Source: a virus (lineage: Duplodnaviria; Heunggongvirae; Uroviricota; Caudoviricetes). Taken from it: a DNA stretch of 64,000 bases. Below are positions 1 to 64,000 of the stretch, in pieces. The notes beneath the pieces are model-generated. The model had not been told where the DNA came from. It worked only from the letters and a program-made list of their open reading frames with translations, and ran no database searches. A program made the position numbers and the translations under genes. Within the stretch, counting starts at the first letter, position 1. Every line of letters starts with the position of its first letter. The DNA lies in the IMG/VR virus record IMGVR_UViG_3300047202_000060, one strand, 5' to 3'.

Positions 1-137
1 CTACTGTGGGGGGGGGTTGGACTAGGGTTCTCTGGGGTTCGCTCTGAGATATAACAATTAGTGTTAGTTCGTTAATTAATGATAATGGAACATAAGACTT
101 ATATAGTTGAACCGCGTATTATTCTAGTGGTGTTATC

Positions 138-473
138 ATGTCCTCAGAAAAACAAAAACTCTGGAAGAAAAAAGACTTTCAAGAATACAAAGAAGAATAT
201 AGAAATTACATGAAGAGATATATTCGAGAGTTAAAACATTGGGCTGTCGATAAACTTGGACGAAAATGCTCTGAATGTGGTTTGGTGTCAGAATTTGACT
301 GTGTTTATGATTTCCACCATTTAGAAGAGAATAATAGTTGGAGTAAAGGATTTCAGCGTTCCGCTTCGAATTTGCGGGTCAAAGAACTCTTAAAATGGAA
401 AAAGGCAGACAGTATTCCAGAGGACGTAAAACTTCTTTGTGCTAACTGCCATAGAATTAAACACTCTGATTAA
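138..473 (+). CDS. HNH endonuclease, free-standing, one of only two sizeable plus-strand genes
   Basis: HNH signature DFHHL..N..CANCHRIKH; GGTG 6 nt before ATG; TTATATA box about 33 nt upstream. Confidence 0.6.
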   Translation: MSSEKQKLWKKKDFQEYKEEYRNYMKRYIRELKHWAVDKLGRKCSECGLVSEFDCVYDFHHLEENNSWSKGFQRSASNLRVKELLKWKKADSIPEDVKLLCANCHRIKHSD

Positions 474-487
474 TTAGTCCAGCGCGC

Positions 488-522
488 TATATAAGGGTTT
501 GCCTAGAACGAACGTCCTCAGT
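488..522 (-). promoter_or_regulatory. class I conserved inter-operon element (TATA-like box plus conserved arm), degenerate copy
   Basis: ctatataagggtttgcctagaacgaacgtcctcag; matches consensus cgtccTTATAAAcgtttgcctagaacaccCATGCTCA. Confidence 0.35.
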
Positions 523-538
523 TAATCAACTGATTAAA
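523..538. repeat. 16-bp palindrome TTAATCAACTGATTAA
   Basis: perfect inverted repeat TTAATCA/TGATTAA with 2-nt spacer; one of 17 copies. Confidence 0.6.
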
Positions 539-586
539 ATTCCGCTAAAAACGGGGGTCGCGCCACAACTTTACTGTTCGGAAAAC

Positions 587-823
587 TTAAGTGAAATCTA
601 CTTTAACTTTGTTCGGGTTCCAGAAGGGACAAATACAACCACAAAAGAATAAACGCCCCCCGTTTCCTTTAATTGGGTTCACTATGTCAGATATATGCCC
701 TATGCCTTTAAGATGTTCTGGGTCATCTAGGTTAGGAGATGACTTTGGTTCTGTGCATTTAAAGTGTAACTTTCCAATGTTCTGTCTGTTGCCACAGTTG
801 AAACAACCTTTCTCTTGCGTCAT
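587..823 (-). CDS. small Cys-rich protein with KVKVDFT junction tail
   Basis: ends in junction cassette; CxxC pairs; antisense ORF 591..827 judged spurious. Confidence 0.45.
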   Translation of the reverse strand: MTQEKGCFNCGNRQNIGKLHFKCTEPKSSPNLDDPEHLKGIGHISDIVNPIKGNGGRLFFCGCICPFWNPNKVKVDFT

Positions 824-1281
824 GTGAAGAGCACCTTTTCCTTCCTATTTAAATGTCGTTCTGTCCATTCGTCACATTCACGGTCTATTTGCCGAACGTA
901 GAATATTTCTCCCTTCTCTTTCCAATTCAAGTGAATTTCACCTTTTCTTTTGCGTTAGGGAATCTCTGAGCCTTACAGTCATTATGAAGTCCGTTCGGTA
1001 TGTGAAGAGAAATTAAGCAAAGTTTTCGTGTTCCTATGTCGAAGCTGTGAGGACATTCAGCTTTATCAATACAGCTAGGCAATTTTTGAACTTGTGCTTT
1101 CGTGATTATTGTTATGCTTTCAACCCCTCTCTAAATTGTCCGTGTGCGAACGGTTGACCGTGATGCTCTAGGTTAGGCAGACTTGAATAAACACGCCTAA
1201 GTTTGCGGACGTTCAACGGCAAACCCCCGTAACTTTCCGCTTTGCGAGTTTACGCCGAACCTGTGAGAGTTTTCGCATCTT

Positions 1282-1297
1282 TTAATCATCTGATTAA
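1282..1297. repeat. 16-bp palindrome TTAATCATCTGATTAA
   Basis: inverted repeat copy. Confidence 0.55.
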
Positions 1298-1310
1298 TTG
1301 ATACGTCCCC

Positions 1311-1347
1311 GTCCCTTATAAATCTTTGCCACGAAAGACCGTTCTCG
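1311..1347 (-). promoter_or_regulatory. class I element copy overlapping 3' end of ORF 1316..1564
   Basis: gtcccttataaatctttgccacgaaagaccgttctcg; encodes the C-terminal VFRGKDL-stop of that ORF. Confidence 0.35.
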
Positions 1348-1564
1348 AAATACCGTTTTGTATCGTACAACTCACAAGTTTAAGCCCATATTCAGCTTCT
1401 AATTGCCTAGCCCTCTTCATTACGCCGTCCTTATAGGTTTTCACGCCTAGAATGAGCAGACAGTCTTTCATCCATCCCTCATAAACTATTAAGTTTTCCC
1501 CCTCGATTTTAGTCCCGAATCCTATACGCTCAAGTTTGCGCGCCAGCTTTGCCAAATCCGTCAT
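1316..1564 (-). CDS. hypothetical protein
   Basis: 82-aa ORF, start overlaps stop of upstream gene (ATGA). Confidence 0.5.
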   Translation of the reverse strand: MTDLAKLARKLERIGFGTKIEGENLIVYEGWMKDCLLILGVKTYKDGVMKRARQLEAEYGLKLVSCTIQNGISRTVFRGKDL

Positions 1565-1791
1565 GTAAACGCCACCTTTTCTTCTAATATCCGATTAGCC
1601 CAAGAGTTAAACTCTCTATGCCACATTTCGTCTGAAATTAACTGTGGATTTTCTTTCCAATGTGGAAAAACTTTATGATGTTGTTTTTGCCACTTTTCAG
1701 CGTGTTTTCCGCATAAAAAGATGAGAGGATTAGCAGAAAATCTTTCACCTTCATTATTACAGAAAAAACATTTTGTAAAAGTGTTAATCAT
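1561..1791 (-). CDS. small Zn-binding protein, EKVAFT tail
   Basis: CFFCNN...LCGKH cysteine pairs; junction cassette at 3' end. Confidence 0.55.
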   Translation of the reverse strand: MINTFTKCFFCNNEGERFSANPLIFLCGKHAEKWQKQHHKVFPHWKENPQLISDEMWHREFNSWANRILEEKVAFT

Positions 1792-2006
1792 GTAAAATCA
1801 ACCTTCTCAGGCGTTGTGTATTTCACCTTTCGAATTATGTCCGCATGGGTAAAATATTTCATACATTCTTTTTTTGCCACACACACGGTAAAAACGTCTG
1901 GGACTGTTGAAACTGATTCAATTTTTAGTATTGTGCCTACGGGAACGTAAGGGTTATCTGATTTAAGTAACCTAACGTAATCGCCAGCTTTTAGCGTTTG
2001 ATTCAA
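1788..2006 (-). CDS. hypothetical protein, TTG start, EKVDFT tail
   Basis: TTGA overlap with upstream stop; junction cassette at both ends. Confidence 0.55.
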   Translation of the reverse strand: MNQTLKAGDYVRLLKSDNPYVPVGTILKIESVSTVPDVFTVCVAKKECMKYFTHADIIRKVKYTTPEKVDFT

Positions 2007-2314
2007 GTGAAATCAACCTTTTCGGGTTTTACTTTTGTTTTCCAATTCGGGTGAGCCTTTAAGAAGTCAAAAACAGAAGCGCACCATCTAGGCAAATTTT
2101 CTGCAAATACACACGGAATTAACTTATCTCTGTTCTCTCTGGGGCTAATCGGGAGTTTCCTATAATCTTCCCATTTTGGAACACATTTTTTGACTCGTTT
2201 GCAATGCAAACAACAGAGGGTATTTGAATGAGAACACATCTTCGTGTCCGTAGGTTCATTATCGAAGAATCCGCTATTGCATGGTTTGATAAATTTCGGC
2301 TCTTTTTCAGTCAT
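2003..2314 (-). CDS. Cys-rich hypothetical protein, EKVDFT tail
   Basis: multiple C/H pairs; junction cassettes at 2003 and 2311. Confidence 0.55.
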   Translation of the reverse strand: MTEKEPKFIKPCNSGFFDNEPTDTKMCSHSNTLCCLHCKRVKKCVPKWEDYRKLPISPRENRDKLIPCVFAENLPRWCASVFDFLKAHPNWKTKVKPEKVDFT

Positions 2315-2471
2315 GTGAACGTCACTTTTTCCTTCGTCCGTTTGACCTCTTCGACTGTCAGAATGCCCCCTTCGTCCATTGCGTTCGAAAGGAGAACGTC
2401 CCGAACGTCATTCTCGCTAGGGGGGTCATCCCCTTCGTATGTGACTAGGAACCTTTTCTTTGCCATATTTA

Positions 2472-2834
2472 TCACCTATTCCAATAAACCTCTCTCATAG
2501 TGTTTCCGATTCGTTTTATATCATCATAAGTTTTCACGTTGAACGAAAAACTTCCATCTTTGTTTTGTTTGACTAGAATCAAAATGCCCCCTTCTTGCAA
2601 ACGATTAACTTGATGAATCCTAAGTTGGGAAAATCCCCCAAATTCTTTTTTAGCTTCAACCGTGAATAATTCGCCCTCTTCTTGAATCCAAAAGTCACAG
2701 CCTAGATTCTTTTTATTTCTAAGTTTTCCATTGATGTCCGCGTATGTTTTGCCGTCATTATATTCGTCAATAACAGTAAAGCCTAGCTCTTTACACCAAT
2801 TTTTCGCAGGGTCGGTTGACTTGTCATTTTGCAT
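2472..2834 (-). CDS. hypothetical protein
   Basis: 120-aa ORF with normal composition; degenerate class I-like element TTTAGGACGCG 10 nt upstream. Confidence 0.5.
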   Translation of the reverse strand: MQNDKSTDPAKNWCKELGFTVIDEYNDGKTYADINGKLRNKKNLGCDFWIQEEGELFTVEAKKEFGGFSQLRIHQVNRLQEGGILILVKQNKDGSFSFNVKTYDDIKRIGNTMREVYWNR

Positions 2835-2867
2835 TTTTATCGCGTCCTAAATCGACTAAGTTTTCCC

Positions 2868-3356
2868 TCATAGGTTTTCGATTAATTCTTTTGCTTTCTC
2901 TTTGTCTTTCATTCGTGCAAAAAAGTGAATTGTTCTATGGCATTTCCAGCAAAGAGGAACGAAATCCTTTATATGTTTGAAGGTGTAATATGGGTGTTCA
3001 ACGTGTGGTTTGCCGTGTATTTCGTGATATTCAATAGTGTGGGTTCTTCCAAATAAATTGCCCTCTTCGTTACACAAAACGCAAGTTTTTCCCAAAATTT
3101 CTACAACCATAATTCGATATTTTTCCCTTCTACCTTTGAGATATTGAAGGTTTGCTTTTCGGTATTCTGGGTTATTTGCCATTTTTTCAAGTCGGGTTTG
3201 AGTCAATTTCTTATAACGGTCTTTGTGTTTTTGGTAATAGTCTTTTCGGTAGTCTAACATTCTTTGTTTATTCTTTTGGTAATAGTCTGCCGAATATTTC
3301 CTCATATATTTGGGGTCTTTGCGTATTCCTGTTTTCGTCATTTTGATGAACCTCAT
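2868..3356 (-). CDS. HNH endonuclease family A with YYQKHK basic repeats
   Basis: VLCNEEG...YHEIHGKPH...DFVPLCWKCHRTIH; repeat N-terminus RKDYYQKHKDRYKK. Confidence 0.65.
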   Translation of the reverse strand: MRFIKMTKTGIRKDPKYMRKYSADYYQKNKQRMLDYRKDYYQKHKDRYKKLTQTRLEKMANNPEYRKANLQYLKGRREKYRIMVVEILGKTCVLCNEEGNLFGRTHTIEYHEIHGKPHVEHPYYTFKHIKDFVPLCWKCHRTIHFFARMKDKEKAKELIENL

Positions 3357-3393
3357 ATTATATAGTGTTAGTTCATCTATTTAAGTCTTTCGG

Positions 3394-4086
3394 TTATTCG
3401 TCTTTGTCCTTTGCTTTTGCCTTTGCCTTTTGGGCTTTTTGTTCAGTTAAGAATGCTTCCACGCTTCCATTGAGTTCATCGAGCATATTTACGGTGTCTA
3501 GCATTTCGTTATAGCGTTCGTGTCCCTTCATGCTCTCAATATGACTGTTGCAAATTTCTACTGCCTTTCTACATCTCCACAACGTACTCTGAGCCATGCG
3601 TTTGTCTTTCACTCCGTCCTCTGCCATCTTTACGTGTTCCATTATGAAGTTTAGAATGAACTCTGCTTTCTTGTCCTTATAGTTTTCGAAGCCCTCTGGG
3701 GTCGTGAAAATCGGTATGATACGAATACGAGAATCAATATCATCAAACCCTTTTGTTTTCGCTTGAGCCTTTATCCCCTCAATTTCGGCAACTGCAATAT
3801 CCAACTTATCTCCATTCAAAAACCAAGATGACTCAAGATGTTTTACCGCATCAAGTTTGAACTTTAAGGTAAAGGCAATTTTGTTTCTGATAACCCTAGC
3901 CAACTTATTGAACCGTTCGTTTGCATCTCTTTGTTCTTTTGTCAACTTTTTCTTTTGTGCGTCTGTGAGATAGTGCTCACTATAAAGGTCATATTCCAGA
4001 CTCCAAATCGTGGAGCCATAAAGACCTAATTGTTCGAGTGCTTTCTCATCGATTATTAGCTTGTTCGACTTTTTCTGTTCAGACAT
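3394..4086 (-). CDS. hypothetical coiled-coil protein with KAKAKAKDKDE tail
   Basis: 230-aa ORF with normal composition. Confidence 0.5.
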   Translation of the reverse strand: MSEQKKSNKLIIDEKALEQLGLYGSTIWSLEYDLYSEHYLTDAQKKKLTKEQRDANERFNKLARVIRNKIAFTLKFKLDAVKHLESSWFLNGDKLDIAVAEIEGIKAQAKTKGFDDIDSRIRIIPIFTTPEGFENYKDKKAEFILNFIMEHVKMAEDGVKDKRMAQSTLWRCRKAVEICNSHIESMKGHERYNEMLDTVNMLDELNGSVEAFLTEQKAQKAKAKAKDKDE

Positions 4087-4099
4087 ATTTGTTCACTAA

Positions 4100-4115
4100 T
4101 TAATCATATGATTAA
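4100..4115. repeat. 16-bp palindrome TTAATCATATGATTAA
   Basis: inverted repeat copy flanking class I element. Confidence 0.55.
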
Positions 4116-4119
4116 CCGA

Positions 4120-4152
4120 CTTATAAAGTTTTCCTAAGAAACTCTATGCTCA
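4120..4152 (-). promoter_or_regulatory. class I element copy overlapping 3' end of HNH gene
   Basis: cttataaagttttcctaagaaactctatgctca; encodes NEHRVS-stop of HNH 4134..4814. Confidence 0.4.
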
Positions 4153-4814
4153 TTTAGTTCATTAATCATTTGATTAACTAATTTGAATATTTCTTCCTTC
4201 TTCTTATTGCCCAAGTTCAAAAGATAATGAGTAACATTATGACATCTACAGCATAGAGGTATAAAATCTTCTAAATGCCTCATAATGTAAGCGTAAGTGT
4301 AAGTATGAAGTTTTCCATGAATCTCATGGTAATGAATTATTCTTTTTGAATTACCACAAATCGAACAAATTTTTCCCAATTTTATTTGAACAATATTTTT
4401 CTGTTCTGAATGGTGTTCTCTTTGATATTTTTCTATTCTTTCTTTGTTTTTTCGATTATATTCTTTCTCGTATTCTTTATGTTCCAGATGCCACATTCTA
4501 CTTCTTTCCTTAGCCTTTTCTCTATGTACTTCTCGATATTGTTTAGCCCATTTATTTATTTGGTTTTTGTGTTGTTCATAATATTCTTTTTTTTGTTGTT
4601 TTACTTCTGGGAGTTGTCGGCGTTCTTTCTCACGGTTAAGAATTTTCTCACGATTTTTCTCATAATATCCTTTGCTTCTATTTCTTTCTTGTTCCAGATG
4701 TTCAAGACGATATTGTTTGGCGTATTCTTTATGTTGTTCCTTATGGGTTTGATTATATTGTTTACCATATTGTTTCATATATTGTTTTTCTTGCGTTGAA
4801 TCCTTATACGGCAT
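4134..4814 (-). CDS. HNH endonuclease family A with long K/Y/H-rich repeat N-terminus
   Basis: ICSICG...YHEIHGKLH...DFIPLCCRCHNVTH; start moved from 4844 to the Met 34 nt downstream of TTATAAA box at about 4849. Confidence 0.6.
   Translation of the reverse strand: MPYKDSTQEKQYMKQYGKQYNQTHKEQHKEYAKQYRLEHLEQERNRSKGYYEKNREKILNREKERRQLPEVKQQKKEYYEQHKNQINKWAKQYREVHREKAKERSRMWHLEHKEYEKEYNRKNKERIEKYQREHHSEQKNIVQIKLGKICSICGNSKRIIHYHEIHGKLHTYTYAYIMRHLEDFIPLCCRCHNVTHYLLNLGNKKKEEIFKLVNQMINELNEHRVS
4162..4177. repeat. 16-bp palindrome TTAATCATTTGATTAA (inside HNH 3' coding region, encodes NQMIN)
   Basis: inverted repeat copy. Confidence 0.5.
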
Positions 4815-4846
4815 TCGACTCACCACTAATATAGAACAACACACTC

Positions 4847-4870
4847 ACTTATAAACCTTTCGGTTTGGCT
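4847..4870 (-). promoter_or_regulatory. TATA/BRE-like promoter (cacTTATAAAcctttcggtttgg variant)
   Basis: same variant recurs at 11264 and 15588 upstream of HNH-B genes. Confidence 0.4.
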
Positions 4871-4902
4871 TAACAAAAAAAGAGAAAATAACTGTGGTTG
4901 GT

Positions 4903-5061
4903 TTATGGAATTTCAACTAAAGGGGCATAAACACTTTGATTATATGTATATTTTTTGCCACATTTATTGCATTTCCACTCAACCCAAGTAAAGTGCATTT
5001 TCCGTTCTAATTCATTTCCACAGTTTGGGCATTGCTTATGTTTAATAGCAAAAACTGCCAT
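4903..5061 (-). CDS. small Zn-ribbon protein (52 aa), missed by the 60-aa ORF cutoff
   Basis: MAVFAIKHKQCPNCG...CNKCGKKY; downstream of class I element at 5109. Confidence 0.35.
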   Translation of the reverse strand: MAVFAIKHKQCPNCGNELERKMHFTWVEWKCNKCGKKYTYNQSVYAPLVEIP

Positions 5062-5108
5062 TGGGTTATCCTTCTTGTTTAATTACTATAATTACTATAT
5101 CGCCGACC

Positions 5109-5141
5109 TATATAAAGTTTTGCCCAGAACTACCATGTTCA
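5109..5141 (-). promoter_or_regulatory. class I element copy
   Basis: tatataaagttttgcccagaactaccatgttca, directly after stop of 5143..5436. Confidence 0.4.
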
Positions 5142-5142
5142 T

Positions 5143-5436
5143 TTAATCGGAACCGCAAAGAACACAAGATTTTCCTAGTAACTCGATAACTTTTTGTCTA
5201 AGTTTCAGTCTTGCGTCCTTCCTTCTTTTTACTAATTCTGGGTTCTTCCTTCGCTCTCGTTCTTGTTCTCTTTTGTATTTTTGCATTTTAGGCAAATCTT
5301 TGTAATAAAGTCTATGATGATTTTTGTTTGTTAATTCTTTTCGACATTTTTCAGAACAAACCCTTTGTGTGTTCGATATTTTAGGAAAAATCCTATTACA
5401 TCTCGGACAATAACCATATCCATAATGGTTTCTCAA
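5143..5436 (-). pseudogene. truncated HNH-family paralog: Zn ribbon plus basic repeat retained, nuclease core missing
   Basis: same N-terminal architecture as 31404..31958 and 41223..41687, stops right after LLGKSCVLCGSD where the HNH core would begin. Confidence 0.4.
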
Positions 5437-6701
5437 AGTGGTTCACCACACGGTTTGATATTTTTCTCTCTAAGTTTTTGTTTTTTTTCGGCGATAATTT
5501 TTAGAATCTTATCTTTCTTTTCATTCTTCAATCTATTCTTTAGCGAAGAGAAAACTTTGTGATGAACTTCATAATCCAAATCAAGTTCTTTCAAAGCCTC
5601 AGTTGTTTTTTTGCTCGGATTTAAAAGAATATATTCCTTCATTTTCAAATAAGGGGTTTCACCTTTGCCCCCGATGTCTATTCCTTCCTCTTTAATTATT
5701 TTTTCTAAACCATAATTTTGCATTATGGCATTAAAGAATCTCGGATAATAGTTTTGTAACCATTCAAGATAACCGCTTTGTCTAGCTTGAGGACACGACC
5801 AACAGCCCGTTCGAATCTGATAAAATGTTCCACTATTCAGCTTATAGAATCCCGTTTTTTCACAATTCGTGTTAGCATAAAGTTTGTTATAGTGAAACTT
5901 CATTAACCATTGAAATTTCCAAACATCTTCAATTGTCCAATATGCAATAGGATAAGCACGAAACATTTTATGAGTTTTTGAATAGAAATAACTTCCTCTA
6001 CTGTAAATGAGAGATGACCTATACATATTTTCTTCGAGTCTTAATCCCAGAATTGCAACGTCATAATGCTTAGTAATTTGTTTCATAGGTTTCTTTTTAA
6101 GCAGATAACAACATTTCAAAGTTGCGGTAGATTTTTCTTTTGAGGCAGACGCACGACTGTAAAGAGGCAAACCATATTTTTGAACTACTGTCCTAAATGA
6201 AATACCCCTCTCAGGTGTCGCTCTGATAATTTTGACCCCTAACTCACTTTCTAATTCTTGAATCCTCTTTCGCGTTTCTGGAAATTCCACTAGAGTATCG
6301 CCCCAGATAACTTGAACCCGTTCGTCTATTATTGCGTCTTTGAAAAGTTGCACACAACATTCGCTGTCTATGCCCCCAGAATAAGCGATATAGATTTTCT
6401 TTCCTTTGTTTTCGTCAAGAATCTTTTGAACAAGAGTTTTAGAAAAACAGTATTTCTCTTCGAATGTAGAAGCAAACAGCTTTTTCCGCGCGTCAATTTT
6501 TTCGTGATATTTTTTATTGCCACAAACACAAGTCTGATAAGAATGTTGACAGTCTTTGCACACGGGGACATCTGAATATTCAAGTCCCTCTCTTTTTAAG
6601 AATCCTCTTCTTTCGGAATTATTCATTTTATGATAATTTGACTGAATCCAAAAATCCTTTTTGCCTTTCCAATTTATCCGTTCGTCTTTCCAGCTAGACA
6701 T
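5433..6701 (-). CDS. PP-loop ATP pyrophosphatase, PAPS-reductase/DndC-like family, with N-terminal Cys cluster
   Basis: SGGIDS PP-loop motif in IAYSGGIDSECCVQ; CKDCQHSYQTCVCG N-terminal; 422 aa. Confidence 0.6.
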   Translation of the reverse strand: MSSWKDERINWKGKKDFWIQSNYHKMNNSERRGFLKREGLEYSDVPVCKDCQHSYQTCVCGNKKYHEKIDARKKLFASTFEEKYCFSKTLVQKILDENKGKKIYIAYSGGIDSECCVQLFKDAIIDERVQVIWGDTLVEFPETRKRIQELESELGVKIIRATPERGISFRTVVQKYGLPLYSRASASKEKSTATLKCCYLLKKKPMKQITKHYDVAILGLRLEENMYRSSLIYSRGSYFYSKTHKMFRAYPIAYWTIEDVWKFQWLMKFHYNKLYANTNCEKTGFYKLNSGTFYQIRTGCWSCPQARQSGYLEWLQNYYPRFFNAIMQNYGLEKIIKEEGIDIGGKGETPYLKMKEYILLNPSKKTTEALKELDLDYEVHHKVFSSLKNRLKNEKKDKILKIIAEKKQKLREKNIKPCGEPL

Positions 6702-6737
6702 TTTCTAATCACCCGTTGATAAATAAGAATACAAACG

Positions 6738-6763
6738 AGTATTTAAAGGTTATGGTTTGAACC
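6738..6763 (-). promoter_or_regulatory. class II promoter element (aaccataaccTTTAAATA in gene orientation)
   Basis: gagtatttaaaggttatggtttgaacc; GGGTGAT SD 6 nt before ATG at 6701. Confidence 0.4.
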
Positions 6764-6923
6764 CCAAATATTCTAATTCTTCGGGGGAATATTGTTTTAG
6801 CCATTTTTTAAAATGACGTTTAGCGTGACAATTTTTGTCAAGTAAAATAATTTCACCATTCAAATATCTTGTTTGAATGTTTTCAAAGTTCTCAACTCCA
6901 ATAAAAAGGGGTAGTTTTGGGTT

Positions 6924-7820
6924 TTAGCTCTCTTCCTTCTGCTTTTTCAGCTTCTCGACATCTATCTCGTCCGAATCTTCGAAGAAGCTACGGAACAGGT
7001 TCCTTTCCTCTTTTGCGGTGTAAAGTGAGCTTGCAATGTCTATGATGTCCTCTTCCGACATCTTTGCTTTATAGAGTTTGCCGTAGTTTATTAGGTTTCC
7101 TGTCGTGAGGGGCGTTCGAAGTTTTCCGTTCTCGTATTCGGTTCGGGTCTTTTTGCCAATTTCAACGAACTTCGATGCAAATTCGTATGCTTTGCCATCA
7201 TTGCCAGCGAATTTCTTTATCAAATCACGCTCTTTCTGGGGGCTAAGGTAGTCAATTATCAAACCTTCGAAGCGTCTAATCGTTGCAATGTTTTCGATGA
7301 ACGTCCCAGAGTAGCCCGATTTTTCGCTAGGGTTATACGAGATGACTAGGTAGTGCTGTGCTGTGCGCTGAAATTCCTTCTTGTATTCTGGAATCCAGAC
7401 CGAACCCCTAAAGTCCGCTAGGCTTTCCAGAAGTGAAATTATCGATGGTTCCGCATAGTTGAACCCGTCTATGTAAAGTAAACCCTTCGGCGAATTGAGC
7501 CATTGAATTATTATTCCTTCTCTTGTTTCCGTGTTGCCTTTGCTCAATGTGTCACACGCCAGCAAATCCCATTTTGTCACATCTCTCGTGAGCACAATTT
7601 CGAAAAGTGGAACCTCTAACAACTCTGCCAATTTATGAACCAAAGTTGTTTTGCCCGTCCCCGTTTCGCCGACTAATCGCAAGTTTCCGACAACCTCAAG
7701 AATCGCCCGTGACTTTTCAATGTAGTTATGTTCGTCCACGAACTCTATGCCTTTGACGTAGATGCCAGCACCTTCAAGTGCTGATTCAACCTTCGCATGG
7801 ATTTTTTCAAATTCAGACAT
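6924..7820 (-). CDS. MoxR/CobS-like AAA+ ATPase
   Basis: Walker A GETGTGKTT; AAA_5-like layout; paired with the vWA gene upstream. Confidence 0.7.
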   Translation of the reverse strand: MSEFEKIHAKVESALEGAGIYVKGIEFVDEHNYIEKSRAILEVVGNLRLVGETGTGKTTLVHKLAELLEVPLFEIVLTRDVTKWDLLACDTLSKGNTETREGIIIQWLNSPKGLLYIDGFNYAEPSIISLLESLADFRGSVWIPEYKKEFQRTAQHYLVISYNPSEKSGYSGTFIENIATIRRFEGLIIDYLSPQKERDLIKKFAGNDGKAYEFASKFVEIGKKTRTEYENGKLRTPLTTGNLINYGKLYKAKMSEEDIIDIASSLYTAKEERNLFRSFFEDSDEIDVEKLKKQKEES

Positions 7821-7852
7821 TTTTATTACCTATCTGAGTATAACGTCCGCGT

Positions 7853-7890
7853 CCTTAATAAACCTTTGCACAGAAAGTACGTGTTCATTC
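7853..7890 (-). promoter_or_regulatory. class I element copy (TTAATAAA variant)
   Basis: ccttaataaacctttgcacagaaagtacgtgttcattc; box about 34 nt upstream of ATG 7820. Confidence 0.4.
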
Positions 7891-7893
7891 AAG

Positions 7894-7909
7894 TTAATCA
7901 TCTGATTAA
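7894..7909. repeat. 16-bp palindrome TTAATCATCTGATTAA
   Basis: inverted repeat copy. Confidence 0.55.
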
Positions 7910-7958
7910 AATTCCAGAAAAATCGAGTTCCGCCGAACCGCAAGTTGCCCTAAAAAAC

Positions 7959-8393
7959 TTAGATAGTCTTTTGTTTTACAAATTCTTGAATTTCGTTTAA
8001 TTCCATTTTACAAATCTGATGAAGAAAGTGAAAACCTTTATGGCAAATATGGCAGAGAGGAATAAAATCCTCTTTGTGGTTTGCATAATACGATAAGCTA
8101 ATCGGGTGTTTTTTCCAATGAATTTCGTGAAGCATTAACCCCTGTTTCGAATCACATGATAAACACTTATCTGGAAATAATGCTTTTACCTTTTCACGAA
8201 ATAGCTTTTTCCTTTTGGATTCTTTTTCACGATTTTTTGAATAGTATGTTTGGTTTCTAAGTTTTCCAGCTTCGTGATTTTCTACGTAGTTGTTTCTGTG
8301 TCTTGCGTTTATTTTTTCTTTGTTTCGTGCGTGATAATCTCTTTGGGCTTTCCTTTGTTTTTCTTTGTCTTTATATGGCAATTCCATCACCAC
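7959..8393 (-). CDS. HNH endonuclease family A
   Basis: CLSCDS...LHEIHWKKH...DFIPLCHICHKGFH; basic N-terminus. Confidence 0.65.
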   Translation of the reverse strand: MVMELPYKDKEKQRKAQRDYHARNKEKINARHRNNYVENHEAGKLRNQTYYSKNREKESKRKKLFREKVKALFPDKCLSCDSKQGLMLHEIHWKKHPISLSYYANHKEDFIPLCHICHKGFHFLHQICKMELNEIQEFVKQKTI

Positions 8394-8417
8394 AACCTTT
8401 ATATAATACTATTCTAC

Positions 8418-8439
8418 TATTTAAAGGTTATGGTTTGGC
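8418..8439 (-). promoter_or_regulatory. class II promoter element
   Basis: ctatttaaaggttatggtttggc, 25 nt upstream of ATG 8393. Confidence 0.4.
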
Positions 8440-10205
8440 TATTTCTGGGTTTCCACGTTAAGGTAAACTTGAAGGAAGGCTTTTGGTAACTCAGAAATTT
8501 CCTTAATACGGGTTCGTGAAACCTTTAAGTTACGAACTTTGTTTGCAAAAGTTTCCACATTATCAGCATCACAGAATCCAATAAAGCATACTTCAATTCC
8601 ACTACGGGTGTACTGTTCGATTAAGTTCTCTGCTTTTTGCTCGTCATCACCGTTAAAACAGAAATCGCTTGCTATTACAAGAATCTTTCTGCGTTCGCCC
8701 TTTATGGAATTGAACATTTTTAAATGTGCCTCAAGCAAAACGGAAACTTCAGTTCCCCCAGCATTTACGGAAATCGCCCCGATTCTTGCTCGTGTGTTTT
8801 CGAATGTTTCGAAATGTGACTTTACTCGTTGACTATCAGCACCGAACGCGGAAATTGAGAAACCATAATCATCAACGTAATGACCGAAAACTTCGTTAAG
8901 AATTGTCGTTATTTTCTGTGCTTGGTTTCTATCAACTGAACCCGAATAATCGAATAGAAAAGCTATAGCTACTTGTTCTTTTTCGAACTTCGTGGTCGTT
9001 CGCAAATACACATTACGAACGGTTCCGCGAAAAGAGTTAGTGTAGATTCGTGGAACTATCGGTGACATCATTTTGCCCCTTTTCTGGAATATCTCCCGTG
9101 ACACTCGTGGTTTCATTCTAGTTTTCAAAAGGTTAAGTAATTCTGTAATTTCTGGTTTACACTCATCGAGTAACTTTGAGTATGCTTCAAAGTCAGGCTC
9201 AGGACTAGGTATTTCGATTCCCGTGCCTTCGCCAGCACCCGAACCTTTCTGTAAATCTTCAAGATGTTTCTTTTTGTCCTCTTCTTGTTGTTCTTCCTTC
9301 TCTGCTTGTTCCAGAAGTTGTTTCAATTTATCCGAAATTTTGCCCTTTATGTTTCCCCCTCTACGAGAAACAACGTATTCTTTTGTGGTATAGTCAGCTT
9401 TAAGGTGTTTAGCTACTAAATCATAAATTGCTTGGCATGAACGAATGATGTCCAACTTAACGCGCTGATATTTGGTTCCCTCTAGGATTTTCAGGGCTTC
9501 CTCTGTGTCCTTTCGAGTATCGGGGCTAAGTTTGTCCCACAATTCTGTGCATTTAGCTTCATATAGACCTTCATTGCACAAAATTGCAACCATGTAAACC
9601 CCTTCTTGTTGTCCAGCTTGAATTGGCATGGTTATATTTGTGTTTTCTCCCAAGCTTTCACCTTTCGGGAGAATTGAAGATGTCCGTATCTGAGGCTTTT
9701 CTATCGTGTTGTCAATCATATCCTTCAATATCAAGTTCGCCAAAAGAAGCCTTTTTCCGACATCGAACCTATATCTGAGGATAATAAAGTGATTAATGCG
9801 TTTATCTTCGACCAAATTGCAAACTTCATGAGCCAGCTTATAGTAACCACGCTGGCGTTTGATTTTCGTTGTCCAATTGTTGAAAAACTCCCAATTTGGC
9901 TTTGTAAGGATTAAATGACCGCATTCGTGAGCCATATCTCCGTCCAGAATCTTTCTGAACAATCTCGGAGAAGTTTTCACGAAATCGGGATAACTTTGCA
10001 AACTTAGAGAAATTTCAAAATTTTCCATGTTAAAAGCAGAAGTTGGTTGTTCTGGAATATACTTGACACGAATCCGTTTGTCCTTTGTTATGGCAATGGC
10101 TAAGTTTCGCATCTCATCGAGAATTTTTGAGAATGCCCCATTATCTTTCTGTGGTTTCTTCTTTTGGTAACTCATTCTCTCACGCCACAATAAGAAGCTA
10201 ACCAC
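8439..10205 (-). CDS. vWA-domain protein (CobT/NorD-like) with N-terminal HExxH motif
   Basis: MIDAS motif DYSGSVD in AIAFLFDYSGSVD; MAHECGHLIL HExxH; 588 aa; follows the AAA+ gene. Confidence 0.65.
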   Translation of the reverse strand: MVSFLLWRERMSYQKKKPQKDNGAFSKILDEMRNLAIAITKDKRIRVKYIPEQPTSAFNMENFEISLSLQSYPDFVKTSPRLFRKILDGDMAHECGHLILTKPNWEFFNNWTTKIKRQRGYYKLAHEVCNLVEDKRINHFIILRYRFDVGKRLLLANLILKDMIDNTIEKPQIRTSSILPKGESLGENTNITMPIQAGQQEGVYMVAILCNEGLYEAKCTELWDKLSPDTRKDTEEALKILEGTKYQRVKLDIIRSCQAIYDLVAKHLKADYTTKEYVVSRRGGNIKGKISDKLKQLLEQAEKEEQQEEDKKKHLEDLQKGSGAGEGTGIEIPSPEPDFEAYSKLLDECKPEITELLNLLKTRMKPRVSREIFQKRGKMMSPIVPRIYTNSFRGTVRNVYLRTTTKFEKEQVAIAFLFDYSGSVDRNQAQKITTILNEVFGHYVDDYGFSISAFGADSQRVKSHFETFENTRARIGAISVNAGGTEVSVLLEAHLKMFNSIKGERRKILVIASDFCFNGDDEQKAENLIEQYTRSGIEVCFIGFCDADNVETFANKVRNLKVSRTRIKEISELPKAFLQVYLNVETQK

Positions 10206-10206
10206 A

Positions 10207-10240
10207 CTTATAAACCTTTCTTAAGAAACAACATACTCAT
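10207..10240 (-). promoter_or_regulatory. class I element copy
   Basis: cttataaacctttcttaagaaacaacatactcat upstream of vWA gene start 10205. Confidence 0.4.
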
Positions 10241-10245
10241 TCTGC

Positions 10246-10261
10246 TTAATCAACTGATTAA
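10246..10261. repeat. 16-bp palindrome TTAATCAACTGATTAA
   Basis: inverted repeat copy. Confidence 0.6.
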
Positions 10262-10312
10262 AAAAACGCCAAAAACGATGGATGTTAACGGGCGTGAAGG
10301 AGCGTGAAGTCA

Positions 10313-10328
10313 TTAATCAACTGATTAA
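10313..10328. repeat. 16-bp palindrome TTAATCAACTGATTAA
   Basis: inverted repeat copy. Confidence 0.6.
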
Positions 10329-10693
10329 ATGAATTAGCCTCATATCTGGTTCCGTTTGGCAAAAGCATCCATTGTGAAAGACGTGCTGGAAAAGTCAGTA
10401 CGTTAATTCTAGGGAAAAACTTATAAGCAACCACGCCTATATATTCACAAAGCTTCACAAGAGGTTTGAAAATGTTTCCGTTTGACACAATAAGTTTCAT
10501 TTTGGCTCTCATCGTACTTGCAAAGGTCGCTAGAACTTTCCGTCACCCTATAGGTTTACCACCAAAGTCAATTAATTATGAGCCAGAAGATTAAACTAAA
10601 AATACCCCATACATACGCCCATTTTTTTTCTAAATTTTGATTTTGGACAGCATGATGTTCTCTTTCCTTTCCCCTAGCCTTTTCCCTGATTAT

Positions 10694-10709
10694 TTAATCA
10701 CTTGATTAA
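10694..10709. repeat. 16-bp palindrome TTAATCACTTGATTAA
   Basis: inverted repeat copy. Confidence 0.55.
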
Positions 10710-10803
10710 AAAAGCTTCGACTTCAGACTTCAGTCCCCATCGCATTCGCCCTAGCATCAAGAACGTTTTTTTCCCTAGCCTATTTACCTGTTAAATGGAA
10801 GTG

Positions 10804-11235
10804 TCAAAGTAGGGGTATATAACCTAGCCACTCATAAACTTTGTTGTTTATTTCTGTCATACCTTCACCTGTCCAGACATTATGCCATATAGATGTATGA
10901 AGTTCTTCTGGAATGTAGATAACAAAATTCTTATCTATATGATGGGCTTCTAAATCAGCAAACGGTTCGTTTAACGAAATAAAACCTAAACCACGTCTTT
11001 TGTGCTGATGTTTTATCCATATTTCTCTAGTTTGTTCTGGATGATTTTTTATCCAAGTTTTTGCTTGCTTTTTCACTTTCTCTTTATTAAGTTGATAATA
11101 TTTTTTATAACGTTTTTTCGCTTGTTCTTTATGTGTTTGAGCATATTTTACATTTTCAATTTTTTTTCTTAATATTACATCTGGACGTTTGCGATATTCT
11201 TGCATATATTCTTTTCTTTGTTTTTTCGTCCACAT
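10804..11235 (-). CDS. HNH endonuclease family B (HHID..IPxELHxxIWHN type) with basic repeat N-terminus
   Basis: GLGFISLNEPF..EAHHIDKNF..IPEELHTSIWHN..EINNKVYEWLG. Confidence 0.65.
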   Translation of the reverse strand: MWTKKQRKEYMQEYRKRPDVILRKKIENVKYAQTHKEQAKKRYKKYYQLNKEKVKKQAKTWIKNHPEQTREIWIKHQHKRRGLGFISLNEPFADLEAHHIDKNFVIYIPEELHTSIWHNVWTGEGMTEINNKVYEWLGYIPLL

Positions 11236-11263
11236 TTTGAATCAATATATGTAGAGAAAACTA

Positions 11264-11287
11264 ACTTATAAATCTTTCGGTTTGTAG
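11264..11287 (-). promoter_or_regulatory. TATA/BRE-like promoter
   Basis: aacttataaatctttcggtttgtagg, box 30 nt upstream of ATG 11235. Confidence 0.4.
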
Positions 11288-11298
11288 GAGTAGAGGGG

Positions 11299-11490
11299 TC
11301 AAGTAAAGAGAACAACTTCTGGAATCATACGCTCATATTCTGCAATTACAGTATCGACTTTTTTCTTCTTTGCCAAACAAGCCTTAGCCATAGGAAAGTT
11401 TTTTTGTTGTTTTTGCAGTTCGGCAGACCTAGTTAATCTGTTGCTTAATGCTCGAAGTCTATGAAGAGTCTTTCTTGAGAACTTATTCAC
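11299..11490 (-). CDS. hypothetical protein, GTG start, VVLFT tail
   Basis: junction cassette at 11487 gives GTG start; track ORF 11299..11538 trimmed. Confidence 0.45.
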   Translation of the reverse strand: MNKFSRKTLHRLRALSNRLTRSAELQKQQKNFPMAKACLAKKKKVDTVIAEYERMIPEVVLFT

Positions 11491-11789
11491 GTAAACTGCA
11501 CCTTCACTTTTATTCTGTCTATTTGACTGATTCTCCAATGAGCTTTATCCCCTTCTTTAACCCAACCCCAAAGTGTGCCCGAAATTTCAAGCCAAGCCCA
11601 TTCCTCTCCGATTTTGCGTATAGAAGCGCATTTTGGGCATATAATATAAATATATTCATTGCCATTTTTTATCCAAAGTGAATCAAGTTTCTTCTTTGCA
11701 TATTTCGACAAACCTACAAGTTGCAAATAGGAAGAATGTTTTTGTTCCGTCTTTGTTCCACAAATGGGACAAATATTAAGTTCTTTCAT
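11487..11789 (-). CDS. Zn-ribbon protein, KVKVQFT tail
   Basis: CPICG...CPKC; cassette at both ends. Confidence 0.55.
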   Translation of the reverse strand: MKELNICPICGTKTEQKHSSYLQLVGLSKYAKKKLDSLWIKNGNEYIYIICPKCASIRKIGEEWAWLEISGTLWGWVKEGDKAHWRISQIDRIKVKVQFT

Positions 11790-12043
11790 GTAAATTGGAC
11801 AACCTCTTTTAAATCGATCTCTTCACAACCTTCTGCCCGACTTTCCCCATGATGACATTTTTCGCAAGCACAACTACTATGTTCAAACGGACATTTTCCT
11901 GTTACTTTAAATTCTCCCGATTCCGTCCATCCTTCACCTTTACAAGTAAAAATTCTGCCACAGCTACCGCATTTCTTAGTTATAGCGTGTGGATATTGCT
12001 TCAAGTGAAACTCACCTTCTCCTTCTGAAAGCCTTTTTGACAA
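11786..12043 (-). CDS. Cys-rich small protein, EVVQFT tail (real start may be TTG at about 12005)
   Basis: CGSCG...CPFEHSSCACEKCHHG; cassette at 11787 and 12001. Confidence 0.5.
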   Translation of the reverse strand: MSKRLSEGEGEFHLKQYPHAITKKCGSCGRIFTCKGEGWTESGEFKVTGKCPFEHSSCACEKCHHGESRAEGCEEIDLKEVVQFT

Positions 12044-12198
12044 TCATATATATCATAATTATGACTAAGAGAATTACGTATTTCCTTTTTTCCACAATTA
12101 CGACAAATACAATATCCTTTTTGTTCCAAATATGAAGGTATCTTGCATTTTCCCTCGCAATGAAATGGTTTACGGCAAGTGCAACATATTCTTCTCAT
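12001..12198 (-). CDS. Cys-rich small protein, EKVSFT tail
   Basis: CCTCRKPFHCEGKC...CICRNCG. Confidence 0.5.
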   Translation of the reverse strand: MRRICCTCRKPFHCEGKCKIPSYLEQKGYCICRNCGKKEIRNSLSHNYDIYDCQKGFQKEKVSFT

Positions 12199-12566
12199 GT
12201 GAATTCTACTTTCTCCTTAGAGCACAAAGTTTGAAGTTGTTTATATCCTTCACAGATTTCTAGCGTCATGTCAATAATTTCGAATCCTGTCGGGTTTCCT
12301 AACGGGTCTTCCACTTGAATACCTCGCCCATAACAAGTACCCGAAGCTATTATGTGTTCGTCTTTCCAGATTTCATAATCGTATTGATAACTGTCGTTTT
12401 CTTTGTCAATATCTCCGAATCCCCCAATTGGAAGAATAATATCTAACTTTTTATCCCAGAGTTTTTCCCGTTTAAGAATGAACATGATGTTTCCCCTTAT
12501 AGTCTTGTCTGAAATTTCTTCGAATATATCTTCAAGTTCAGCTTCAAACTCAGGTTCTTTAGTCAC
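12195..12566 (-). CDS. hypothetical protein, paralog of 13462..13818, GTG start, EKVEFT tail
   Basis: EFEAELEDIFE...FILKREKLWD...YDYEIWK shared with 13462..13818. Confidence 0.55.
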   Translation of the reverse strand: MTKEPEFEAELEDIFEEISDKTIRGNIMFILKREKLWDKKLDIILPIGGFGDIDKENDSYQYDYEIWKDEHIIASGTCYGRGIQVEDPLGNPTGFEIIDMTLEICEGYKQLQTLCSKEKVEFT

Positions 12567-12802
12567 GTAAACTCAACCTTTTCTTTAGAGGTTTTTGTGT
12601 CTCTTTGTCTTAGCCATTTTTCAAAATAGAAATTCCAACTATGCCGACTTGTAGAGGCACTAGAGAGAGAAGTAAAGTCTCTCATAAAGTCTTTTCTTTC
12701 CTCAGACTTTTCCCATTCTTCTTCGTGAATAGAACAAAGAAAGACATTATCTGGAATTATATATGTTTGATCTTTCTCATATTTACAAACGGGACATGTC
12801 AT
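12563..12802 (-). CDS. small Zn-finger protein, EKVEFT tail
   Basis: MTCPVCKYE...CSIHEEEW. Confidence 0.5.
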   Translation of the reverse strand: MTCPVCKYEKDQTYIIPDNVFLCSIHEEEWEKSEERKDFMRDFTSLSSASTSRHSWNFYFEKWLRQRDTKTSKEKVEFT

Positions 12803-13056
12803 GTGAATTGAACCTCTTCTTTAGCTACTCTTTTATCCCAGAGATTAGGTAGTTCCCTGATAAAAACAGCCCATGTTGCATGATGTCCATTTTTGCCATT
12901 CGGATATTTCTTTACAATCTCTTTTCCATACTTGTGATTGAAACTTAACCACTTTACGTGACATTTTGCACATAAAGCTCTTTTTATAACGTCATCTTCC
13001 TCATTGTATTCTGGAATTGTAACACCACACTTTAGGCAATCCGTTCTCAATTTCAT
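12799..13056 (-). CDS. Zn-ribbon protein, EEVQFT tail; track ORF trimmed to cassette ATG
   Basis: MKLRTDCLKCG...CAKCH; ATG inside cassette at 13054-13056 overlapping upstream stop. Confidence 0.5.
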   Translation of the reverse strand: MKLRTDCLKCGVTIPEYNEEDDVIKRALCAKCHVKWLSFNHKYGKEIVKKYPNGKNGHHATWAVFIRELPNLWDKRVAKEEVQFT

Positions 13057-13307
13057 GTAAATTGTACCTTCTCTTGTTCTGTATTTTTGAGAAGTTTCAT
13101 TATCAAGCCTAAAGCTATCTTTGCTGTTTTCGCATTTTTTACTACTTCGTTTTTTCTGAAAACTCTCAGAAACATTTTGTCCCAAACAATATAACAATAC
13201 GTGCAAAGAAAACAAACTTCTTCTGTCGGGGGTTCTTTCAAATGTCCGTAGCAAAGTTTGTGAGGGGGTAGTTCTGTTATTTCTTGTCCGCATCTGTCAC
13301 AATTCAT
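13053..13307 (-). CDS. Zn-ribbon protein, EKVQFT tail
   Basis: MNCDRCGQE...CFLCTYC. Confidence 0.5.
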   Translation of the reverse strand: MNCDRCGQEITELPPHKLCYGHLKEPPTEEVCFLCTYCYIVWDKMFLRVFRKNEVVKNAKTAKIALGLIMKLLKNTEQEKVQFT

Positions 13308-13465
13308 GTGAACAACACCTTCTCTTTTCGTTCGGGTTCTTTTCTACACAGAATCTTATAGAGAAAATCGGGGTTGTTAGCACCACATCCGCGTTCGTGA
13401 CAAGTTTTATAGCAGAAGTTTGCACACCCAGAGCAATGGCATTTTTCACAGTCAGGATTATTCAA
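13304..13465 (-). CDS. unannotated 53-aa Cys-rich protein with TTG start and EKVLFT tail
   Basis: LNNPDCEKCHCSGCANFCYKTCHERGCG...KEKVLFT; TTGA overlap at 13462, ATGA overlap at 13304. Confidence 0.45.
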   Translation of the reverse strand: MNNPDCEKCHCSGCANFCYKTCHERGCGANNPDFLYKILCRKEPERKEKVLFT

Positions 13466-13818
13466 GTAAATTCTACCTTCTCCTTACAGCAAAGTTCTAT
13501 AAGTTCTTTATATCCCGTCATCACTTCCAGAGTCATATCTTGAATTTCTGAAATGTTAAAATCTGTTATCACAGTCCCGTAACAAGTTCCAGCGCAAACA
13601 CATTTATTGCCTTTCCAAATTTCATAGTCAGACTGATAAGCGTCATTCGTGACATCTATATCTTTGAATGCCCCAATAGGAAAGATTATTTCAAATCGAC
13701 TGTCCCAGAGATGTTCACGTTTCAAAATAAATATGATATTTTTTTCTACTGAAACGTCTGAATATCTCTCGAAAATATCCGAAAGTTCTGCCTCAAACTC
13801 TGCCTCTTCAGGTATCAT
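13462..13818 (-). CDS. hypothetical protein, paralog of 12195..12566, EKVEFT tail
   Basis: EFEAELSDIFE...FILKREHLWD...SDYEIWK. Confidence 0.55.
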   Translation of the reverse strand: MIPEEAEFEAELSDIFERYSDVSVEKNIIFILKREHLWDSRFEIIFPIGAFKDIDVTNDAYQSDYEIWKGNKCVCAGTCYGTVITDFNISEIQDMTLEVMTGYKELIELCCKEKVEFT

Positions 13819-14096
13819 GTAAAATCAACCTTCTCTTTTATTGTGAATTTCGTACTCATAAAACTCTTCCATCTTTTAGACCACGTTCTAGTAAAGTCCG
13901 ACATCTTCACTTCTCCTTTACTGTGGTAGAAATGATTCCACAACAACAAACAATCGGGGCAAAGAATTACTTGTTCTAAGTTTCTTCCAATTTCGTCAAC
14001 GGGAGCAACTATTCTTTTGTCATCAGTAAATTTTCCACACTTTCCACATTTGACAATTTTTTGAGGAACCCATTTAGGATAAGGGGGGCTAGTCAT
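13815..14096 (-). CDS. Zn-ribbon protein, EKVDFT tail
   Basis: CGKCGKF...CPDC. Confidence 0.5.
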   Translation of the reverse strand: MTSPPYPKWVPQKIVKCGKCGKFTDDKRIVAPVDEIGRNLEQVILCPDCLLLWNHFYHSKGEVKMSDFTRTWSKRWKSFMSTKFTIKEKVDFT

Positions 14097-14374
14097 GTGA
14101 ATTGAACGACCTCTCTATCAGATTCTACCCATGCGGATTTATTACCAATATAAAGAAATATTCTTCCGCAAACAACTGTGAAAACAAAATCTATATCTGA
14201 ACGGTTTGTGAGAGATGTTTCATCTGTTGACTTCTGGAAACAATCTTCACACACGAAATAAGACCACTTGCCCCTAGTGAAATGTTCGGGCAGACCTTTG
14301 TGTATAGTTTTGCTATTTTCAGGCTCATCTTTTCTTGAAATTTTGTCAGAACCGCAGAAAGGGCATCTTGTCAT
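14093..14374 (-). CDS. Zn-ribbon protein, paralog of 17790..18065, EVVQFT tail
   Basis: MTRCPFCGSDK...YFVCEDCFQK vs MNRCPICGSTN...YYICQDCFES. Confidence 0.55.
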   Translation of the reverse strand: MTRCPFCGSDKISRKDEPENSKTIHKGLPEHFTRGKWSYFVCEDCFQKSTDETSLTNRSDIDFVFTVVCGRIFLYIGNKSAWVESDREVVQFT

Positions 14375-14646
14375 GTGAAGTTCACCTGTTCAGACTTTAC
14401 TATTACCCATATTTCGCTAATATCGTATGCAAGAAGGTCTTTTCCTAAACGAATGAGATATTGAACGTATGTAGAATTTACGTCCTTAATGTCTGTCAAT
14501 GAGCCTATGCTTTCGACAAATCCTATTTTGCCTTTGTTTTCGCCCTTCATTATTCGCACGTTATCGCCCTCTCTCAGTTTAACCCGTTGCTTAACGAGTT
14601 GGTCAATCTTAGCACGATAACGCTTGTCACCTTCCATTGCAGACAC
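14371..14646 (-). CDS. KOW-like small protein, EQVNFT tail
   Basis: GDNVRIMKGENKGKIGFV resembles KOW motif. Confidence 0.4.
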   Translation of the reverse strand: MSAMEGDKRYRAKIDQLVKQRVKLREGDNVRIMKGENKGKIGFVESIGSLTDIKDVNSTYVQYLIRLGKDLLAYDISEIWVIVKSEQVNFT

Positions 14647-14670
14647 CTAGTTACACTAGCTACATCGTGC

Positions 14671-14704
14671 TATTAAAACCTTTGCCTAGAACAACCATGC
14701 TTAG
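14671..14704 (-). promoter_or_regulatory. class I element copy
   Basis: tattaaaacctttgcctagaacaaccatgcttag; contains stop of 14701..14970. Confidence 0.4.
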
Positions 14705-14970
14705 TAAGATTCCATATCGTAAAGTTGCCTAATGGGGTTGTCGTTCGGTATTGTGATTTTCGTAGTCATAGTGACGTGTAAGTGAGGGTTACACTTGTAG
14801 CTATCGACTTTCTCTTGCCAATGTTCGTTCGGGTCTGCCTTTGACTTTTTGCTCCAACTGTTCAAAATCCCCATTGCCTCATAGTAATAGCTAGATTTCA
14901 TTTGACAGTTTGAACATCTGCCGTCTGAACCAAAATGGTGTTCTCGACAAACTTTGGTTATTTCGCTCAT
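14701..14970 (-). CDS. Cys-rich hypothetical protein
   Basis: CREHHFGSDGRCSNCQ. Confidence 0.5.
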   Translation of the reverse strand: MSEITKVCREHHFGSDGRCSNCQMKSSYYYEAMGILNSWSKKSKADPNEHWQEKVDSYKCNPHLHVTMTTKITIPNDNPIRQLYDMESY

Positions 14971-15008
14971 TAGTAAATCACTTTGTTGTTAATAGAATAA
15001 CGCCGACT

Positions 15009-15043
15009 CTTATAAATCTTTAGGTAAAATCACCATGCTCGAT
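15009..15043 (-). promoter_or_regulatory. class I element copy encoding C-terminus of HNH-B gene
   Basis: cttataaatctttaggtaaaatcaccatgctcgat encodes IEHGDFT-stop. Confidence 0.4.
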
Positions 15044-15556
15044 TAACCATTCGAACGCTTTATCGTTTATCTCAGTCATTCTCTGTCCTGTATGAATATT
15101 ATGCCATATTGAACGATGTAATTCTTTAGGAATATAGACAACTAACTCGAAGTCTATATGATGCGCTTCTGAACCGACAAATAAATCATTAAGAGGATTA
15201 AATCCTAAATTTCGTTCTCTCTTTGAGTGTTGCTTTCGCCAATATCCCTTAAATTGCTCTGAGTGTTCAAGACGATATTCTCTCTTATAATTTGGGTGTT
15301 TAATACACCATTTTTTCTTACGTTCTCTCTCATATTCTGGGTGAGTTTGAGAATATTGTTTGTTGTATTCATTTATTTGTTTCTTGCGATTTAATTTGGA
15401 TTTTTTGTTAATTTCTCTTGCACGTTCTGGATTTTCTATTTGCCATCTTATCGCAGTTGCACTTAATTGAGTTTTGTGGACTTGACGATATTGTTTGTCA
15501 TGTTCTTTATTTCGCTTATGCCATTCCATCATATAGTTAGGGTCTTTACGTAGCAT
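15020..15556 (-). CDS. HNH endonuclease family B with basic repeats; start moved from 15574
   Basis: NLGFNPLNDLF..EAHHIDFELVVYIPKELHRSIWHN..AFEWLIEHGDFT; TTATAAA box at about 15590. Confidence 0.6.
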   Translation of the reverse strand: MLRKDPNYMMEWHKRNKEHDKQYRQVHKTQLSATAIRWQIENPERAREINKKSKLNRKKQINEYNKQYSQTHPEYERERKKKWCIKHPNYKREYRLEHSEQFKGYWRKQHSKRERNLGFNPLNDLFVGSEAHHIDFELVVYIPKELHRSIWHNIHTGQRMTEINDKAFEWLIEHGDFT

Positions 15557-15587
15557 TCTATTCACAAATAACAATAATGTGTTTCAG

Positions 15588-15609
15588 GCTTATAAATGTT
15601 TCGGTTAGC
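15588..15609 (-). promoter_or_regulatory. TATA/BRE-like promoter
   Basis: ggcttataaatgtttcggttagc. Confidence 0.4.
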
Positions 15610-15868
15610 AAACGTAACCTTTTAACTTCTCTTTCCTCTCAACGGGGTTTTCTACCATTTCTTCCGAAAATTCCAATTCATCCAAAGCCTGTTTTTCTGC
15701 ATTATATCGCGTACAAAAAATCGGGGTCGGGTTGTTGGCAATGAATAGAATCGCTGTTCCCTTCATTCTGTCAAGTTCTTCTTTCGGGTTCTTCTTTCTC
15801 TTCGAAGGTTCTATGTAAATTGACGACTCAATTGTTGGCATTTTACTTTCTCCAATGAATAACTCCAC
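15605..15868 (-). CDS. hypothetical protein
   Basis: 87-aa ORF. Confidence 0.4.
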   Translation of the reverse strand: MELFIGESKMPTIESSIYIEPSKRKKNPKEELDRMKGTAILFIANNPTPIFCTRYNAEKQALDELEFSEEMVENPVERKEKLKGYVC

Positions 15869-16242
15869 GTATGCAGATTAATTTTTCATCGTCAGGTATT
15901 TGTTTCATGTCTAGGATTTCCTTTATCCTTTCTATCTGTGCTTTATATGTTGGCATTTCATTCACCGCTAAGTTTTGCTTCCTGATTCCACGCTAGGTTG
16001 AACATTATTCTTTCGTCTTTGTCCAGCTTTTTCTCTGCTTGAACGTAAGCTGTCTGCTTGTCCTTTGCGTTCTCGAACCAATTGCGTTTTGTCGTCACGA
16101 TTTTATATTTAGGTTGTGGCATTATGTTTTCTCCCGTACTTCTTTAAGATTCGCTTTTTTATCTTTTCTGCATAATAAACAGCGACAACCATCGTACACA
16201 TAAATGCTACTGTGAGAAGTCCAGCTAAGATTTCTGTTTGCA

Positions 16243-16515
16243 TTATTTGTCCCTCTTTGCTTTTCCGCTTAAGTATTCTTCTTTCGTGGAAGTGAGATAA
16301 GACTCAAGTGTGTGGATAACCGTAACCGTTTTAACGACTCTCTGGTTACTTTCGAGATATTTTATCTTTTCAAGAACAGCTTTTCGCAACTCTTTTGGAT
16401 TTTTCCCGTAAGCATAAGTAGAAAATTCGTAGTCACTTCCCCCGTCTGCTTTTGGAATTAAGAAACGTATTTTTGCTTGCCACTTCTCATAAGTTTCTGT
16501 AATCATTTCAACCAT
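16243..16515 (-). CDS. hypothetical protein, first gene after class I element
   Basis: ATG 33 nt downstream of TTTATAA box. Confidence 0.5.
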   Translation of the reverse strand: MVEMITETYEKWQAKIRFLIPKADGGSDYEFSTYAYGKNPKELRKAVLEKIKYLESNQRVVKTVTVIHTLESYLTSTKEEYLSGKAKRDK

Positions 16516-16534
16516 CTGAGAAAGTATAGTATCG

Positions 16535-16573
16535 CCGTCCCTTATAAACGTTTGCCTAGAACACCCATGCTCG
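16535..16573 (-). promoter_or_regulatory. class I element, near-consensus copy
   Basis: ccgtcccttataaacgtttgcctagaacacccatgctcg. Confidence 0.45.
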
Positions 16574-16584
16574 TTTCGGGGTAG

Positions 16585-16600
16585 TTAAACAGTTGATTAA
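16585..16600. repeat. imperfect 16-bp palindrome TTAAACAGTTGATTAA
   Basis: one mismatch in left arm. Confidence 0.4.
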
Positions 16601-16825
16601 AATTTCTCAGGACAAGCCCCCCGCCCAACCTCGGCTTGGTATAGACGGTCTAGGTAAACTCTACCTTCTCTCGCTCACAACATATTTTTTTAAGTAAAAT
16701 CCATTCCCTATGATTGAGGGGTTCGTTTATCGTTCTTTCAATCATATTGTCAAAATATTCTACGTCATTTTTGTGTTTCTCAATGAAAAAACGAATTGTC
16801 CCTTCTGTAAGTCCATAAGTATTTT

Positions 16826-17122
16826 TCAAGTAAAGTTTACCTTCTCTGGGGTAACTTTGTGCTTTTCGTTAGGCAAATATTCCAGCGAAGTTATCAGTAT
16901 TTCTTTATCACAGTAATTCGCCAAATCTTGAAAGTGTTCTAGTTTGCTCTCGTCTATTTCGTCAAACGAACATGCCTCACGATTGCCGTCATCGTCTATA
17001 TAATCTGTTTCGAGAAGCATACAACAAAGTGGACAATCGGAAGAGCCAGCTACGATTCCTCTAAACTGAATCGCTAATGGGTCTTTAGATTCTTTAAGCC
17101 ATCTCAGACTTACTTTCTGCAT
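16826..17122 (-). CDS. hypothetical Cys-rich protein, EKVNFT tail
   Basis: CPLCCMLLETDY; cassette at 16840. Confidence 0.5.
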   Translation of the reverse strand: MQKVSLRWLKESKDPLAIQFRGIVAGSSDCPLCCMLLETDYIDDDGNREACSFDEIDESKLEHFQDLANYCDKEILITSLEYLPNEKHKVTPEKVNFT

Positions 17123-17194
17123 ATTGTTTTTCCCTCTCTATAATTATCTGGTATTCTTTCGCAGTTTTGAAATAGTAGTTGCTTATCTCTTCGC

Positions 17195-17428
17195 TCAAGT
17201 AAATTGCACCTTCTCAGGTACTATATCGTTTTTTAGTTCTCCTTTCCAAACAAGCCAAGTCGGATTATGTTCATTCGGATATTTTTCTTCTAATCTTTTT
17301 TGATTTTTTGCAAAAAACTTGTGCCAATAATTAACACATCTTTTGCAAAGAAAGGAATCAACGTGTCTGTCTTCTTTTTCGTTTGTCAAAAATTTTGCAC
17401 TACAATGCTCACAAGTTTTTTTTCTCAT
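17195..17428 (-). CDS. Zn-finger protein, EKVQFT tail
   Basis: CEHCSAKF...CKRCVNYWH. Confidence 0.5.
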   Translation of the reverse strand: MRKKTCEHCSAKFLTNEKEDRHVDSFLCKRCVNYWHKFFAKNQKRLEEKYPNEHNPTWLVWKGELKNDIVPEKVQFT

Positions 17429-17789
17429 TCCAACTTTTCTCCATTTCGATAATTGTCTGCCACTCTTTTGCCGTCTTGAAATAATAGCTACTTACTTCTT
17501 CGCTCAAGTAAATTGCACGACCTCTTTTCTAGGCACTTTACCCTTAATATCGCACACCGAATAGCTATCACATTTTTGACATTTACGTTCTGAATATTCT
17601 GTGCATACAATCACTTTCACAACGGTTATACCCGTTTTCAAGTTAGCTTGCATCTGCATTCTTCTCAACTGAACGACACCTTTTCTTTGTTCTCTAAGAT
17701 GTAGATTAAGGCTTGAGCAATTATTTCCTGATTAGTTTGAACATTTCCTGTCGGAATAGATTTTAGATTTCTGATTATTTGTTCTCGGT

Positions 17790-18065
17790 TCAAGTGAATT
17801 GCACAATCTCCTTTAGCGGTTTTCCAATCGGAATCCAGATTTGGTTTCCCCTAAGAAATAAATAAGATTGTCCATTAACAAACGCACAAACAAATTCGCC
17901 TTTATAATTGTTTCTCTTCCAACTTTCAAAACAGTCTTGGCAAATGTAATACATCCATCCATCTTTAACATAATGACGGGGCAATCCCGTATAAAGTGTG
18001 TTCTCTTTTTTCTCTACAATTTTCTCTTCCAAGTTTGTAGAACCACAAATAGGGCATCTGTTCAT
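17790..18065 (-). CDS. Zn-ribbon protein, paralog of 14093..14374, EIVQFT tail
   Basis: see 14093..14374. Confidence 0.55.
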   Translation of the reverse strand: MNRCPICGSTNLEEKIVEKKENTLYTGLPRHYVKDGWMYYICQDCFESWKRNNYKGEFVCAFVNGQSYLFLRGNQIWIPIGKPLKEIVQFT

Positions 18066-18222
18066 CCTATTATTCTCCTTTTTAATCCAAAATTAATGAA
18101 AGGCATATTTAGAAGGTAAAAAACGAATAGAAGAAACTCGGATTGAGTATAATAAGCAATACTATCGCTCACAATTAGAATCCATTCTTGATATACTTTC
18201 CAGAAATTCATTTTTCTCGCCT

Positions 18223-19083
18223 TTAGAGAAAGACCCGTTCAGCGTGAATATGTCCGTTTCCTTTACTGTCAAACTCGTAAGGTTTGCCCGACTGAACGAA
18301 TGCTGGAAAGTAGATTTTCATAGATTGTTCCGTGTTTTCTTTGTCAATCCACAGAAACTCACCTTTACGCAAACCCATAAGAGCGTTAACCACTCGTTCA
18401 CCCTTTTCTGTCCCGAACATACGCTTTAGCTTCTGCCTGTCGTTATCACCTGAGATTGAGCCAATAAGCATATATTTTGTACGCTCCACTATTCGAGTAG
18501 AAATATCGCTTAAACGTTGTCCTATTCCTATGAAGAATTGTCCGTAATTTCGACTTTCAGACCAAATCTTAAGCCAAAACTCAGATCGCTTATAGGAACC
18601 GAACAAGTTCTGAATCTCTTCAAGAACGTAAATTCGACTAAGTTTTGGTTGTCCGTTATTTTCGTTCATTGACTCTCGTTGAATATAGTAATCTTGCCCG
18701 ACCAAGTTTTCTATCAAGCTAACATTCATTGTTGTTGACACGAATCCCAAATCAAGCAGAACAATTTTTTCGTCCTCTGGAATACTAGGCTTCTTTGTTA
18801 CATCAACATAAGGTATTCGGTCAAATTTTTGCTTCCAAACGTTAGCAGAATCTCCTATACGAAGTATAACTTTTCCATCTTTGTATTTTTGTGAATTCAT
18901 TATGAATCTAACTATATGCATTGCAACAGTTGTCTTACCTGTGCCCCCCAAACCAATTATGAGCAGTTTTCCGTTCTCAGTCAAACTTTGCATTATGTTT
19001 TCAAGTAACTTTTCGCTCATTTTTTGAGCGTCAGATTGCTCAGATATTTCTATTGCAATTTTATTTTCGGTTTCTTCCGTCAT
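18223..19083 (-). CDS. P-loop NTPase (possible DNA-translocating or packaging-type ATPase)
   Basis: Walker A IIGLGGTGKTT; hydrophobic-D Walker B candidate VLLDLGF; 286 aa. Confidence 0.5.
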   Translation of the reverse strand: MTEETENKIAIEISEQSDAQKMSEKLLENIMQSLTENGKLLIIGLGGTGKTTVAMHIVRFIMNSQKYKDGKVILRIGDSANVWKQKFDRIPYVDVTKKPSIPEDEKIVLLDLGFVSTTMNVSLIENLVGQDYYIQRESMNENNGQPKLSRIYVLEEIQNLFGSYKRSEFWLKIWSESRNYGQFFIGIGQRLSDISTRIVERTKYMLIGSISGDNDRQKLKRMFGTEKGERVVNALMGLRKGEFLWIDKENTEQSMKIYFPAFVQSGKPYEFDSKGNGHIHAERVFL

Positions 19084-19089
19084 CTTTTA

Positions 19090-19278
19090 TCAAACCCATC
19101 TAATTTCGATTTCGACTTTGCAATTAGGACACCATTCGTGAGTTACATATATGTTTTTGTTAAGTGAATGTGGAAACCCGTTTTTCATTTCGAAAGCTGG
19201 AAGATCGTAATAGCATTTAGGGCAAATTAATTTTTTTGGTTCGTCTTTATATTGATATATTACTTCCATTTTAATCAC
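19090..19278 (-). CDS. Zn-ribbon protein
   Basis: CPKCYYD...CPNCK. Confidence 0.45.
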   Translation of the reverse strand: MIKMEVIYQYKDEPKKLICPKCYYDLPAFEMKNGFPHSLNKNIYVTHEWCPNCKVEIEIRWV

Positions 19279-19545
19279 CTAAAGTGGAATTGCTGTCGGA
19301 TAACCAGCAGAAGTTAATATTACGTTCATAATGTGTATTAGTACAAAAGCTAACATCGTTCCCCCAACAAGCCAAAAAACTGCAAGCTTCTTTGTGCGAA
19401 ACATGGAAAATCGCTCGTTATAGGCATCTCTAATAAGCATCTGTTTACGTAGTTTTTCTTCACGCTTCTGCACTTCATACTGAATATTAAAAGAAGTATC
19501 TGGACTAACACTCAAATCACGCATCTTTATTTTCTTCTTTGCCAT
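19279..19545 (-). CDS. small membrane protein
   Basis: C-terminal hydrophobic helix LAVFWLVGGTMLAFVLIHIMNVIL. Confidence 0.5.
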   Translation of the reverse strand: MAKKKIKMRDLSVSPDTSFNIQYEVQKREEKLRKQMLIRDAYNERFSMFRTKKLAVFWLVGGTMLAFVLIHIMNVILTSAGYPTAIPL

Positions 19546-19582
19546 ATTGTCAATCTACCCTAAGTTAATAATGGCATTTGTT

Positions 19583-19616
19583 CTATATAAACGTTTGCCC
19601 AAAATACCCATGCTCA
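19583..19616 (-). promoter_or_regulatory. class I element copy abutting junction cassette
   Basis: ctatataaacgtttgcccaaaatacccatgctca. Confidence 0.4.
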
Positions 19617-19829
19617 AGTAAACTGAACCTTCTCTTTGTCTTTCATTAGAAATTTTGAAAACTCTTTTTGCCATTCACTATCAGGTTTTCCACGAAGACT
19701 TGGTATTTTCTTATGCCATATTTTTTCGCATTCTGGACAAATATGAGTTGACGATACTATTCCACTATGATAAGAGAAATGTTCATTTACTCTTTCTCCT
19801 CTTCCGCATCTTCCGCAATATTCAGTCAC
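19614..19829 (-). CDS. Zn-ribbon protein, GTG start, EKVQFT tail
   Basis: CGRCGRGE...CPEC. Confidence 0.5.
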   Translation of the reverse strand: MTEYCGRCGRGERVNEHFSYHSGIVSSTHICPECEKIWHKKIPSLRGKPDSEWQKEFSKFLMKDKEKVQFT

Positions 19830-20002
19830 GTAAACTCGACCTTCACTTTCTCAAATGGCATTCGCGCAAAAGGACATTCAATTTCGCTGTCTGGAATATT
19901 TTCATATTGCATACACTTTTTCCCCTCTTTATGAGGACAATTAGGGGCAGTATTCTTGAAGTCACCACAATCAGGTATTAGCTCATGAAGAATACCCTTC
20001 AA
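19826..20002 (-). CDS. unannotated 58-aa Cys-rich protein, TTG start, EKVKVEFT tail
   Basis: LKGILHELIPDCGDF...CPHKEGKKC...ECPFARMPFEKVKVEFT. Confidence 0.4.
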   Translation of the reverse strand: MKGILHELIPDCGDFKNTAPNCPHKEGKKCMQYENIPDSEIECPFARMPFEKVKVEFT

Positions 20003-20274
20003 GTAAATGCTACCTTTTCAGTTTTCTTCTTTTCCTTTTCTTCCTCATGGCGTTCGTCATCCAATTCTCCCAAATAAGAATCAATAGTATCCCAATTAAT
20101 ACCTATAGTTGCATCATGCTTATTTTCCATTCTATCGAGAATTTCTTCTGCTTCCTTCTTAGAGATTTTTATTCCACGTTCTTTTGCTTGTTCCAGAACA
20201 TCTGGAACCGACCAAATAATCACGCAAACGTGTTCGTTCGGGTCAATACGTTTTATCTCGTCTTTGCCTAACAT
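19999..20274 (-). CDS. acidic hypothetical protein, EKVAFT tail
   Basis: 91-aa ORF. Confidence 0.5.
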   Translation of the reverse strand: MLGKDEIKRIDPNEHVCVIIWSVPDVLEQAKERGIKISKKEAEEILDRMENKHDATIGINWDTIDSYLGELDDERHEEEKEKKKTEKVAFT

Positions 20275-20403
20275 TTTCCCTCAATACCCCTTCTAGTTCT
20301 GCTTTTATGCCTTTCCAAACTTGTTGAAGTTCAGGTCTGCCGTTCCAAAATTCTATGCGTTCTTCGGCATACTTTATTCGTTTAGCAACGTATTCGATTA
20401 TTG

Positions 20404-20676
20404 TCACGTAAATTGCACGATCTCCTTTTCTCTTTCTTTGTTGTTCGTTAAGTCAGTTTCAATTTTCATACCAAAAAATTCTATCTCTTCTTGTGCCTTT
20501 CTCAGCAAAATATCCAAGTTATCTGCAACCTTTGATTCTATCATGCCTCTTTCGTCCCCAAAAGAATAGACAAATCTGTTTATGCCTTTCTCAATCTGAA
20601 TCCAATGTTCATGTGTTCGAGAACCATTCTTATTCCAAAGAGGTTCTTGTGCAAGATAAACTGTGTTATATATCAT
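20404..20676 (-). CDS. hypothetical protein, EIVQFT tail
   Basis: 90-aa ORF. Confidence 0.5.
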   Translation of the reverse strand: MIYNTVYLAQEPLWNKNGSRTHEHWIQIEKGINRFVYSFGDERGMIESKVADNLDILLRKAQEEIEFFGMKIETDLTNNKEREKEIVQFT

Positions 20677-20897
20677 GTGAAAGACACCTTCTCTTTAACT
20701 GTTATTCCCCGAAATTCAAGATACATTTCTTCCCATTTTGAGTCCCATGAATCAGGAAAAGAATCAATTATTGACATAAAGTGATTAATCCAATATGCGT
20801 GACACTTCGGACAAACTCTTATAAGGTTTTCACTTGTACTTCCCATAGAAATTAACTTGACAGATTTTTTATGACATCTACCACACTTCTCGCTCAT
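20673..20897 (-). CDS. Zn-ribbon protein, EKVSFT tail
   Basis: CGRCHKK...CPKCH. Confidence 0.5.
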   Translation of the reverse strand: MSEKCGRCHKKSVKLISMGSTSENLIRVCPKCHAYWINHFMSIIDSFPDSWDSKWEEMYLEFRGITVKEKVSFT

Positions 20898-21145
20898 GTG
20901 AATTGTACCCTCATATTTTGTTTTGACCTTTCAAGAATCTTTTTACACATCTCCATAAAACAATCGAGATGAACCCATACGCTTTCATAATTGACTTCGA
21001 CCCTTACTGAATCCTCATCTTTTTTAATCCATTTTCTGCAATGAGCGCAACAATTTCCAGCAAATTCATAGTCAGCTTGCCCTTTCGTCAAATCGATTTC
21101 TATCTCGTTCATTTCTACCACTTTTTCTTGTTCTCTTCTAGGCAT
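20894..21145 (-). CDS. hypothetical protein with CxxC/HxxC, MRVQFT tail
   Basis: CCAHCRKW...HLDC. Confidence 0.5.
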   Translation of the reverse strand: MPRREQEKVVEMNEIEIDLTKGQADYEFAGNCCAHCRKWIKKDEDSVRVEVNYESVWVHLDCFMEMCKKILERSKQNMRVQFT

Positions 21146-21306
21146 TTCTTCTTAACGGGACAATCTCGATATATCTCTGGAAGACAGCACAAGAGAGAGA
21201 AACATCTTTCGTATTTCTTTGGTATTTCCATAAAGATGTAGATGTCACCGACACTTATAAAGGTTTGTTAAGAATAAACATACACAAAAAAAAGAAAATG
21301 GGAAAA

Positions 21307-22203
21307 TTATGGAGATGTCGAATTGCTTGGAAGTTGGAAGAACGGAATTACACCGCTTCCGTAATAGGTCGGTAGTTTGCCGTCCCATTGTTGCAAATAG
21401 AGGTATTGAAGATACTCTGGGCTAACATTTAGTTGCTGTGCGATTAATTGTAATGCTTGAGCGTCTGCATTTGCCTTTGTCAAAGTTGCATATGCGTATG
21501 CGTCTGCCGAAATTCTTGTCATGTTTGCTTGTGCTTCTTGTTTGAGAATTTCTTGTTCTTGCTGATAGCGAATTATTTCAAGATTGTTCTTCTCTTCGTT
21601 TGCTTTTTGCTCGGCTGTCACTTTGTTCTCAATTGCTTCGTTGAACTTTGCTGAAAATTCAAAGTTTTCTAGCTGAACATCGATAACGGTTATGTGATAT
21701 TGCGAAATTCGTGAACGAAGTGTATCTAAGAAGAGAATCTTTACTGCATCTCGTTTTTGAAGCAATTCCTCTGCTTTGAAACTAGAGACTGAGGCTTTTA
21801 GACTTTCTTGCATGTTGTTGATTATTACTCGTGTTTCCCAATCGGTGCGAAGTGTTCTGTAAATGTCTTCTACAAATCCCGATTCGATATGATAGTTTAT
21901 CGAAACTGTAGTCATAACCTCTTGCAAATCGTTTGTTCCACATGACATGTTTGCTAACTCTGCCTTATGAATCTGCAAGTCTATGTTCACTATGTCCTGT
22001 CCAAACCACGGATTAACCCAATGAATGCCTTCACCTGTCGTACCCGTGATTTGTCCAAATTGTGTAGAAACACCTATGTAACCACTCGGTACTGTTCTGA
22101 TTCCAAGAATAGCGGTTCCAATCAAAAGCATACAAAGAACTACAAAGATAAGAATTCGAACGATACTCCATTCGCCGTCTTTATTCTTTAATATATTTCT
22201 CAT
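21307..22203 (-). CDS. SPFH/band-7 (prohibitin/HflK-like) membrane protein
   Basis: N-terminal TM helix, then PSGYIGV...band-7 core, long coiled-coil tail. Confidence 0.7.
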   Translation of the reverse strand: MRNILKNKDGEWSIVRILIFVVLCMLLIGTAILGIRTVPSGYIGVSTQFGQITGTTGEGIHWVNPWFGQDIVNIDLQIHKAELANMSCGTNDLQEVMTTVSINYHIESGFVEDIYRTLRTDWETRVIINNMQESLKASVSSFKAEELLQKRDAVKILFLDTLRSRISQYHITVIDVQLENFEFSAKFNEAIENKVTAEQKANEEKNNLEIIRYQQEQEILKQEAQANMTRISADAYAYATLTKANADAQALQLIAQQLNVSPEYLQYLYLQQWDGKLPTYYGSGVIPFFQLPSNSTSP

Positions 22204-22237
22204 TTATTCTCGACCTTACTGAAAGTAAGGTATCAGC

Positions 22238-22274
22238 GTTCCTTATAAAGTTTTGCCTAGAAAGAACATACTCA
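22238..22274 (-). promoter_or_regulatory. class I element copy
   Basis: cgttccttataaagttttgcctagaaagaacatactca. Confidence 0.4.
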
Positions 22275-22328
22275 TAATACGTCACGTAGCAACCCCTTGT
22301 TGATGGACGGGGGCAAAGTGATACTTAT

Positions 22329-22344
22329 TTAATCAACTGATTAA
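22329..22344. repeat. 16-bp palindrome TTAATCAACTGATTAA
   Basis: inverted repeat copy. Confidence 0.6.
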
Positions 22345-22472
22345 AATTCCTCTTTTTTGACATGTCTAATGCGATAGGCATGGACAAACTTTACAGAAAT
22401 TTAAAGGAATATGCCCTATTGTGGATAACTCTATTAAAAAAGAGAAAAGTGAGCACGACTCAAAAGACGTGC

Positions 22473-23912
22473 TTATGGCGTAAAGGTCACGGTTATTGAG
22501 GGAACACCGTTAACCCTGATTCCTAGTTCATGTATCGTTGTGTAATAACGATTAGAACCATCGGAATATTGCACTTGTGTTGATACGTCTTGACGAAGCG
22601 TTCCTGTCACGGTGAAAGTATCTGTTCCGTAGATTTGCACGATTCTGTTATAGACATCACTTGGCAGTTGGAAGCTAACCGAAGAGGGTACATCTCCCGT
22701 ATAAATCATAGAGAACGTATTAGCATATCGCATATCGAGAGAGCAAATTACCATCGTGACACTTATAGTGTACTGTGGCGGTGGAATCGGTATCGGATTG
22801 AAGACAGCAATAACACTAATATCATGTATCATAGTTATGTCTGCTGGATTTATTGTTGCAATTCCATAGGAATCAATTACCCAATGGTCAAAATACCATC
22901 CTTCACTTGGATAAGCTGTTACGGTTATCTCTGTTCCTTCAACATAGCTATGAACACCTATTGGGTCGGCTGTCCCGAATCCAGATTGAGTACCGTCACA
23001 TGCTTCCACGGTAACTGTCAACGTGTAGTATTTCGGTGGTGGTGGTGGAATCGGAATCTCGCAGAAAACAGCTTCTAGCGTATGATTTGAGCATTGCTCT
23101 TGTGGATTGCACATCTCTATGCTTATTGGATTTGTTGTGTTGCTCACGTAGTTTCCATCGAGAACCCATCTCTTGAAATAGTTTCCAGAATCGGGAATAG
23201 CTGTTACAGTTGCTATATCGCCAGCGTCATAGAGATATACGCCTACTGTCGGATTAGTTATGCCGTTTCCCTGAGTGGTGATTGTCAAAGAATACTTTGG
23301 AATAATCTGTATTTCTTCAAACCACACTTCCAAGTTTTCTGGGTTAGTCATATTGATTGTTATTGGATTGTCCGTTGTTTTCTTGCCCTCAAATTCAAAA
23401 TGGTCAAATTCATATCCGTTGTTCGGGGTAGCCAAGATTGTCAGTACGGTGTTCTCCAAATAATAACCTTCTGTACAGTTAACCGTACCATCTCCCGTTT
23501 GATGAATATTGATCGTCAGCTTGTATGTTGGAATCTTCTCAAAGTTCGGTGTCAATTCTATATCAGTTGTTATGTGAAGTTGAATCGGATTGTTTGTGTT
23601 TTCAGATGTCCATCCCAAAGCTTTGACAAACCATCTATCAAAGTAATATTCGGTATCTGGTATTGCGGTGACGTTTACGATAGTACCATAACCATAATGG
23701 TATGTACCAGAATCGGGACTTGTTTCTCCATGACTAGCTGACTTAATCTGTAGTTTATACGTTGTTTGTGTAAGAAGTGTTACATCATAGCCAGAATGTG
23801 TTCTAGTAGAACCCCCTTCATTGATAATCATAGCAAATGCTGGTGCTATTGTCATTGCGATTGCTAGAAAGAACGCTATTAGAATTGCGAACATTATTCT
23901 TTTCTGTTTCAT
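22473..23912 (-). CDS. secreted or membrane-anchored repeat glycoprotein (four tandem ~90-aa beta-rich repeats)
   Basis: signal peptide MFAILIAFFLAIAMTIAPAFA; repeated GxYxYxxG..VTAxPxxGYxFxxW..NPI motif; five N-x-S/T sequons; PPPPP linkers. Confidence 0.5.
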   Translation of the reverse strand: MKQKRIMFAILIAFFLAIAMTIAPAFAMIINEGGSTRTHSGYDVTLLTQTTYKLQIKSASHGETSPDSGTYHYGYGTIVNVTAIPDTEYYFDRWFVKALGWTSENTNNPIQLHITTDIELTPNFEKIPTYKLTINIHQTGDGTVNCTEGYYLENTVLTILATPNNGYEFDHFEFEGKKTTDNPITINMTNPENLEVWFEEIQIIPKYSLTITTQGNGITNPTVGVYLYDAGDIATVTAIPDSGNYFKRWVLDGNYVSNTTNPISIEMCNPQEQCSNHTLEAVFCEIPIPPPPPKYYTLTVTVEACDGTQSGFGTADPIGVHSYVEGTEITVTAYPSEGWYFDHWVIDSYGIATINPADITMIHDISVIAVFNPIPIPPPQYTISVTMVICSLDMRYANTFSMIYTGDVPSSVSFQLPSDVYNRIVQIYGTDTFTVTGTLRQDVSTQVQYSDGSNRYYTTIHELGIRVNGVPSITVTFTP

Positions 23913-23945
23913 TTTCTCAACCTTACTAGAATACTAGAGCAATCA

Positions 23946-23980
23946 CCTTAATAAACCTTTGCTTAGAAACATCATGCTCA
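23946..23980 (-). promoter_or_regulatory. class I element copy
   Basis: ccttaataaacctttgcttagaaacatcatgctca, about 37 nt upstream of 23912. Confidence 0.4.
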
Positions 23981-23990
23981 TTTGGGGCAG

Positions 23991-24006
23991 TTAATCACCA
24001 GATTAA
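23991..24006. repeat. imperfect palindrome TTAATCACCAGATTAA
   Basis: degenerate inverted repeat. Confidence 0.3.
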
Positions 24007-24380
24007 TTAGGGAAATGAGGGGTTAATTGAGAGGATTTCCTCACCGACTTCGGCTCGTTCCCAAGCTATCTTTTCAGCGTCTATTCGCCTTTTAGCCTTA
24101 ACTTCAAACTTGCGTTTGCTAGTTACGACTGTCCATTTCATTTTGGGTCTTTCTCCATTTATGATTAGAGAGAATTATCCACGCTATAAAACAACCTTCA
24201 AAAACAAGCATTCCTAAAATTCCGAAAGTTAAAACCGCGCTTGCAGTTGGGTTTATCAAGTAAAGTTTACCTTCTCCTTATTCTCGATTATATAAATTAG
24301 CGCAACGGCAAGTATTCGTTGATTTTCTTGAACATTTCCAGAAGGAATTTCTTTAAGCAACTTTACTATTTCTGCTTTGG

Positions 24381-24605
24381 TCACTTCTTGAACCTCTTTC
24401 GCAAGTAGTTTATCCCTATGACAATCATACCTAGAACAATTAGAATGCCTATGACAATCGCAACCACGTTAGCAACTAATGAGCCTATTAAAACAGCTAG
24501 GAGAAGAGCATCAATTGAGATTTTGCTAGTCATATCCAGAATTACAAATGTGAGTAAAGAGCCGATGAACATGCCAAAGAGTCTATGTTTCAGTTTTGTT
24601 TCCAT
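24381..24605 (-). CDS. small membrane protein (two TM helices)
   Basis: hydrophobic stretches. Confidence 0.45.
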   Translation of the reverse strand: METKLKHRLFGMFIGSLLTFVILDMTSKISIDALLLAVLIGSLVANVVAIVIGILIVLGMIVIGINYLRKRFKK

Positions 24606-25029
24606 TTTTACAACTTCCTATCCACATTGAAAAAGCAATTTTAAATCTCAAAAATCTGTGAAGTGTTTTGTGACATTGATAACACAAAGGAATAAAGTCT
24701 TTTATGTGTTCCAAAATATATCTAGGCGAATTAATGTGGGGGTTCAAAGTTATGTCGTGAAAACATATTCGCTTTGGAGTTTCTCCACAAATAACACATT
24801 TTGTTCCCAGAACCTTTTTTATTTTTGTTCTGAGGTCATCTCTGTGTATTTTTGCGTGTTGACAAATTTGTATCTTGTTGTCTTTGTAATATTTCTGTTT
24901 TTCTTTATGAGTCTGATTTTTATGAGTGTCCCTATATTCTTTCATTTTCTTCAAAATAATGGTTCTGTTTTTGTAATAGGATTTTAGAGTTACAGTATTA
25001 TGTCTTAGTCTTTTCTCTTCTTGATTCAT
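24583..25029 (-). CDS. HNH endonuclease family A
   Basis: VLGTKCVICGE...NSPRYILEHIKDFIPLCYQCHKTLH; basic N-terminus. Confidence 0.6.
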   Translation of the reverse strand: MNQEEKRLRHNTVTLKSYYKNRTIILKKMKEYRDTHKNQTHKEKQKYYKDNKIQICQHAKIHRDDLRTKIKKVLGTKCVICGETPKRICFHDITLNPHINSPRYILEHIKDFIPLCYQCHKTLHRFLRFKIAFSMWIGSCKNGNKTET

Positions 25030-25216
25030 ATTTTCGCCTTTTTTTCTAACCAGAGAGAAAAAGATACAGCTAAGGCATAAGATTTGGCATTGCCTATTCC
25101 CTTTCGAAAATCTGAACTGACAAATTCTTGAAAGAGTTTATCAAAATCTGGAATTACTTTTCCCATTGCTTGAATTTCTTCGGCAACTATCTTCTTTGCT
25201 CGGCGTTCGTCAGTAT

Positions 25217-25651
25217 TTATAGTTTAATCCCCCTTTTATCTGCCTCAATCCATTCGTGACATTTTTGACATACAGTAACTATTATTAACGGATAATCGTA
25301 GTCTGGGTGATGGTGTTCGAGATTTATGGTTTGTCTGTCATCTTCGGGGCAAAGTTCACATTCCTTTTCTAAAGGAACATTTCTCTTTGCCTTTAATCGT
25401 GCATTCTGTTTAAGATGGTTTCGTTTTGCATAAGCGTTAGCTAATTCCCGAACTTTATATGGGTTTTCTTCTTTCCACTTTGCTCGTCCTTTTCGATAAA
25501 TTTCTGGATTAGCTAATCTATACTGTTTTTCCTCTTCCTTATGCTCGGCGTATCGCTTTTTTCTATATGCTCTTTCCTGTGGTTTATGGGTTAATCTGTA
25601 TAATCTATGTCTTTCTCGTTCTTTTGCCCTAAATTCTTCGTCCGCGTTCAA
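25217..25651 (-). CDS. HNH endonuclease-like (divergent) with basic repeat N-terminus
   Basis: CELCPEDDRQTINLEHHHPDYDYP...VCQKCHEWIE. Confidence 0.5.
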   Translation of the reverse strand: MNADEEFRAKERERHRLYRLTHKPQERAYRKKRYAEHKEEEKQYRLANPEIYRKGRAKWKEENPYKVRELANAYAKRNHLKQNARLKAKRNVPLEKECELCPEDDRQTINLEHHHPDYDYPLIIVTVCQKCHEWIEADKRGIKL

Positions 25652-25854
25652 TATTCAACAGCCTCATGTTCTGTTTCTTCAATTGTTGTATTTCCGTTTT
25701 CGTCTGCAACAATCGCGCAAAGTTTTCCGTTTTGGTTAGTATAAGCAATTATTCTTTTTGCCATTTTAATATCCCTTCTTAGTCATCCATGCAAATATGA
25801 AACCGATAACCACAATCGCAATGAGAGCAACGACAAACAAATAGGCTATGTTCA

Positions 25855-26121
25855 TTATGCTTCCCTTCCAAGTTTGAGTTTTATGTATTGAATTGCGTCC
25901 TCAAGTTTTGCTCTGAACGTCCAATAGGCAAGCCTTACGTTTAGCTTGAATTTCTTTATCCATTCGGGTTCGTAACCGTCCATCGTGTATTCTGCATCTA
26001 GGTCGGGTTCAAACATATCTTTTTCGTCAGCATCGCAAAACGGGCAACTAGCACCGCTAGGATAATCGAAGTTATGCTCTTCGCAATGAAGCCAATGATG
26101 TCCTTCATATATGTCTGGCAT
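25855..26121 (-). CDS. hypothetical Cys/His protein
   Basis: HWLHCEEH...CPFCD. Confidence 0.4.
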   Translation of the reverse strand: MPDIYEGHHWLHCEEHNFDYPSGASCPFCDADEKDMFEPDLDAEYTMDGYEPEWIKKFKLNVRLAYWTFRAKLEDAIQYIKLKLGREA

Positions 26122-26241
26122 TTTAAAATCTCCTAAACAATTTCAAGTAATCTGCTAAATCGCTGAGTTTTGCTCGAAGTACCCAATACTTATATGTGAA
26201 CCATTTTCTGAACGACTTGTAATAATATCTGAATTTATTGT

Positions 26242-26487
26242 TCATTGTCTATTCCTCTTTTTGTCAGTAACCCAACTAAATGTCCAGCCAACTACCCAGA
26301 GCATAATGAATATCGGGAAGAAAAGTAGAACCCATTTCCTCTTTTTTGCCTCTTCTATTCGTTGTCTTTCGCGTTCCTCAACCGCTTTGCGAACTTTAGC
26401 TTTTTGCCATCTGTAACGTTCTTCTGCTTTTCGCTGTTCGCGTTCAAGAAGCCTAGCACCAATCTCTTCTGGGTCAGACATTTTCAT
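26242..26487 (-). CDS. small protein with C-terminal TM helix
   Basis: WVLLFFPIFIMLWVVGWTF. Confidence 0.45.
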   Translation of the reverse strand: MKMSDPEEIGARLLEREQRKAEERYRWQKAKVRKAVEERERQRIEEAKKRKWVLLFFPIFIMLWVVGWTFSWVTDKKRNRQ

Positions 26488-26510
26488 TCACTTTACCCTA
26501 TACTATAACA

Positions 26511-26549
26511 CCGTCCTATTTAAACCTTGTGGTAGAACGTTCATACTCA
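26511..26549 (-). promoter_or_regulatory. class I element copy (TGGTAGAAC variant)
   Basis: ccgtcctatttaaaccttgtggtagaacgttcatactcaa, box 29 nt upstream of ATG 26487. Confidence 0.4.
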
Positions 26550-26610
26550 ATTATGGTCTGCCACATTTTCGGGGTCTTGAAGTAATACTCACTTATCTCT
26601 TCCGTCATTG

Positions 26611-26626
26611 TTAATCACTTGATTAA
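26611..26626. repeat. 16-bp palindrome TTAATCACTTGATTAA
   Basis: inverted repeat copy at 3' end of KaiC-like gene. Confidence 0.55.
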
Positions 26627-27558
26627 ATTACCTTTACCAGACCGTCTTTGGAGATGTCATACCGCTTATAGTGAGCGTCATATTTACACATACGACATTT
26701 GAGTATGCGGAAGAAATAGACTGTTTCGCCTTGTTTTGCACCTGTGTCTTGTTTGATTGCCCCGTCCCAAGAGGAAACCTTTTTGTAGTCCAATTCGGTC
26801 ACTATATCAACAATATGGCTTAAAGCTAGTCCACCAGCCAAATTCATGCCATCTGCGTCCTCTGTTGAACGCTGACTAATTATTACTGAAGTCACGCCCC
26901 GTCTTTGGTTGTATCTGCAAAGTTCGCTAAGTCTGTTCTTTATCTGTCCTCTAGTATCTTCCAGCATCGAGAGGCTATCAACCGCTAGGAAAGTAACTTT
27001 GTCAGTTTCAACTAATGAGCGATATGCAGTTATGAAAGTGTCCCAATCTCTGAGCATCGCATTCTTCACGTTGTCCAAGATGTAGAGGTTAGACTTTACT
27101 CTGTCCCAATCCAGACCTAGAAGTTTCGCCGTTTCCATGAACCGTGTCTGCAAATCGTACCGCGCGTTATCGCTTTGCCAGATTTCTTCAGCCGTTGCAA
27201 AGCAGACTTTGTTTCCGTCATTCGCCAGCTTCAGAATTAGCTCACGAATGAACAGAGATTTTCCAGAGTTAGGCAGACCGCTTAGAAGAACATTCGACCC
27301 GAAAGGAATTCCGTTTATCGGTTTGTCATCTTTGTCTAGGAACATGTTGTCTAGAAAAGTTCCCGTCCTAATTGCCGTCAAAGTTTTCGCGTTAGCATCG
27401 TTCGAAGTTGGTCTATCAACTAGAGCGTTTTTGGTAACTTCTAGAGGTTTGTTGAATGGTTCCTCTTCACCTTTTGCTTGGCTCATAATTTCGGTCATTC
27501 GCCTAATTGTGGCTTCTGCCCTTTCTCTAAGTTCTTTATTCTTTTCTTCTTCAGACAT
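26623..27558 (-). CDS. RecA-superfamily ATPase (KaiC/RadB/DnaB-C-like)
   Basis: Walker A LLSGLPNSGKS; Walker B FLAVDSLSMLED; 311 aa. Confidence 0.55.
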   Translation of the reverse strand: MSEEEKNKELRERAEATIRRMTEIMSQAKGEEEPFNKPLEVTKNALVDRPTSNDANAKTLTAIRTGTFLDNMFLDKDDKPINGIPFGSNVLLSGLPNSGKSLFIRELILKLANDGNKVCFATAEEIWQSDNARYDLQTRFMETAKLLGLDWDRVKSNLYILDNVKNAMLRDWDTFITAYRSLVETDKVTFLAVDSLSMLEDTRGQIKNRLSELCRYNQRRGVTSVIISQRSTEDADGMNLAGGLALSHIVDIVTELDYKKVSSWDGAIKQDTGAKQGETVYFFRILKCRMCKYDAHYKRYDISKDGLVKVI

Positions 27559-27871
27559 TTATATCACCAATTTCTGTTATCGTGATTTTTCCTCTATTAA
27601 ATCTGTCCTTTACTGTGTAAACTGTAACTAGAACCCAATACGCAATTGTCGGAAGAGAAAACCCGAACGAAACCCAATAGCTAGTTTGTCCACTTTGAAT
27701 GAATTCGATATAGGCTTGCTGAACGCAGAGCATCGCGCTTAAAGTCAGCAATGCCCCTAGCCAATCGTAACCCTTCAAGATGTTTTTGTTTTTCAATACG
27801 GCTCTAATCAGCAAACTTGTGCCAACTAGAAACAGTACGTTAGAAATGTTAAAGAGAAGAGGGGCTATCAT
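27551..27871 (-). CDS. membrane protein (three TM helices)
   Basis: hydrophobic profile. Confidence 0.45.
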   Translation of the reverse strand: MIAPLLFNISNVLFLVGTSLLIRAVLKNKNILKGYDWLGALLTLSAMLCVQQAYIEFIQSGQTSYWVSFGFSLPTIAYWVLVTVYTVKDRFNRGKITITEIGDINV

Positions 27872-28077
27872 TTCAATCCCCTAATATTGGTAAATTTGAA
27901 AAATCTCCAATTAATCTTTTTGTCCTCAAAGTCTATCTGCAAATAGATAAACTGTTCTACCTTCGGATTTGGAACTATATCTAATTGGAAGTAAAAAGCT
28001 AGATTAGAAAGTATTGCGTAAAACCTTTCGCCTAAACGAAAAGTTCCTGTAAATTTTGCTTCGAACATTTTAACCAC
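27868..28077 (-). CDS. hypothetical protein
   Basis: 69-aa ORF. Confidence 0.35.
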   Translation of the reverse strand: MVKMFEAKFTGTFRLGERFYAILSNLAFYFQLDIVPNPKVEQFIYLQIDFEDKKINWRFFKFTNIRGLK

Positions 28078-28318
28078 TTCTCCGCATGGGTCTTAATAGA
28101 TGTATAACTGCCACAACAAATAGAAAGAGAACAGTCCCCATGATTATAGCAAATTCTCTAGTCATATCAATCACAGTCTAAGAGTTTTTCGTATTACTTC
28201 TTGAACTTCGGGTTTAGTTATCCAAGTAATAAAAGCCATAAATGTCCCAAGACTAGACATGCCGATAATTATTGACCAATCCCTAATTTCTCTTTTCCAA
28301 TTTATTTTTCTCTTCATA

Positions 28319-28519
28319 TCAATCACTTTTTTCCTTTTTGTTCTTATCCTCTAATTCTTCAAGTATTCTATAAACGATATTGAAGTCTTCTTCCGTTATA
28401 ATTCTTGTTTCCTTTGCAAACTTAAAGTACACTCCTCTTGACCAACTTAAACGCTCTTTAAGTTGTTCCTTAATTTTTTCAATTTCCTCTCGTTTCATTT
28501 CAATCACTTCGGAAGCCAA
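28319..28519 (-). CDS. hypothetical charged helical protein
   Basis: 66-aa ORF. Confidence 0.35.
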   Translation of the reverse strand: MASEVIEMKREEIEKIKEQLKERLSWSRGVYFKFAKETRIITEEDFNIVYRILEELEDKNKKEKSD

Positions 28520-28875
28520 TCTCGAAGCATTTCTGGATAACTCATCCAGAAGTTATTCATCTTTTCTATTATTTTGACTAGAACCTTATACATTTCTGTT
28601 GCTTTCTCAACGGCATTTTCGTTTGCAAATCCATCTCTGAATATTTCCTTCTCTTCTGTATTTTGCTTTAGAGATGGAGTTTCAATCCATTGTGCAACAT
28701 TAACTACAACTACGTGTGCAACAGTATAATCTTTGGTAACTTCGGTTATCAAACGCACTTCAAAATGATTCGACATTCGTTCATGAATTATTGTTTGCTT
28801 AGATTTCACCATGCTAGTCATCTTCTCTGTGCTTTTTCTTGTTCTTTCGTCCTTTCCACTCAGGATTCGGAACAA
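28504..28875 (-). CDS. hypothetical protein
   Basis: 123-aa ORF. Confidence 0.4.
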   Translation of the reverse strand: MFRILSGKDERTRKSTEKMTSMVKSKQTIIHERMSNHFEVRLITEVTKDYTVAHVVVVNVAQWIETPSLKQNTEEKEIFRDGFANENAVEKATEMYKVLVKIIEKMNNFWMSYPEMLRDWLPK

Positions 28876-29115
28876 ACATTGTGGTTAATTCGTCTTTACC
28901 GTATCTTTGCATTGGTTGAGTAACCCAAATCTTCTCATCCCGAGTATTTATCTTTTTCTTATCTTTTTCTCTGTCCATTTCAATCACCATTCAAAATAGA
29001 TTGTAATTCCTCTTTTGAAACCTTAGCAATTTTTCTAATTGCCTCTTCCGAATAACCTATTTTTCGGAGTTTTGCAAATTCTTGTTTGTTCATCTCTATC
29101 ATTAGCTAGTTAGTA

Positions 29116-29745
29116 TTATTTGTTACTTATAAACTTTGCCCCAGAACTATCGTGCTCGATTAACCACTCGAACGCTTTATCGTTTATCTCGAACATACCA
29201 CGACCAGACCAGATATTATGACGAATTGAATTATGAAGTTTTTCGGGAATATAGACTACACACTCAAAGTCAATATGGTGTCCGTGGGAACCTTCGAATG
29301 GTTCATTAAGAAAATCGTGCCCTAGACCACGGCGTTTATACTTTTGTTTTCTAGTTTGTTTTCCTCTCCATTCTGGATGGTTTTTACGCCAATTTGTCGT
29401 CCTTTGGTCACACTCTTCTTTATGAGCGTTATAATATTGGGTTTTAGATTTTTTATCATGAAGTTTTAATTCTTCTGGGGTTAATCTTTTTAGTGGATGT
29501 GGACGATAACTCTTTTTATGATTTCTCTTATTAGATTCTCTAACCTTTTCGGGATTATTTTTTCGCCAATTTCTCAGCATAATCCTTTTTTGTTCTGGAT
29601 GATTCCTCTTCCATTTTATACTCCGTTGTTTGCATTCTTCTTTGTGAGTTTCATAATAGTGTTTTGTCCATTGCCTTTTATGTTGTTTTAGTTCTTCTTC
29701 TGTAAAGATTTTTCTAACAAATTGACCTTTAGAATTTCTACCCAT
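29116..29745 (-). CDS. HNH endonuclease family B with basic repeats
   Basis: GLGHDFLNEPF..HGHHIDFECVVYIPEKLHNSIRHN..AFEWLIEHDSSGAKFISNK; C-terminus encoded by class I element. Confidence 0.65.
   Translation of the reverse strand: MGRNSKGQFVRKIFTEEELKQHKRQWTKHYYETHKEECKQRSIKWKRNHPEQKRIMLRNWRKNNPEKVRESNKRNHKKSYRPHPLKRLTPEELKLHDKKSKTQYYNAHKEECDQRTTNWRKNHPEWRGKQTRKQKYKRRGLGHDFLNEPFEGSHGHHIDFECVVYIPEKLHNSIRHNIWSGRGMFEINDKAFEWLIEHDSSGAKFISNK
29126..29158 (-). promoter_or_regulatory. class I element copy inside HNH-B 3' end
   Basis: cttataaactttgccccagaactatcgtgctcg. Confidence 0.4.
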
Positions 29746-29775
29746 GATTTCACAACAAATAAAGAGGGAAAAGTT

Positions 29776-29795
29776 GCTTATAAAGGTTATGGTTC
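29776..29795 (-). promoter_or_regulatory. class II promoter element
   Basis: gcttataaaggttatggttcc, 32 nt upstream of 29745. Confidence 0.4.
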
Positions 29796-30120
29796 CTTCT
29801 TATCCCCAATTATTGGAATACCCCGTTTGCGAAGTTTTTGTTTCTCATTTTCTACAGCTTCAAAATCAACAATTCCAGCAAGCCATCCTTCCTCATAACC
29901 TTCCTCATACGCTGTCCATTCGCGTTCTTCTGCTGTTTCTTTGCTCATAGATGTCCATCCGAAGGTATATCTGGGTCTTTCTTTTCGACCCGTTCCACAG
30001 TTATCTTGGCTCTTAGAGCCGTTCCTTCTACCATAAGAAAGGTAGAGTGTCTTAGGTCGTCAGCATTAGCGTTCGATATTTCTATCGTTCCACTTGCCGT
30101 GACCCGATATTTTTTATACT

Positions 30121-30516
30121 TCAACCGAATATTGCTCCTAGTCCAGCACCTACGATAACGACTACTATGAAGCTAGTCACTAGACAAAGTATGATACCGA
30201 AGATTGCAGAGATCACTAACGGAACAATTGTCAAAGTCATCATGTTTGTATAGTTTGAACCCGTGAATACTATTCCCAAGAGCCAATCGTAGAACATCTT
30301 TGACCAAATCCAATAGAGATAAACGCCGACAAATGGAATAAATGAAGCAAATGCTATGAAGCCTGTGACTATTGTGAGAACAAGTCCAGCTAAGAATCCC
30401 GTGAGAGGAGCATTCGGACAGATGAGAGCACCGATTATTCCGACTACAATTGCCAGAATTATCGTTAAAACCCACGAACTTCCATAGGTTTTTGTTACGA
30501 TACTTTTTTTATCCAT
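30121..30516 (-). CDS. polytopic membrane protein
   Basis: four hydrophobic helices. Confidence 0.5.
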   Translation of the reverse strand: MDKKSIVTKTYGSSWVLTIILAIVVGIIGALICPNAPLTGFLAGLVLTIVTGFIAFASFIPFVGVYLYWIWSKMFYDWLLGIVFTGSNYTNMMTLTIVPLVISAIFGIILCLVTSFIVVVIVGAGLGAIFG

Positions 30517-30545
30517 ATTTTTTCACTATTCCTATACTATATCAG

Positions 30546-30583
30546 CGTCCTATATAAACGTTTACTAAGAAACACCATGCTCA
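30546..30583 (-). promoter_or_regulatory. class I element, near-consensus
   Basis: cgtcctatataaacgtttactaagaaacaccatgctca; provides TGA stop of 30581..30898 and box 34 nt upstream of 30516. Confidence 0.45.
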
Positions 30584-30898
30584 GGGATTCCAATACTTAT
30601 CATCAACACTATCTAATAAAGTAGAAACATAATCGTCTATTATTCTCTCGATAACATAATGAATCATTTCGTGATTAATGGTACTGACTACGTGTTTAGG
30701 TGTTGTTTTTCCGTAAATATACATACCGTTTTTAGTATCAGTAGTACCAAGAGAAGAACAATAAAAGTTATTCCATTCCCATCTTGAAACAGAAACCCTC
30801 TTTGTCCTAAATCGTTTTCTTGCAATCTCAAGCGTCACAAACCCATCGAAAATATCTACCCTTTTAGGATAATAGAAGTGAAATTCCCTTCGACCCAA
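30581..30898 (-). CDS. mini HExxH metalloprotease-like protein (paralog set of four)
   Basis: TINHEMIHYVIER. Confidence 0.45.
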   Translation of the reverse strand: MGRREFHFYYPKRVDIFDGFVTLEIARKRFRTKRVSVSRWEWNNFYCSSLGTTDTKNGMYIYGKTTPKHVVSTINHEMIHYVIERIIDDYVSTLLDSVDDKYWNP

Positions 30899-30901
30899 AG
30901 T

Positions 30902-31435
30902 TTAACTCTTCCTTATATATTTTTGCATCTCTTCTGTTGTTCCCTTTCGAATCTCACCGTTCTTTTCCATTATTGAGTACGCCCAGACATCAAGTTGCAT
31001 TAAATCAACTTTGTTTCCCAAGCACCATTCAAGAGCCGAGAAAACAATTGGTCTTTCCATACTGTCATATTCGTCAGATTCCAAAAGCCAGCGTTTGCCT
31101 TTAGGATATTCATAGGCATACTTCTCATCCCAGATATTGCGAATAACAACTTTCCATCTTTTAGGAAGAGGAATATCTTTCGGCAAGTAAGCAAACTTTG
31201 TTCCTTCCATCCCGATAAACATCGTTCGGTTAATCGGATTCCAATAGCATCGAGTAATATCTCCCTTTCTGTTACGTCCTTCATGAGTATATTTCTCCCA
31301 GAGTCTAGCTTCAAACAAGCGTACCTCAATCACATCTTCTTTTGTCACCGACTTAAAAGCTTTTATTGCATCCTCTTTAGAGAGACTTGAGGGAACGAGA
31401 ACGTTATGAATATTCAGAGTAACCATACTTATCAT
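30902..31435 (-). CDS. hypothetical protein
   Basis: 177 aa; ATG 28 nt downstream of TTTATAA box lying inside upstream HNH ORF; antisense ORF 31000..31329 judged spurious. Confidence 0.5.
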   Translation of the reverse strand: MISMVTLNIHNVLVPSSLSKEDAIKAFKSVTKEDVIEVRLFEARLWEKYTHEGRNRKGDITRCYWNPINRTMFIGMEGTKFAYLPKDIPLPKRWKVVIRNIWDEKYAYEYPKGKRWLLESDEYDSMERPIVFSALEWCLGNKVDLMQLDVWAYSIMEKNGEIRKGTTEEMQKYIRKS

Positions 31436-31958
31436 CTTTGTAAGAAGAATAGTTATCGTCCCTTATAAACGTTGTCCCAGAACCATCGTGTTCGTTTTCT
31501 GGGTGATGAAGTTCTCTATGACATCTGCAACAGAGAAGTTGTATTTTACCATCTAAAACCAATTTAAGAAAAACTTTTGTCATATATAAATTACAATCAT
31601 CATGTTTTTCCTTAGTTTTTGGGTCAAGATGGTGAAATTCGAATACTGCCAAACAACCAATATATCCACATTTTTGACATTTGCCACCGAGTAATTTTAT
31701 CAACTCTTTTTTTCGTTTGTGTTTTCTCCCGATAACATATTCTCTAACCCATTTTTTGTTTCTTTTCTGCCAACATCTTTGTGATTCACGAACTTTCTCC
31801 AAATTGTTTAAACGATATTTTCTTCTATTTTGTGCAACTTTTTCTTTATTATTTTCATTCCACTTCTTTGACCTACAATTTTTAGAACAATATTGTTGTA
31901 TTCTATGATAATATGGATTCTGAATAAATTCTGTGCCACACACTTTACATTTTGGCAT
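31404..31958 (-). CDS. HNH endonuclease family A with N-terminal Zn ribbon and basic repeats
   Basis: MPKCKVCG...CSKNC; LLGGKCQKCGY...FHHLDP...LLCCRCHRELH; NEHDGSGTTFIRDD encoded by class I element. Confidence 0.6.
   Translation of the reverse strand: MPKCKVCGTEFIQNPYYHRIQQYCSKNCRSKKWNENNKEKVAQNRRKYRLNNLEKVRESQRCWQKRNKKWVREYVIGRKHKRKKELIKLLGGKCQKCGYIGCLAVFEFHHLDPKTKEKHDDCNLYMTKVFLKLVLDGKIQLLCCRCHRELHHPENEHDGSGTTFIRDDNYSSYKDDKYGYSEYS
31457..31494 (-). promoter_or_regulatory. class I element copy embedded in-frame in HNH ORF
   Basis: cgtcccttataaacgttgtcccagaaccatcgtgttcg. Confidence 0.4.
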
Positions 31959-32008
31959 AATAGAATGTATGTCGAACTACTATATAAGTCTTATGTTTTG
32001 CTCAATAA

Positions 32009-32542
32009 TCAACTAACGTAATCCTTACTTGCATCCGAATATCCGCAATTTTTACATTGAAACCCATATCGAGTTATAATCATTGTTCCTTTACACTTAG
32101 GACACGCCCTCGTCCAAACATCAACATTGAAAATATTAGACTTATTAGATTTTCTTTGCCGTGATGGTATTTGTTGCTTATCGAAGTCGCCTAACGCAAA
32201 CTTCTTGTGTGCATCCGATTCTTCTTGTTTCTCTAATACATTAGTATGAGAACCATAAAAAATTTTACAATGTTCCTTCCACTCTTTATCTGTCATACTT
32301 TCTGGGTCTTGTTTATTAGTAGATGAATCGCTTACTTCAAATATATAAGTGAAAAATGCTATTACAAAACATCCAACACCTAACCATGTAAAAACATCAG
32401 AAATATGTATTTTGTTTTGGGCATCTCTAAATCCAGCTTCCGAATTTACTGCACTATTTACATCCCAAGATACCATAGCTATCATAGCTATAAGGAAGCA
32501 CAACATCCCCAGACCACATATTATTGGTGTTATTTTCATCAT
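32009..32542 (-). CDS. membrane protein with C-terminal Zn ribbon
   Basis: two N-terminal TM helices; CPKCKGT...CKNCGY. Confidence 0.5.
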   Translation of the reverse strand: MMKITPIICGLGMLCFLIAMIAMVSWDVNSAVNSEAGFRDAQNKIHISDVFTWLGVGCFVIAFFTYIFEVSDSSTNKQDPESMTDKEWKEHCKIFYGSHTNVLEKQEESDAHKKFALGDFDKQQIPSRQRKSNKSNIFNVDVWTRACPKCKGTMIITRYGFQCKNCGYSDASKDYVS

Positions 32543-32667
32543 CTATCTCTCCTATGTGCGCTTGCTTTCATTTCTCGTGCTATGTAGATGTCTAAGCATT
32601 CTTTGTAGTGACCGCATGAACCGTCACAGGTAGATTTCAAATCTCCTAAACATTTAGGATTATCCAT
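32539..32667 (-). CDS. unannotated 42-aa Cys-rich leader ORF
   Basis: MDNPKCLGDLKSTCDGSCGHYKEC; AGGAGA SD for next gene inside its 3' end. Confidence 0.3.
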   Translation of the reverse strand: MDNPKCLGDLKSTCDGSCGHYKECLDIYIAREMKASAHRRDR

Positions 32668-32696
32668 ATCATTCACTACCTAGAAGTATAGCTCCC

Positions 32697-32731
32697 CCCT
32701 ATATAAAGTTTGCCCCAGAAACACCACGCCC
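32697..32731 (-). promoter_or_regulatory. class I element copy preceded by poly-G
   Basis: cctatataaagtttgccccagaaacaccacgccc. Confidence 0.4.
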
Positions 32732-32797
32732 AAAACCCTATGGGTATCGCTGGTTTGCATGGACTTTCCCATCACCTCACCCATACTTTGCTCTTTT

Positions 32798-32813
32798 TTA
32801 ATCAGTTGATTAA
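32798..32813. repeat. 16-bp palindrome TTAATCAGTTGATTAA
   Basis: inverted repeat copy. Confidence 0.55.
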
Positions 32814-32916
32814 ATATACGATTCCCGTGTATGTCGCTTCCAAACTACTTCGAACTTTTTCGTTCACCGCAACCTTTATAAGTCGCCATCTCAACCAGCT
32901 TATTTAGTGATAGAGA

Positions 32917-33240
32917 ATGCTTCGATATTGGATAAATCGTTGGCGAAAAATCGGATTGAAAGTTAGCAAACGATTCGAAGGAAGAACAAAAGAGATGCAA
33001 ATTCTTGGTTCTATTATCGGAAAAAAATGTAAAATATGTGGAAGAATGAAAAATATAAGATACCACGAAATTCATGGAAAAAAACACGAACATTCTACAA
33101 GATATATTCTTAATCACGCTTTAGATTTTGTTCCTTTATGCCAAAGGTGTCATAGTACACTTCATTATGCTAAAAGAGTTGAGAAATTGCCCGAAATTCG
33201 CCGAAAGAGATTAGTTCGATTGCTTTCGATTTTAACTTGA
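32917..33240 (+). CDS. HNH endonuclease family A, plus-strand insertion
   Basis: CKICGRMKNIRYHEIHGKKHEHS..LDFVPLCQRCHSTLH. Confidence 0.6.
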   Translation: MLRYWINRWRKIGLKVSKRFEGRTKEMQILGSIIGKKCKICGRMKNIRYHEIHGKKHEHSTRYILNHALDFVPLCQRCHSTLHYAKRVEKLPEIRRKRLVRLLSILT

Positions 33241-33690
33241 TGGACTTTTAACGATGGCAGGAACGCCCGCCTTTCAATCTGCCCCGAAATTTACTCTGAT
33301 TGTCAAGTTCGATTCAGTTCGGTAGTCAGATGGCTCTCACCCAACCCCTCGACAGGGTAGCTTGGATTTTTAATCAGGTGATTAATAGTTGAACTTTCAG
33401 TTGTAAAAAAAGTGTAACTAAAAAGGTCACGCAAAAAAACCCCAGAAAAAAAACCTTGAGGCTCACTCGACTTTTACATAAAGCGCACATAGGCGAAAAA
33501 TGACATAAAATTTGTTTTTGGTAGCCAGTTTTTTTTCGGCGGCTTTTGGCACGGGTTCCGAGCCGTTTTCGTTTCTCCGTTTCAGCGGTCTCTCAAACCA
33601 AATTACTAAGATTCTCGGAAAAGAAAATAATGGAAAACGTCTTTTTTGCCAGCGGTTTTTAGCCTCTAGGGGAAGCTCTAGGTAGGGGAG
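33241..33690. other. 450-nt ORF-free region with GC-rich islands and poly-A/T runs; candidate origin or non-coding RNA locus
   Basis: no ORF of 60 aa or more on either strand; strand switch; GC islands gccagttttttttcggcggcttttggcacggg and ttgccagcggtttttagcc. Confidence 0.3.
33370..33385. repeat. 16-bp palindrome TTAATCAGGTGATTAA
   Basis: inverted repeat copy. Confidence 0.55.
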
Positions 33691-33975
33691 TCATTGCCAT
33701 ATTTCCCTTAATATCTCGTGGTAGTACAATCCGAGACTCTCTAAGTATCTGTCGTATTTTTTAGGTTTTGTCTTGCTCATGTTAGTAATTATCCAATGAA
33801 GAAACTCATGGTTGAGAACACAACACATATCTTCTACACTAAGCCATTTTTCTTGGTCGGTAATCTCCATTTTTGCAGAACCTTTCTTAACCCATATCTT
33901 GGCGCGCCTGTGATTTTTAGGCGTACTCTTTCTCACTTTAATAACGAGATTGTCTAGGTTTATCTCTTCGGTCAA
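33691..33975 (-). CDS. mini HExxH metalloprotease-like protein
   Basis: VLNHEFLHWIITN; junction cassette at 33965. Confidence 0.45.
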   Translation of the reverse strand: MTEEINLDNLVIKVRKSTPKNHRRAKIWVKKGSAKMEITDQEKWLSVEDMCCVLNHEFLHWIITNMSKTKPKKYDRYLESLGLYYHEILREIWQ

Positions 33976-34135
33976 GTAAATTGCACAGTCTCCTTAAATT
34001 TATCCCTCAAAAAAAGTGAGAGTGCTTTATCGGTATTTTCATTATAGATTTTTTCATATTTCTTTATCCACTCTTCACATTCTTTAGTTGTCATAGCTAC
34101 TCCTTTTTTGTATTTTTTAGTGTAATATTTCCAAC

Positions 34136-34516
34136 TCAAGTAAACTGCACCTTTTCCCGAACAAACTCTTCTTTTGAAGACATCTTTAGGACTTTGGAAA
34201 ATCCTCTAACAGAATGTGGTCTGTTTGAAATCCCATTAGGAACAATACTTTCTATCATTATTTCACCACAAACAGTTTCTACTAATGGCTTTCCGTTTTC
34301 CTTTGCTGTATATTCAATATAAAGCCTAAACTTTGAGTTCTTTTGCCAAGCCTTATATAGACTCGAAACATCGTCCATATCGAGAAAGATTTCCCATTCG
34401 TCACAACCAACAGGGACGGGAAAACTCATCGCTTTCTTAATTGACATCTCTACTGCTACAACACTATCAAATTTCTTCTTACCCTGAGCCAGATAAGCCT
34501 TTGTAAGTTTACTCAA
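34136..34516 (-). CDS. hypothetical protein, EKVQFT tail
   Basis: 126-aa ORF. Confidence 0.5.
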   Translation of the reverse strand: MSKLTKAYLAQGKKKFDSVVAVEMSIKKAMSFPVPVGCDEWEIFLDMDDVSSLYKAWQKNSKFRLYIEYTAKENGKPLVETVCGEIMIESIVPNGISNRPHSVRGFSKVLKMSSKEEFVREKVQFT

Positions 34517-34646
34517 GTGAACTGCACCTTTATACGCCGTCTAAATTTCTTTGCTTGTTTTATCCATTTCCTTCTTCTACAAAGTAACCGCATATATTCT
34601 TCTACATCATCAAAAACATCAATATATGAATCATTAGGGATTTCTC

Positions 34647-34895
34647 TCATGTGAATTGCACCTTCTCCTTCTCTGGTGGAAATGCCAATTCAAAACTTTT
34701 CAAATATTTTATCGTTGTATAATTAAGATGATGACATTTTGGACATTCATAAATAAAGATTGATTCCCAATTACGACCTACCTCTTCTCCAATGGCAACC
34801 ATCTTTTCACTATCATAAGGACAAATACAAAACTCATCCATATCTACATTCAAGTAAACTGCACCTTCACAGGTTTCTTCTGTTCTTCTTTCCAC
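34647..34895 (-). CDS. Zn-ribbon protein, EKVQFT tail
   Basis: CICPYD...CPKCHH. Confidence 0.5.
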   Translation of the reverse strand: MERRTEETCEGAVYLNVDMDEFCICPYDSEKMVAIGEEVGRNWESIFIYECPKCHHLNYTTIKYLKSFELAFPPEKEKVQFT

Positions 34896-35059
34896 TCTTT
34901 AGCTAAATATTTCCATTTCATAATACGTGAAGCTCGTTGTCTTTCTTTATACCATACTATTGCCTTTCTTTTTCGTTCTCTTTCATTCCTTTTAGCCACT
35001 ATTACCATTGCACAAGTCAAACCACAAACTATAGCTACCATAGAAAGCAAAACTATCAT
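34850..35059 (-). CDS. small TM protein, VKVQFT tail
   Basis: N-terminal hydrophobic helix then basic tail. Confidence 0.45.
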   Translation of the reverse strand: MIVLLSMVAIVCGLTCAMVIVAKRNERERKRKAIVWYKERQRASRIMKWKYLAKEWKEEQKKPVKVQFT

Positions 35060-35250
35060 GAGAATTTCACCTTTTCCTTTTCTTTTAGATTCTCATAACA
35101 TCGCCTTGCTTTTCTACGAGTTAACCCACCTTTATATCTTGCCTTGCAAACTTTACAGAAGCATTTTCTAAGAGGCGTATCAACAGAGCATAATTTGTCT
35201 CCATTGCATTCGAAAGTTCTTCCACAGTCCCAACAAATCATTTCAATCAT
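35056..35250 (-). CDS. Zn-ribbon protein, EKVKFS tail
   Basis: CWDCGRTFEC...CFCKVC. Confidence 0.5.
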   Translation of the reverse strand: MIEMICWDCGRTFECNGDKLCSVDTPLRKCFCKVCKARYKGGLTRRKARRCYENLKEKEKVKFS

Positions 35251-35501
35251 GTGAACTCAACCTTCTCTGAGTCTCCTAGCGTTAAGAAAACGTGATTATT
35301 TTTCGGCTCAAACATTGTGCCGTCCATTTTTCTATTCCAGACACACACCAATGATTCTTTACTTATAGAGTCACATCTTCGAACGAATTGAGCACCGCAT
35401 TCATTACAAAGCATATTCACTTCTTTCTTGCATATATCTCGTGAGTGACATATAGGACATCTAGTGAAGTTTAGTTTTAACTCTATTGGTATTTTACTCA
35501 A
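35247..35501 (-). CDS. Zn-ribbon protein, EKVEFT tail
   Basis: CPICHSRDIC...CNECG. Confidence 0.5.
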   Translation of the reverse strand: MSKIPIELKLNFTRCPICHSRDICKKEVNMLCNECGAQFVRRCDSISKESLVCVWNRKMDGTMFEPKNNHVFLTLGDSEKVEFT

Positions 35502-35746
35502 GTGAACGACACCTTCATGGGTCTATTTATTCTTTTCACAGTCACCTTTAGACCTAGATAATTCGATAAATACATTGAGTGTTCATACGCATCATCATCA
35601 CAAAATTGGGCGGTATTAAGTTTTCCTTGTATTTGATAGAAAAAAACGAACTCTGCCTCTTTAGGGCATTGGTCGTTATGACCGTGCATTGCTATACATC
35701 TAACTGGTCCATTTTTTCTTATGCTATCAATAATTGTTCCTATCAA
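35498..35746 (-). CDS. hypothetical protein, MKVSFT tail
   Basis: 82-aa ORF. Confidence 0.5.
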   Translation of the reverse strand: MIGTIIDSIRKNGPVRCIAMHGHNDQCPKEAEFVFFYQIQGKLNTAQFCDDDAYEHSMYLSNYLGLKVTVKRINRPMKVSFT

Positions 35747-36036
35747 GTGAATTGCACCTTTTCCTGTTTTTTATCTAAGGTTGTTATAACTGGAATAGTT
35801 TCTGTTGGTGCTCGAACATCTGGATATTCTTTACTCTCGACAACTACGTATAAAATTGCCCTCATATAGTTGTGCGTTATTTCGACAACTTTAGCATCTG
35901 CTGGGAACCTGTTCTCTATAATCATGAAATTGTCTTTGCCATTATGACTAACAAAACTTTGCATTGAACGTTTGGTAGGCTTTAATCCCATATCTTCACA
36001 AGAACAATCTAAGAAAGGCATAAAAACTCTTCTCAT
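35743..36036 (-). CDS. hypothetical protein, EKVQFT tail
   Basis: 97-aa ORF. Confidence 0.5.
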   Translation of the reverse strand: MRRVFMPFLDCSCEDMGLKPTKRSMQSFVSHNGKDNFMIIENRFPADAKVVEITHNYMRAILYVVVESKEYPDVRAPTETIPVITTLDKKQEKVQFT

Positions 36037-36236
36037 GTGAACTGCACCTTAACAATTTTACTATCAAGAACACACCATTTATACATCTCACATTTTTCAG
36101 TACATGGCATATACTTTGATGGGTAACATTTATATCGTCCTTCCTTTTGGGCTTTAACCCATATTTGAGCATCTTTCTCATTCATGTGAACTGGACCTTC
36201 TCCCTTTTGCCCATAAGTGCTATATAAACCGTGCAA
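36033..36236 (-). CDS. hypothetical protein, VKVQFT tail
   Basis: 67-aa ORF; further cassette copies at about 36345 and 36525 mark unlisted ORFs under 60 aa. Confidence 0.45.
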   Translation of the reverse strand: MHGLYSTYGQKGEGPVHMNEKDAQIWVKAQKEGRYKCYPSKYMPCTEKCEMYKWCVLDSKIVKVQFT

Positions 36237-36616
36237 TGTTCTTTTAATCTACAAGAGTTTATACAGTATTTTTCCTTATCACTCGAATCATGTACTGTGC
36301 ATCCAGAAATACGCCAATCATTTTTTACAACTTTATAATGTATCAAGTAAATTGTACCTTCTCATTTTCTTCTATTTTTATCAAATGCTTCTTTTCTTTT
36401 TCTCCATAATGGTTAATTTGAGCCTTTGTTCCATGAGCACAAAATAATCTGCCAAACTTATCAGACTTTATTACGCATCCTTTGACAGTAAATGTGCAAC
36501 AAGTACATCTATAAGTTGTCATGTAAATTGAACCTTCTCTCTTTGATAATGTTTAGCAAGCCGTCTAAACCAGCGAAGCCGCCTGAAAATAAGTGGGTAG
36601 TTTATATCCTTTCTCA

Positions 36617-36853
36617 TCATGAAAATTGCACCTTTACTCCTAATACAATTACCTCTTTTACTTCTCTAGCTGTTACAGTTATTCCTTTCCACTCTGGGTG
36701 CTCAATTACTCGAACAAAAAGAATTGTCTCATCCGTGCTCATAAATGGACTAATTATATAACGAGAACCTATGGAAGTTACTTTGCCATGAAGTGTTTCT
36801 TCGCCACGCTCAAACACTACTACATCGCCAGTTTTTATCTTATCTATTTTCAT
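36617..36853 (-). CDS. hypothetical protein, VKVQFS tail
   Basis: 78-aa ORF. Confidence 0.45.
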   Translation of the reverse strand: MKIDKIKTGDVVVFERGEETLHGKVTSIGSRYIISPFMSTDETILFVRVIEHPEWKGITVTAREVKEVIVLGVKVQFS

Positions 36854-37168
36854 GTGAATTGAACCTTCTCCCTTTCTTTTATGACATCATAAAATCTTAT
36901 TGCGGCTCACATTCTACAAAGTTCGAAGTCATCTCTTTTGCCATCACAGCCGTTTGAGTCGAAGCATTCGCTGACATATGGACAGATGCCATTCTTCTTG
37001 AAAAATTCTAGTTCTTCATACTTATTCATGTGAACTGCACCTTTATTAATTCAGTTTTCTCTCTTTGTTTTTTCTGCATCCAAACTGCAAGCGCAACGTA
37101 CCAAGATGCTTTTCTAACTATATATGCGTCATAGAATGCTGAACCTTTAACAAAACATCTAGGGTCGC

Positions 37169-37363
37169 TCATGTAAATTCAACCACTTCTTTTGTGCATT
37201 GTTCAAACGAATATTCTTTCTGGCATTTCATACACCAGATTTTTCTAGGAATAACAAGATTTAAACCAGAACCGTCATTTAATGGTCTAAGGAAATACCC
37301 ACCTACCCCTTGAAGTCCTTCCTCATCGCCACACTTGGGACATTTCCACTTGTTGCCGCTCAT
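37169..37363 (-). CDS. Zn-ribbon protein, EVVEFT tail
   Basis: CPKCGDEE...CMKCQ. Confidence 0.5.
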   Translation of the reverse strand: MSGNKWKCPKCGDEEGLQGVGGYFLRPLNDGSGLNLVIPRKIWCMKCQKEYSFEQCTKEVVEFT

Positions 37364-37629
37364 GTAAACTCTACCTTCTCTTTTCCAGATATTAAGTCAC
37401 AAACCTCAAACTCTTTATTAGCTTTTCTCAAAGTTTTTATAAGGGGTCTATAGTGTTCTTCACAGAGATAAACCCATATAGCATAAAGAACAATTTGACG
37501 GTCCGCATCATAAACGTAATCAAATACTACTCTATATCTAGCTTTCTTTCCACATTTAGCAGACCCACATTTAGATTTTTTCTCATCATTGTCTGGTTCT
37601 CTTTTCACATCATACATTTGCGTAATCAT
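37360..37629 (-). CDS. hypothetical protein, EKVEFT tail
   Basis: 89-aa ORF. Confidence 0.5.
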   Translation of the reverse strand: MITQMYDVKREPDNDEKKSKCGSAKCGKKARYRVVFDYVYDADRQIVLYAIWVYLCEEHYRPLIKTLRKANKEFEVCDLISGKEKVEFT

Positions 37630-37768
37630 TCTCTAACAAACCCCGCGCCCTTACATCTTCTACAGGGAACCCTAATCCACCTATCAGGTTGACTTGCAGT
37701 TAGAAAAGGATTTCTCATAATGAGATAACCTATTCCCTTACAACATGGACATTCCCTTAATGGTCTCA

Positions 37769-38017
37769 TCATGTAAACGTCACCTTCTCCTTAGCTTTCC
37801 AACGCGCCTTTTCCTGTTCTGCTCCTTCGGCTACCCCGTCATCATGCCCTGAGTCATAGCCGTTAGTATATCCTTCTTCCTTTCCCTTATCATATCCCTC
37901 TTGAAATGCTTCTTTCTTAGACTCTATAATCGCCAAATCTACTAGGTCTTGCAAATCTTGGTCTAAGTTGTCCATGATTTGTTTTAATGTCTTGGACTTT
38001 CGAAGATGGATACTCAT
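37769..38017 (-). CDS. acidic Gly/Tyr-rich hypothetical protein, EKVTFT tail; start trimmed from 38047
   Basis: ATG 31 nt downstream of TATATAAA box. Confidence 0.45.
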   Translation of the reverse strand: MSIHLRKSKTLKQIMDNLDQDLQDLVDLAIIESKKEAFQEGYDKGKEEGYTNGYDSGHDDGVAEGAEQEKARWKAKEKVTFT

Positions 38018-38046
38018 TTTACATCTGGGAATACTAAGGCGAACCA

Positions 38047-38081
38047 CCTATATAAACTTTGCGCTAGAACCACCTTACTCA
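38047..38081 (-). promoter_or_regulatory. class I element copy
   Basis: cctatataaactttgcgctagaaccaccttactca. Confidence 0.4.
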
Positions 38082-38181
38082 TTTTTCCGCAACCTTTATA
38101 AGGTAGAGTTGACTACTTGTGCGTTAGTGCGGGCATTAAGATTTTTTTTCAATGCATGGTCCCCGCCACACGAACGAATTT

Positions 38182-38197
38182 TTAATCATCTGATTAA
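38182..38197. repeat. 16-bp palindrome TTAATCATCTGATTAA
   Basis: inverted repeat copy. Confidence 0.55.
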
Positions 38198-38250
38198 AAG
38201 AATTCATGGTTAATGCCTATTTACACCTTTCGCAACCTTAATAAGCAACC

Positions 38251-38694
38251 TCATAAAATATTAACAATGTGATTCTTTTTCTCAAGAACAAACTTGACTA
38301 CAAAATGCCACTTCTTTGCAATTACATCATAGACATAGAATGACTTATGAATGTTATCAAGAGCCTTTTTAGTTTCACGCCCTTCAATGTTATTCAGCAC
38401 TTGATGAAGAACTTCATGCTCAAGAATCTCTTCTGCACATTCCGCATAATCCTCACATTCTGGACGAGCAAAAAGTTTTATTTGAAAAAATCCCGTATAG
38501 CCACCCGCAACACAATCCTTAAAATATATATTAATTTCGGATTTATTACAAATCCCTACATAGATTCCTACAGAGTTTTCTTTTGTTATAGCAGATTTGA
38601 TTTTTAGCCAATAATCTCGAAAAGCGGGTAAGGAAACACGTATAAAATCAAATAGAACCCGTTTCTTTCTCTTTAAATCTGTCATTTCTACCAA
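38251..38694 (-). CDS. mini HExxH metalloprotease-like protein
   Basis: EILEHEVLHQVLNN. Confidence 0.45.
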   Translation of the reverse strand: MVEMTDLKRKKRVLFDFIRVSLPAFRDYWLKIKSAITKENSVGIYVGICNKSEINIYFKDCVAGGYTGFFQIKLFARPECEDYAECAEEILEHEVLHQVLNNIEGRETKKALDNIHKSFYVYDVIAKKWHFVVKFVLEKKNHIVNIL

Positions 38695-38711
38695 AGAAAG
38701 AAAAGAAAAAC

Positions 38712-38732
38712 AAGTATTTAAAGGTTATGGTT
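38712..38732 (-). promoter_or_regulatory. class II promoter element
   Basis: agtatttaaaggttatggttg. Confidence 0.4.
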
Positions 38733-39027
38733 GATATTCATCTAATTTTGCGGCTCTAAATGTAATAGCTATTTTTGCAGTTTTACTATACGCTTTTTCT
38801 ACATTTACTTTTGCTGGAATAAACACAAAACTTCTACGTCTTTGCGGGTCTGCTGGTGAAGGATTATTCAATTCTTCAATTAAAATACCGCCCGTGAACG
38901 TCAATATTTCTAATTTATATCCACAATGAGGACAACAAACAGGTGGATTAGCATTTTGAAGTGTAGCTCTTCCGTGACTAATGGCTATTCTTCTTTCTTC
39001 TTTTACCGTGTATGTTTCTTTAGGCAT
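38725..39027 (-). CDS. Zn-ribbon protein
   Basis: CCPHCGYKLE. Confidence 0.45.
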   Translation of the reverse strand: MPKETYTVKEERRIAISHGRATLQNANPPVCCPHCGYKLEILTFTGGILIEELNNPSPADPQRRRSFVFIPAKVNVEKAYSKTAKIAITFRAAKLDEYQP

Positions 39028-39686
39028 TATGGTTCACGCCGTTTCTCTTTGCCTCTTGACTTATACTTGCCACCTTCACGGATTGACTTACGTTTTAACT
39101 TTCGTATTTTATCTTCCTCTTCCTCGAATTCTTTCCAATCTTCCATACTTGCTCGTTCCCAAGCATCCATTTCGTCTTGTAACTCTTTACTCATTGGTCC
39201 ATCTTTTGTCATTCGTTCCTTCATCTTTTTTGGACCTAAAGGACAATCTTCCATACCACACCATTTAAGATGGTCTGGATTACCCATTTGATGATTTTGA
39301 TAACAGCAAGGATTACATTCTTGACAAGCTAATTCACTACCGAACCACGCACAATGAGCATGAATTGGTTTAAAGAGTTCTCCTTCTTCTGTCTTTAACG
39401 CTTCTAATCCTTTTTTTAATTCCTTTTTCTCTCTAGGAGAAATTTCTTCTCGTGGCTGATTTAGATAATCGATCAATTCTTGGTTAAATTTAACTGGATA
39501 TATTTCTTGCTTAGTTGGAATTAACGGCTGTGGAAATTGAAGAGTTAACATTGGTGCTGATGTAGGACATTGATGAACAAGCCCATAATGGTAAACTGCC
39601 CCGCAATTTTGGCATTTTAACATATGCTTCGGGTCACGACATCCAGTTCCACAATTAGTGTCGCTCAAGTTGGATTCAACACCCAA
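39027..39686 (-). CDS. Cys-rich multi-Zn-finger protein with basic tail
   Basis: CGTGCRD...CQNCG...CQECNPCC...; KKELKKG. Confidence 0.5.
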   Translation of the reverse strand: MGVESNLSDTNCGTGCRDPKHMLKCQNCGAVYHYGLVHQCPTSAPMLTLQFPQPLIPTKQEIYPVKFNQELIDYLNQPREEISPREKKELKKGLEALKTEEGELFKPIHAHCAWFGSELACQECNPCCYQNHQMGNPDHLKWCGMEDCPLGPKKMKERMTKDGPMSKELQDEMDAWERASMEDWKEFEEEEDKIRKLKRKSIREGGKYKSRGKEKRREP

Positions 39687-39963
39687 TCATCAGTAAGATA
39701 TGCCATAAAGAATAATGTGTTGTCAATATCTTCGTCCGTAATTTCTTCATCAGACATTAAAACTCTTCCTCTCCGACCATAGCATTCATCAACATATGCC
39801 AAATACACTTTTGACATATAGCGTAATCATTTTTATACATACATTGTGGACATGTTTTTCGTGCTATTTTATTAGCTTTTTCCTGTTGCTCTTTTTTTGT
39901 TAAAGGAATATACGATTTCATGTCAAATCACACTTAAGTTATGACAAAACGCCTATTTAAAGG

Positions 39964-40596
39964 TTACGGAACTTTGTCTTCTGGATTCCAATGAGTTTGT
40001 TCATATTTTAAAAGCCAACTTTTATAACTTTCTTCTGTTCTACGCATTTTCTTTGTTTGTGATGTTGATTGATGGTTTATTACAATGTGAATTGCTGGTG
40101 CGTGTACTATATCTATTTCTCCATCTTTATCAAAAACTCTCCTATGATCTGTTGACCAATGCACGGTTTCTGTTTTTCTAATACACGCATATCTTAGATG
40201 TAATGCATAAGGTTTATACATTAGCCAATGCATACGATAGACTTTTTCATTAAAGTTTTCAAGTGTTTTACGAACGTCATCTCCCCATTCAACTATATAT
40301 TCATCTGAATCTATAATTAGACCCCAATCTCCATTATTGAGATATTTAAGAGATTCCGTCCGAGACTCGTGTTGATGCATAACGGACAATTGAATATAAG
40401 AAACTTTAGATTTGGAAATTTTGGCAAATTCTTCTATTACTTTATCTGTTCCATCATCTGAGTGGTCTGGACCTTCAATACCGTGCCATCTGCCGTCAAA
40501 ACACATTATCTCGTCCACTTTACCATCTATACTTTGAAGACACGGTAATATAACTTCTGAACATTGATATGTCATAATTATTGCTACAAGTTTCAT
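39964..40596 (-). CDS. glycosyltransferase family 2-like
   Basis: N-terminal KLVAIIMTYQCSE; acidic DSDEY motif; 210 aa. Confidence 0.5.
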   Translation of the reverse strand: MKLVAIIMTYQCSEVILPCLQSIDGKVDEIMCFDGRWHGIEGPDHSDDGTDKVIEEFAKISKSKVSYIQLSVMHQHESRTESLKYLNNGDWGLIIDSDEYIVEWGDDVRKTLENFNEKVYRMHWLMYKPYALHLRYACIRKTETVHWSTDHRRVFDKDGEIDIVHAPAIHIVINHQSTSQTKKMRRTEESYKSWLLKYEQTHWNPEDKVP

Positions 40597-40865
40597 TAGT
40601 CAATTACCCCTTTTATATGTAATTTTCGATGCATACAATCACCATACATGTGATTTGCTTCTCTTGGTTCTATTTCTACTCGTATATCTTTTCTTCCATT
40701 AAATTGATTTTCAAGTGCCTTTTTATGGTGGGTTGCTATCTGTTCTTTTAAATCAACAGAATAAAGTTGTGGAATCCAAATTACATCTTTTCCCTCATAT
40801 TCTCTAAACCAAACCCAAACAAGCCAAATAGGAATTTTAGTCGTAGTAAAGTCGCTTCCTATCAA
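40596..40865 (-). CDS. hypothetical protein
   Basis: 89-aa ORF. Confidence 0.4.
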   Translation of the reverse strand: MIGSDFTTTKIPIWLVWVWFREYEGKDVIWIPQLYSVDLKEQIATHHKKALENQFNGRKDIRVEIEPREANHMYGDCMHRKLHIKGVID

Positions 40866-41223
40866 CGCCTAACTCTAGTAAAGCTTTCTTTACAACATCT
40901 ACGAATTCCAAGTTTTGACGCGCTCTAGGACATTTCTCTTGTATCTCATTCCAATAATGGTCCCAGCCGTGTTCCAGACTAAAGAGTATTAATGCCGCGC
41001 AAGCTAAAGTGTTTGAACGAGACATTCCAGCCATACACCTAATAATCACTCTTTCTCCGCACCCCAATAAGTTTGCAATCAGAATAATCTTTCGTTTTAC
41101 AACCTCAATCGTGTTTTCTGCTGAATCATTTAAATCTCTCACATCTACGATAATTGTACCTTCTGGTGTGTAACTTTCGAGCATATTGCAAGTTCCTAGA
41201 TTGTTCCATATCCAATATACCAT
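40837..41223 (-). CDS. dual-specificity (CX5R) protein phosphatase-like
   Basis: P-loop IRCMAGMSRSNT matches HCxxGxxRS signature. Confidence 0.6.
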   Translation of the reverse strand: MVYWIWNNLGTCNMLESYTPEGTIIVDVRDLNDSAENTIEVVKRKIILIANLLGCGERVIIRCMAGMSRSNTLACAALILFSLEHGWDHYWNEIQEKCPRARQNLEFVDVVKKALLELGVDRKRLYYD

Positions 41224-41687
41224 TATTTCTCATTCCTCACTTTAGATTCTCTTAATCTCGTTATATCATTCCAAGAAAGACCCAAAAATCTCATACAAAA
41301 ATGGGTGAAACTATGACAAGACTTGCATAGTGGAGCAAAATCTTCTTGATGGTTTATTATGTATAATCTTGAAGAACTATGAGGATTTCCGTGTATTTCG
41401 TGAGCGTGTATTCTGTAATTATTTGGACTATACCCACAAATCAAGCATTTATTCCCCAAAAGCGAGACAATTTTTTTATTATACTTCTCGTTAGTTCTTC
41501 TTGCATTTATACGATGCCGCTCTAAATAACGAATTCTATGATTGGCATCGTAAGATTCTGTCCTCTTTCTTTTACAATCTTTACAAAGATATTCATAATT
41601 TCGTTTTCTGTATTCTGTCCAGTTTGTTCCTAAGATAAGGGCACACCCACAATCCTTGCATTTGTCTTCACGCCATTTATTTGCCAT
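41223..41687 (-). CDS. HNH endonuclease family A with N-terminal Zn ribbon
   Basis: CKDCGC...CKDCKRK; LLGNKCLICGY..HAHEIHGNPH..DFAPLCKSCHSFTH. Confidence 0.6.
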   Translation of the reverse strand: MANKWREDKCKDCGCALILGTNWTEYRKRNYEYLCKDCKRKRTESYDANHRIRYLERHRINARRTNEKYNKKIVSLLGNKCLICGYSPNNYRIHAHEIHGNPHSSSRLYIINHQEDFAPLCKSCHSFTHFCMRFLGLSWNDITRLRESKVRNEK

Positions 41688-41718
41688 CTAAACATCACCA
41701 TTATATAATACACAGATG

Positions 41719-41745
41719 GAGTATTTAAGTCTTACGGTTTAAGCC
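41719..41745 (-). promoter_or_regulatory. class II promoter element
   Basis: gagtatttaagtcttacggtttaagcc, box 34 nt upstream of 41687. Confidence 0.4.
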
Positions 41746-41969
41746 GCTTCCCGTGGAGAATTTAAATAGTCTTTTAACGCACTATTTTGGTTAATGTCCT
41801 TCTGAGTATAGCCATAGTAGGTGTCAAATACCAAACCTGTTCTACATGTGGGATTAATGCACATCCACTTACAATCGACTCTACGACCTTCTTTTTCCTC
41901 ATTAACTCTAATAAGGAATGAGTCACATTTTGGGCACTTAAGTAATATAGGGTCTTCTTCATCACTCAT
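41739..41969 (-). CDS. Zn-ribbon protein
   Basis: CPKCDSF...CINPTC; overlapping same-strand ORF 41774..41965 judged spurious. Confidence 0.5.
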   Translation of the reverse strand: MSDEEDPILLKCPKCDSFLIRVNEEKEGRRVDCKWMCINPTCRTGLVFDTYYGYTQKDINQNSALKDYLNSPREAA

Positions 41970-42098
41970 CTTTTAATTGCTCCTTCCAACACCTTTTACA
42001 TAACCATGAAAATGCATGATTCTCTGGAATCCAAGTGATATAAATCTCTTGTATAAGAATATCGTTTCCGCAACGATCACAAGATTTAATACAAACAC

Positions 42099-42338
42099 TC
42101 ATGGGTATCTCTTCTTAAATTCTTCTTCCCATTGTTTACGTTTTTCTATTTTCTTTGCGTGTTGCTTACAGTATTCACCATTAGGACCATAACCACGTTT
42201 ACGACTACATTGAAAATAATGCCAACCCGACCAATCGACTACTTCCTCTATACATCGAGTAGGGTCTTCTGGAATACCTTTAGGATTACCACCCCATTTG
42301 TCATAAACTCGTTTCTTTTGTTCAGACATATTTTTCAC
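42099..42338 (-). CDS. hypothetical basic protein
   Basis: 79-aa ORF, box 23 nt upstream. Confidence 0.45.
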   Translation of the reverse strand: MKNMSEQKKRVYDKWGGNPKGIPEDPTRCIEEVVDWSGWHYFQCSRKRGYGPNGEYCKQHAKKIEKRKQWEEEFKKRYP

Positions 42339-42359
42339 TACATATTAGATAGGTATAAA

Positions 42360-42394
42360 CCTTAATAAACTTTGTGGTAGAAAGCCCATATTCA
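42360..42394 (-). promoter_or_regulatory. class I element copy
   Basis: ccttaataaactttgtggtagaaagcccatattca; supplies TGA stop of 42392..42658. Confidence 0.4.
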
Positions 42395-42658
42395 TTTGCC
42401 CCTTCTATATTTTCTTTTCCAAAAAATCTGTACTAAACATAACACCATACTTGCAATGCAAAGGAATGATGAAATCAAAGCTCCTAGACCATAATTTCCA
42501 ATAGCAAAAAGGATATAACCTATAGTTAGTGCGAATAAGAAATTTATAGACAGACCACTAAGATTCTTTCTATTTTTGTATGCTGTAATGATTTGTGGTA
42601 TATTAGCCACAAAAAAGAGAACATTCCCTATATCTATGAGTGTTAGAAACGGAATCAA
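42392..42658 (-). CDS. small membrane protein (three TM helices)
   Basis: hydrophobic profile. Confidence 0.45.
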   Translation of the reverse strand: MIPFLTLIDIGNVLFFVANIPQIITAYKNRKNLSGLSINFLFALTIGYILFAIGNYGLGALISSFLCIASMVLCLVQIFWKRKYRRGK

Positions 42659-43077
42659 ATTTTCTCCTCTCTCGTTATATCTTTCAAAATTTCCTCAAGT
42701 TCTCTCTTAGTATGAATTATTTTATTACAAAGCGACTCTAGGAATATATTTTTAAGAGCGACAGGACACAGAAGTATCGTATATAAACCAAGTTGCCTAG
42801 CATATTCTAATTCCATCATCGTGCCACCGCAGAAGGTTTCTAAATCTGTAACAACCAAAAGGATGTCACATTCCCTGATCTTTCGAAAATCATATGCCGT
42901 AATTACGCCTTTATACTCTTCGGTATAATTTGGCGGTATTATCGGGCTATCCCCAAATCCAGCACCAAATACTTCAATCTTATATTTAGCAAACATTTTC
43001 TTGAATTTGGCAATTCGTTCAAAGGCTTCTGTAACACACACATCAATAGCACTTGCGTAGTATAAATGGAAGGTCAT
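42655..43077 (-). CDS. nucleoside 2-deoxyribosyltransferase-like (Rcl/DNPH1-like fold) protein
   Basis: VFGAGFGD...CDILLVVTDL...GGTMMELEYARQLG resembles NDT signature; weak. Confidence 0.4.
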   Translation of the reverse strand: MTFHLYYASAIDVCVTEAFERIAKFKKMFAKYKIEVFGAGFGDSPIIPPNYTEEYKGVITAYDFRKIRECDILLVVTDLETFCGGTMMELEYARQLGLYTILLCPVALKNIFLESLCNKIIHTKRELEEILKDITREEKI

Positions 43078-43304
43078 TTCTTATTCCTCAAAAGTTTTTC
43101 TATTTCCTTTTGGCATTCCAGACACTTTACTTTGAAATCTTCTGTAGTTAACCATTGATTTAACCAATTACATCTTCGTTTCCAAATTCCTTTTACTAAC
43201 TTGTCTTCAAAACAACATGGGGGAACAGAACCTTTTGCAGTTTTCCAGAGTTCTGTTGCTTCTTCTACCCTTCCTTTCTCAATTCTTTCACGTATTGTGG
43301 TCAT
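43074..43304 (-). CDS. hypothetical Cys-containing protein
   Basis: 76-aa ORF. Confidence 0.4.
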   Translation of the reverse strand: MTTIRERIEKGRVEEATELWKTAKGSVPPCCFEDKLVKGIWKRRCNWLNQWLTTEDFKVKCLECQKEIEKLLRNKK

Positions 43305-44278
43305 TTTCGATTCCTCAATCTTCTAAAGAATGCAACTATTCTATTCTCTTTGTATTCAGCTTCTACTATCTTTTTTACTATTGTATTAGTCTCTTTCTGT
43401 TCAATATGATGATCTTGACAATAATCGCAGTAAAGACGGTAAAAATCATATTCGGGGGCACTACACATATGTTTTTCCATTTCCTTTTTAATGTATGTCG
43501 CAACTACTGGCATAGCATCACGTTTTATTGAGAATTTTTCTCCCAAATCTGCATAGGCTTTATCAACCGCACCCATAGCTTCACTCAAAGGCAAAGGTGG
43601 ATATACTGGTCTGCCTTTCTCAAGTTTAGGTTGTCCCCTCGACTTAGCAGTATCCAATTTTTCTTTAGCATATAACGGGTTTCCTTCGGCAGTAAGTGTT
43701 TTCAAAACAACTCCTTCTCTGTGTTCTTTTTTACAAAGTTCCAGCATTTCATCTCTATAATTGTAAAGTGATTCCATACTGGTAAATCGTCCTTCTCCAA
43801 AGAGTTGAACACACTTCATACCATAATGGAAACAAATTTGATGAATCTGTTGATAATTAAGAAAATGATTTCCGTCAAAAATATCGAAGACTATATATTC
43901 TGTTTCTATATGATTTTCTATTCGTGTTGGAGACAATCCTTTTCTCAGAAGTTCTCCAAAAACTGTATGAGTTGGATTTTCTATAAGATATTCCAAAATT
44001 GCTTGTCGTTCCTTAGAATACTGAAAATCTCTTGTAATAGAATCTTCTGCTTTTTCCCTATTTCGACTAGAAACAACTAAATATCTTATTATTGGCTTAT
44101 GAAAGATTTTTCTCAATGATGTTTTCAGTCCAGTTATTGGCTTCATCCAGATAGCTAGACATGAACCATCACGCTTTTCGGTCCAGTAAATATAATGACC
44201 TAGAAGCACTCTACCTTCATTTGGAAGATGCTGAATTTTCTCTAATTCCATATAACGCCAAACTTTCATGAGTACCAC
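43301..44278 (-). CDS. ATP-dependent polynucleotide ligase, Rnl1-like RNA ligase candidate
   Basis: motif I KRDGS in TEKRDGSCL (compare T4 Rnl1 KEDGSL), motif IV REGVVLK, motif V LYAKEK. Confidence 0.6.
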   Translation of the reverse strand: MVLMKVWRYMELEKIQHLPNEGRVLLGHYIYWTEKRDGSCLAIWMKPITGLKTSLRKIFHKPIIRYLVVSSRNREKAEDSITRDFQYSKERQAILEYLIENPTHTVFGELLRKGLSPTRIENHIETEYIVFDIFDGNHFLNYQQIHQICFHYGMKCVQLFGEGRFTSMESLYNYRDEMLELCKKEHREGVVLKTLTAEGNPLYAKEKLDTAKSRGQPKLEKGRPVYPPLPLSEAMGAVDKAYADLGEKFSIKRDAMPVVATYIKKEMEKHMCSAPEYDFYRLYCDYCQDHHIEQKETNTIVKKIVEAEYKENRIVAFFRRLRNRK

Positions 44279-44568
44279 ATTTCTTTCTTCATTATCATCA
44301 TTTGTTTAAAGTGACAAGAAGTACATTCCCAAATTGTAAGATAGATTATTATACTGTGTTCGGGTGAATCAAATGTTTCGCTTATCTGGGCATCAATAAC
44401 CTTGCTATAAACATGACCATCACATCTGAAAATGGCATTACCTAGAGATTCCAATATATAGAGAAATCTATCTCTCAATGTGGCTGGACGTTCAATCTTA
44501 CAGAAAATAACTTCGCTAGGCTGAGAGAAGATAGCTTTATTTCTTCTCATAATCATTTCTTTGAACAT
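44266..44568 (-). CDS. hypothetical protein
   Basis: 100-aa ORF. Confidence 0.4.
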   Translation of the reverse strand: MFKEMIMRRNKAIFSQPSEVIFCKIERPATLRDRFLYILESLGNAIFRCDGHVYSKVIDAQISETFDSPEHSIIIYLTIWECTSCHFKQMMIMKKEMWYS

Positions 44569-44570
44569 AT

Positions 44571-45278
44571 TTACTTTTCCTTCTTTTTGGTTTCTTTCAT
44601 TTTCTTTTTAAGTTCGGCTATATGAGCGTCTTTCTTCTTTATATCTTCTATAAGTTTCGCGGTTTCAGGGTCAATCAACGGTATCATTTCTTCTTTTGTT
44701 GGCATTAAAGTTTGCGGTGTCTTTATTTGAGCCAAACTTGCTCGGCGTTCAGCTTCCATTACGGCACGTACCTTCTTCTGTTGCTCATATAATTCCGCTT
44801 TTCTAGTTTCCTGAAAGTCTGCTTTGGTCTTTTCCAAAATTTCATGTCTGTAAATATCTGCATTAGTTATAGTATCTGGAATTACTCTCATATTATCAGG
44901 CACACCCATTTCAAGTTTTCGTTCACGTTTTTGAGTTGCTTGGGTAGCCCTAGTTTGATAATTACGACACTTTTGACACATTGATTCTTGTGGAACCATA
45001 ACATTTTCAACTTCTGTATTCGACTCCATTTTTAATCTCCTTTCCTTTTCTTCGAAACTTCTAGTTGAACCTTCTATCTTTGTGCCCATATTATTCCATT
45101 CGGCTGGAATAGTTCTATGAAATATTTTATTACATTTAGGACAAGCAAAAACACCATCAGAAGGTTTCATCAACACAGTTCTATCATCAGAACAAGTATG
45201 TTTCTTGAAAACGTAAACCTTCAACATAGATACCCAATAATCTTGTCCACATGACATACATTTTTGTTTTTGTTTCAT
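44571..45278 (-). CDS. Zn-ribbon plus coiled-coil protein
   Basis: CMSCG...CPKCNK; C-terminal lysine-rich coiled coil. Confidence 0.5.
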   Translation of the reverse strand: MKQKQKCMSCGQDYWVSMLKVYVFKKHTCSDDRTVLMKPSDGVFACPKCNKIFHRTIPAEWNNMGTKIEGSTRSFEEKERRLKMESNTEVENVMVPQESMCQKCRNYQTRATQATQKRERKLEMGVPDNMRVIPDTITNADIYRHEILEKTKADFQETRKAELYEQQKKVRAVMEAERRASLAQIKTPQTLMPTKEEMIPLIDPETAKLIEDIKKKDAHIAELKKKMKETKKKEK

Positions 45279-45307
45279 ATTAAATCACTATTAAGATAAT
45301 AACTTAC

Positions 45308-45343
45308 CTCTATTTAAACTTTGCGTAAGAAAGACTATGCTCA
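45308..45343 (-). promoter_or_regulatory. class I element copy abutting junction cassette
   Basis: cctctatttaaactttgcgtaagaaagactatgctca, box 32 nt upstream of 45278. Confidence 0.4.
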
Positions 45344-45516
45344 AGTAAACTGCACCTTCACTTTAGCATTTTTAGGTCCGAAATAATATTTCTCAAACAT
45401 TATCTTTACACACCTGTCCATCTTCAATCTTTTACCCTCTCCAAATGAATGAATTACAGCTTCGACATATCTCGTATGCCATTTTATCTTTTTCATAAGC
45501 ATAGCAATCGATTCTG

Positions 45517-45837
45517 TCATGTAAATTGCACCTTCTCTCTATCATGCATAAACCTGTAATATTCATGAGCAAGCCATACAAACCATCTCATACAAGCTCT
45601 ACAATTGCTACCGCATTTTGTAGTAGGCGGTGCAACGCCATTATACGATTTTGTTTGCCCCATCGTCCCGCCATTCTCGGAGTCCATATCCTTTCTTGGG
45701 TTTAATGAAGACAAGTGGACCATGTGTAAAAGACATTTCTCTAGCTTCCCGCTGTACTCTTGGTATAAATTGAATTTTATCTTGTACACTCCATTCTGTT
45801 TTTTGGTTGGTTTGAATATCTTTCTTGAGAAGACCAT
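45517..45837 (-). CDS. hypothetical Cys-containing protein, EKVQFT tail; N-terminal extent uncertain
   Basis: overlaps 45641..46387 by about 197 nt in another frame; internal Met at about 45663. Confidence 0.4.
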   Translation of the reverse strand: MVFSRKIFKPTKKQNGVYKIKFNLYQEYSGKLEKCLLHMVHLSSLNPRKDMDSENGGTMGQTKSYNGVAPPTTKCGSNCRACMRWFVWLAHEYYRFMHDREKVQFT

Positions 45838-46387
45838 CAGCTATAATTTCGCCGCAACATATTTCACCATATTGAATAAGTTTATCGGTTACAGTCTGCA
45901 TCAATTCCTTGTATTCTTCTGGTGTAAATATCATTGAAAGATTAAGTGCTGTTCCAGTTATATGTACTGGAATATCCTTTTCATTAAAAAGAATCTTCGT
46001 TCTCTCTTGCCATTTTCTCCACCACCATTGAACCCATACATGAATAAATTCGGCTATTTCTTTAGTACCTTGTAAGTCTTCATGTAATCCATATAAACGA
46101 TTTGTAATTAATATAGAAAGAACATCTTCCAAATCACGAACTTCTGCAAAAGAGTGTTCTCCCTGATGGATTTTTAATTCTTGATTTTCGGATTCATCTA
46201 ATTTTTGGTGATTTCTCTCAAGATAACCTATATAATTTCGAAAATCTTGAATGCAAATTTCATAAACTTTGCGATCTTCGCCATTAAGACTTAATGATGG
46301 ACAAATCTTATCCAACTCGTTAAAAATCAAAGTATTAATCCAGAAGGTCATATCTGGGCTAAGAGTCATTAATACCGCCTCTTCCAA
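45641..46387 (-). CDS. hypothetical protein
   Basis: 248 aa with normal composition; antisense ORF 45605..45937 judged spurious. Confidence 0.5.
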   Translation of the reverse strand: MEEAVLMTLSPDMTFWINTLIFNELDKICPSLSLNGEDRKVYEICIQDFRNYIGYLERNHQKLDESENQELKIHQGEHSFAEVRDLEDVLSILITNRLYGLHEDLQGTKEIAEFIHVWVQWWWRKWQERTKILFNEKDIPVHITGTALNLSMIFTPEEYKELMQTVTDKLIQYGEICCGEIIADGLLKKDIQTNQKTEWSVQDKIQFIPRVQREAREMSFTHGPLVFIKPKKGYGLREWRDDGANKIV

Positions 46388-46662
46388 AAAGTTCTTTCTA
46401 ATCTATCTCTTTGGGTAGAATCGAATGTAGAATTATTTTTAGGTTGCAAAAGAATACTTGGGTCTGCATATCCAAAAATATTATCAAATTTATCAGAAAT
46501 CAGTTTTCCCTCAAGTTTATTTATAGCACTATGAATTGTCTCATGAGTAATACCCATTATAATCAAGTCTTCAATCCATTTATTAACATCACCAATATAG
46601 ATTGTCTCTCTACTATCTGTCAACATTATCCAACCATTATTCAAAAATTGAATATCATTCAT
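46369..46662 (-). CDS. mini HExxH metalloprotease-like protein
   Basis: IMGITHETIHSAINKLEG. Confidence 0.45.
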   Translation of the reverse strand: MNDIQFLNNGWIMLTDSRETIYIGDVNKWIEDLIIMGITHETIHSAINKLEGKLISDKFDNIFGYADPSILLQPKNNSTFDSTQRDRLERTFWKRRY

Positions 46663-46920
46663 TTAGACATCTCCTATTATTTTACCTAGTCTTTTACGAA
46701 CTTCCTTTGAGATATGAATTGTGCAACCATTAAGATTCTCTTCTACTTGCCCGTCTTTGTAATAGTATCGAATAACAGACCAATCAGTTACTTCAATACC
46801 ATTCCCATCTGGTTTAATTTCATAACGCTTTAATGAACCAACTTTTCCAATACCATGACTTTTTAGAAACTTGTTTGCCTCTTTAACTGTTTCGTTTGAT
46901 TCAATATTCATTTCATTCAT
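46663..46920 (-). CDS. hypothetical protein
   Basis: 85-aa ORF. Confidence 0.4.
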   Translation of the reverse strand: MNEMNIESNETVKEANKFLKSHGIGKVGSLKRYEIKPDGNGIEVTDWSVIRYYYKDGQVEENLNGCTIHISKEVRKRLGKIIGDV

Positions 46921-47173
46921 TTTTCCTCATCAACCATTTTCTTACTTTTTCAGATTCTTTATTTCTTATAGATTCAAGACGTTTATCAAACTGTTCATCA
47001 TTATCCCACCAATCGTCAGTAAACCTTCGACAAAATACACAGTAATGTTCAAAGTAATATGGATACATCAATTTATATATTCCTATTTTAGAATATACTT
47101 TACTGAGCGAGAAACTCCCTATTCTCCCATGATGGTCAACAGAAGATAGAAAAACCAATATTGGATTTCTCAT
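46913..47173 (-). CDS. hypothetical protein
   Basis: 86-aa ORF. Confidence 0.4.
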   Translation of the reverse strand: MRNPILVFLSSVDHHGRIGSFSLSKVYSKIGIYKLMYPYYFEHYCVFCRRFTDDWWDNDEQFDKRLESIRNKESEKVRKWLMRKNE

Positions 47174-47676
47174 TACTCAACATCTCCATTCTCTTGTATT
47201 TTTATATCCTCGTATTCAGCTACTCTCTTTCTCCAATATCTTTTCTCAGTTATAAAGAATATCTTGAGGTCTTTTCTACCCAAACTCCATCCGCGCCGCT
47301 CAAATTCTGCTTCCATAAGTGAAAGTAAACCATAAAGTCGTTCGTAACTGGAATAACTTCTCGGCATCTCAAACATCTTCGTCAATACTTCTCGAACAAA
47401 AGAAGATACTTCCTTATCAAGTGGATTCCATATCTTTGTTTTATGTTCATCTGGCGTATGATATGTTCGATGAGTATGTTTCAACATCCACGTACATATG
47501 AAGTTTATATCGCCGTCCCGTTTGAGAGGATTTTCTTTTCCTCTAATCTTTAGCCACGAAAAAAGCATATCCATAAGAACAGAATTTTCATCTGGACTTC
47601 TCCAAGCTGGGTATCCCCTTATTTCGCGTAAAAGCGCGTCATACAAAGGACGTTGATTTCTGTCAATATAGGGCAT
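47173..47676 (-). CDS. hypothetical protein
   Basis: 167 aa; GGTGG SD inside preceding 45-aa leader ORF. Confidence 0.5.
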   Translation of the reverse strand: MPYIDRNQRPLYDALLREIRGYPAWRSPDENSVLMDMLFSWLKIRGKENPLKRDGDINFICTWMLKHTHRTYHTPDEHKTKIWNPLDKEVSSFVREVLTKMFEMPRSYSSYERLYGLLSLMEAEFERRGWSLGRKDLKIFFITEKRYWRKRVAEYEDIKIQENGDVE

Positions 47677-47840
47677 TTAAACCACCCAAACTCCATCTCT
47701 ATATATTCGAATTTGCCTTGCGTAATTAATTCCTAGAAAACTCTTCCATAAAAGCATCACAGTTACATTACCAACGAAATGAGTTTCGGAATGTTTCTTT
47801 GTTAGAGTCATATTTTTAATCACTTATTACTATATTAGTT

Positions 47841-47877
47841 GTCCTATTTAAAGTTTGCGATAGAAAGAACGTGTTCA
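47841..47877 (-). promoter_or_regulatory. class I element copy
   Basis: gtcctatttaaagtttgcgatagaaagaacgtgttca. Confidence 0.4.
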
Positions 47878-47898
47878 ATTTTCAGGCGAAAAAAGTAA

Positions 47899-47914
47899 TT
47901 AATCAACTGATTAA
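47899..47914. repeat. 16-bp palindrome TTAATCAACTGATTAA
   Basis: inverted repeat copy. Confidence 0.6.
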
Positions 47915-47978
47915 AATTCTGATTTCTATGACCTTTCTCACGAGTTCACCATGCTTTCTCCATGCGTTATAATAATAG

Positions 47979-48272
47979 TCATAGAATAAATTCGGTTCGC
48001 TTTGCTCTCTCTTGCTTGTGATATTTTCTATGGCACTTTTTATGAGCCAACACTTTATACTCTGGAACATAAGTAACATGATGAATTTCTACTTTGTCTT
48101 TGCCATGTAAAGGAAAATCTTTGGCTCTAAAAGGTTCCCTACAAAAGTAACAATGAGTACCGTCAACATTAAGCATAAGTTGAATAATTTCTATCATTCG
48201 CTCTTTGAAAAGGAAAGTACGATATGCTTTGTTCAGTCTCTTCTTTCTCGATTTTGTTTTCCTCAACAGCAT
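47979..48272 (-). CDS. HNH endonuclease, short form
   Basis: CYFCREPF...IHHVTYVPEY..HKKCHRKYH. Confidence 0.5.
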   Translation of the reverse strand: MLLRKTKSRKKRLNKAYRTFLFKERMIEIIQLMLNVDGTHCYFCREPFRAKDFPLHGKDKVEIHHVTYVPEYKVLAHKKCHRKYHKQERAKRTEFIL

Positions 48273-48907
48273 TCTTCCAATATCTTAAATGCGTATCTAA
48301 TTGGAAGTGAAAGAGTTATATCTGCTGGCAAACTTCGATATTCGAATCCATGCACTTTAATCTCGAATTCTCCCAAGTTTCTTCCCGCTAAGAAAATTAT
48401 TCTCTCAAAACGCTTATCCATAGCCTTGACAATTTTTACTATTGAAAGCTGAACTCTTTTGCCATCTATAGTATAACGACTAAAGTGAATGTGTAATCCA
48501 GCAGTACCATAACCCGAATCCAATCCAGTAGCGTGACTTCCACTTGTTCCTTCATAGATATTCGCCGTCAAGTCTAAAAGAGTATTATAGTGATATTTTA
48601 TCGATAGTCGGTTTATGAATTTTTCGTCAACGATTCGTTTATGAAGATTCTCAAAATGCATATTCAATTTATATGCTTTCTCTTCCAACTCTATAAAGCG
48701 AGTTTGAAAATCTTTCAAAAGAGCTTCGGGAGTTGTTTGTGGTTCTGTCCTAATTTCCACAAGAAAGCCAAACTCGTCGTAGGGAAATCCGTAAAGGGCT
48801 GGCTCAACTACTTCATCGGTACGATTATCAATTAGCCAGTATTCTCGTTCTATTCCTATCTTATCAATATATTTATTCAATTTCTTCTTCTTTATTTGGT
48901 TCTTCAT
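48263..48907 (-). CDS. hypothetical protein (possible ligase or esterase fold, unassigned)
   Basis: GTAGLHIHFS; no confident family. Confidence 0.4.
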   Translation of the reverse strand: MKNQIKKKKLNKYIDKIGIEREYWLIDNRTDEVVEPALYGFPYDEFGFLVEIRTEPQTTPEALLKDFQTRFIELEEKAYKLNMHFENLHKRIVDEKFINRLSIKYHYNTLLDLTANIYEGTSGSHATGLDSGYGTAGLHIHFSRYTIDGKRVQLSIVKIVKAMDKRFERIIFLAGRNLGEFEIKVHGFEYRSLPADITLSLPIRYAFKILEECC

Positions 48908-49199
48908 CTTCTTTTACTCCTCTATATTTATATTCGGTTTCTACTGGATTATCTCCAAGTCGTACTTTGTCTGAAAGAATATCTTCCATAGTTAATTTCG
49001 GACTATCGCCAACTTCCCAATCCTTCTCTGCAATTTTGTCCCAGCATACTCTACAGATTCCAACTTTCTCTTTAGGAAGTTGAACAAATATAACGCAAAC
49101 TTCATCAGGAGTTTTACATCGTTTGTGAATCTTGAGTTTCTGAACGTCACACATATTTAGTTCCCCTGATTTTTCTTCTCTCTCCACGGCATAGGACAA
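48873..49199 (-). CDS. hypothetical acidic protein
   Basis: 108-aa ORF. Confidence 0.4.
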   Translation of the reverse strand: MSYAVEREEKSGELNMCDVQKLKIHKRCKTPDEVCVIFVQLPKEKVGICRVCWDKIAEKDWEVGDSPKLTMEDILSDKVRLGDNPVETEYKYRGVKEDEEPNKEEEIE

Positions 49200-49414
49200 T
49201 TAGGATTTCGACAATATAACCATTGTTTTAATTCTTCGTTTGGTGCATCGTTCCATTCTGATAATTCTTGACCACATTCAGGACATTTAGGATTTTTCTG
49301 CAACATCTTTTTTCTCCGTCCATTCTCTGCAACTTCCCCACCATCTATGAGTACACTTTTCATTCCCACAAGTTGCACAGCAATTATATGGTCTAAAGCG
49401 AATTGAACGATCAT
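49157..49414 (-). CDS. Zn-ribbon protein
   Basis: CPECGQE...CRNPNCP. Confidence 0.45.
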   Translation of the reverse strand: MIVQFALDHIIAVQLVGMKSVLIDGGEVAENGRRKKMLQKNPKCPECGQELSEWNDAPNEELKQWLYCRNPNCPMPWREKKNQGN

Positions 49415-49538
49415 TCATTCTGGTCCCTTTCCTATATATTCAACAGGATATATTGCCCATCCTGTCCATTCTTTAGCAACACGTTTCACCCATTCCTCAT
49501 AATCCTTATCACGCTGTTTAGCCAATTCATCAGATTGT

Positions 49539-49796
49539 CTATTCATTTTCTACTACCTTCTTTGGTCGCCCACGCTTTGTCTTTAGTTCAGCCCCCATCA
49601 TCTTTGGGTATTGTTTGATATAGCATTTCATATTAAACATTGCCAAACAGACACGGAAAGTACATCCACATTTAGGACATTCAAGCAAACCCTGTGGACC
49701 TTTATTGTCTTTCTTTAATACCAATTCCGTATTTATGCAATGAGGACACTTTATAGTTACTGGCATTAAATATCCTCTCCCATTGCGTCTTCCCAA
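49539..49796 (-). CDS. Zn-ribbon protein
   Basis: CPHCINT...CPKCGC. Confidence 0.45.
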   Translation of the reverse strand: MGRRNGRGYLMPVTIKCPHCINTELVLKKDNKGPQGLLECPKCGCTFRVCLAMFNMKCYIKQYPKMMGAELKTKRGRPKKVVENE

Positions 49797-49917
49797 GCAT
49801 TGTATCTCTCTTCTAAGAATTCCTGAATATATTCAGATACTTTCTTATATTCTTCATTAGATAGCTTTTTCCTCAATATGGTGTCTATCTCAGTATCTAT
49901 TTCTGTATCTGGTGACA

Positions 49918-50166
49918 TTACTCTTCAACCTCTATTTCTTTGGTACTAAGTTTAATGTATTTGCTAAATGCTTCATGTATATCTCTGATTGCGTCTTGCA
50001 TTATCCACAGATTGTAGGAATCGGCTAATCTCTTTGCCGCCCATCTTCTCAAACTCTCATAATCTCGTATTACCTTTGTCTTATTATAGCAACTAGAACA
50101 TCTACCATTTTGAAGTACCTCTTTGTAATGAAGTTCACATCCGCAATGTGGACATTTATCTGCCAT
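49918..50166 (-). CDS. Zn-ribbon protein
   Basis: CPHCGCE...CSSCYNK. Confidence 0.45.
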   Translation of the reverse strand: MADKCPHCGCELHYKEVLQNGRCSSCYNKTKVIRDYESLRRWAAKRLADSYNLWIMQDAIRDIHEAFSKYIKLSTKEIEVEE

Positions 50167-50186
50167 CTTTATAACCTCTGTAACTA

Positions 50187-50480
50187 TTATACAACCGTCC
50201 TATTAGCGGCAACATCGACTACTTTTCGACCCCATTGAAGTCTATTCCACAAACGTTCGTTTAAATAACCTAATCCAAAACAGAAACCTTCAATTAATAC
50301 GGCTATCCCCAATGAATTTAAAGTATTCTGGATTATTCCTACATTTGGAGCTATTTGGCTAAGGATAGAATCGAAAACTATCAAATCGAAAGATACTTCC
50401 AGTACCTTAGCCGTAACTCCCTTTAGTAAAGTTCGCTTGTGGGTTTCGCAGACCTTATGTTCGTGTTGGCATTCGGACAT
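50187..50480 (-). CDS. hypothetical protein
   Basis: 97-aa ORF. Confidence 0.4.
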   Translation of the reverse strand: MSECQHEHKVCETHKRTLLKGVTAKVLEVSFDLIVFDSILSQIAPNVGIIQNTLNSLGIAVLIEGFCFGLGYLNERLWNRLQWGRKVVDVAANRTVV

Positions 50481-50832
50481 TCTGTTGCCTCTTTTTCCAT
50501 GCTTTAAATGGTCGTTTACTAGCTACGTCTTTCATTATTTCTGAATCCGTTTTTGGTTTAACTTTGCATATTATAACTTCTCCAACTTTGAACCTTTGCC
50601 AATAATGCTCTGGGCATACGTAGAACTTGCCGTAACCTTGTCGGCGGTCAGGTCTATAATCTCGTCTGCAACGCATACATTTACGAAGACCTTTCTTTTT
50701 CTCGGTCAAGATGTAAACCTTTGAATCTCCACTCTTACAGAATGGACATGGTGTTAATCCCAAGTCAGTCAAGTGGCTTTTAAGTCGCAACATATGATGA
50801 CAATTAGGTTCTGGACATGGTGGACATCCCAT
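50455..50832 (-). CDS. multi-Zn-finger protein
   Basis: CPPCPEPNCHH...CPFCKSGD...CMRCRRDY. Confidence 0.45.
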   Translation of the reverse strand: MGCPPCPEPNCHHMLRLKSHLTDLGLTPCPFCKSGDSKVYILTEKKKGLRKCMRCRRDYRPDRRQGYGKFYVCPEHYWQRFKVGEVIICKVKPKTDSEIMKDVASKRPFKAWKKRQQNVRMPTRT

Positions 50833-51004
50833 ATCTATTCACTCCTCTTTGCTTTTTTTGCTGTTTCAGTATCGCACTTAAAGTAGCATTGAATAACAGT
50901 TTCGTCAACGAACTTCTTAATTTCATCTTCTATTGCCCATCTTTCAGGTTGATTTGCTTGTATTCTTTTAGCTATTCGTTCTGCTAGTTTGTCCCACATA
51001 GTTA

Positions 51005-51274
51005 TCACTTTGTTGCTCTATTAGCGGCTGTTAAAGTACCATGTTGTTTGCCATTCCCGTTTTTGACTGTGCAATAAAGACATTCCTCAATAACAAATAA
51101 CTTCCCGTCAATATGTTGTGTGTACTTCATACGTTTATGCCGTCCACAAGTAAGACATGGTTCTTCTGCATCGACTATAATGATTCGTCCACCCATATCC
51201 CTAATTTTCTGTTTTTCGTTTTCGGTTATGTTTTCAAGAGGAATTCGCATACAACTTCTGATTTGTTTAATCAT
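51005..51274 (-). CDS. Zn-ribbon protein
   Basis: CLTCGRH...CLYCTVKN. Confidence 0.45.
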   Translation of the reverse strand: MIKQIRSCMRIPLENITENEKQKIRDMGGRIIIVDAEEPCLTCGRHKRMKYTQHIDGKLFVIEECLYCTVKNGNGKQHGTLTAANRATK

Positions 51275-51370
51275 TTTTCTTCCTCTTTTCTGAATTTATA
51301 TATTTTATACGCAAGATACGTTGGAAATCCAAGTAACATTCCAAATGTCCAAATTACCATAATTATCATT

Positions 51371-51616
51371 TCAATCACCAAGTCTTAGAAGTTCTTCTTT
51401 TGGTTCCTCAGTTTTTTTCTTTGATTGTGCAACCTTCATTGAAATGAAATAGAGCACTTGTCTTCCAATTTCATGTCTTTCACGTTCAGGCAAATTATCC
51501 CAATCATGAAGAACATCTTTAGGAATCCAAATAGATACAAGAACATTTTCGCTTGGAGTTGGGTCTTCAAGTGGCTTTAAAAGCCCAAATCCAACATATT
51601 CTTTTTCATGTGTCAT
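51371..51616 (-). CDS. hypothetical protein
   Basis: ATG 34 nt downstream of TATATAAA box. Confidence 0.45.
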   Translation of the reverse strand: MTHEKEYVGFGLLKPLEDPTPSENVLVSIWIPKDVLHDWDNLPERERHEIGRQVLYFISMKVAQSKKKTEEPKEELLRLGD

Positions 51617-51646
51617 TTTTTCTACCTTGAATATAACTATTCATTC

Positions 51647-51683
51647 GTCCTATATAAACTTTGTGTAAGAAACTCCATACTCA
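51647..51683 (-). promoter_or_regulatory. class I element, near-consensus
   Basis: cgtcctatataaactttgtgtaagaaactccatactca. Confidence 0.45.
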
Positions 51684-51684
51684 A

Positions 51685-52110
51685 CTACCATCTAGGTTTA
51701 TTTCGCTTTGTTGATGGTTCGAGACAAGTATTATTATTTGCTCCCCACAAGGAAATAAAATGAGTCACGTAAGTTCTCTCATAATCTTTGAAATGCACAT
51801 CTTTAAGCCAATCAATATGCATCCTTCTAAAAACCCGAATAATAGAAACTTCTGTAAATTCATGAACATAAGTTCCCAAATCCTGAGCATGTTGCGGTGA
51901 AATTTCTATTTTTTCAATTGGATAATACACTCCCTCTTCCGATGGATAAACAGGTCTAAAATGTTCATTACATTTATGACTTGAACGACAATGAAGACAT
52001 CTTTCCCATTTATATTCGTGACATTCATGAATACAGGAAAATTGAAATCCCCATATATCATACTTATTTTGTTGGTTATTCAACCAATATTCCCTCGGAC
52101 CGTAATGCAT
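51685..52110 (-). CDS. Cys/His-rich hypothetical protein
   Basis: CIHECHEYKWERCLHC. Confidence 0.45.
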   Translation of the reverse strand: MHYGPREYWLNNQQNKYDIWGFQFSCIHECHEYKWERCLHCRSSHKCNEHFRPVYPSEEGVYYPIEKIEISPQHAQDLGTYVHEFTEVSIIRVFRRMHIDWLKDVHFKDYERTYVTHFISLWGANNNTCLEPSTKRNKPRW

Positions 52111-52174
52111 CTATAACATCTTTTCTACAATATGGAAGAAAAACACGATGATAATAAAACGCCCAATCAAACAT

Positions 52175-52954
52175 TTATGATACCGTCCTCTCTGTTTGTA
52201 AATAAATTAAACTCATTTGAATAGACTCATCTGGAAGTTGTTGGTTGTTTAACCATTCAAATGCTTTGTTATTCATTTTTTTCATACCTCTACCCGTTTT
52301 AAGACAATGATATTGGTTATGTAATTCTTTTGGAATAAAAACAACGTGAGATTTATCAATATGATGCCTTACTGCCCCAATAAATGAAATATTAAGAGGA
52401 ATATAGCCTAATCCACGTCTTCTATGTCTTTCTCTTGCTTGTATTTCCGCAAATCGTTCTGGATTGTTAATTATCCATTCCTTATGTTTCTCTCTTATCT
52501 GAGAACGATGTTTCTTTGCCCATTTACTATTTCTTTTTAAAATCATATTTCTTGATAGAGGATTTTTATGATAACGAGTTTTTTCTCGTTCTCTAAATTG
52601 CGGCATATGTTCCCTATTCCATTTTAACGCCTTCTCAATTTGTTCTTCTCTATGATTGTTATAATATTCTTTACGTTGTTTCTTATGAGTTTGATAATAC
52701 TCTCTTTGCCGTAAGTTTATTTGTTTTCTAATTTCTGGATTTCTTCGGCGTTCTCGATGTGCTTCTACATCTCGTTTTTTATTTTCTGAACGGCTACGAT
52801 ATTCTTTATAATATTGTCTATATTCAGGAGATTTCCGTTTTATTCTAGCAATTTCTTTATCTCGTGCTCTGATTTGTTCAAGATGGGTTTGACGATATTT
52901 TCTACAAGAATCTCGATTATGCTCTTTTCTTTCCTCCTCTGATAAAAACATCAT
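52175..52954 (-). CDS. HNH endonuclease family B with very long basic repeat N-terminus
   Basis: GLGYIPLNISF..RHHIDKSHVVFIPKELHNQYHC..AFEWL; repeats REYYQTHKKQRKEYYNNHREE. Confidence 0.6.
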   Translation of the reverse strand: MMFLSEEERKEHNRDSCRKYRQTHLEQIRARDKEIARIKRKSPEYRQYYKEYRSRSENKKRDVEAHRERRRNPEIRKQINLRQREYYQTHKKQRKEYYNNHREEQIEKALKWNREHMPQFREREKTRYHKNPLSRNMILKRNSKWAKKHRSQIREKHKEWIINNPERFAEIQARERHRRRGLGYIPLNISFIGAVRHHIDKSHVVFIPKELHNQYHCLKTGRGMKKMNNKAFEWLNNQQLPDESIQMSLIYLQTERTVS

Positions 52955-53481
52955 TTTATCTCCTTATGTGGGCAAACGCCATAAAACCCTTTAGCAAGAT
53001 TACAATTATGACACAAAACTTGGTATCCTTCGGGATAACCATTTCGCTTGAGCCAAAGATAAAAATCTGTTCCTTTAACCGTCTGTTTTCTATGCTTATT
53101 TCCACCACCATTAATGTGGTCAATTGACAAGAACTTTATCTCGGTTTCGCCACAGCAGATACACTTAGAAACGCCATTGCTATAATGAGTTAACACTTCT
53201 AATCTAATTTTTTGCCTGTTTTTTTGGCAAGTAATTCTTCGTTGTTCTTTATGAGTTTTAGCCCATTCATTATTTTTTCTGCATATTGCTCCCTTATGTT
53301 TCTGATAATATTCTCTTTTTTTCCTACAATATTCTTCACGGTGTTTTATCCACTTCTCTTTTTGTCGTTCCCTGATTTCTTCCCTATGGTTTTCATAATA
53401 CTCTTTTCCCTTTTGATTATAATACTCTTTATGAGACCGTTGATATTTATGTTGGGCTTGATATTTCTCAGGTTCTTCCAA
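52951..53481 (-). CDS. HNH endonuclease with basic repeat N-terminus, coupled (ATGA) to downstream HNH-B gene
   Basis: CICCGETE..IDHINGGGN..VLCHNCNLAKG; repeats KEYYNQKGKEYYENHREE. Confidence 0.6.
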   Translation of the reverse strand: MEEPEKYQAQHKYQRSHKEYYNQKGKEYYENHREEIRERQKEKWIKHREEYCRKKREYYQKHKGAICRKNNEWAKTHKEQRRITCQKNRQKIRLEVLTHYSNGVSKCICCGETEIKFLSIDHINGGGNKHRKQTVKGTDFYLWLKRNGYPEGYQVLCHNCNLAKGFYGVCPHKEIK

Positions 53482-53513
53482 CTCATTTCACCATATTATA
53501 TAATAGTAGTTCT

Positions 53514-53538
53514 AGTATATAAATGTTATGGTTTGGTC
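53514..53538 (-). promoter_or_regulatory. class II promoter element
   Basis: agtatataaatgttatggtttggtc, box 34 nt upstream of 53481. Confidence 0.4.
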
Positions 53539-53544
53539 ATTTTA

Positions 53545-53877
53545 TCACTCAACAAGTACACCGTTCTTTGCCAACTCTTTGATTACATCTTCTCGCGTTT
53601 GAGGTAACACGATTTGCTTGTAATACCATATCCAATCTATCAAAACGTGAAACTTTGCCACTTCAATCAATCGCTGTCGGCGCAATTCATCTGGATAATC
53701 TTTACTATTAAAATGCGCCATAATTGCTTGAACATAATGACGGTTGACCCAATGTGTTCGTCCGTTAGTTCCATTAAATGACCCATCTATCCACTTATGA
53801 ACTTCGTCAAAGTAATTATGTCCAAAAAGTTCTATATCTATTTCACCATGAATTTGGGGTGCTGGCATATCTTTCAC
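53545..53877 (-). CDS. hypothetical protein
   Basis: 110-aa ORF. Confidence 0.45.
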   Translation of the reverse strand: MKDMPAPQIHGEIDIELFGHNYFDEVHKWIDGSFNGTNGRTHWVNRHYVQAIMAHFNSKDYPDELRRQRLIEVAKFHVLIDWIWYYKQIVLPQTREDVIKELAKNGVLVE

Positions 53878-53939
53878 TAAGGGATAATATAGACTAAAAG
53901 CAGTATTTAAAGCTTGCGGAAAAAGATAGGGTGGTAGTT

Positions 53940-54824
53940 TTAACTTTGATGATAACTACCTTTTGGTGAAGGAAACGACATCTTACGTTCCTCTTCTTCC
54001 ATCTTCTGTTTACGTTGTTCCTCACATTTCTTGCTATCAGTTGTCTTGTCAAAAATGAACTGGAAAAAGTTCTCGTCCAAGAATTGGTAGATACTATCAA
54101 TCGGTATGAAAAATCCCATCCAAGTGATTATATCTACACCGAAACCAAGTTGCACACTTGCTACTCTAGCGGTATTTCCTATATACTCATAGGAGTCCGA
54201 CAGAAAAACTGGTCCACCAGAATTGCCGAATATGACGTTAGCAGAAGTCATCCAGTATTCTTTTGCATCTATTTGGTCGCCTTTAGACGATAAGTTTCCA
54301 AACGTGAAGAACGGATTGTGTGCCATCGAGCAACCACAACTTATCATTGAAGTTCCGATTTTTATGTCATCTCCCTTGTCCTTCGGATAGAGTTTCGCAA
54401 TATACTCTACTTTTTCAGAACATTTTACTTTAAGTAGAGCAACATCAAGTGGTTTGTCATAAGCAACTATTTCGGCATCCAAAGTTGTACCACCTACACA
54501 TCGGCTCAACTTCTCATACTTGAAAAGTTCTACACGCACAAGTTCGTTAGCTTCAACTGTGATGTCTTTCTTTGCAATGCTAGACCATTTCTTGACGAAT
54601 TTGATTGCGTCTTCAACAACGTGGTGGCAAGTCACAATGTAAGACTCATATTCTTTGTCTTCATCTGATTTGTCGAGAGTATCTGGGGTTACACTAGAGT
54701 AAATAACAACACCAGTTCCAGCGGCATGTTCCGTCAAAACTCTAACAATAGGATAAAGGATATGCTTATGGATTTCTTTCAGTTTTTCAGCAGATATATC
54801 CATCATAATCACCAATAGATACAT
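53940..54824 (-). CDS. trypsin-like (S1/HtrA-like) serine protease
   Basis: catalytic His context TCHHVV; Ser motif GNSGGPVF; 294 aa. Confidence 0.6.
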   Translation of the reverse strand: MYLLVIMMDISAEKLKEIHKHILYPIVRVLTEHAAGTGVVIYSSVTPDTLDKSDEDKEYESYIVTCHHVVEDAIKFVKKWSSIAKKDITVEANELVRVELFKYEKLSRCVGGTTLDAEIVAYDKPLDVALLKVKCSEKVEYIAKLYPKDKGDDIKIGTSMISCGCSMAHNPFFTFGNLSSKGDQIDAKEYWMTSANVIFGNSGGPVFLSDSYEYIGNTARVASVQLGFGVDIITWMGFFIPIDSIYQFLDENFFQFIFDKTTDSKKCEEQRKQKMEEEERKMSFPSPKGSYHQS

Positions 54825-54855
54825 TAGACAGTTCTGGTATATAAAGGTTATGGTT

Positions 54856-54877
54856 TTATTTATCCAAAGCTTTGCCC
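54856..54877 (-). promoter_or_regulatory. class II promoter element
   Basis: ggtatataaaggttatggtttt, box 33 nt upstream of 54824. Confidence 0.4.
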
Positions 54878-55192
54878 TTGATGGTCAACATTGCACTTAT
54901 TCTGGTCATCATCATCTTCTTCTTCCTTTTCTTCTTCATCATCTTCATCATTTTCTGGTGTCTCTTCACCAAAAGGATTATAATCAGGTGGCGGTGGTGG
55001 AACTGGTTCATCTATATCTTGTTCAAGTTGACCCATAAAATGAAGAGCACAAAGATAAATTTTTACCATTTCAAATCGTCCATGTAATTCTCGTTTAACA
55101 TAACATTCGAATATACTATCAGATGATTTTCCGCAATACTCACAAATTGGACCAGAAACAACTTGACTTTTAGGTTCTTCGTCTTCCGACAT
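54860..55192 (-). CDS. acidic Zn-ribbon protein with poly-D/E tail
   Basis: CEYCGKS..C..CALH; EDDEEEKEEEDDDD. Confidence 0.45.
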   Translation of the reverse strand: MSEDEEPKSQVVSGPICEYCGKSSDSIFECYVKRELHGRFEMVKIYLCALHFMGQLEQDIDEPVPPPPPDYNPFGEETPENDEDDEEEKEEEDDDDQNKCNVDHQGQSFG

Positions 55193-55221
55193 AATAACAC
55201 CAAGAAGGTTAAAGGTAAAAC

Positions 55222-55246
55222 GAGTATATAAACCTTATGGTTACGG
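55222..55246 (-). promoter_or_regulatory. class II promoter element
   Basis: cgagtatataaaccttatggttacgg, box 32 nt upstream of 55192. Confidence 0.4.
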
Positions 55247-56410
55247 ATGAGGATGAGCCTGTTGTGAGTCTGGCTTATAATTCGATTCTGGTATTGGAAC
55301 ATCATTTAAAGTAAGTTGAGTTTTCGATACTCCAATTTTATTGAATATATCAAGCAATGCATTACATAATTTCTCATCATCAAATAGTTCTAAAACTCTT
55401 TTACGCCCAGCTTCCACCATTTTATGATAGAATTCTTTATCTGTTTTTAATCGTTCGATAAGTTCGATTTGTTTAACATAGTCAATTGGTGTAGTATAAA
55501 GTTCTGGAAATATATCATGTACTGAATCAGATGAACCAACACAGGGTATGCAAGTTATTGCACATTCCATAGCAAATCTCGACCAACCGCCATAACCAAT
55601 ATTATTATCCAGACCTATCGAGTTAGTTCTCCAAAGCAAATCCGCATATGGTTCATATTCTAATCGTTCATACACTATACTATTAACTGGAAGTGGTGTA
55701 TTTCTACGGAAATTTTCTACAAAATGTCTATCAAGAGTACCATTGAAAACTGTTACAGGATAATTTTTAGGTCTTATAACATTTTCAAGAGAAGCAGAAA
55801 TTGATGAACTTTTAGGAGAATGAAGCATCATAGCTATATTATTTCCTTTATGATTTTCGGAATATTTTCGTAAATTGTATCTACAAAGTTGTGGAATAAA
55901 CAATTTAAATACTGGTTTAGTAGTATATTTTTGAAGTTGAAAATTATTAGTTACCACGAGATGTGCATCTGGAATTTCAAGTATGCCTGTATCTTTGAAA
56001 AATTCTTCTGGTCCCTGATTGGGTGGATTTGGCATTATTGATGTATCCCACCACATTCCTTTAGGGTCGAACAACCATAAAAATTCATCATCATATTGGG
56101 CAATCATTTTGGCTTCTGGCTTCATAAATGGTTTTACAAATTGTGGCAAAGTCCACCAACTAATGCCTGATGGTTCATGTCTTGTTGACCGTCTTACTAT
56201 ATAAGCAAAAACTACGTCAGCTTGTTTTAGAGGATTCCAATATGGGTCATTTTTGAAATCGGAGTGAATTTTCTTATACAACGGCGCGGCATTTATCGAT
56301 ATTACTTCTATTCCGAGTTTTGCTTTAAACTTTTCAAGAGCGATATTCCATTGAAAGTAATTATAACTGTCGAAATAAGCTACGATACATAATTTCGTTT
56401 CTTCCACCAC
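55241..56410 (-). CDS. hypothetical protein of glycan module, AHPHP tail
   Basis: 389 aa; no confident family. Confidence 0.45.
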   Translation of the reverse strand: MVEETKLCIVAYFDSYNYFQWNIALEKFKAKLGIEVISINAAPLYKKIHSDFKNDPYWNPLKQADVVFAYIVRRSTRHEPSGISWWTLPQFVKPFMKPEAKMIAQYDDEFLWLFDPKGMWWDTSIMPNPPNQGPEEFFKDTGILEIPDAHLVVTNNFQLQKYTTKPVFKLFIPQLCRYNLRKYSENHKGNNIAMMLHSPKSSSISASLENVIRPKNYPVTVFNGTLDRHFVENFRRNTPLPVNSIVYERLEYEPYADLLWRTNSIGLDNNIGYGGWSRFAMECAITCIPCVGSSDSVHDIFPELYTTPIDYVKQIELIERLKTDKEFYHKMVEAGRKRVLELFDDEKLCNALLDIFNKIGVSKTQLTLNDVPIPESNYKPDSQQAHPHP

Positions 56411-57531
56411 CTTTTAAGATATTTTATAATATTAGAAGTTGCATTTCCATTCCCAAAGATATTTTCAATAGAAAGTATAAAACTTCTAGGCTTGTTCAAT
56501 TCATTTGCTATATCTTTACATTCAATCAACTTGTTTGCACCACATTTAATAGTTTCGACCCATACAGTATTTCGTCTGAGCGTCAAACAGGGAACTTTAA
56601 GAAGAAATGCTTCTCTTTGAATACCGCCAGAATCAGTAAGAATGTACTGTGCCCCAAGCATAAGTTTTATCATATCACCATAGCCAAGCGGTTCACAGGT
56701 ATGAATAAGCGTATTTTTAATCAGTTGATTAATTAGACCATTCTCTTCTAAAGCCTTACGAGTCCGTGGATGTATAGGAAAAATAATAGATGTTTTTGAT
56801 TGCACTAGAATATCAATTATCTCTTTAAGACGAACTAAATTATCAATATTTTCGACTCTGTGAAGTGTGACTACATTATAATTTCTTGTTTTATGCAAAT
56901 ATTTTGGTAGATTTTGAAGAAGAACATCATATCCGATGTCTCCTGTAAATACGACTTTGCCGAGAATATGTTCTTTCTTTAAGTTATTTATCGAATCTGT
57001 TGTTGGAGCAAAAAGAATTTCGGAACAGTTGTCAATGATTATTCTATTTATTTCTTCTGGAAAATTGTTCATAGAAAGTTCTCTATGAAAGTTTACCTCA
57101 TCATAGGTTTGTTCTCTAAGTCCAGCCTCGATATGTGCAATTGGAATGTTTAGCTTTTTAGCCGCCAACGCCGCTCCTAATGTAGAGTTTGTATCTCCAA
57201 TAACCAGCACTAAATTTGGCTTATATGCAACTAGAGCCTTTTCAGACTCGACCATAATCTTCGTTAGCTGTTCCATAGGAGAACCAGAACCTACACCGAA
57301 GTTCAAATCTGGATGATTGTCTAGTTCTTCCTCGAAAACCCCAGACATCTCATAGTCGTAATGCTGTCCAGTATTCCACACTTGAAGTTCTAACCAATCC
57401 TCTTTTTTAAGTTGATGAATAACTACCGATGAACGAATTAGCTGAGGACGAGTCCCAATAATAAATGCGAGTTTCATTTTATGGATGTGAATATTATTTC
57501 CCATTTCATTGTTCATGTCATACGCCGCCAT
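56380..57531 (-). CDS. wecB: UDP-N-acetylglucosamine 2-epimerase (non-hydrolysing, WecB-like)
   Basis: GTRPQLIR, NTGQHYDYEMS and DSGGIQREAF match WecB hallmarks; 383 aa. Confidence 0.8.
   Translation of the reverse strand: MAAYDMNNEMGNNIHIHKMKLAFIIGTRPQLIRSSVVIHQLKKEDWLELQVWNTGQHYDYEMSGVFEEELDNHPDLNFGVGSGSPMEQLTKIMVESEKALVAYKPNLVLVIGDTNSTLGAALAAKKLNIPIAHIEAGLREQTYDEVNFHRELSMNNFPEEINRIIIDNCSEILFAPTTDSINNLKKEHILGKVVFTGDIGYDVLLQNLPKYLHKTRNYNVVTLHRVENIDNLVRLKEIIDILVQSKTSIIFPIHPRTRKALEENGLINQLIKNTLIHTCEPLGYGDMIKLMLGAQYILTDSGGIQREAFLLKVPCLTLRRNTVWVETIKCGANKLIECKDIANELNKPRSFILSIENIFGNGNATSNIIKYLKRWWKKRNYVS
56717..56732. repeat. palindrome TTAATCAGTTGATTAA inside epimerase CDS (encodes NQLI)
   Basis: only copy deep inside a long gene. 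Confidence 0.3.
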
Positions 57532-58046
57532 TTATCTCTCATTTCTATATATATTGTTGGTTTGATTTTCAAACCTTTTGGTATCCATACAAAATCTTGT
57601 TCATTAATTTTTTTAAGAGGGTTTTCCGAATATTCCTCATCTGTAAGTACATTTCCAAAAGGTGGATTTCTTCGAATTCCAAAATTAACCTTTTTCTGTA
57701 CTTCTGGGTCATTTAAATGTATTATCCCAAGGTCTGAAAGATGTTCATAAAATGCAATAGCACGAATATTTGTTGGAAGAAGATACATCGAAATATTACA
57801 TTGTCGAGCATAAAAACATAATACTGTAATCAAAAGTCTTCCCCAACCTTGTGAACGGTATCCTTGCTTTATATTTAAAGTTGTAGGTTGAATCTGTCCA
57901 TCCGTTAAATAAACATTAATAGTTCCAATTTCTTCTTTATCCAAAAAGATTTTAATAGTAGAAAATTTAGCAGAACCTACAGTTTGAACTATTGACAGAC
58001 CAACAGGTAAACCGCTAGGATATGAAATATTATAAAGACCTTTCAT
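57513..58046 (-). CDS. GNAT-family acetyltransferase-like
   Basis: QGYRSQGWGRLLI resembles GNAT motif A. Confidence 0.45.
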   Translation of the reverse strand: MKGLYNISYPSGLPVGLSIVQTVGSAKFSTIKIFLDKEEIGTINVYLTDGQIQPTTLNIKQGYRSQGWGRLLITVLCFYARQCNISMYLLPTNIRAIAFYEHLSDLGIIHLNDPEVQKKVNFGIRRNPPFGNVLTDEEYSENPLKKINEQDFVWIPKGLKIKPTIYIEMRDKWRRMT

Positions 58047-58759
58047 TTAGAATCACCTTTTATCTCTAAGCAGTATGAGGCAAATCCAACTTTATGTTTC
58101 CAAAATTGTAGTGTATCCGTTTTACCAGATTTCCAAAGATAATATGCTGTTCCAATTATACCCTTGAAATGTTCATCATTACTTTCCCTTATAAGTTTCT
58201 GAATGTAAAAGTGTAAAAAACCCATTATATTATCTTTGAGATAATCACTATGACCTAAAATAGTAGTATAAACACTAAATTGTCCAACTCTACGAAAAGC
58301 TATGTAACCAACTAACTTTTTCTCTTTAGTAAATATTCCAATCCAAATTTTATAATGAAGCGGACATTTATAGACATTGAGAGAATTGAAACTACATAAA
58401 TCTCTTGTCAATTCTTCAACAGAACTTTGATACCATTTTCCCATTGGTCTGCCTTGACGTTCTGTTTTACTGTGATTTATATCATGGATTTCCTGAATGT
58501 GTTCTGATGGAACAAAAATTTCACAATAATATCCCTTTCTTTCTGTATCTCTGTAGTATTCTCGTGTCCGTTTTGATATTTGTTTCCATAATTCATTCCA
58601 ACTTATTGATATGGGCAACCATGCGGCTGGATTTGTATTTGTTAATTTTATAAAAGGCAAAGCGTCATCAACAAATATTTTGCTACAATTTTGATACTCA
58701 TCCCTCATTAAATCAATAGTTATAGCAGGAATATTTTCTATATTTTCGTTTTCCATCAT
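58043..58759 (-). CDS. hypothetical protein, paralog of 58765..59523
   Basis: ELWKQISKRTREYYR..GYYCEIF..DINHSK..KWYQSSVEEL shared with 58765..59523. Confidence 0.5.
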   Translation of the reverse strand: MMENENIENIPAITIDLMRDEYQNCSKIFVDDALPFIKLTNTNPAAWLPISISWNELWKQISKRTREYYRDTERKGYYCEIFVPSEHIQEIHDINHSKTERQGRPMGKWYQSSVEELTRDLCSFNSLNVYKCPLHYKIWIGIFTKEKKLVGYIAFRRVGQFSVYTTILGHSDYLKDNIMGFLHFYIQKLIRESNDEHFKGIIGTAYYLWKSGKTDTLQFWKHKVGFASYCLEIKGDSK

Positions 58760-58764
58760 ATCAC

Positions 58765-59523
58765 CTATGGATGTGGACGGGCTTGTCTTTCATCTGGATT
58801 GTATTTTTCATTTGATATATAACTCCCCTTTGATATTATTTTATATGGACAAAATCCAGCAGTATGTTTCCAAGCATTTAATCCTTCTCGACCACTATCA
58901 TATATCCAATATGATGTTCCAGCAATACCCTTGAAACGTTCATCGTTAGTTTCTCTTATTAACTTTTGAATATAAAAATGTAAGAAAAACATTATCCCAT
59001 CGTGAAGATAGTCACCGTGACCAAGAATACTTTCATAAGTGCTGAACTGTCCAATTCTGGTTAATGCTATATAACCAACTAATTTCTTCTCTTTAGTAAA
59101 CACTCCAAACCAAACTTTATAGTGGTACAAACATTCTCCCTCATCATATGGAGATTTATAATTTCTAAACTCATTTTTTAATTCTTCAACTGAATGTTGA
59201 TACCAACTTTGCATTGATACACCTTGACGAATAGCTTTACTATGATTTATGTCATAGATGTCTTTACAATATTCTTTAGGATTAAAAAGTTCACAATAAT
59301 ACCCTTTTCTTATACAACGCTTATACTTTCTCATAACCTCTTTTTCTCTATGTTCTCCGCTAGTTCGTTTAGAAGTCAATGTCCACAATTCATCCCAACT
59401 CATTGAAGTTGGTATCCATGCCGCTAACTTTCTTTGATATATTTCAAAAAGAGATGTATGTCCTTCTAACATATGAAGACATTCTTCACCATTGTCTGGC
59501 ATTAAATCAACAACTTCAATCAT
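58765..59523 (-). CDS. hypothetical protein, paralog of 58043..58759, ARPHP tail
   Basis: tandem duplicate of 58043..58759. Confidence 0.5.
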   Translation of the reverse strand: MIEVVDLMPDNGEECLHMLEGHTSLFEIYQRKLAAWIPTSMSWDELWTLTSKRTSGEHREKEVMRKYKRCIRKGYYCELFNPKEYCKDIYDINHSKAIRQGVSMQSWYQHSVEELKNEFRNYKSPYDEGECLYHYKVWFGVFTKEKKLVGYIALTRIGQFSTYESILGHGDYLHDGIMFFLHFYIQKLIRETNDERFKGIAGTSYWIYDSGREGLNAWKHTAGFCPYKIISKGSYISNEKYNPDERQARPHP

Positions 59524-59531
59524 AATATCAC

Positions 59532-60446
59532 CTACGGATGTGGCTTTGGTTGATTTACGTCTGGATTATAATTTTCTGAAAACAAAGAAGGTGTCTCATT
59601 TAAACTATTGCGATATATTTTTCCATCTAAAGAAATATGCCGAAGATAAATATCAGTTGCACAATAGACTTTTAAACCCATTTCACGTATTTTGTCTGTA
59701 AATGGAACAACTATATCATAACCTTGTACACTCATTCTAGCCCCATCAAAAATCACTTTAGGTTTTATCATAAATACATGCCCTGTAATTAAACATTCTA
59801 TAATTGGGTCATTTTTTGCCATATCAGAAAGTTCTTTATCTGAAATATATTTTACCCCTGAACCGCCTCTATTTCCTTTTTCTGCTCCCAAAAAAAGTGG
59901 AGCGGCTAATTTTCCGTGACGGGGATAACGCTGATGATGAACACCGCCAACCCAACCAGCATCTTTCTTCAAGTCAAAAACTTCCAAATATCTAAGTATA
60001 ACATTAGAAGGTGGAAGAGCATCAGACATGAAAACCATAAAATAATCATGTTCCTTTGTCAAATGAGAAAAGAGAAAATGATAAACATCACATAATCGTT
60101 GTGCTCTCATAATAGCTTCTCCCATATTTTCAAGATTATTTTTGCCGCTAGTATATCTTTGATTTGCTTGTGCTTGAGTTAATTTTCCAAATCTTTCCAA
60201 ACCATAATGCTTTTGATACAACTCAAACGAGTGATAATTATATTTGACTTTAATTTCTTCATAATGTTTTTGAAGTTTTTCCCAAGTTGTATCATTGCTA
60301 TCATTTTCAATCCAAACCAAATCAATTAATTCCTTCGGATAATCAAGCGCGAGAAGAGATTCAACATACTGGTCTATTGAGTGATCTTCATTATTGAATG
60401 GAGAACAAATCAATATTAGTTTATCAGGTTTTTTAGTTTCAGACAT
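59532..60446 (-). CDS. GT2-like glycosyltransferase, paralog of 62235..63575, KPHP tail; start trimmed from 60587
   Basis: LILICSPFNNEDHS...WIENDSNDTTW; shared WVGGVHHQRYPRHGK; ATG 10 nt after stop of 60457..61245. Confidence 0.45.
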   Translation of the reverse strand: MSETKKPDKLILICSPFNNEDHSIDQYVESLLALDYPKELIDLVWIENDSNDTTWEKLQKHYEEIKVKYNYHSFELYQKHYGLERFGKLTQAQANQRYTSGKNNLENMGEAIMRAQRLCDVYHFLFSHLTKEHDYFMVFMSDALPPSNVILRYLEVFDLKKDAGWVGGVHHQRYPRHGKLAAPLFLGAEKGNRGGSGVKYISDKELSDMAKNDPIIECLITGHVFMIKPKVIFDGARMSVQGYDIVVPFTDKIREMGLKVYCATDIYLRHISLDGKIYRNSLNETPSLFSENYNPDVNQPKPHP

Positions 60447-60456
60447 ATTTTCACCA

Positions 60457-61245
60457 TTATGGATGTGGATATTGTTTTCCTTCTGATTTTTTAGATTTAG
60501 ACTCAGATTCAAACTTAGATTTAGGTGGAACAAAATTACATGTATGATTACACGGATGCAATAACAATTGACAAATAATTCTTCCATCTTTCGCTGTTAC
60601 ATTTTTTATTTGATCTATTAAAGAAGAAAGTGCACGTCCTTTACAATCACTCAAATAATTAAATTTGGCTGTTCTGAGAATCCAATATGCTTCATAAAGA
60701 CCTAAATCCGCAAGATTTAATGTGTATAAATCTATATTATGATATTTCATTGGAGCATTTGGCAAATAGAATTCTTTAAAAATTTGATAACCTACTACTT
60801 TAGGCGGTGGATAATCTCCACCATGAGAAGCTAATCCATGAATTTGAATACCATTTTCTCTAAGATATTTTATCTCTCTATCCAATATCATCTTATGAGT
60901 CATAGTAGGATTTTGAATACATTCACTTAGAGTATCAAAATGAAGTCCAACTTCATGACCCATATCTTGCAATTGTTTACACTTTAAAATAAAATCTGGT
61001 TCTCTATAATATGGTCTAGTATGTAAAACAAAGAAAGTGGAATGAATACCCATTTCTTGTTCTAATGCTCCAAGTTCTAAACCCCAATCTATACTCATAT
61101 CTAAATCATGACGTAAAATGCAAATTTTGAGGTCTTTTCTATCTTTATATTGTTCCCAATCTTGACATCTTATGATTGTAAAGTTATCATCTATCAATTT
61201 TTGTAAGATTTCTCGACATTCTTTAATATTTAAATACCGATTCAT
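60457..61245 (-). CDS. hypothetical protein (possible carbohydrate esterase), YPHP tail
   Basis: 262 aa; RHDLDMSIDW; weak. Confidence 0.4.
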   Translation of the reverse strand: MNRYLNIKECREILQKLIDDNFTIIRCQDWEQYKDRKDLKICILRHDLDMSIDWGLELGALEQEMGIHSTFFVLHTRPYYREPDFILKCKQLQDMGHEVGLHFDTLSECIQNPTMTHKMILDREIKYLRENGIQIHGLASHGGDYPPPKVVGYQIFKEFYLPNAPMKYHNIDLYTLNLADLGLYEAYWILRTAKFNYLSDCKGRALSSLIDQIKNVTAKDGRIICQLLLHPCNHTCNFVPPKSKFESESKSKKSEGKQYPHP

Positions 61246-61248
61246 TTT

Positions 61249-62226
61249 TTATCCTTCCCTCAATGGGTCATACTCTTCACAATAAGCTAACCCATGAATG
61301 TGAGTTTTCTCATCAGCTATGGTATTTCTACCACCAATAACGTAAAGTTTACCATTTAGAACTGCACATTCTGTTCCATCTCTAGGATAATTACAGGATA
61401 ATTTCTTTTCCCAAGAGTTCTCAATTGGGTCATAAACGTAATTGGATGTATAAAATCCATTGTTCGTATGACAAATTCCTACGGGATTAGGAACAGAAGT
61501 TGGTACTTTTTTAGAATCTGGGTCATAACCACATACGACATATATTTTTCCATTTATAACTGGATTTTCTCTAGTTGTTCCATATACTTTAATTGGTAAC
61601 GGAGTTTTTGTTGTCCAATCATCTGTCGTTAAATCATACATCTCATTTGTATTCAGAGCCACTACATTAACAACAGTTTTACCATCTCTATAATTTTTTT
61701 GTCGAATAACCCCGCCGATTACGTATATCTTAGTACCTATGATTGCACAGGTTCCCCATTTTCTAAGTGTTGGAATCTCTGACTTTTTTATATATGTATC
61801 TGTGGTAATATCGTATTCATAATGTATTTTATTACAAAACAAATGAATTTTGTTATTATATCTTACACCCATTAAACCATGTTCAAATCCAGATGGTAAA
61901 TCAGCTTTTTCTGTCCAACTATCAGATACAGGATTATAAACTTCAACTACAAGAGTCGGTTCATATGTTGTTGTATTTCCACCGAAAACATATATCAACC
62001 CATCCACTTCTATCGCTAATTCTCCCCAACGTGCAGTAGGCATATCTGCTCTTCGTCCCCACGAGTTTGTTTGTGGGTCATAAACAAATGTTTCCTTTCT
62101 TGAATCATTCGAAGAATCGAAATATCCACCGAAAACATATAACTTGCCATCACAAACCGCACAAGTACCATCAGCCTTAAATGGCATTGGCATTGGAGTT
62201 TTTATTGTCCAACATTCGTTTGTCAT
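61249..62226 (-). CDS. Kelch-repeat beta-propeller protein
   Basis: six GK(L/I)YV(F/I)GG blades. Confidence 0.65.
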   Translation of the reverse strand: MTNECWTIKTPMPMPFKADGTCAVCDGKLYVFGGYFDSSNDSRKETFVYDPQTNSWGRRADMPTARWGELAIEVDGLIYVFGGNTTTYEPTLVVEVYNPVSDSWTEKADLPSGFEHGLMGVRYNNKIHLFCNKIHYEYDITTDTYIKKSEIPTLRKWGTCAIIGTKIYVIGGVIRQKNYRDGKTVVNVVALNTNEMYDLTTDDWTTKTPLPIKVYGTTRENPVINGKIYVVCGYDPDSKKVPTSVPNPVGICHTNNGFYTSNYVYDPIENSWEKKLSCNYPRDGTECAVLNGKLYVIGGRNTIADEKTHIHGLAYCEEYDPLREG

Positions 62227-62234
62227 ACCATCAC

Positions 62235-63575
62235 CTACAAAGATATAGGCGGATGAGGAAATGCTCTTTTATCTTCCTCTTTAACCTTTTTCTTAGCCTC
62301 GTCTTCTTTTCGCAATTGTATGCATTCTGGCATTTCTTCAATTCTTCTTTGAGCTTCATTAATACAAACATCTAATCGTTCTTTATTTTCCATTATACTT
62401 CTATAACGATAATAAACAGTATCTTTCCATGTTTCTGTTGTTAAAATTCTACCAGAAAGAGGACATATTTTAGCTTTGAAAAGAGATGGCTTCTTTATCA
62501 TATTAAATGAATTTATTGCTGAGAAAATATTAGTTTTTTTAGCAACTTTTGTAAGAATTATAACAAACTGTTCGTTCTCTTCCAAATCAAACCGTTCAAG
62601 CATTACTTTCTTTTCATCACTTGCTTCAAACTCCAATTCCTCATCTGAAAGTTCTAAGCTCAAATCATGACGATAAATTTTTCCATTACAGGAAATATGT
62701 TCAAAATAAATATAACTATCACAATACATTTTATATCCCATACGTTCCATATCTTGGTCTGCCGCCAATGAGAAATCAGTAGGATATTTTCTGAATTTTA
62801 AACCTTTCTCCACTACGGTTTTTCTAATAAGCCAAATATGAGCAGTTGAGCAAACATCATTAAATATTCCATTACCCTGTCGTTGTCGTTCAAGAATTTC
62901 ATCTTCTAACAAAAACCCAACAACATATGGAAACTTCAGTTTTTCTCTATAATCCAAATAGCACAATGGATTTGCATTTGGTGGAATTTCGGAGAATTTT
63001 ATATATGGACTACATATCCCATAGTTATAAGCATTTGGCGGATGATTAGGATTATCACAAAGACATTTTCTATGACGTGGAAATCGTCTATGCATAACTC
63101 CACCAACCCAACCACAATCAGAATAATCTTCCATAACTTTAAGAAATCGTTTTAGAAAATCAGGCTTACCTAAAGCATCTGGAAACCAAAACATAGTAAA
63201 GTCATTATCTTTTGTTTGGTCAAGCATAAAATTTAGAACTTTCATAAAATGAAAGAGAATTTCACTCATTAATTTTTTATCTTGAACATTTCTTTTACCA
63301 GCCATATGACTTCCAAACTCTTCTTTTGGTATTGGTGGATAATTTCCATCAACTTTTAAAATACTAAATGAATGATAATTATAGCGTTTTTTTATCAGTC
63401 TATAATATGATTTGAGAAGATTCCAACTATTATCGCTACTATTGTTTTCAACCCACAATAGATCAATTAATTCTTTTGAATAATCAAGTTTCAATAAACT
63501 TTCTATATATAGAGGAATTGATTGTTCTTCATTACAAAACGGAGAAACGATCAAAATTCTATAAGGCTCAGACAT
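62235..63575 (-). CDS. GT2-like glycosyltransferase, paralog of 59532..60446, FPHPPISL tail
   Basis: ILIVSPFCNEEQS...WVENNSSDNSW; WVGGVMHRRFPRHRK. Confidence 0.45.
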   Translation of the reverse strand: MSEPYRILIVSPFCNEEQSIPLYIESLLKLDYSKELIDLLWVENNSSDNSWNLLKSYYRLIKKRYNYHSFSILKVDGNYPPIPKEEFGSHMAGKRNVQDKKLMSEILFHFMKVLNFMLDQTKDNDFTMFWFPDALGKPDFLKRFLKVMEDYSDCGWVGGVMHRRFPRHRKCLCDNPNHPPNAYNYGICSPYIKFSEIPPNANPLCYLDYREKLKFPYVVGFLLEDEILERQRQGNGIFNDVCSTAHIWLIRKTVVEKGLKFRKYPTDFSLAADQDMERMGYKMYCDSYIYFEHISCNGKIYRHDLSLELSDEELEFEASDEKKVMLERFDLEENEQFVIILTKVAKKTNIFSAINSFNMIKKPSLFKAKICPLSGRILTTETWKDTVYYRYRSIMENKERLDVCINEAQRRIEEMPECIQLRKEDEAKKKVKEEDKRAFPHPPISL

Positions 63576-64000
63576 TATGTTTTCTCCTTTATCTTTTTAG
63601 CTGGATTTCCGACCCAAACTTCGTTAGCTGGAACATCTTTAGTCACTACAGACCCACAACCTATTAGAGCATTTTCTCCAATTGTTATGCCACAACGAAT
63701 AGTGGAATTTGCACCAATAGATGCTCCTTTCTTTATTATGGTCTTAATTATTTTCCAATACTCAATTTTAGCTTTTGGAAAACGGTCATTAGTAAAAACA
63801 ACGTGGGGACCAACAAAAACTTCGTCTTCAATTGTTACACCTTCAGGTATAAAAACCCCGCATTCGATTTTACAATTATCGCCTATTATAACATTATTAC
63901 CTATCTCGACATAAGAACCAATAACACAATTTTTTCCTATTGTACAATTGAGAAGATTACAATAATGCCAGACTTTTGTACCTTCACCTATTTCCGACAT
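63575..64000 (-). CDS. hexapeptide-repeat (left-handed beta-helix) acetyltransferase
   Basis: tandem [LIV]G hexapeptides NCVIGSYVEIGNNVIIGDNCKIE; ATG exactly at window end. Confidence 0.65.
   Translation of the reverse strand: MSEIGEGTKVWHYCNLLNCTIGKNCVIGSYVEIGNNVIIGDNCKIECGVFIPEGVTIEDEVFVGPHVVFTNDRFPKAKIEYWKIIKTIIKKGASIGANSTIRCGITIGENALIGCGSVVTKDVPANEVWVGNPAKKIKEKT

What the first reader, a model, noticed from the sequence alone, without database searches (positions are those of the whole stretch)
523..56732. Seventeen copies of the 16-bp palindrome TTAATCANNTGATTAA
Perfect 7-bp arms with a 2-nt spacer sit at 523, 1282, 4100, 4162, 7894, 10246, 10313, 10694, 22329, 26611, 32798, 33370, 38182, 47899 and 56717. 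Imperfect copies are at 16585 and 23991. All but two lie between transcription units, usually 10-40 nt from a class I element on either side. Three are clustered in the 600-nt ORF-poor region 10206..10803. The spacing and dyad symmetry suggest the binding site of a dimeric regulator, of which many small Zn-ribbon or HTH candidates are encoded here. A transcript-end hairpin is also possible.
Basis: seen in the sequence. Interest (0 to 1): 0.65.

Follow-up and report, generated by a model that had tools for sequence, protein, structure and literature searches.

The report
Repeated operator palindrome in archaeal virus
A 16-base palindrome repeated 17 times between the genes of this uncultivated archaeal virus is most likely the docking site of a paired DNA-binding regulator, and related viruses and integrated elements of Bathyarchaeia archaea carry the same site.

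Summary
There are 15 perfect TTAATCANNTGATTAA sites, against 0.00 expected, plus two one-mismatch copies. Twelve to fifteen of the 17 lie outside real genes, and 15 of 17 lie in the first 38 kb.

The window looks like part of a large archaeal virus. All genes are on the minus strand, promoters are of the BRE/TATA type, and sigma-70 promoters and hairpin terminators are not enriched.

The palindrome is not a hairpin signal. Its arms are invariant in sequence, single-arm mismatches are not compensated, the stem is weak (-2.7 to -4.7 kcal/mol), and a T-run rarely follows it.

The same 16-mer recurs in relatives that share only 44-67% protein identity, sometimes at orthologous positions. It also occurs in small integrase-carrying elements inside Bathyarchaeia genomes. 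It takes two fixed geometries: abutting BRE/TATA, or just after TATA over the expected start site. Pairs spaced 42-43 bp occur in at least five unrelated contexts. One relative uses a symmetric variant, TTAAGTA-AT-TACTTAA, at the same positions.

Best reading: a multi-copy operator for a dimeric DNA-binding protein that controls transcription. The protein was not identified and could be viral or host-encoded. It is a new member of a known kind, of moderate interest.

The parts
522..537 (.). Perfect palindrome TTAATCAACTGATTAA. On the coding (minus) strand it follows a T5 run and GGAATT, and lies 26 nt upstream of the TATA of a long-type promoter (about 501-486).
1282..1297 (.). Perfect palindrome 17 nt downstream of a long-type BRE/TATA (about 1329-1315), so over the expected transcription start. 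An ATG follows 3 nt later.
4100..4115 (.). Perfect palindrome 4-5 nt downstream of the TATA (4128-4121) of the 230-aa gene and 13 nt before its ATG. This is the operator over the start site.
4162..4177 (.). Perfect palindrome 34 nt upstream of the same TATA. Together with 4100 it brackets the promoter, 62 bp apart. It lies in the last codons of HNH-like ORF 4134-4844.
7894..7909 (.). Perfect palindrome after a T5 run, 5 nt upstream of the long-type promoter (BRE/TATA about 7869-7855) of the MoxR-like AAA gene 6924-7820. Relative L233 has a one-mismatch site at the orthologous position.
10246..10261 (.). Perfect palindrome after T5 and T7 runs, 31 nt upstream of the TATA of the VWA-domain gene 8439-10205. 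L237 and L233 keep a site at the orthologous position.
10313..10328 (.). Perfect palindrome in the ORF-poor region. It is separated from 10246 by two TTCACG direct repeats. Its position is conserved in L203, L209, L217, L223 and L231.
10694..10709 (.). Perfect palindrome at the upstream edge of the ORF-poor region, merged with a T6 run. Its position is conserved in the same five relatives.
11433..11448 (.). Two-mismatch copy TTAATCTGTTGCTTAA in intergenic gap 11236-11486. Possibly a decayed site; weak evidence.
16585..16600 (.). One-mismatch copy, 36 nt upstream of the TATA of gene 16243-16515. The mismatch breaks the pairing (T opposite T).
22329..22344 (.). Perfect palindrome preceded by GGAATT, 79 nt upstream of the TATA (22250) of the SPFH/Band-7 gene 21307-22203.
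23991..24006 (.). One-mismatch copy 9 nt upstream of the long-type promoter (about 23962-23948) of the 479-aa InlB-B-repeat gene 22473-23912.
26611..26626 (.). Perfect palindrome overlapping the stop codon of the KaiC/RecA-like (helicase-like) ATPase gene 26623-27558, 86 nt upstream of the next TATA (26524). Relative L127 has its variant palindrome at the same place.
32798..32813 (.). Perfect palindrome 90 nt upstream of the TATA (32708) of a long-type promoter.
33370..33385 (.). Perfect palindrome in the ORF-poor stretch 33118-33690, just after several T7-T8 runs. No promoter nearby.
38182..38197 (.). Perfect palindrome in the 203-nt gap 38048-38250, about 115 nt upstream of a long-type promoter.
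47899..47914 (.). Perfect palindrome 46 nt upstream of the TATA (47852) that heads the gap-free operon 47823 to 45641.
56717..56732 (.). Perfect palindrome inside the UDP-GlcNAc 2-epimerase gene (56380-57531), read as L-I-N-Q-L-I-K. Its function here is unknown.
10206..10803 (-). ORF-poor region conserved at the nucleotide level, holding three of the sites. Possibly a control or replication hub. No RNA structure was supported.
3394..4086 (-). Gene for a 230-aa protein that is strongly conserved (49-88% identity). Its promoter is bracketed by two palindromes here and in L233/L179. L237 keeps the site over the start.

Best explanation
TTAATCA-NN-TGATTAA is a multi-copy operator, meaning the DNA recognition site of a sequence-specific, two-fold symmetric (dimeric) DNA-binding protein. 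Each 7-bp arm is read by one subunit and the central 2 bp are not contacted. The sites sit at the boundaries of transcription units of an archaeal virus, where promoters are of the BRE/TATA type. A site lying 1-18 nt after the TATA box covers the transcription start and should block RNA polymerase recruitment, which is repression. This is the case at 4100 and 1282, and most clearly at the promoter of the conserved 230-aa gene, which is bracketed by two sites. A site lying just upstream of the promoter could recruit or stabilise TFB/TBP (activation), help repression by pairing with a downstream site, or stop read-through from the preceding unit. In relatives with short promoters the site abuts the BRE; in this virus it lies upstream of the extended 'class I' element. 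Pairs 42-43 bp apart suggest cooperative binding of two dimers. Shown here: the enrichment, location, geometry, conservation and symmetric variant. Inferred: that a protein binds, that it is a dimer, and the sign of regulation. The protein is unidentified. It may be encoded by the virus outside the window, by the host (probably Bathyarchaeia), or by resident integrated elements.
For: Enrichment is 15 exact sites against 0.00 expected. Twelve of 17 sites lie outside ORFs that cover 90% of the window, p = 3e-9.

Sequence, not pairing, is conserved. All arms are identical within the window, while the central dinucleotide varies (8 different dinucleotides in the window; 14 in 194 sites of relatives).

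The site is conserved across divergence. L126 shares 50% identity in the ATPase and has 20 perfect sites in 21 kb. L233 shares 67% in the 230-aa protein and has 4 perfect plus 10 one-mismatch sites in 20.7 kb. L237 shares 44% in the ATPase and has 5 perfect sites. Orthologous positions are kept upstream of the VWA gene, at the start of the 230-aa gene, and at three places in the ORF-poor region.

Two recurrent geometries appear. In one, the site ends 8 nt before the TATA octamer (L126 three times, L233 19082, and three times for the L127 variant). In the other, the site starts 1-18 nt after TATA (window 4100 and 1282; L233 9983 and 11250; L237 7505, 10271 and 11865).

Pairs with 26-27-nt spacers occur in at least 5 non-homologous contexts.

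L127 lacks the motif but carries TTAAGTA-AT-TACTTAA at the same architectural positions, including the stop codon of the ATPase gene. Both arms changed together.

About 12 of 20 long-type promoters have a site within about 120 bp, against 0 of about 14 short-type promoters (read by eye; Fisher p = 2.4e-4).

Position-dependent repression or activation by a palindrome-binding archaeal regulator is established for TrmBL1 and its TGM motif (PMC4706686).

An identical 7-2-7 sequence pair sits upstream of a TetR-family gene across Vibrionaceae. This shows that the sequence type works as an operator for helix-turn-helix dimers.
Against: No binding protein was found. Pfam and PHROG scans of about 161 window ORFs gave no HTH, wHTH or RHH family.

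The RHH protein of the small integrated elements has no homologue in the large-virus loci held.

Distances to the promoter in the window itself are loose, from 26 to about 115 nt upstream. Four sites have no promoter nearby and one lies inside a gene.

The promoters are predicted from sequence only. No transcript data were available.
Confidence: 0.62

Rival explanations
1. The palindrome is a site for a genome-maintenance protein (replication initiator, partition or centromere-binding protein, or chromatin organiser). It clusters in non-coding hubs, and the dispersed copies affect transcription only secondarily. Known analogues, from my own knowledge, are DnaA boxes, parS/ParB, the dispersed centromeres of phage N15, and EBNA1 or E2 sites.
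For: The site is 16 bp and dyad-symmetric like parS. Three sites are conserved in the ORF-poor region 10206-10803, together with TTCACG direct repeats. L126 has a 1.6-kb non-coding stretch (19.1-20.7 kb) with 8 sites and other direct repeats, at the point where gene orientation flips. Several sites have no promoter nearby.
Against: Most sites have a fixed relation to BRE/TATA: an 8-nt gap, or a position over the start site. No ParA, ParB or initiator family was detected in the window. The site is also used in about 10-kb integrated elements, at the head of their operons. The two roles are not mutually exclusive.
Confidence: 0.15
2. The sites are roadblocks or insulators. A bound protein stops RNA polymerase that reads through from the upstream unit, as the 'stoperators' of mycobacteriophage L5 do, rather than controlling initiation.
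For: Nearly every long intergenic gap of the window has a site. A run of 5 or more T lies within 40 nt upstream in 20 of 58 sites, against 8 of 58 downstream. Long-type promoters in short gaps without a terminator lack the site. L5-type repressors bind more than 20 sites in promoters and short intergenic spaces (PMC9283540).
Against: Stoperators are asymmetric and orientation-dependent, whereas this site is symmetric. The precise 8-nt and over-the-start geometries point to control of initiation. This is a sub-mode of protein binding, not a true alternative to it.
Confidence: 0.1
3. The palindrome acts as a hairpin in RNA or single-stranded DNA, as a transcript-end or processing signal.
For: It is a palindrome. 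In L126, 5 of 18 sites are followed by TCTTTT(T). Several sites lie just after T-runs.
Against: The stem is A/U-rich, effectively 6 bp with a 4-nt loop, at -2.7 to -4.7 kcal/mol and z-scores of -0.9 to -2.4. In the window only 1 of 17 sites has 5 or more T downstream. Of 12 single-arm mismatches, 9 break the pair and only 3 give G-U, with no compensation within a genome. The arms are invariant in sequence. Hairpin terminators are not enriched: 15 found against 13.2 +/- 3.6 expected. From established knowledge, archaeal termination needs only an oligo-T tract. Many sites lie between a terminator and a TATA box, so they may not be transcribed at all.
Confidence: 0.06
4. The sites are targets or insertion hot-spots of the multi-copy HNH homing-endonuclease family of these viruses.
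For: The window has five or six HNH-like paralogues. Several HNH genes end within 100 nt of a site: window 4134-4844 and 7959-8393, and L233 2636-3061 and 12760-13191.
Against: Most sites have no HNH gene nearby, and most HNH genes have no site nearby. A virus would not keep 17 or more cleavable sites. The association is explained by free-standing endonuclease genes inserting into intergenic DNA. It does not account for the promoter geometry.
Confidence: 0.03

Closest known systems
TrmBL1/Tgr and the Thermococcales glycolytic motif TATCAC-N5-GTGATA (PMC4706686)
   Same: An archaeal palindromic operator with short conserved arms and a free spacer. It is present at many promoters. Binding downstream of TATA represses and binding upstream of BRE/TATA activates. 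The palindrome here shows the same two placements.
   Different: The sequence and spacer differ (2 nt against 5 nt). TGM is a host chromosomal sugar regulon, whereas this site lies in viral and integrated-element genomes. The TGM binder is known and a TrmB family member; here the binder is unknown, and no TrmB domain was found in the window.
Stoperators and operators of mycobacteriophage L5 and Cluster A phages (PMC9283540)
   Same: One short site is repeated more than 20 times over a viral genome, in promoters and short intergenic spaces. A single protein thereby silences many units.
   Different: The L5 site is an asymmetric 13-mer bound by a monomer and works in one orientation only. It belongs to a bacterial host with sigma-type promoters. 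The site here is a symmetric 16-mer.
Paired sites upstream of a TetR-family gene in Vibrionaceae (seen here)
   Same: The consensus is literally the same, TTAATCANNTGATTAA, in two copies about 63-67 bp apart, next to a gene for a helix-turn-helix dimer. It shows what kind of protein reads such a sequence.
   Different: It is a single bacterial chromosomal locus, unrelated by descent. No TetR domain was detected in the window.
Papillomavirus E2 sites (ACCGN4CGGT) and EBNA1 sites (from my own knowledge)
   Same: These are viral palindromes with an uncontacted spacer. One dimeric protein uses them for position-dependent promoter control and also at the replication origin, where they cluster.
   Different: They belong to eukaryotic viruses with different protein folds. 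An origin role is not shown here.
parS/ParB and the dispersed centromere repeats of phage N15 (from my own knowledge)
   Same: These are 16-bp palindromes in several dispersed copies. The N15 sites also influence nearby promoters.
   Different: No partition genes were detected here. The sites here are tied to BRE/TATA geometry.

Membership tests
Palindromic operator of a dimeric transcription regulator (archaeal type, works like TrmBL1/TGM) | A dyad-symmetric sequence far more frequent than chance and confined to non-coding DNA | tested here: met
   15 exact sites against 0.00 expected. 12 of 17 lie outside ORFs covering 90% of the window, p = 3e-9.
Palindromic operator of a dimeric transcription regulator (archaeal type, works like TrmBL1/TGM) | The base sequence of the arms is conserved, not only their complementarity, and the spacer is free | tested here: met
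   The arms are identical in all copies and in relatives at 44-67% protein identity. The central dinucleotide varies.
Palindromic operator of a dimeric transcription regulator (archaeal type, works like TrmBL1/TGM) | Defined placement relative to BRE/TATA, upstream or over the start site | tested here: met
   Two recurrent placements were seen: an 8-nt gap before TATA, and 1-18 nt after TATA. In the window itself the upstream distances are looser, 26-115 nt. The promoters are predicted, not mapped.
Palindromic operator of a dimeric transcription regulator (archaeal type, works like TrmBL1/TGM) | A cognate DNA-binding protein exists | tested here: inconclusive
   No HTH, wHTH or RHH family was found in about 161 ORFs. 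The RHH of the integrated elements is absent from the large-virus loci. Only 64 kb of a roughly 140-kb genome was visible (contig length), and the host proteome could not be examined.
Palindromic operator of a dimeric transcription regulator (archaeal type, works like TrmBL1/TGM) | Binding changes transcription | not testable with these tools
   This needs in vitro transcription or transcriptomics.
Hairpin terminator or RNA stem-loop | A stable stem-loop | tested here: not met
   -2.7 to -4.7 kcal/mol. 4 to 37 of 200 shuffles fold at least as well.
Hairpin terminator or RNA stem-loop | A U-tract directly after the stem | tested here: not met
   5 or more T downstream in 1 of 17 window sites and 8 of 58 sites overall. 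Terminator-like sites are not enriched.
Hairpin terminator or RNA stem-loop | Pairing kept by compensatory or wobble changes | tested here: not met
   9 of 12 single mismatches break the pair. The L127 variant changes both arms, but every copy in that genome shares the new sequence.
L5-type stoperator | Many copies in short intergenic spaces across a viral genome | tested here: met
L5-type stoperator | An asymmetric site whose orientation follows transcription | tested here: not met
   The site is symmetric. Only a weak purine bias appears at the first central base on the coding strand (15 of 17).
parS/centromere | A partition ATPase and centromere-binding protein encoded nearby | tested here: not met
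   No ParA, ParB or SegAB family appeared in the Pfam scans of the window.
parS/centromere | Clustering near the origin | tested here: inconclusive
   Clusters lie in non-coding hubs (window 10206-10803; L126 19.1-20.7 kb), but the origin is unknown. The cumulative GC skew of the window is monotonic.
CRISPR array, MITE or tandem repeat | Regular spacing, or longer repeated units around the palindrome | tested here: not met
   Spacing ranges from 62 bp to 9.7 kb, and the flanks are unrelated apart from A/T-rich bases.

The most novel reading that the evidence does not exclude
The 16-mer is one word of a shared '7-2-7' operator code used by unrelated mobile elements of Bathyarchaeia. Those elements are 90-150-kb viruses, roughly 10-kb integrase-plus-RHH elements, and other islands. 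Under this reading, the site is read either by a host master regulator that all these elements have evolved to listen to, or by a repressor of resident elements that cross-controls incoming viruses (cross-immunity). Sister words are seen: TTAAGTA-AT-TACTTAA in one virus, and ACGCTAC-CN-GTAGCGT in some integrated elements. These would be specificity switches of the same protein family.
Probability: 0.3. Interest if true: 0.7.

Novelty: new member of a known kind. Interest (0 to 1): 0.5.

Why it matters
Bathyarchaeia are abundant in sediments and peat but are essentially uncultivated, and nothing is known about how their viruses time gene expression. This motif has clear promoter geometry. It recurs in more than 30 large viral contigs and in integrated elements inside Bathyarchaeia genomes. 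That provides a concrete, testable handle: a 16-mer bait for pulling out the regulator, a marker for recognising this virus group and its host link in metagenomes, and a natural specificity variant for studying how protein and operator co-evolve. If the binder is host-encoded, or belongs to resident elements, it would reveal regulatory cross-talk between unrelated archaeal mobile elements.

Tried and rejected
- No near-identical DNA was found in the phage collection. There are no tRNAs and no Rfam family.
It was replaced by a two-site pattern.
- The protein-based locus search with the VWA protein found nothing.
- The 248-aa and 141-aa proteins shared with L126 and L127 have no recognisable DNA-binding features.
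- A profile of the RHH protein of the integrated elements was searched against all large-virus ORFs held, with no hit. In the big database this RHH family is found on Bathyarchaeia contigs, with the TTAATCA site (L240) or without it (L239, L241), so it is not a clean match to the motif.
- An 85-codon ORF among the L126 site cluster is probably not a gene.
- RNAalifold on the conserved ORF-poor segment gave no covariation, only trivial pairing between the two palindromes.
- An automated promoter-class regex failed. The class counts are therefore manual.
- Whether the host uses the site: only about 10 kb of true Bathyarchaeia chromosome was in hand, with 0 sites. That is too little to decide.

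Full report
OBSERVATION. The pattern TTAATCANNTGATTAA occurs 15 times exactly, against 0.00 expected in 100 dinucleotide-preserving shuffles. The first copy starts at 522, not 523. The two imperfect copies at 16585 and 23991 each have one mismatch. Two further two-mismatch hits exist. 11433 is intergenic and may be a decayed site; 9781 is coding and probably chance. Nearly all half-sites in the window belong to the palindromes. A greedy minus-strand ORF set covers 90% of the window, yet 12 of 17 sites lie outside it (p = 3e-9). Three of the five 'inside' sites fall in doubtful tiny ORFs within ORF-poor DNA. That leaves 4162 and 56717 as the only truly genic sites. Fifteen of the 17 sites lie in the first 38 kb.

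WHAT THE WINDOW IS. All credible genes are on the minus strand, G+C is 36%, and there are no tRNAs. Nothing similar exists in the phage collection. Most ORFs are orphans. The recognisable ones include a KaiC/RecA-like helicase-type ATPase, a MoxR-VWA pair, an RNA ligase, PAPS reductase, SPFH, glycosyltransferases, Kelch repeats and five or six HNH endonuclease paralogues.

Upstream of the genes, on the minus strand, lie two kinds of archaeal-looking BRE/TATA promoters. The short type is CCATAACCTTTATATA or CCTTTAAATA. Each lies 30-45 nt before a start codon that is preceded by GGTGA-like Shine-Dalgarno sequences. Sigma-70-type promoters (57 found, 54.4 +/- 7.9 expected) and hairpin terminators (15 found, 13.2 +/- 3.6 expected) are not enriched. 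The identical sequence is found only in metagenome assemblies. I infer that this is part of a large virus of an archaeon, with a source contig of about 140 kb.

RELATIVES CARRY THE SAME SITE. The ATPase has metagenomic relatives.
- L126 comes from a 96-kb contig with 50% identity. It holds 20 perfect sites in 21 kb, 17 of them the full palindrome TTAATCAATTGATTAA.
- L233 comes from a 147.6-kb contig with 67% identity in the 230-aa protein. It has 4 perfect and 10 one-mismatch sites in 20.7 kb.
- L237 has 44% identity and 5 perfect sites in 12 kb.

A two-site pattern (two palindromes 25-55 nt apart) was then scanned in three collections. It found a 112-kb IMG/VR contig and 56 metagenome loci from lake sediment, peat and wetlands. 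About 31 of those share genes with the window. In species genomes it found four Bathyarchaeia MAGs, one unclassified archaeon, and a conserved Vibrionaceae locus.

The Bathyarchaeia hits are small integrated elements with a tyrosine integrase, an RHH protein and Zn-finger proteins, about 10 kb long in L192. They lie in chromosomes next to archaeal ribosomal-protein, Spt4 and Rpo7 genes. They share almost no genes with the large viruses. Apart from an isolated small-ORF hit, the one shared family is a P-loop ATPase. Even so, they carry the same palindrome in the control regions at the head of their operons. This links the large viruses to Bathyarchaeia hosts by inference.

ANATOMY AND GEOMETRY. 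On the coding strand, sites fall in three situations.

(a) Just upstream of a promoter. In relatives with short promoters, the site ends exactly 8 nt before the TATA octamer, abutting the BRE. This occurs three times in L126 and once in L233. In the window the long promoter element lies in between, so the gap to TATA is 26-46 nt, and for four sites 79-115 nt.

(b) One to 18 nt after the TATA box, over the expected start. This is seen at window 4100 and 1282, L233 9983 and 11250, and L237 7505, 10271 and 11865.

(c) Directly after oligo-T runs at the end of the preceding unit. A run of 5 or more T lies upstream in 20 of 58 sites, against 8 of 58 downstream.

The promoter of a strongly conserved 230-aa gene (3394-4086) is bracketed by sites 4162 and 4100. 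The same module is present in the identical overlapping loci L179/L189/L229/L233. L237 keeps the site over the start, and L199 has the module at a different gene. Sites upstream of the VWA gene are likewise kept in L233 and L237. All three sites of the ORF-poor region 10206-10803 are kept in five relatives, while flanking bases drift.

Pairs with 26-27-nt spacers, 42-43 bp from centre to centre and about four helical turns, occur in at least five non-homologous contexts. By eye, about 12 of 20 long-type promoters have a site within about 120 bp, against none of about 14 short-type promoters (Fisher p = 2.4e-4). The long-type promoters without a site lie in short gaps that have no terminator.

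DNA SITE OR HAIRPIN? The predicted hairpin is weak, at -2.7 to -4.7 kcal/mol. Only 1 of 17 window sites is followed by a T-run. Of 12 single-arm mismatches, 9 destroy the pair and none is compensated. The arms are invariant in sequence within and between genomes, while the central 2 nt are free. In L233 the mismatches concentrate at arm positions 5 and 7 and their mirror positions, giving a core of TTAAnCn-NN-nGnTTAA. That is how a degenerate protein site behaves.

Relative L127 lacks the motif altogether. Instead it carries TTAAGTA-AT-TACTTAA, in perfect and degenerate copies, after T-runs, 8 nt before TATA boxes, and on the stop codon of the ATPase gene, which is the orthologous place to window site 26611. 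Both arms changed together and every copy in that genome follows. This is what is expected when a symmetric dimer changes specificity.

WHO BINDS? This was not resolved. No HTH, winged-helix or RHH family was detected in about 161 window ORFs. The 230-aa protein gives a confident model (pLDDT 88) of an alpha/beta domain plus long helices, with only generic structural neighbours. The RHH protein of the integrated elements has no homologue in the large-virus loci. Its family occurs both with the site (L240) and without it (L239, L241).

Some integrated elements carry a second palindrome with the same 7-2-7 layout, ACGCTAC-CN-GTAGCGT, interleaved with the TTAATCA sites. So at least two such regulators act there. 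Unrelated elements of one host group share the site, which makes a host-encoded binder, or cross-talk between elements, a live possibility. The roughly 10 kb of genuine host DNA in hand has no site, but that is far too little to decide.

MECHANISM. I commit to a multi-copy operator for a symmetric dimeric DNA-binding protein. It would repress where it covers the start site, and activate, co-repress or act as a roadblock where it lies upstream at unit boundaries. This follows the position rule shown experimentally for TrmBL1. Confidence is 0.62.

The rivals are as follows. A replication, partition or organiser site gets 0.15, because of the clusters in non-coding hubs such as L126 19.1-20.7 kb; this could coexist with the main reading. 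A pure roadblock role like the L5 stoperators gets 0.10. An RNA hairpin gets 0.06. An HNH endonuclease target gets 0.03.

COMPARISON AND NOVELTY. It works like known palindromic operators: TrmBL1/TGM in archaea, multi-copy repressor sites in temperate phages, and E2 or EBNA1 sites in eukaryotic viruses. The literal sequence also occurs as a conserved pair upstream of a TetR-family gene in Vibrionaceae. A full-text search for the 16-mer found no paper. The published survey of Bathyarchaeia viruses describes no 90-150-kb viruses, and I did not check it for this motif. It is a new member of a known kind, in an uncultivated archaeal virus group. Interest is moderate at 0.5, and would be higher if the shared-code or host-regulator reading proves true.

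Noticed in passing
window, minus strand; e.g. 23962-23948, 22256-22242, 16555-16541, 10221-10207, 7869-7855, 4134-4120 (long type); 55193-55240, 54825-54859, 8394-8438, 6702-6749 (short type): There are two classes of archaeal-type BRE/TATA promoters. The long one has a conserved upstream extension (ATGAGCATGnnGTTTCT). The short one has CCATAACC or CCGAAAG before the TATA. Only the long class is associated with the palindrome. The function of the extension is unknown.
   Followed up: partly
window 35056-35250, 20673-20897, 12195-12566, 13462-13818; gaps 45521-45640, 36854-36906, 36523-36616; also L203, L217, L223, L228, L231: Several unrelated small-protein families end in the same tail, (K)EKVxFT. 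At DNA level this is a conserved gene-junction cassette of about 20 nt, GAGAAGGTnnAnTTTAC(C/A)T(A/G). It is probably a Shine-Dalgarno plus stop/start coupling element shared by many gene boundaries.
   Followed up: no
L127 2030, 8039, 8222, 8344, 10912, 15836, 15906: This relative lacks the TTAATCA palindrome. It uses TTAAGTA-AT-TACTTAA at the same architectural positions: after T-runs, 8 nt before TATA, and on the ATPase stop codon.
   Followed up: partly
L240 4182, 4257, 5478; L239 4803, 4868; L193 6643: A second 7-2-7 palindrome, ACGCTAC-CN-GTAGCGT, occurs in the control regions of some integrated Bathyarchaeia elements. In L240 it is interleaved with TTAATCA sites.
   Followed up: partly
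window 10206-10803 (and L203, L209, L217, L223, L231): This ORF-poor region is conserved at the nucleotide level. It has an almost invariant block, CAGCACnnCTTTCACAATGGnnGCTTTTGCCAAACG, and two TTCACG direct repeats between two palindromes. RNAalifold gave no covariation. It may be a control or replication hub.
   Followed up: partly
L126 19100-20700: A 1.6-kb non-coding, A+T-rich stretch lies where gene orientation flips. It has 8 palindrome copies and other direct repeats (TTTAACTTTCYATGCAACCA twice). It is a candidate origin or master control region.
   Followed up: no
window 2868-3356, 4134-4844, 5143-5436, 7959-8393, 24583-25029, 41223-41687, and 138-473 (+): A multi-copy family of HNH endonuclease-like genes has basic YYxKNK-rich N-termini. 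Several end within 100 nt of a palindrome. 138-473 is the only plus-strand gene in the window.
   Followed up: partly
window 3394-4086 (-): This 230-aa protein is far more conserved than its neighbours (49-88% identity in 44 homologues). The AF2 model is confident, but no informative structural neighbour was found. Its promoter is bracketed by two palindromes.
   Followed up: yes
L163 7098-7176 (Aliivibrio fischeri ES114 chromosome I) and about 30 other Vibrionaceae loci: Two copies of the same 16-mer consensus, 63-67 bp apart, lie between leuA and a TetR-family regulator gene. This is presumably that regulator's operator.
   Followed up: partly
window 26590-26500, 17123-17194, 17429-17503: A repeated segment encoding ...EEISxYYFKTxKxWQTIIE... 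occurs three times at the 5' side of small genes. One copy starts 2 nt after palindrome 26611.
   Followed up: no
window 33118-33690: A second ORF-poor stretch has several T7-T8 runs followed by palindrome 33370 and G+C-rich segments. No Rfam match.
   Followed up: no
window 56717-56732: A perfect palindrome lies inside the UDP-GlcNAc 2-epimerase gene, in the only stop-free frame (LINQLIK). It is too unlikely to be chance, and its role is unknown.
   Followed up: no

What the first reader, a model, noticed from the sequence alone, without database searches (positions are those of the whole stretch)
587..45540. A 20-nt junction cassette carries the RBS and the next start codon, and forces an EKVxFT tail on about 50 upstream proteins
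On the gene (minus) strand the sequence GAGAAGGTGCAATTTAC(A/T)TGA, with minor variants, recurs at about 50 gene junctions. Examples are 1788, 2003, 11787, 12001, 12195, 12563, 12799, 13053, 13304, 13462, 13815, 14093, 14371, 17195, 19614, 20404, 20673, 20894, 33965 to 37769 and 45517. It contains a GGTG(A) Shine-Dalgarno, an 8-nt spacer, and a start codon (ATG, TTG or GTG) overlapping the TGA stop. The upstream ORF therefore always ends in E-K-V-x-F-T. The conservation goes far beyond what an RBS needs: a whole 20-mer is held in unrelated genes. That suggests a standardized cassette boundary usable for recombinational shuffling of small genes, with uniform translational coupling as a consequence.
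Basis: seen in the sequence. Interest (0 to 1): 0.85.

Follow-up and report, generated by a model that had tools for sequence, protein, structure and literature searches.

The report
Shared protein tail doubling as restart signal
About a third of the genes in this uncultivated, probably archaeal, virus-like element end in the same 21 bases, which both restart translation for the next gene and give 53 unrelated small proteins one C-terminal peptide (…EKVxFT) that itself looks selected.

Summary
53 minus-strand genes in the window end in [K/R/P]-E-K-V-x-F-T. 51 of them have a TGA stop overlapping an ATG, TTG or GTG. The same junction recurs more than 300 times in over 30 related metagenome contigs.

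The conserved element is not a 20-nt DNA site, because variation is almost wholly synonymous:
- Phe is TTT or TTC, never anything else.
- Val uses all four codons.
- Ser appears through both TCN and AGY codons, and Thr alternates with Asp.

The Shine-Dalgarno and restart layer (AAG, GTG, no ACC) relaxes at operon ends, but the peptide stays. Sister clades carry other tails, uniform within a genome: KVKVIYT and KPFIFR.

The tail is strictly C-terminal and stable within families. In one of two AlphaFold models it is disordered.

My reading is a dual-coded module: termination-reinitiation coupling plus a lineage-specific C-terminal docking tag whose reader is unknown. The standard ends also allow cassette shuffling, which is seen, with breakpoints inside the motif. 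I found no description of this combination in the literature I searched.

The parts
33972..38047 (-). Main array. 18 tail-bearing small genes plus two tail-less ones: 37626-37772, a 48-aa DnaJ-type CxxCxGxG zinc finger, and 36907-37029. The genes are chained by ATGA/TTGA overlaps. Gene 33691-33975, which is tail-less and conserved, follows.
38049..38064 (-). BRE/TATA-like promoter GCGCAAAGTTTATATA in front of the main array. This makes the array one operon.
   Evidence: similar motif GCAAACGTTTATATA at 8 other minus-strand intergenic sites
11299..14646 (-). Array of 13 tail-bearing genes. It includes several paralogs of a Zn-ribbon superfamily (CxxC...LCxxC..W). The last gene, 11299-11538, keeps the tail although no gene follows.
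16650..18065 (-). Array of 6 tail-bearing genes. The terminal gene 16650-16829 ends EKVEFT-TAG (ACC TAG, so no restart codon) and is followed by intergenic promoter DNA.
19614..21145 (-). Array of 6 tail-bearing genes. The terminal tail at 19614 is followed by promoter GCAAACGTTTATATA at 19584-19598.
1561..2475 (-). Array of 4 tail-bearing genes.
587..1082 (-). Array of 3 tail-bearing genes. The terminal gene 587-823 ends KVKVDFT-TAA with relaxed codons (AAA GTA, so no GGT).
24256..24384 (-). Single tail-bearing gene of 42 aa, a paralog of 17665-17793.
45341..45837 (-). Two tail-bearing genes. 45517-45537 is an exact copy of the consensus 21-mer.
17195..17215 (-). Type example of the junction: GAG AAG GTG CAA TTT ACT TGA. 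It reads E-K-V-Q-F-T-stop, with SD AAGGTG and restart TTG overlapping TGA.
   Evidence: 0 mismatches; AlphaFold model of this gene's product

Best explanation
The junction is a dual-coded module at the 3' end of small accessory genes. These genes sit in operon-like arrays of an uncultivated, probably archaeal, virus-like element.

(1) RNA layer (shown by sequence; mechanism inferred from known biology). AAGGTG, a partial match to this genome's usual GGTGAT Shine-Dalgarno, lies 7-8 nt before an ATG/TTG/GTG that overlaps the TGA stop. A ribosome finishing one gene can therefore restart on the next, which is termination-reinitiation coupling. The first gene of an array sits behind a BRE/TATA-like promoter.

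(2) Protein layer (selection shown; function inferred). The same codons spell a C-terminal heptapeptide, [K/R/P]-E-K-V-x-F-[T>D>S]. It is kept by selection on the amino acids, sits at the very C-terminus, is attached to more than 150 unrelated small protein families, and in one of two models is predicted disordered. Sister clades use other versions (K-V-K/R-V-I-Y-T and K-P-F-I-F-R), uniform within a genome. I commit to this reading: it is a lineage-specific C-terminal docking tag. A short amphipathic strand with an aromatic residue one position before the free carboxylate plugs about a third of the element's proteins into one common partner and gives them a shared fate, such as timed turnover, sequestration or delivery. 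The partner is unknown. The best candidate class is pockets that accept hydrophobic-aromatic-X-COOH tails, as the HbYX pockets of the archaeal 20S proteasome do. I put that specific guess at about 0.15-0.2.

(3) Evolutionary layer (pattern shown; causality inferred). Every cassette ends in the same module, so a crossover inside it swaps genes without damaging either reading frame, the tag or the coupling. That explains the extreme shuffling.
For: Amino-acid-level selection:
- In 382 unique tails, Phe is 382/382 (selection criterion), using TTT and TTC about equally. Val is 371 (Ile 11), using all four codons. The last residue is T 318, D 42, S 22. The independent check is the next item.
- Among 223 NTGA junctions chosen only for GGT at -13..-11, 217 have TTY at -2. 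Ser comes from both TCN and AGY codons, Asp from GAT, and Leu and Tyr never occur.
- At position -2, 49% of tail pairs differ synonymously and 0% non-synonymously. At position -4 the figures are 57% and 6%.
- Orthologs of one family alternate ...EKVQFT and ...EKVQFD, which needs two base changes.

Separate RNA layer:
- Lys at -5 is AAG 183 to AAA 12, whereas Lys at -7 is AAA 101 to AAG 52, and the genome background is 71% AAA.
- Val is GTG in 55% of tails against a 13% background. ACC is absent when the junction is coupled.
- In 36 tails with no downstream gene this layer relaxes. GGT drops to 50% from 79% (p=6e-4), GTG to 33% from 60% (p=0.004), and ACC/GAC is 10/36 against 0/250. The peptide persists, including in a family that is always operon-terminal.

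More than an RBS: 20 tail-less ATGA/TTGA overlaps in the same window carry only loose GAGG/GGAG/GGTGA at variable spacing.

Tag-like properties:
- 263 C-terminal occurrences against 11 internal, with 4.5 internal expected.
- 57 families are purely tailed, 90 purely untailed, and 8 mixed, mostly artefacts.
- The tailed ORFs fall into 152 unrelated families with different folds.
- In a 64-sequence alignment the tail is among the best conserved parts, yet it is modelled as coil with pLDDT 49 next to a domain at 85-93.

Lineage-specific alleles:
- Clade 3 (L071/L072) shares the KaiC-like ATPase at 46% identity with the window. It has 22 and 15 ...V-I-Y-T tails and no Phe tails.
- 40 clade-1 sources carry Phe tails, 469 counted against 4 with Tyr, a number consistent with chance ORFs.
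- Clade 2 has only ...P-F-I-F-R, where the SD is AGG+TGA and the conserved PFIF lies outside it.

Coupling biology: PMC6728339.

Shuffling.
Against: - No partner has been identified and no experiment exists. The tag function is inferred only from conservation patterns.
- K-V in clades 1 and 3 coincides with the SD (AAG GTG), so those two residues may be held by RNA rather than by protein function.
- AAG is still 15 to 4 in uncoupled tails, so some nucleotide-level pull remains. That could be recent uncoupling or homogenisation by recombination.
- The window's own tail fails two defining HbYX features: it has Phe instead of Tyr, and Gln/Glu at the hydrophobic position.
- In one model (F21) the tail is predicted as a beta-strand, perhaps packed on its own domain.
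- The tail is nearly always next to a coupling site, which a pure protein tag does not require.
Confidence: 0.68

Rival explanations
1. The 20-21 nt sequence is a nucleotide-level cassette boundary, acting as a recombination site plus RBS. It is kept because it lets small genes be shuffled, and the EKVxFT peptide is a functionless by-product.
For: - Shuffling is extreme and breakpoints fall inside the motif.
- Tails are uniform within a genome and differ between clades, which resembles concerted evolution.
- The AAG bias partly persists in uncoupled tails.
- More than 12 free-standing HNH endonuclease genes in the window could drive recombination.
Against: - Variation is confined to synonymous sites and matches codon degeneracy: R in Glu, Y in Phe, N in Val.
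- Ser is reached through two unrelated codon families, and Thr to Asp needs two changes.
- Contiguous identity between copies is only about 5-6 nt, which is poor recombination substrate.
- In clade 2 the conserved PFIF codons lie outside the SD and vary synonymously.
- Second-order selection for evolvability is unlikely to hold more than 300 sites across genomes whose orthologs are only 30-90% identical.
- Breakpoints at gene ends are also expected simply because recombinants inside genes are purged.
Confidence: 0.12
2. The tail acts as a nascent peptide inside the ribosome, or through the last two tRNAs. It would tune termination at the stop codon so that the ribosome stays on the mRNA and restarts, making it a prokaryotic cousin of 2A or arrest peptides.
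For: - The conserved residues are the last 2-6 before the stop, next to the peptidyl-transferase centre at termination.
- The tail is almost always co-located with a coupling site (93% NTGA).
- Amino-acid-level selection would be explained.
- TTG serves as well as ATG at tail junctions, but ATG dominates at tail-less overlaps. That hints at an unusual restart.
- PMC6728339 notes that sequences around the SD affect coupling in unexplained ways.
Against: - The tail is kept at operon ends with no gene to restart, even in a family that is always terminal.
- It is kept when the restart geometry changes to TAATG, TGATG, or an SD made of AGG+TGA with the start 4-6 nt downstream.
- Twenty coupled junctions in the same window do without it.
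- Alleles differ between sister clades although ribosomes are highly conserved.
- A 2025 review of translational coupling contains neither the word 'nascent' nor 'C-terminal'.
Confidence: 0.12
3. All tailed genes are one ancient, hyper-diverged gene family. The tail is simply the last surviving conserved structural element of that family.
For: - Some tailed genes do form a detectable superfamily: 8 Zn-ribbon paralogs in the window and 113 clusters in the protein library.
- Arrays grow by duplication, as the paralog pairs show.
Against: - After removing the tail, 382 ORFs fall into 152 families with no detectable similarity.
- The models show unrelated architectures: an all-beta 126-aa fold, a Zn-ribbon plus helices, and one protein with an N-terminal hydrophobic stretch that looks like a membrane helix by eye.
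- In the Zn-ribbon model the tail is not part of the folded domain.
Confidence: 0.05

Closest known systems
Translational coupling by termination-reinitiation at ATGA/TGATG overlaps with an intragenic Shine-Dalgarno motif (archaea and bacteria; Huber et al. 2019, PMC6728339)
   Same: - The stop and start codons overlap by 4 nt.
- An SD lies inside the 3' end of the upstream gene at normal spacing.
- It is used for distal cistrons of operons whose first gene lies directly behind a promoter, apparently with little or no leader.
   Different: - Ordinary coupled junctions share only a 4-6 nt SD, as the 20 tail-less overlaps in this window show.
- Here the spacing and frame are fixed, TTG equals ATG as restart codon, and the upstream protein's last 6-7 residues are conserved at the amino-acid level in more than 150 families.
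PeSL mobile regulatory cassettes of T4-type phages (PMC2839356, PMC4122927)
   Same: - A short standard regulatory sequence recurs at the borders of small, variable, mostly ORFan genes in hyperplastic regions.
- It marks the breakpoints of gene gain, loss and replacement.
   Different: - PeSLs are intergenic promoter plus stem-loop units of about 50-70 bp conserved as DNA/RNA.
- This motif is coding, has no promoter and no hairpin, and is conserved as a peptide plus an SD.
HbYX C-terminal docking motif of proteasome activators (PAN, Cdc48, Blm10/PA200; PMC10349882)
   Same: - The location is strictly C-terminal, with a free carboxylate one residue after an invariant aromatic residue.
- The last residue is nearly free.
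- Clade 3 tails (V-I-Y-T) and clade 2 tails (F-I-F-R) fit hydrophobic-aromatic-X.
- The host is probably an archaeon, which would have a 20S proteasome.
   Different: - The window's tail has Phe, so no hydroxyl for the Gly19 hydrogen bond, and mostly Gln/Glu at the hydrophobic position.
- HbYX sits on a few ring-shaped activators, not on dozens of small monomeric proteins.
- No binding has been tested.
Proteome-wide short targeting or docking signals on effector sets (for example C-terminal signals of type IV secretion substrates, PTS1, ssrA-type C-degrons, RVxF docking on PP1). From my own knowledge.
   Same: - One short motif is attached to many unrelated proteins and read by one machine.
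- K-V-x-F matches the RVxF consensus [KR]-[VI]-x-[FW].
   Different: - None of these is known in viruses of prokaryotes.
- None is fused to a translation restart signal.
- None is known to come as genome-uniform alleles differing between sister lineages.
Integron gene cassettes with attC sites
   Same: Arrays of small, promoter-less, shuffled genes sit behind one promoter, each ending in a standard boundary.
   Different: - attC is a non-coding imperfect inverted repeat recombined by an integrase.
- Here there is no hairpin, no integrase was seen in the window, and the boundary is coding.

Membership tests
Termination-reinitiation coupling junction | [quoted passage not shown] | tested here: met
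   51 of 53 window tails and 283 of 306 junctions overall are NTGA with N = A, T or G. Downstream ORFs tile exactly.
Termination-reinitiation coupling junction | An SD motif complementary to the 16S 3' end lies inside the upstream ORF, 5-10 nt before the restart codon. | tested here: met
   AAGGTG lies 7-8 nt upstream. The genome's free-standing SD is (TA)GGTGAT. The codon bias creating it is AAG 94% against a 29% background and GTG 55% against 13%. No 16S sequence of the host is available.
Termination-reinitiation coupling junction | Downstream translation depends on upstream translation reaching the stop. | not testable with these tools
   This needs reporter constructs with premature stops, as in PMC6728339.
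PeSL-type mobile regulatory cassette | An intergenic unit containing an early promoter and a stem-loop terminator. | tested here: not met
   The motif lies inside coding sequence. There is no covariation (-10 against -4, p=0.99) and the folding energy equals that of shuffles (-4.1 against -3.8 kcal/mol). Promoter-like BRE/TATA motifs are found only in the true intergenic gaps.
PeSL-type mobile regulatory cassette | It flanks variable ORFs, and recombination breakpoints fall within it. | tested here: met
HbYX proteasome-docking motif | It occupies the last three residues, with a free C-terminal carboxylate. | tested here: met
   263 C-terminal against 11 internal occurrences. The position relative to the stop is kept in all three clades.
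HbYX proteasome-docking motif | The penultimate residue is tyrosine. | tested here: not met
   In the window and all clade-1 sources the residue is Phe (382/382). Tyr occurs only in clade 3, 22/22.
HbYX proteasome-docking motif | A hydrophobic residue sits at position -3. | tested here: not met
   In clade 1, 236 of 382 are Gln or Glu, with a minority of hydrophobic residues (Leu 18 of 382; Val, Ile and Met tails appear among the cluster representatives). Clades 2 and 3 have Ile or Val.
HbYX proteasome-docking motif | It binds the inter-subunit pockets of the 20S alpha ring. | not testable with these tools
The host and its proteasome are unknown.
RVxF (PP1-docking) motif | The sequence [KR]-x(0,1)-[VI]-{P}-[FW] in a disordered region. 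| tested here: inconclusive
   K-V-x-F fits in 250 of 382 tails and the tail is disordered in one model. RVxF motifs are not tied to the C-terminus, however, and no PPP-family phosphatase was found. Only a weak dual-specificity phosphatase hit exists, at 40837-41223.
Integron attC cassette boundary | An imperfect inverted repeat that folds as a hairpin, together with a tyrosine recombinase. | tested here: not met
   There is no hairpin. No integrase appeared among the Pfam hits of the window's larger genes.

The most novel reading that the evidence does not exclude
A lineage of large archaeal virus-like elements tags about a third of its proteome, namely the small, fast-evolving accessory proteins, with a genome-specific C-terminal address peptide. 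That peptide is read by one as yet unidentified machine. The address is written in the same 21 nt that restart the ribosome for the next gene, so tag, translation signal and recombination joint travel together as one portable gene end. Allele switches between clades (F, Y, FxFR) would then record co-evolution of tag and reader. That would make this a previously unknown protein-sorting or turnover system in viruses of prokaryotes.
Probability: 0.4. Interest if true: 0.9.

Novelty: new variant of a known kind. Interest (0 to 1): 0.8.

Why it matters
Three things follow if the reading is right.

- It gives a functional handle on viral ORFans.
- It is a clean natural example of dual coding. The RNA and protein constraints on the same bases can be separated statistically, because coupled and uncoupled junctions behave differently.
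- It shows how uniform gene ends can make a cassette pool freely exchangeable without dedicated recombination sites.

There is also a practical use. The motif is a sensitive marker for a group of elements that three junction-pattern scans and one protein scan did not find in IMG/VR.

Tried and rejected
- **RNA hairpin sequestering the SD.** GUG...YAC looked complementary, but there is no covariation and no excess stability. Rejected.
- **Known RNA families or tRNAs in the window.** None found.
- **Similarity to sequenced phages.** None by megablast for 33000-38000, and none by tblastn for the first array protein.
- **IMG/VR.** Zero hits for three junction patterns and for the KaiC-like ATPase. 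I therefore cannot call the element a virus with confidence. No capsid, portal or terminase gene was seen in the window or loci.
- **One paralogous family as the explanation.** Rejected.
- **Frameshift or fusion at the junction.** I considered -1 and +1 slippage on TTT ACA TGA and rejected it by inspection: there is no re-pairing codon.
- **TGA recoding.** Rejected, because all three stops are used and ORFs tile through ATGA overlaps.
- **Promoter in the motif.** Rejected. Nothing is conserved at -22..-30 or downstream, and BRE/TATA motifs are elsewhere.
- **HtrA-like protease 53940-54824 as a PDZ-type tail reader.** The match covers only the protease domain and leaves no room for a PDZ.
- **Whether the tail's variable bases travel with the upstream or downstream gene.** No clear signal.
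- **Literature.** Searches for the peptide strings and for HbYX in prokaryotic viruses gave nothing relevant.
- **Database search with the first array protein.** One hit only.
- **The Bathyarchaeota MAG hit L056.** This is a single chance-like match in an unrelated context.

Full report

Yes. The 21-mer GAGAAGGTGCAATTTACWTGA has 27 matches at up to 3 mismatches, all on the minus strand, against none expected from shuffles.

Scoring by what it encodes, 53 minus-strand ORFs end in [VI]-x-F-[TS]-stop. They lie in eight arrays: 587-1082, 1561-2475, 11299-14646, 16650-18065, 19614-21145, 24256-24384, 33972-38047 and 45341-45837. That is about a third of the roughly 170 ORFs I called.

In 51 cases the stop is TGA preceded by A, T or G, so the next gene starts at an overlapping ATG, TTG or GTG. 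GGTG sits 7-8 nt before that codon.

The motif is not private to this window. One exact variant of the pattern hit 55 metagenome loci (lake-sediment and peat samples) and a 1.9-kb contig binned as Pacearchaeota. 31 fetched sources (the window included) contain 3 or more tails, giving 306 unique junctions. Three junction patterns and one conserved protein gave nothing in IMG/VR, and megablast found no sequenced phage.

**2. What is the surrounding element?**

All genes are on the minus strand and GC is about 36%. The larger genes encode:
- a PAPS-reductase-like protein;
- a MoxR AAA+ and VWA pair;
- an SPFH protein;
- a KaiC/RadA-like ATPase;
- an RNA ligase;
- a weak dual-specificity phosphatase hit;
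- an HtrA-like protease;
- a glycosylation cluster.

There are at least 12 paralogous free-standing HNH endonuclease genes. No capsid, portal or terminase gene was seen, so "virus-like element" is as far as I go.

Genes with intergenic spacers are preceded by (TA)GGTGAT. Gaps contain GCAAACGTTTATATA-type BRE/TATA motifs 25-40 nt before starts, 8 on the minus strand against about 1 expected in total. This points to an archaeal host. Each array starts behind such a promoter, so the arrays are operons.

**3. The conserved thing is not a 20-nt DNA word.**

Information content has a 3-base period. It is 1.8-2.6 bits at first and second codon positions and 0.2-0.9 bits at third positions. The variation follows the genetic code:
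- Glu is GAG or GAA.
- Val uses all four GTN codons.
- Phe is TTT or TTC, never TTR or TAY.

I also chose junctions only by GGT at -13..-11. In that set 217 of 223 have TTY at -2. The last codon is Thr 197 times, Ser 11 (through both TCN and AGY), Asp 10, Ile 2 and Asn 1.

Over 382 unique tails, 49% of pairs differ synonymously at the Phe codon and 0% non-synonymously. At the Val codon the figures are 57% and 6%.

Orthologs of one 126-aa family end in ...REKVQFT or ...REKVQFD, which is ACN against GAY, two base changes. This is selection on amino acids.

**4. A separate RNA layer sits on top.**

Lys at -5 is AAG 183 to AAA 12. Lys two codons earlier is AAA 101 to AAG 52, and the genome uses AAA 71% of the time. 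Val is GTG in 55% of tails against a 13% background, and Glu is GAG in 59% against 22%. ACC, which would give a CTG "start", is absent from coupled junctions against a 12% background. So the G's that build AAGGTG, and the restart codon, are selected as nucleotides.

The two layers come apart at operon ends. In 36 unique tails with no downstream ORF:
- GGT falls from 79% to 50% (p=6e-4);
- GTG falls from 60% to 33% (p=0.004);
- ACC or GAC appears in 10 of 36 against 0 of 250.

The V-x-F-T/D peptide is still there, including in a family that is always terminal. Five of the seven multi-gene arrays in the window end with a tailed gene.

In Logan contigs L066 and L067, FD tails with GAC use TAATG or TGATG restarts instead of NTGA and keep the peptide.

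Conversely, 20 tail-less ATGA/TTGA overlaps in this window have only a loose GAGG/GGAG/GGTGA at variable distance. The tail is therefore not needed for coupling as such.

I tested an SD-sequestering hairpin and rejected it.

**5. Properties of the peptide.**

- It is strictly C-terminal: 263 occurrences against 11 internal, with 4.5 internal expected.
- It is confined to small proteins, median 75 aa.
- It is a stable attribute of gene families: 57 purely tailed, 90 purely untailed, and 8 mixed, mostly truncations or a lost stop.
- With the tail removed, the 382 tailed ORFs fall into 152 BLAST-unrelated families. Pfam and PHROGs see only zinc ribbons, KOW-like bits and ORFans.

An AlphaFold model of a 126-aa family is all-beta, faintly Hcp or tail-tube-like. 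Its tail is a short strand after a low-confidence linker.

A model of a Zn-ribbon superfamily member, built on 64 sequences, has a confident domain (pLDDT 85-93) and a coil tail at pLDDT 49. Yet in that alignment the tail is among the best conserved parts, after the zinc-binding Cys and one Trp. Conserved, disordered and terminal is the signature of a short linear docking motif.

**6. Sister clades carry other tails.**

A profile of the Zn-ribbon superfamily found 113 clusters among 1.84 billion representatives. 101 of them carry the canonical tail. The exceptions led to two further groups.

- **Clade 3** (L071/L072) shares the KaiC-like ATPase at 46% and an NTPase at 41% identity with the window. 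It has 22 and 15 array genes ending K-V-K/R-V-I/V-Y-T and none with Phe. The encoding is ...GTG ATH TAY ACN TGA, so GGTGAT is now spelled by Val+Ile.
- **Clade 2** (L068-L070) has only ...K-P-F-I/V-F-R, encoded CCN TTY ATH TTY AGG TGA. Here the SD is AGG+TGA, the start lies 4-6 nt downstream, and the conserved P-F-I-F lies outside the SD and again varies synonymously.

The 40 clade-1 sources carry Phe tails, 469 counted against 4 with Tyr, which is consistent with chance ORFs.

Three features are common to all three clades: basic residues upstream, a hydrophobic residue at -4, and an invariant aromatic residue exactly one position before the free carboxylate. Alleles that are uniform within a genome yet differ between relatives, while synonymous sites stay variable, fit a tag co-evolving with a reader. 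They fit a DNA site or a ribosome-directed peptide less well.

**7. Shuffling.**

The main array lies between conserved flanks, but its content and order differ in every relative. Of 212 junction pairs sharing the upstream family, only 15 share the downstream one.

24 of 36 internal ends of HSPs at 88% identity or more lie within -25..+5 of a tail stop, against 7.7% expected.

L020 and L013 are 98% and 96% identical in the flanks but differ in between, and one crossover lies within the last bases of the motif.

I regard it as a consequence of uniform ends plus purging of intragenic recombinants. Copies share only about 5-6 contiguous identical bases.

**8. Mechanism I commit to, and its rivals.**

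- **Best (0.68).** A dual-coded module: an SD and overlapping restart for termination-reinitiation (known biology, PMC6728339), plus a lineage-specific C-terminal docking tag.
- **Reader.** Unknown. Clade 3's I-Y-T and clade 2's I-F-R fit the HbYX pattern of proteasome activators (definition checked in PMC10349882). The window's Q-F-T fails two defining features, so this is a lead of about 0.15-0.2, not a membership. Other untested candidates are the MoxR-VWA pair and the KaiC-like ATPase. The Thr/Ser-Asp alternation together with a phosphatase-like gene hints at phospho-regulation.
- **Rivals.** A pure DNA cassette boundary (0.12), a nascent-peptide effect on termination or restart (0.12), and one hyper-diverged family (0.05).

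**9. Novelty.**

The coupling layer is ordinary, and cassette-border shuffling has a precedent in T4 PeSLs (PMC2839356, PMC4122927). I found no description of the following combination: a proteome-wide, genome-uniform, clade-variable C-terminal peptide written into the restart signal.

Noticed in passing
window 52951-53481, 52175-52954, 41223-41687, 29116-29745, 25217-25651, 24583-25029, 15020-15574, 10804-11235, 7959-8393, 4134-4844, 2868-3356 (all minus); 32917-33240 (plus): At least 12 paralogous free-standing HNH-type endonuclease genes are present. They carry the motifs HHID..VVYIP.ELH or YHEIHGK.H...DF.PLC..CH and have long Lys/Arg/Glu/His-rich repetitive N-terminal parts. They are scattered between the arrays, and one is the only clear plus-strand gene. 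They could drive the recombination seen.
   Followed up: partly
window 58757-58775, 59521-59545, 62224-62245 (minus): A second standardised gene end occurs in the glycosylation cluster. Three large proteins end ...P-H-P, and two of those junctions, read here, are encoded CCA CAT CCN TAG GTGAT(N0-3)ATG, so the TAG stop is part of the TAGGTGAT Shine-Dalgarno. The junction at 62224-62245 has the same TAG-in-SD geometry but its upstream protein ends ...PHPPISL. The geometry matches the clade-2 tail (AGG TGA).
   Followed up: partly
window 531-543, 7903-7915, 16594-16606, 22338-22350 (minus): A conserved intergenic box GGAATTTTAATCA lies after a G+C-rich stretch. At three of the four sites (531, 7903, 16594) a BRE/TATA-like promoter motif follows about 40 nt downstream; none was found near 22338. 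The same arrangement follows terminal tails in locus L049. It may be a terminator-plus-operator unit.
   Followed up: no
window 37626-37772 (minus): A tail-less 48-aa protein with two CxxCxGxG repeats, the DnaJ cysteine-rich type of zinc finger. It follows the first array gene, directly or one gene later, in every relative compared (family F9, 9 sources).
   Followed up: no
window 40837-41223 (minus): A small conserved protein with weak similarity to dual-specificity protein phosphatases (Pfam 2e-6, below the gathering score; PDB DUSP16 4e-4). It is of interest because the tail's last residue alternates between Thr/Ser and Asp.
   Followed up: partly
loci L066, L067 (Logan SRR22234385, SRR22234378): V-x-F-D tails are common in these relatives, up to half of the junctions, and are mixed with V-x-F-T in the same array. 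KVMFD recurs.
   Followed up: partly
all tail junctions (window and loci): TTG is used as restart codon as often as ATG (137 against 132), and GTG is rare (14). At tail-less overlaps in the window ATG dominates (14 of 20).
   Followed up: partly
window 34136-34516 (minus): The AlphaFold model of this 126-aa tailed protein is an all-beta fold. Its best, sub-threshold structural matches are Hcp and phage tail-tube proteins (TM about 0.5, E about 1e-3).
   Followed up: partly
locus L032 (oriented coordinates 3878-4925): A 348-aa protein in a related contig contains long collagen-like GDKGDKGDTGATGATG... repeats between hydrophobic ends.
   Followed up: no
locus L044 (oriented coordinates 929-1097): A decayed junction. 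A tail ...KEKVRFT is followed by W (TGA changed to TGG) and four more residues. This shows what loss of the stop looks like.
   Followed up: no

What the first reader, a model, noticed from the sequence alone, without database searches (positions are those of the whole stretch)
4120..31494. The class I element is also the in-frame 3' end of several HNH genes, giving a possible homing-site relationship
In HNH genes 29116..29745 (LIEHDSSGAKFISNK), 31404..31958 (NEHDGSGTTFIRDD), 15020..15556 (IEHGDFT) and 4134..4814 (NEHRVS), the class I element lies inside the ORF. It encodes the C-terminal residues. Other HNH genes (138..473, 5143..5436, 7959..8393, 47979..48272, 32917..33240) end within 0-70 nt of a copy. 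Stand-alone copies encode only relic mini-ORFs (MGVLGKRL, TVFRGKDL). Two readings are possible. In the first, free-standing HNH homing endonuclease genes target this conserved promoter element and insert beside it. Stand-alone copies are then empty sites. In the second, HNH cassettes carry the promoter that restores transcription of downstream genes.
Basis: inference. Interest (0 to 1): 0.8.

Follow-up and report, generated by a model that had tools for sequence, protein, structure and literature searches.

The report
Selfish nuclease genes docked onto phage promoters
In this uncultivated phage genome, selfish HNH-type nuclease genes with their own promoter sit at the upstream edge of a conserved 38-base promoter-like element and often read into it; this resembles what is known from phage T4, and nothing shows that the nucleases cut the element.

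Summary
The core observation holds. Four ORFs (4134-4844, 15020-15574, 29116-29745, 31404-31958, minus strand) read into copies of a 38-nt element, TGAGCATGnnnnTTCTnGGCAAAnnTTTATA(W)AGGACG, all in the frame GAG-CAT.

Several details are wrong:
- Non-HNH genes overlap the element too.
- Two of the cited HNH genes are on the other strand.
- Two of the four ORFs (family B) cannot be confirmed as HNH.

The element has 23 same-strand copies, each 9-116 nt (mostly 29-46) upstream of a start codon where one follows, and is conserved in related metagenomic phages. It is promoter-like but not sigma-70-like.

HNH occupancy is polymorphic. Relatives keep the element at sites with no HNH, and different HNH families occupy the same site in different genomes. 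Most HNH genes have their own 'class II' promoter.

For family B, the junction EWL|IEH (TGGYTAATYGAGCATGG) recurs at five or more different resident sites and in at least 10 of 22 homologues. The promoter's 5' box is therefore effectively part of that cassette.

Best reading: these are promoter-bracketed selfish cassettes parked at transcription-unit boundaries, relocated by recombination at the promoter repeats, much like T4 segG/gene 32 and PeSL shuffling. A true homing-site role for the element is unproven and awkward, because the genome keeps 23 intact copies.

The parts
4134..4844 (-). Family A HNH gene (CxxC...HEIHGK...CxxCH). Its 3' end reads through the palindrome at 4162-4177 and then 19 nt into class I copy 4127.
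   Evidence: (phrog_5200 HNH)
4114..4152 (-). Class I element (TTTA at 4127). It is the resident promoter-like element of the 230-aa gene 3394-4086. It is homologous to copies in L010, L011, L012 and L014, where the upstream occupant is a family B gene or nothing.
4846..4863 (-). Class II element (AACCGAAAGGTTTATAAG), the HNH gene's own promoter-like element.
15020..15574 (-). Family B putative nuclease (HNH-like motif, not confirmed). The conserved domain ends at ...EINDKAFEWL; the residues IEHGDFT* are encoded by the class I element.
15003..15041 (-). Class I element (TTTA at 15016), 46 nt upstream of gene 14701-14970. In L012, the orthologue of the upstream gene 15605-15868 ends directly on the TGA of a class I copy, with no HNH between them.
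15587..15604 (-). Class II element. Its TAA is the stop codon of the upstream gene 15605-15868.
29116..29745 (-). Family B putative nuclease. The whole class I element lies inside the ORF (IEHDSSGAKFISNK*). In the AlphaFold2 model the last helix ends at IE and the tail beyond it has low confidence.
29120..29158 (-). Class I element (TTTA at 29133), 31 nt upstream of the start codon at 29102.
29775..29792 (-). Class II element upstream of 29116-29745.
31404..31958 (-). Family C HNH gene. The conserved domain ends near residue 152 (CHRELHH). The last ~30 residues are encoded by the class I element, its leader, and the first 32 nt of the next gene.
31456..31494 (-). Class I element (TTTA at 31469), 34 nt upstream of gene 30902-31435.
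31980..31997 (-). Class II-type element (AACATAAGACTTATATAG) upstream of 31404-31958.
5143..5436 (-). Truncated HNH gene that stops at the first CxxC of the nuclease domain. Class I copy 5116 (5103-5141) starts 1 nt after its stop codon.
7959..8393 (-). Family A HNH gene between the VWA and AAA_5 genes. It is followed by the palindrome at 7894-7909 and class I copy 7862 (7849-7887). The HNH is absent at this site in L010, L012 and L014, which keep both the palindrome and the element.
47979..48272 (-). Family C HNH gene. A marginal class I-like remnant follows its stop codon, then the palindrome at 47899-47914 and the intact class I copy 47852 (47839-47877).
   Evidence: p about 0.04
138..473 (+). 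Family C HNH gene in inverted orientation with its own plus-strand class II element. Its stop codon lies about 8 nt beyond the downstream end of minus-strand class I copy 495 (482-520).
4162..4177 (.). One of 17 copies of the palindrome TTAATCAnnTGATTAA, a likely operator. This copy is translated as part of HNH 4134 (LVNQMIN).
   Evidence: 17 found, 0.08 expected

Best explanation
Class I is the promoter of the phage's resident transcription units. It is probably an early or middle promoter, often paired with the operator-like palindrome TTAATCAnnTGATTAA, and is read by a polymerase or sigma factor other than a standard sigma-70.

The HNH and HNH-like genes are selfish cassettes. Each has its own class II promoter and a shared leader. 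They sit in the one place where insertion harms nothing: between the stop codon of the preceding unit and the 5' edge of the next class I promoter. No spacer remains, so each ORF runs into the promoter until it meets a stop codon in whichever frame it happens to be. The encoded tails are incidental.

The promoter cannot be lost because it drives the downstream genes, and this also protects the 3' end of the cassette from deletion.

The roughly 40-bp promoter repeats are dispersed through the genome and mark the boundaries between modules. Recombination within them most likely moves cassettes, or swaps the downstream genes. That would explain why family B shows the same in-frame junction at many different loci.

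Shown here: the anatomy, conservation of the element, polymorphic occupancy, and the recurrent family B junction. Inferred: promoter function, timing of expression, and the recombination route.
For: Promoter-like anatomy:
- There are 23 same-strand copies; 19 of the 22 with a called downstream gene lie 29-55 nt upstream of its start codon.
- The element is conserved in relatives whose VWA protein is 76-86% identical, and in further relatives recovered through family B homologues.

Occupancy varies between genomes:
- VWA to AAA_5 site: family A HNH in the window and in L015, family B in L136, and empty in L010, L012 and L014 with palindrome and element kept.
- Site upstream of the 230-aa gene: family A in the window, family B in L010 and L011, and empty in L012 and L014. 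The palindrome, the element and the gene are homologous in all of them.
- In L012 the orthologue of gene 15605-15868 ends on the TGA of a class I copy. In the window, the class II element and gene 15020 sit exactly at that point.

Module boundaries: three of the four main BLAST blocks between the window and L010 start within 20 nt upstream of a palindrome plus class I pair and run to near the ends of genes.

Own promoter: a class II element precedes 9 of 14 minus-strand HNH-like genes and both plus-strand ones, but only 6 other genes.

Family B junction:
- The conserved domain ends at EWL.
- At least 10 of 22 homologues continue with [ITV]EH, which is class I read in frame.
- The junction is seen upstream of five different resident genes.

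Tails are incidental:
- All three frames occur. Frame a is used by the four window genes. The TGA stop is used in L015. Frame c is used in L012 (...LSMVKPNETL*).
- Matches of homologues to 31404 stop at about residues 148-169, almost all at 150-160.

Precedent: in T4, promoters of downstream genes are embedded in segG, segA, segE, mobB and mobC, and endonuclease-specific promoters are middle or late but never early (PMC2988022). [quoted passage not shown]
Against: - No transcription data exist, and the element does not match sigma-70 geometry. Sigma-70-like sites are not enriched (57 found, 54 expected).
- No recombinant junction has been caught in the act.
- Only one clear tandem arrangement was found: a mutated element copy followed by the intact resident copy in L015. 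The other suspected remnants (2868, L136 13517) are not significant, and 47979 is marginal at p about 0.04.
- The exactness of the family B junction would also fit site-specific insertion.
- Seven of 14 same-strand HNH-like genes in the window are not next to a class I copy.
Confidence: 0.55

Rival explanations
1. True homing site. At least one nuclease family, most plausibly family B, recognises the 5' box of class I, possibly together with the adjacent palindrome, and cuts or nicks there. Repair from an occupied donor then copies the cassette in. The dispersed promoter would act as a multi-copy landing pad.
For: - Family B shows the same nucleotide-level junction (TGGYTAATYGAGCATGG) at five or more different resident class I sites in different genomes.
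- HNH-like genes of three families, in either orientation, abut the 5' edge of class I: 13 of 23 same-strand genes in the window plus relatives, and the inverted genes at L136 5491-6081 and L137 5712-6287.
- Different families occupy the same site in different genomes.
- Occupancy is polymorphic.
Against: - The window keeps 23 intact copies, about 12 of them with a palindrome, alongside about 16 nuclease genes. An enzyme that cut the consensus would cut its own genome unless the DNA is modified or the enzyme only nicks.
- The element stays intact next to the inserted gene, so insertion does not destroy the supposed site.
- Three unrelated catalytic and DNA-binding architectures would all need the same specificity.
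- Family B paralogues within one genome are only 35-45% identical, so there is no sign of recent spread between sites.
- Known free-standing phage endonucleases cut inside a neighbouring gene, often hundreds of bases from their own gene (PMC2988022).
- The enrichment is not significant once only unit-end positions are compared.
Confidence: 0.2
2. Pure compaction. There is no specific relation between the HNH genes and the element. Any gene that ends a transcription unit abuts the next promoter in this tightly packed genome, and HNH genes are simply over-represented at unit ends.
For: - Non-HNH genes overlap the element just as often. Five use its TGA (or the TAA at that position) as their stop codon, gene 1316-1564 reads it in another frame, and the small ORF at 26524 reads it in the HNH frame.
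- There is no enrichment relative to genes that end at a gap (p = 0.26).
- All three reading frames are used.
Against: It does not explain why at least 10 of 22 family B homologues, from many contigs and upstream of different genes, share the identical EWL|IEH fusion. It also does not explain the mutated element copy attached to the HNH in L015, upstream of the intact resident copy.
Confidence: 0.17
3. Class I is not a promoter. It could instead be an RNA-level signal, such as a processing site or leader, or a recombination site that delimits gene cassettes.
For: - It does not match sigma-70 geometry.
- It coincides with module boundaries.
- Its first three bases often serve as a stop codon.
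Against: - All 23 copies share the genes' orientation.
- The distance to the start codon is fixed (mostly 29-46 nt).
- It contains an A+T-rich -10-like core, TTTAWAWAG, which it shares with class II.
- An operator-like palindrome lies next to it.
- No Rfam family matches.
Confidence: 0.08

Closest known systems
Promoters of downstream genes embedded in free-standing homing endonuclease genes of phage T4 (segG/gene 32; also segA, segE, mobB, mobC), reviewed in PMC2988022
   Same: Free-standing HNH genes lie between conserved genes, and the promoter for the next gene lies inside or at the 3' end of the endonuclease ORF, which favours retention of the gene. The endonuclease has its own promoter of a different class from the flanking genes. 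Orientation is mostly co-directional, with rare inverted cases.
   Different: - Here one 38-nt conserved element is involved at many sites, rather than assorted sigma-70, MotA-dependent or late promoters.
- One nuclease-like family carries a conserved in-frame fusion to that element at many loci.
- Density is higher: about 16 HNH-like genes in 64 kb.
- The promoter type and the host are unknown.
- Nothing here has been tested experimentally.
[quoted passage not shown]
   Same: Short, conserved, dispersed promoter-containing repeats flank small non-essential genes and coincide with the boundaries of insertions, deletions and replacements between related phages.
   Different: - Class I is not sigma-70-like.
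- The associated palindrome has A+T-rich 7-bp arms with a 2-nt spacer, so it looks like an operator rather than a terminator.
- No mini-circles or recombinant junctions have been shown.
- The cargo here is mainly nuclease genes with a second promoter class.
Morons (a gene with its own promoter inserted between two phage genes; from my own knowledge of Hendrix and colleagues' work)
   Same: An autonomous expression cassette inserted at a gene boundary without disturbing the neighbouring genes.
   Different: Morons typically carry their own terminator and encode host-fitness factors. These cassettes end in a promoter for the next gene and encode selfish nucleases.
Mobile elements that use dispersed regulatory repeats as landing sites, such as class C group II introns inserting after terminators and IS elements targeting REP sequences (from my own knowledge)
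   Same: This would be the analogue if the homing-site rival is correct: a multi-copy regulatory motif acting as the insertion target.
   Different: No targeting has been shown here, and the mobility mechanism would differ (double-strand break repair versus retrohoming or transposition).

Membership tests
Free-standing HNH homing endonuclease gene | HNH (His-Me finger) catalytic domain | tested here: inconclusive
   [not shown]
Free-standing HNH homing endonuclease gene | Located between genes that are conserved in related genomes | tested here: met
   Examples: between VWA and AAA_5, upstream of the 230-aa gene, and downstream of gene 15605-15868.
Free-standing HNH homing endonuclease gene | Presence/absence polymorphism among related genomes | tested here: met
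   L010, L012 and L014 lack the HNH between VWA and AAA_5. L012 and L014 lack one upstream of the 230-aa gene. L012 and L015 lack 15020. Density is 16 in 64 kb in the window, against 2 in 21.7 kb in L010 and 1 in about 29 kb in L012 plus L135.
Free-standing HNH homing endonuclease gene | Site-specific cleavage of the allele that lacks the gene, and super-Mendelian inheritance with co-conversion of flanks | not testable with these tools
   This needs purified enzyme and phage crosses. The 38-nt near-identical patch shared by 15020 and 29116 could be a conversion tract, but it also encodes the family's most conserved peptide.
Bacterial or phage promoter (class I element) | Conserved motif at a fixed short distance upstream of start codons, in the genes' orientation | tested here: met
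   23 of 23 strong copies are on the coding strand. Of the 22 with a called downstream gene, 19 lie 29-55 nt from the start codon. The element is conserved in relatives.
Bacterial or phage promoter (class I element) | Match to the sigma-70 -35/-10 hexamers with 16-18 nt spacing | tested here: not met
   No class I copy is called by the sigma-70 scan, and such sites are not enriched (57 found, 54 expected). The -10-like core TAWWWA lacks the final T, and the 5' box lies about 21-22 nt upstream of it.
Bacterial or phage promoter (class I element) | Mapped transcription start | not testable with these tools
   No RNA data are available.
PeSL-type mobile regulatory cassette | Strong sigma-70-like early promoter joined to a terminator stem-loop | tested here: not met
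   The element is not sigma-70-like. Terminator-like sites are not enriched (15 found, 13 expected). The palindrome has A+T-rich 7-bp arms separated by 2 nt.
PeSL-type mobile regulatory cassette | Insertion, deletion and replacement boundaries between related phages coincide with the repeats | tested here: met
   Three of the four main homology blocks between the window and L010 begin 4-17 nt upstream of a palindrome plus class I pair, and the variable inserts lie just upstream of these. The genes downstream of the orthologue of 15605-15868 differ in the window, L012 and L015, and the break is at a class I copy.

The most novel reading that the evidence does not exclude
Family B proteins, whose nuclease fold is unrecognised and which carry variable 23-residue N-terminal helical repeats, may specifically recognise the phage's own dispersed promoter/operator module and insert their cassette at its 5' edge. 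That would be a promoter-targeted, multi-site homing system in which a regulatory repeat serves both as landing pad and as the portable right-hand end of the element.
Probability: 0.2. Interest if true: 0.75.

Novelty: new variant of a known kind. Interest (0 to 1): 0.5.

Why it matters
If the best reading holds, this uncultivated clade of phages with genomes of about 140 kb gives an unusually clean, sequence-defined example of how selfish nuclease genes fit into a viral transcription programme. Each has its own promoter at the front and the host unit's promoter at the back. The dispersed promoter repeats double as the seams along which modules are exchanged.

It also yields two candidate promoter classes and an operator for a phage group with no cultured member. 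These can be tested directly.

If the rival holds, it would be the first case of free-standing homing endonucleases that use a multi-copy promoter as their target. That would change how the spread of such genes within genomes is understood.

Tried and rejected
- Megablast of 8 kb against INPHARED phages found nothing. tblastn with the VWA protein found nothing, and with the AAA_5 protein only 24-28% identity hits. There is no characterised relative.
- The one IMG/VR relative (L003, 69% identity for the AAA_5 protein) is too distant and lacks the element.
- Scanning IMG/VR with element patterns gave either two chance hits or more than 120 single chance hits, so I did not use this approach on the metagenome collection.
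- A metagenome scan with the 177-aa protein encoded at 30902-31435 found nothing.
- Exact-protein look-ups for genes flanking the HNH genes returned only near-identical strains with the same occupancy (L007 is 99.98% identical).
- The locus of P0060 had no DNA on file.
- L140, the closest relative by the KaiC-like protein (61% identity), has neither an HNH nor an element at the position matching 29116. It is too divergent to decide whether the element there was carried in.
- Sequence profile and fold searches did not show that family B is an HNH.
- The ungapped PWM did not detect suspected decayed element copies. In a gapped alignment against a null distribution, only L015 and L012 were significant, 47979 was marginal, and 2868 and L136 13517 were not significant.
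- I considered and dropped the idea that the element's 5' box derives from the family A C-terminal coding sequence (ELNE, LLSMV). The similarities are too short.
- Rfam (no matches) and ARAGORN (no tRNA genes) found nothing.

Full report
**What the window is.** The 64-kb window is a gene-dense, low-G+C (about 36%) stretch with almost every gene on the minus strand. It has no tRNA genes and no Rfam match. It has no near or protein-level relative among deposited phages. Its proteins recur in metagenomic contigs: an exact copy of the VWA protein lies on a JGI contig of 140,745 bp, and homologues of 42-86% identity lie on contigs of up to 148 kb. It is therefore part of an uncultivated phage clade with genomes of about 140 kb.

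**The element.** On the minus strand I found a motif with consensus TGAGCATGnnnnTTCTnGGCAAAnnTTTATA(W)AGGACG.
- A PWM gives 23 minus-strand copies at 35-56 bits. The best score in shuffles was 10 bits, and there is one weak plus-strand match. Only 0.02% of window positions score above 0.
- Copies lie 9-116 nt upstream of the next called start codon, and 19 of 22 lie 29-55 nt upstream.
- The element is conserved in relatives whose VWA protein is 76-86% identical and in further relatives recovered through family B homologues.
- It is not a sigma-70 promoter. The scan calls no class I copy as such, and sigma-70-like sites are not enriched (57 found, 54 expected).
- About half the copies have the palindrome TTAATCAnnTGATTAA nearby (17 copies, 0.08 expected). 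It looks like an operator.
- I read the element as a promoter for a non-standard polymerase or sigma factor. That is an inference from anatomy, not something shown.

**A second promoter class.** A shorter motif, AACC(A/G)TAA(C/G)nTTTAWATA, shares the TTTAWAWA core with class I. It precedes 9 of 14 minus-strand HNH-like genes and both plus-strand ones, but only 6 other genes. In many cases it is followed by a shared leader (TATTATATAA...GGTG). No HNH gene has a class I copy as its own promoter.

**The nuclease genes.** phmmer among all ORFs finds about 16 HNH-like genes.
- Family A: 4134, 7959, 2868, 41223, 24583 and 32917(+). It has the classic CxxC...HEIHGK...CxxCH layout.
- Family C: 31404, 138(+) and 47979.
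- Families A and C match PHROG HNH families.
- Family B: 15020, 29116, 10804 and 52175. Its conserved C-terminal domain is RRGLGFxPLNEPFxGSxxHHIDFECVVYIPxELHxSIxHN.WTG..M.EINDKAFEWL. This domain has no Pfam, PHROG or PDB-sequence match.

**The observation itself.** The four named ORFs do read into a class I copy, all in the frame GAG-CAY. The overlap is not special to HNH genes.
- Five non-HNH genes use the element's first three bases as their stop codon.
- Gene 1316-1564 reads a copy in another frame.
- A small ORF reads copy 26524 in the HNH frame.
- HNH-like genes are enriched immediately upstream of copies when compared with all genes (7 of 14 against 16 of 123, p = 0.0024). They are not enriched when compared with genes that end at an intergenic gap (5 of 9 against 16 of 49, p = 0.26).

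**The encoded tails are incidental.**
- The family B domain ends at EWL, and the sequences diverge after it.
- Matches of 31404 to its 150 best homologues end at about residues 148-169 of 184, almost all at 150-160. The class I-encoded tail has no counterpart.
- Across the clade, HNH ORFs meet the element in all three frames: frame a in the window; the TGA stop in L015; and frame c in L012, which ends on the TAA of TTTATAA.
- In the model, the residues beyond IEH have low confidence.

Occupancy varies.
- Between VWA and AAA_5, the window and L015 have a family A HNH and L136 has a family B gene. L010, L012 and L014 have none but keep the palindrome and the element.
- Upstream of the 230-aa gene, the window has family A (its ORF runs through the palindrome into the element). 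L010 and L011 have family B (stop codon inside the palindrome). L012 and L014 have nothing. The palindrome, element and gene are homologous throughout.
- In L012, the orthologue of gene 15605-15868 ends on the TGA of a class I copy. In the window, the class II element and gene 15020 are placed exactly between that stop position and GAGCATGG.
- Three of the four main homology blocks between the window and L010 begin a few bases upstream of a palindrome plus class I pair, and the variable inserts lie just upstream of these.
- The element is therefore a resident feature that exists without HNH genes, and the HNH genes are mobile.

**What goes beyond simple packing.** Of the 22 family B homologues retrieved from many contigs (about 40% identity to each other), at least 10 continue after EWL with [ITV]EH, which is the element's 5' box read in frame. 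Some read through the whole element and a downstream palindrome (IEHGDAKETFIKNADSVINQVIKK).
- The junction TGGYTAATYGAGCATGG occurs upstream of five different resident genes: VWA in L136, the 393-aa gene of the Band_7 unit in L137, the 228-aa gene in L010, and two sites in the window.
- In L015, the family A HNH ends on the TGA of a near-complete element copy whose -10 region is mutated. The intact resident copy lies about 220-240 nt downstream.
- So, at least for family B, the 5' part of the promoter behaves as the right-hand end of the cassette.

**Mechanism.** I favour promoter-bracketed selfish cassettes.
- Each has its own class II promoter in front and the next unit's class I promoter at the back.
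- The back promoter is retained because it drives the downstream genes.
- Recombination within the dispersed promoter repeats relocates cassettes or swaps the downstream modules.
- This matches T4, where promoters of downstream genes are embedded in segG, segA, segE, mobB and mobC, and endonuclease-specific promoters are middle or late (PMC2988022). It also matches PeSL-mediated shuffling (PMC2839356).

**The homing-site reading.** It stays possible, mainly because of the exact family B junction. The arguments against it are:
- 23 intact copies persist in the same genome.
- The site is not destroyed by insertion.
- Three unrelated protein families show the same placement.
- Paralogues within one genome are strongly diverged.
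- Free-standing phage endonucleases normally cut inside a neighbouring gene.

**Verdict.** This is a new variant of a known kind, of moderate interest. Its most interesting open point is whether family B is a promoter-targeting nuclease.

Noticed in passing
window 522-537, 1282-1297, 4100-4115, 4162-4177, 7894-7909, 10246-10261, 10313-10328, 10694-10709, 16585-16600, 22329-22344, 23991-24006, 26611-26626, 32798-32813, 33370-33385, 38182-38197, 47899-47914, 56717-56732: The palindrome TTAATCAnnTGATTAA occurs 17 times (0.08 expected). Most copies lie 2-100 nt upstream of a class I copy, and some lie just downstream. It is conserved at the same sites in relatives. It is probably an operator for a dimeric regulator of the class I units.
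   Followed up: partly
window, e.g. 19614-19640, 17428-17503, 17122-17194, 36236-36906, 45341-45360, 823-926, 11487-11510: A repeated motif, GAGAAGGTGCAATTTAC, is followed by TTGA or ATG at a dozen or more junctions between small genes, giving the protein tail EKVQFT*. It looks like a conserved Shine-Dalgarno, spacer and start module for translational coupling, shared by many otherwise unrelated small ORFs. It is also present in relatives (L012, L015, L137).
   Followed up: no
[not shown]
   Followed up: partly
homologues of window 8439-10205 (P0005, P0012, P0016, P0019, P0020, P0051; loci L012-L014, L136): The VWA (CobT-like) protein of several relatives is about 900 aa. P0005, P0020 and P0051 carry intein-splicing and LAGLIDADG domains; the other long copies have no intein domain on record. 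The window's copy (588 aa) has none. This is a second class of selfish nuclease element in the clade.
   Followed up: no
window 138-473 (+) and class I copy 482-520 (-): An HNH gene is inserted in inverted orientation about 8 nt beyond the downstream end of a class I copy. Transcription from that copy would be antisense to the HNH gene, and no obvious minus-strand gene follows within the window.
   Followed up: no
window 26549-26622, 17428-17503, 17122-17194: A small ORF family, M[TS]EE[IV]S.YYFKT.KEWQ.IIE, lies in what look like intergenic gaps. The copy upstream of 26524 reads into class I in the same frame as the HNH genes (IIEYERSTTRFK*).
   Followed up: no
window 5143-5436: A truncated HNH gene has a Zn-ribbon and repeats, and stops at the first CxxC of the nuclease domain. 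It overlaps the PAPS-reductase-like gene's stop by 4 nt, and a class I copy starts 1 nt after its own stop. It looks like a decaying cassette whose 3' half was deleted up to the promoter.
   Followed up: partly
window 33118-33690, 1083-1315, 10513-10803, 22204-22472: These are unusually long stretches (230-570 nt) with no called ORF and higher G+C, lying upstream of palindrome plus class I modules. No Rfam match was found. Their function is unknown.
   Followed up: no
window 15036-15073 and 29153-29190: A 38-nt block at the 3' ends of the two family B paralogues is identical apart from one base, while the rest of the genes are about 55-70% identical. It encodes the family's most conserved peptide (EINDKAFEWLIEH). 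It could also be a gene-conversion tract ending at the class I boundary.
   Followed up: partly
window 52951-53481 and 52175-52954: An ORF ending ...HNCNLAKGFYGVCPH (HNH-like motif, no PHROG hit) overlaps by 4 nt the start of a family B gene. The two nuclease-like genes are in tandem under one class II element.
   Followed up: no
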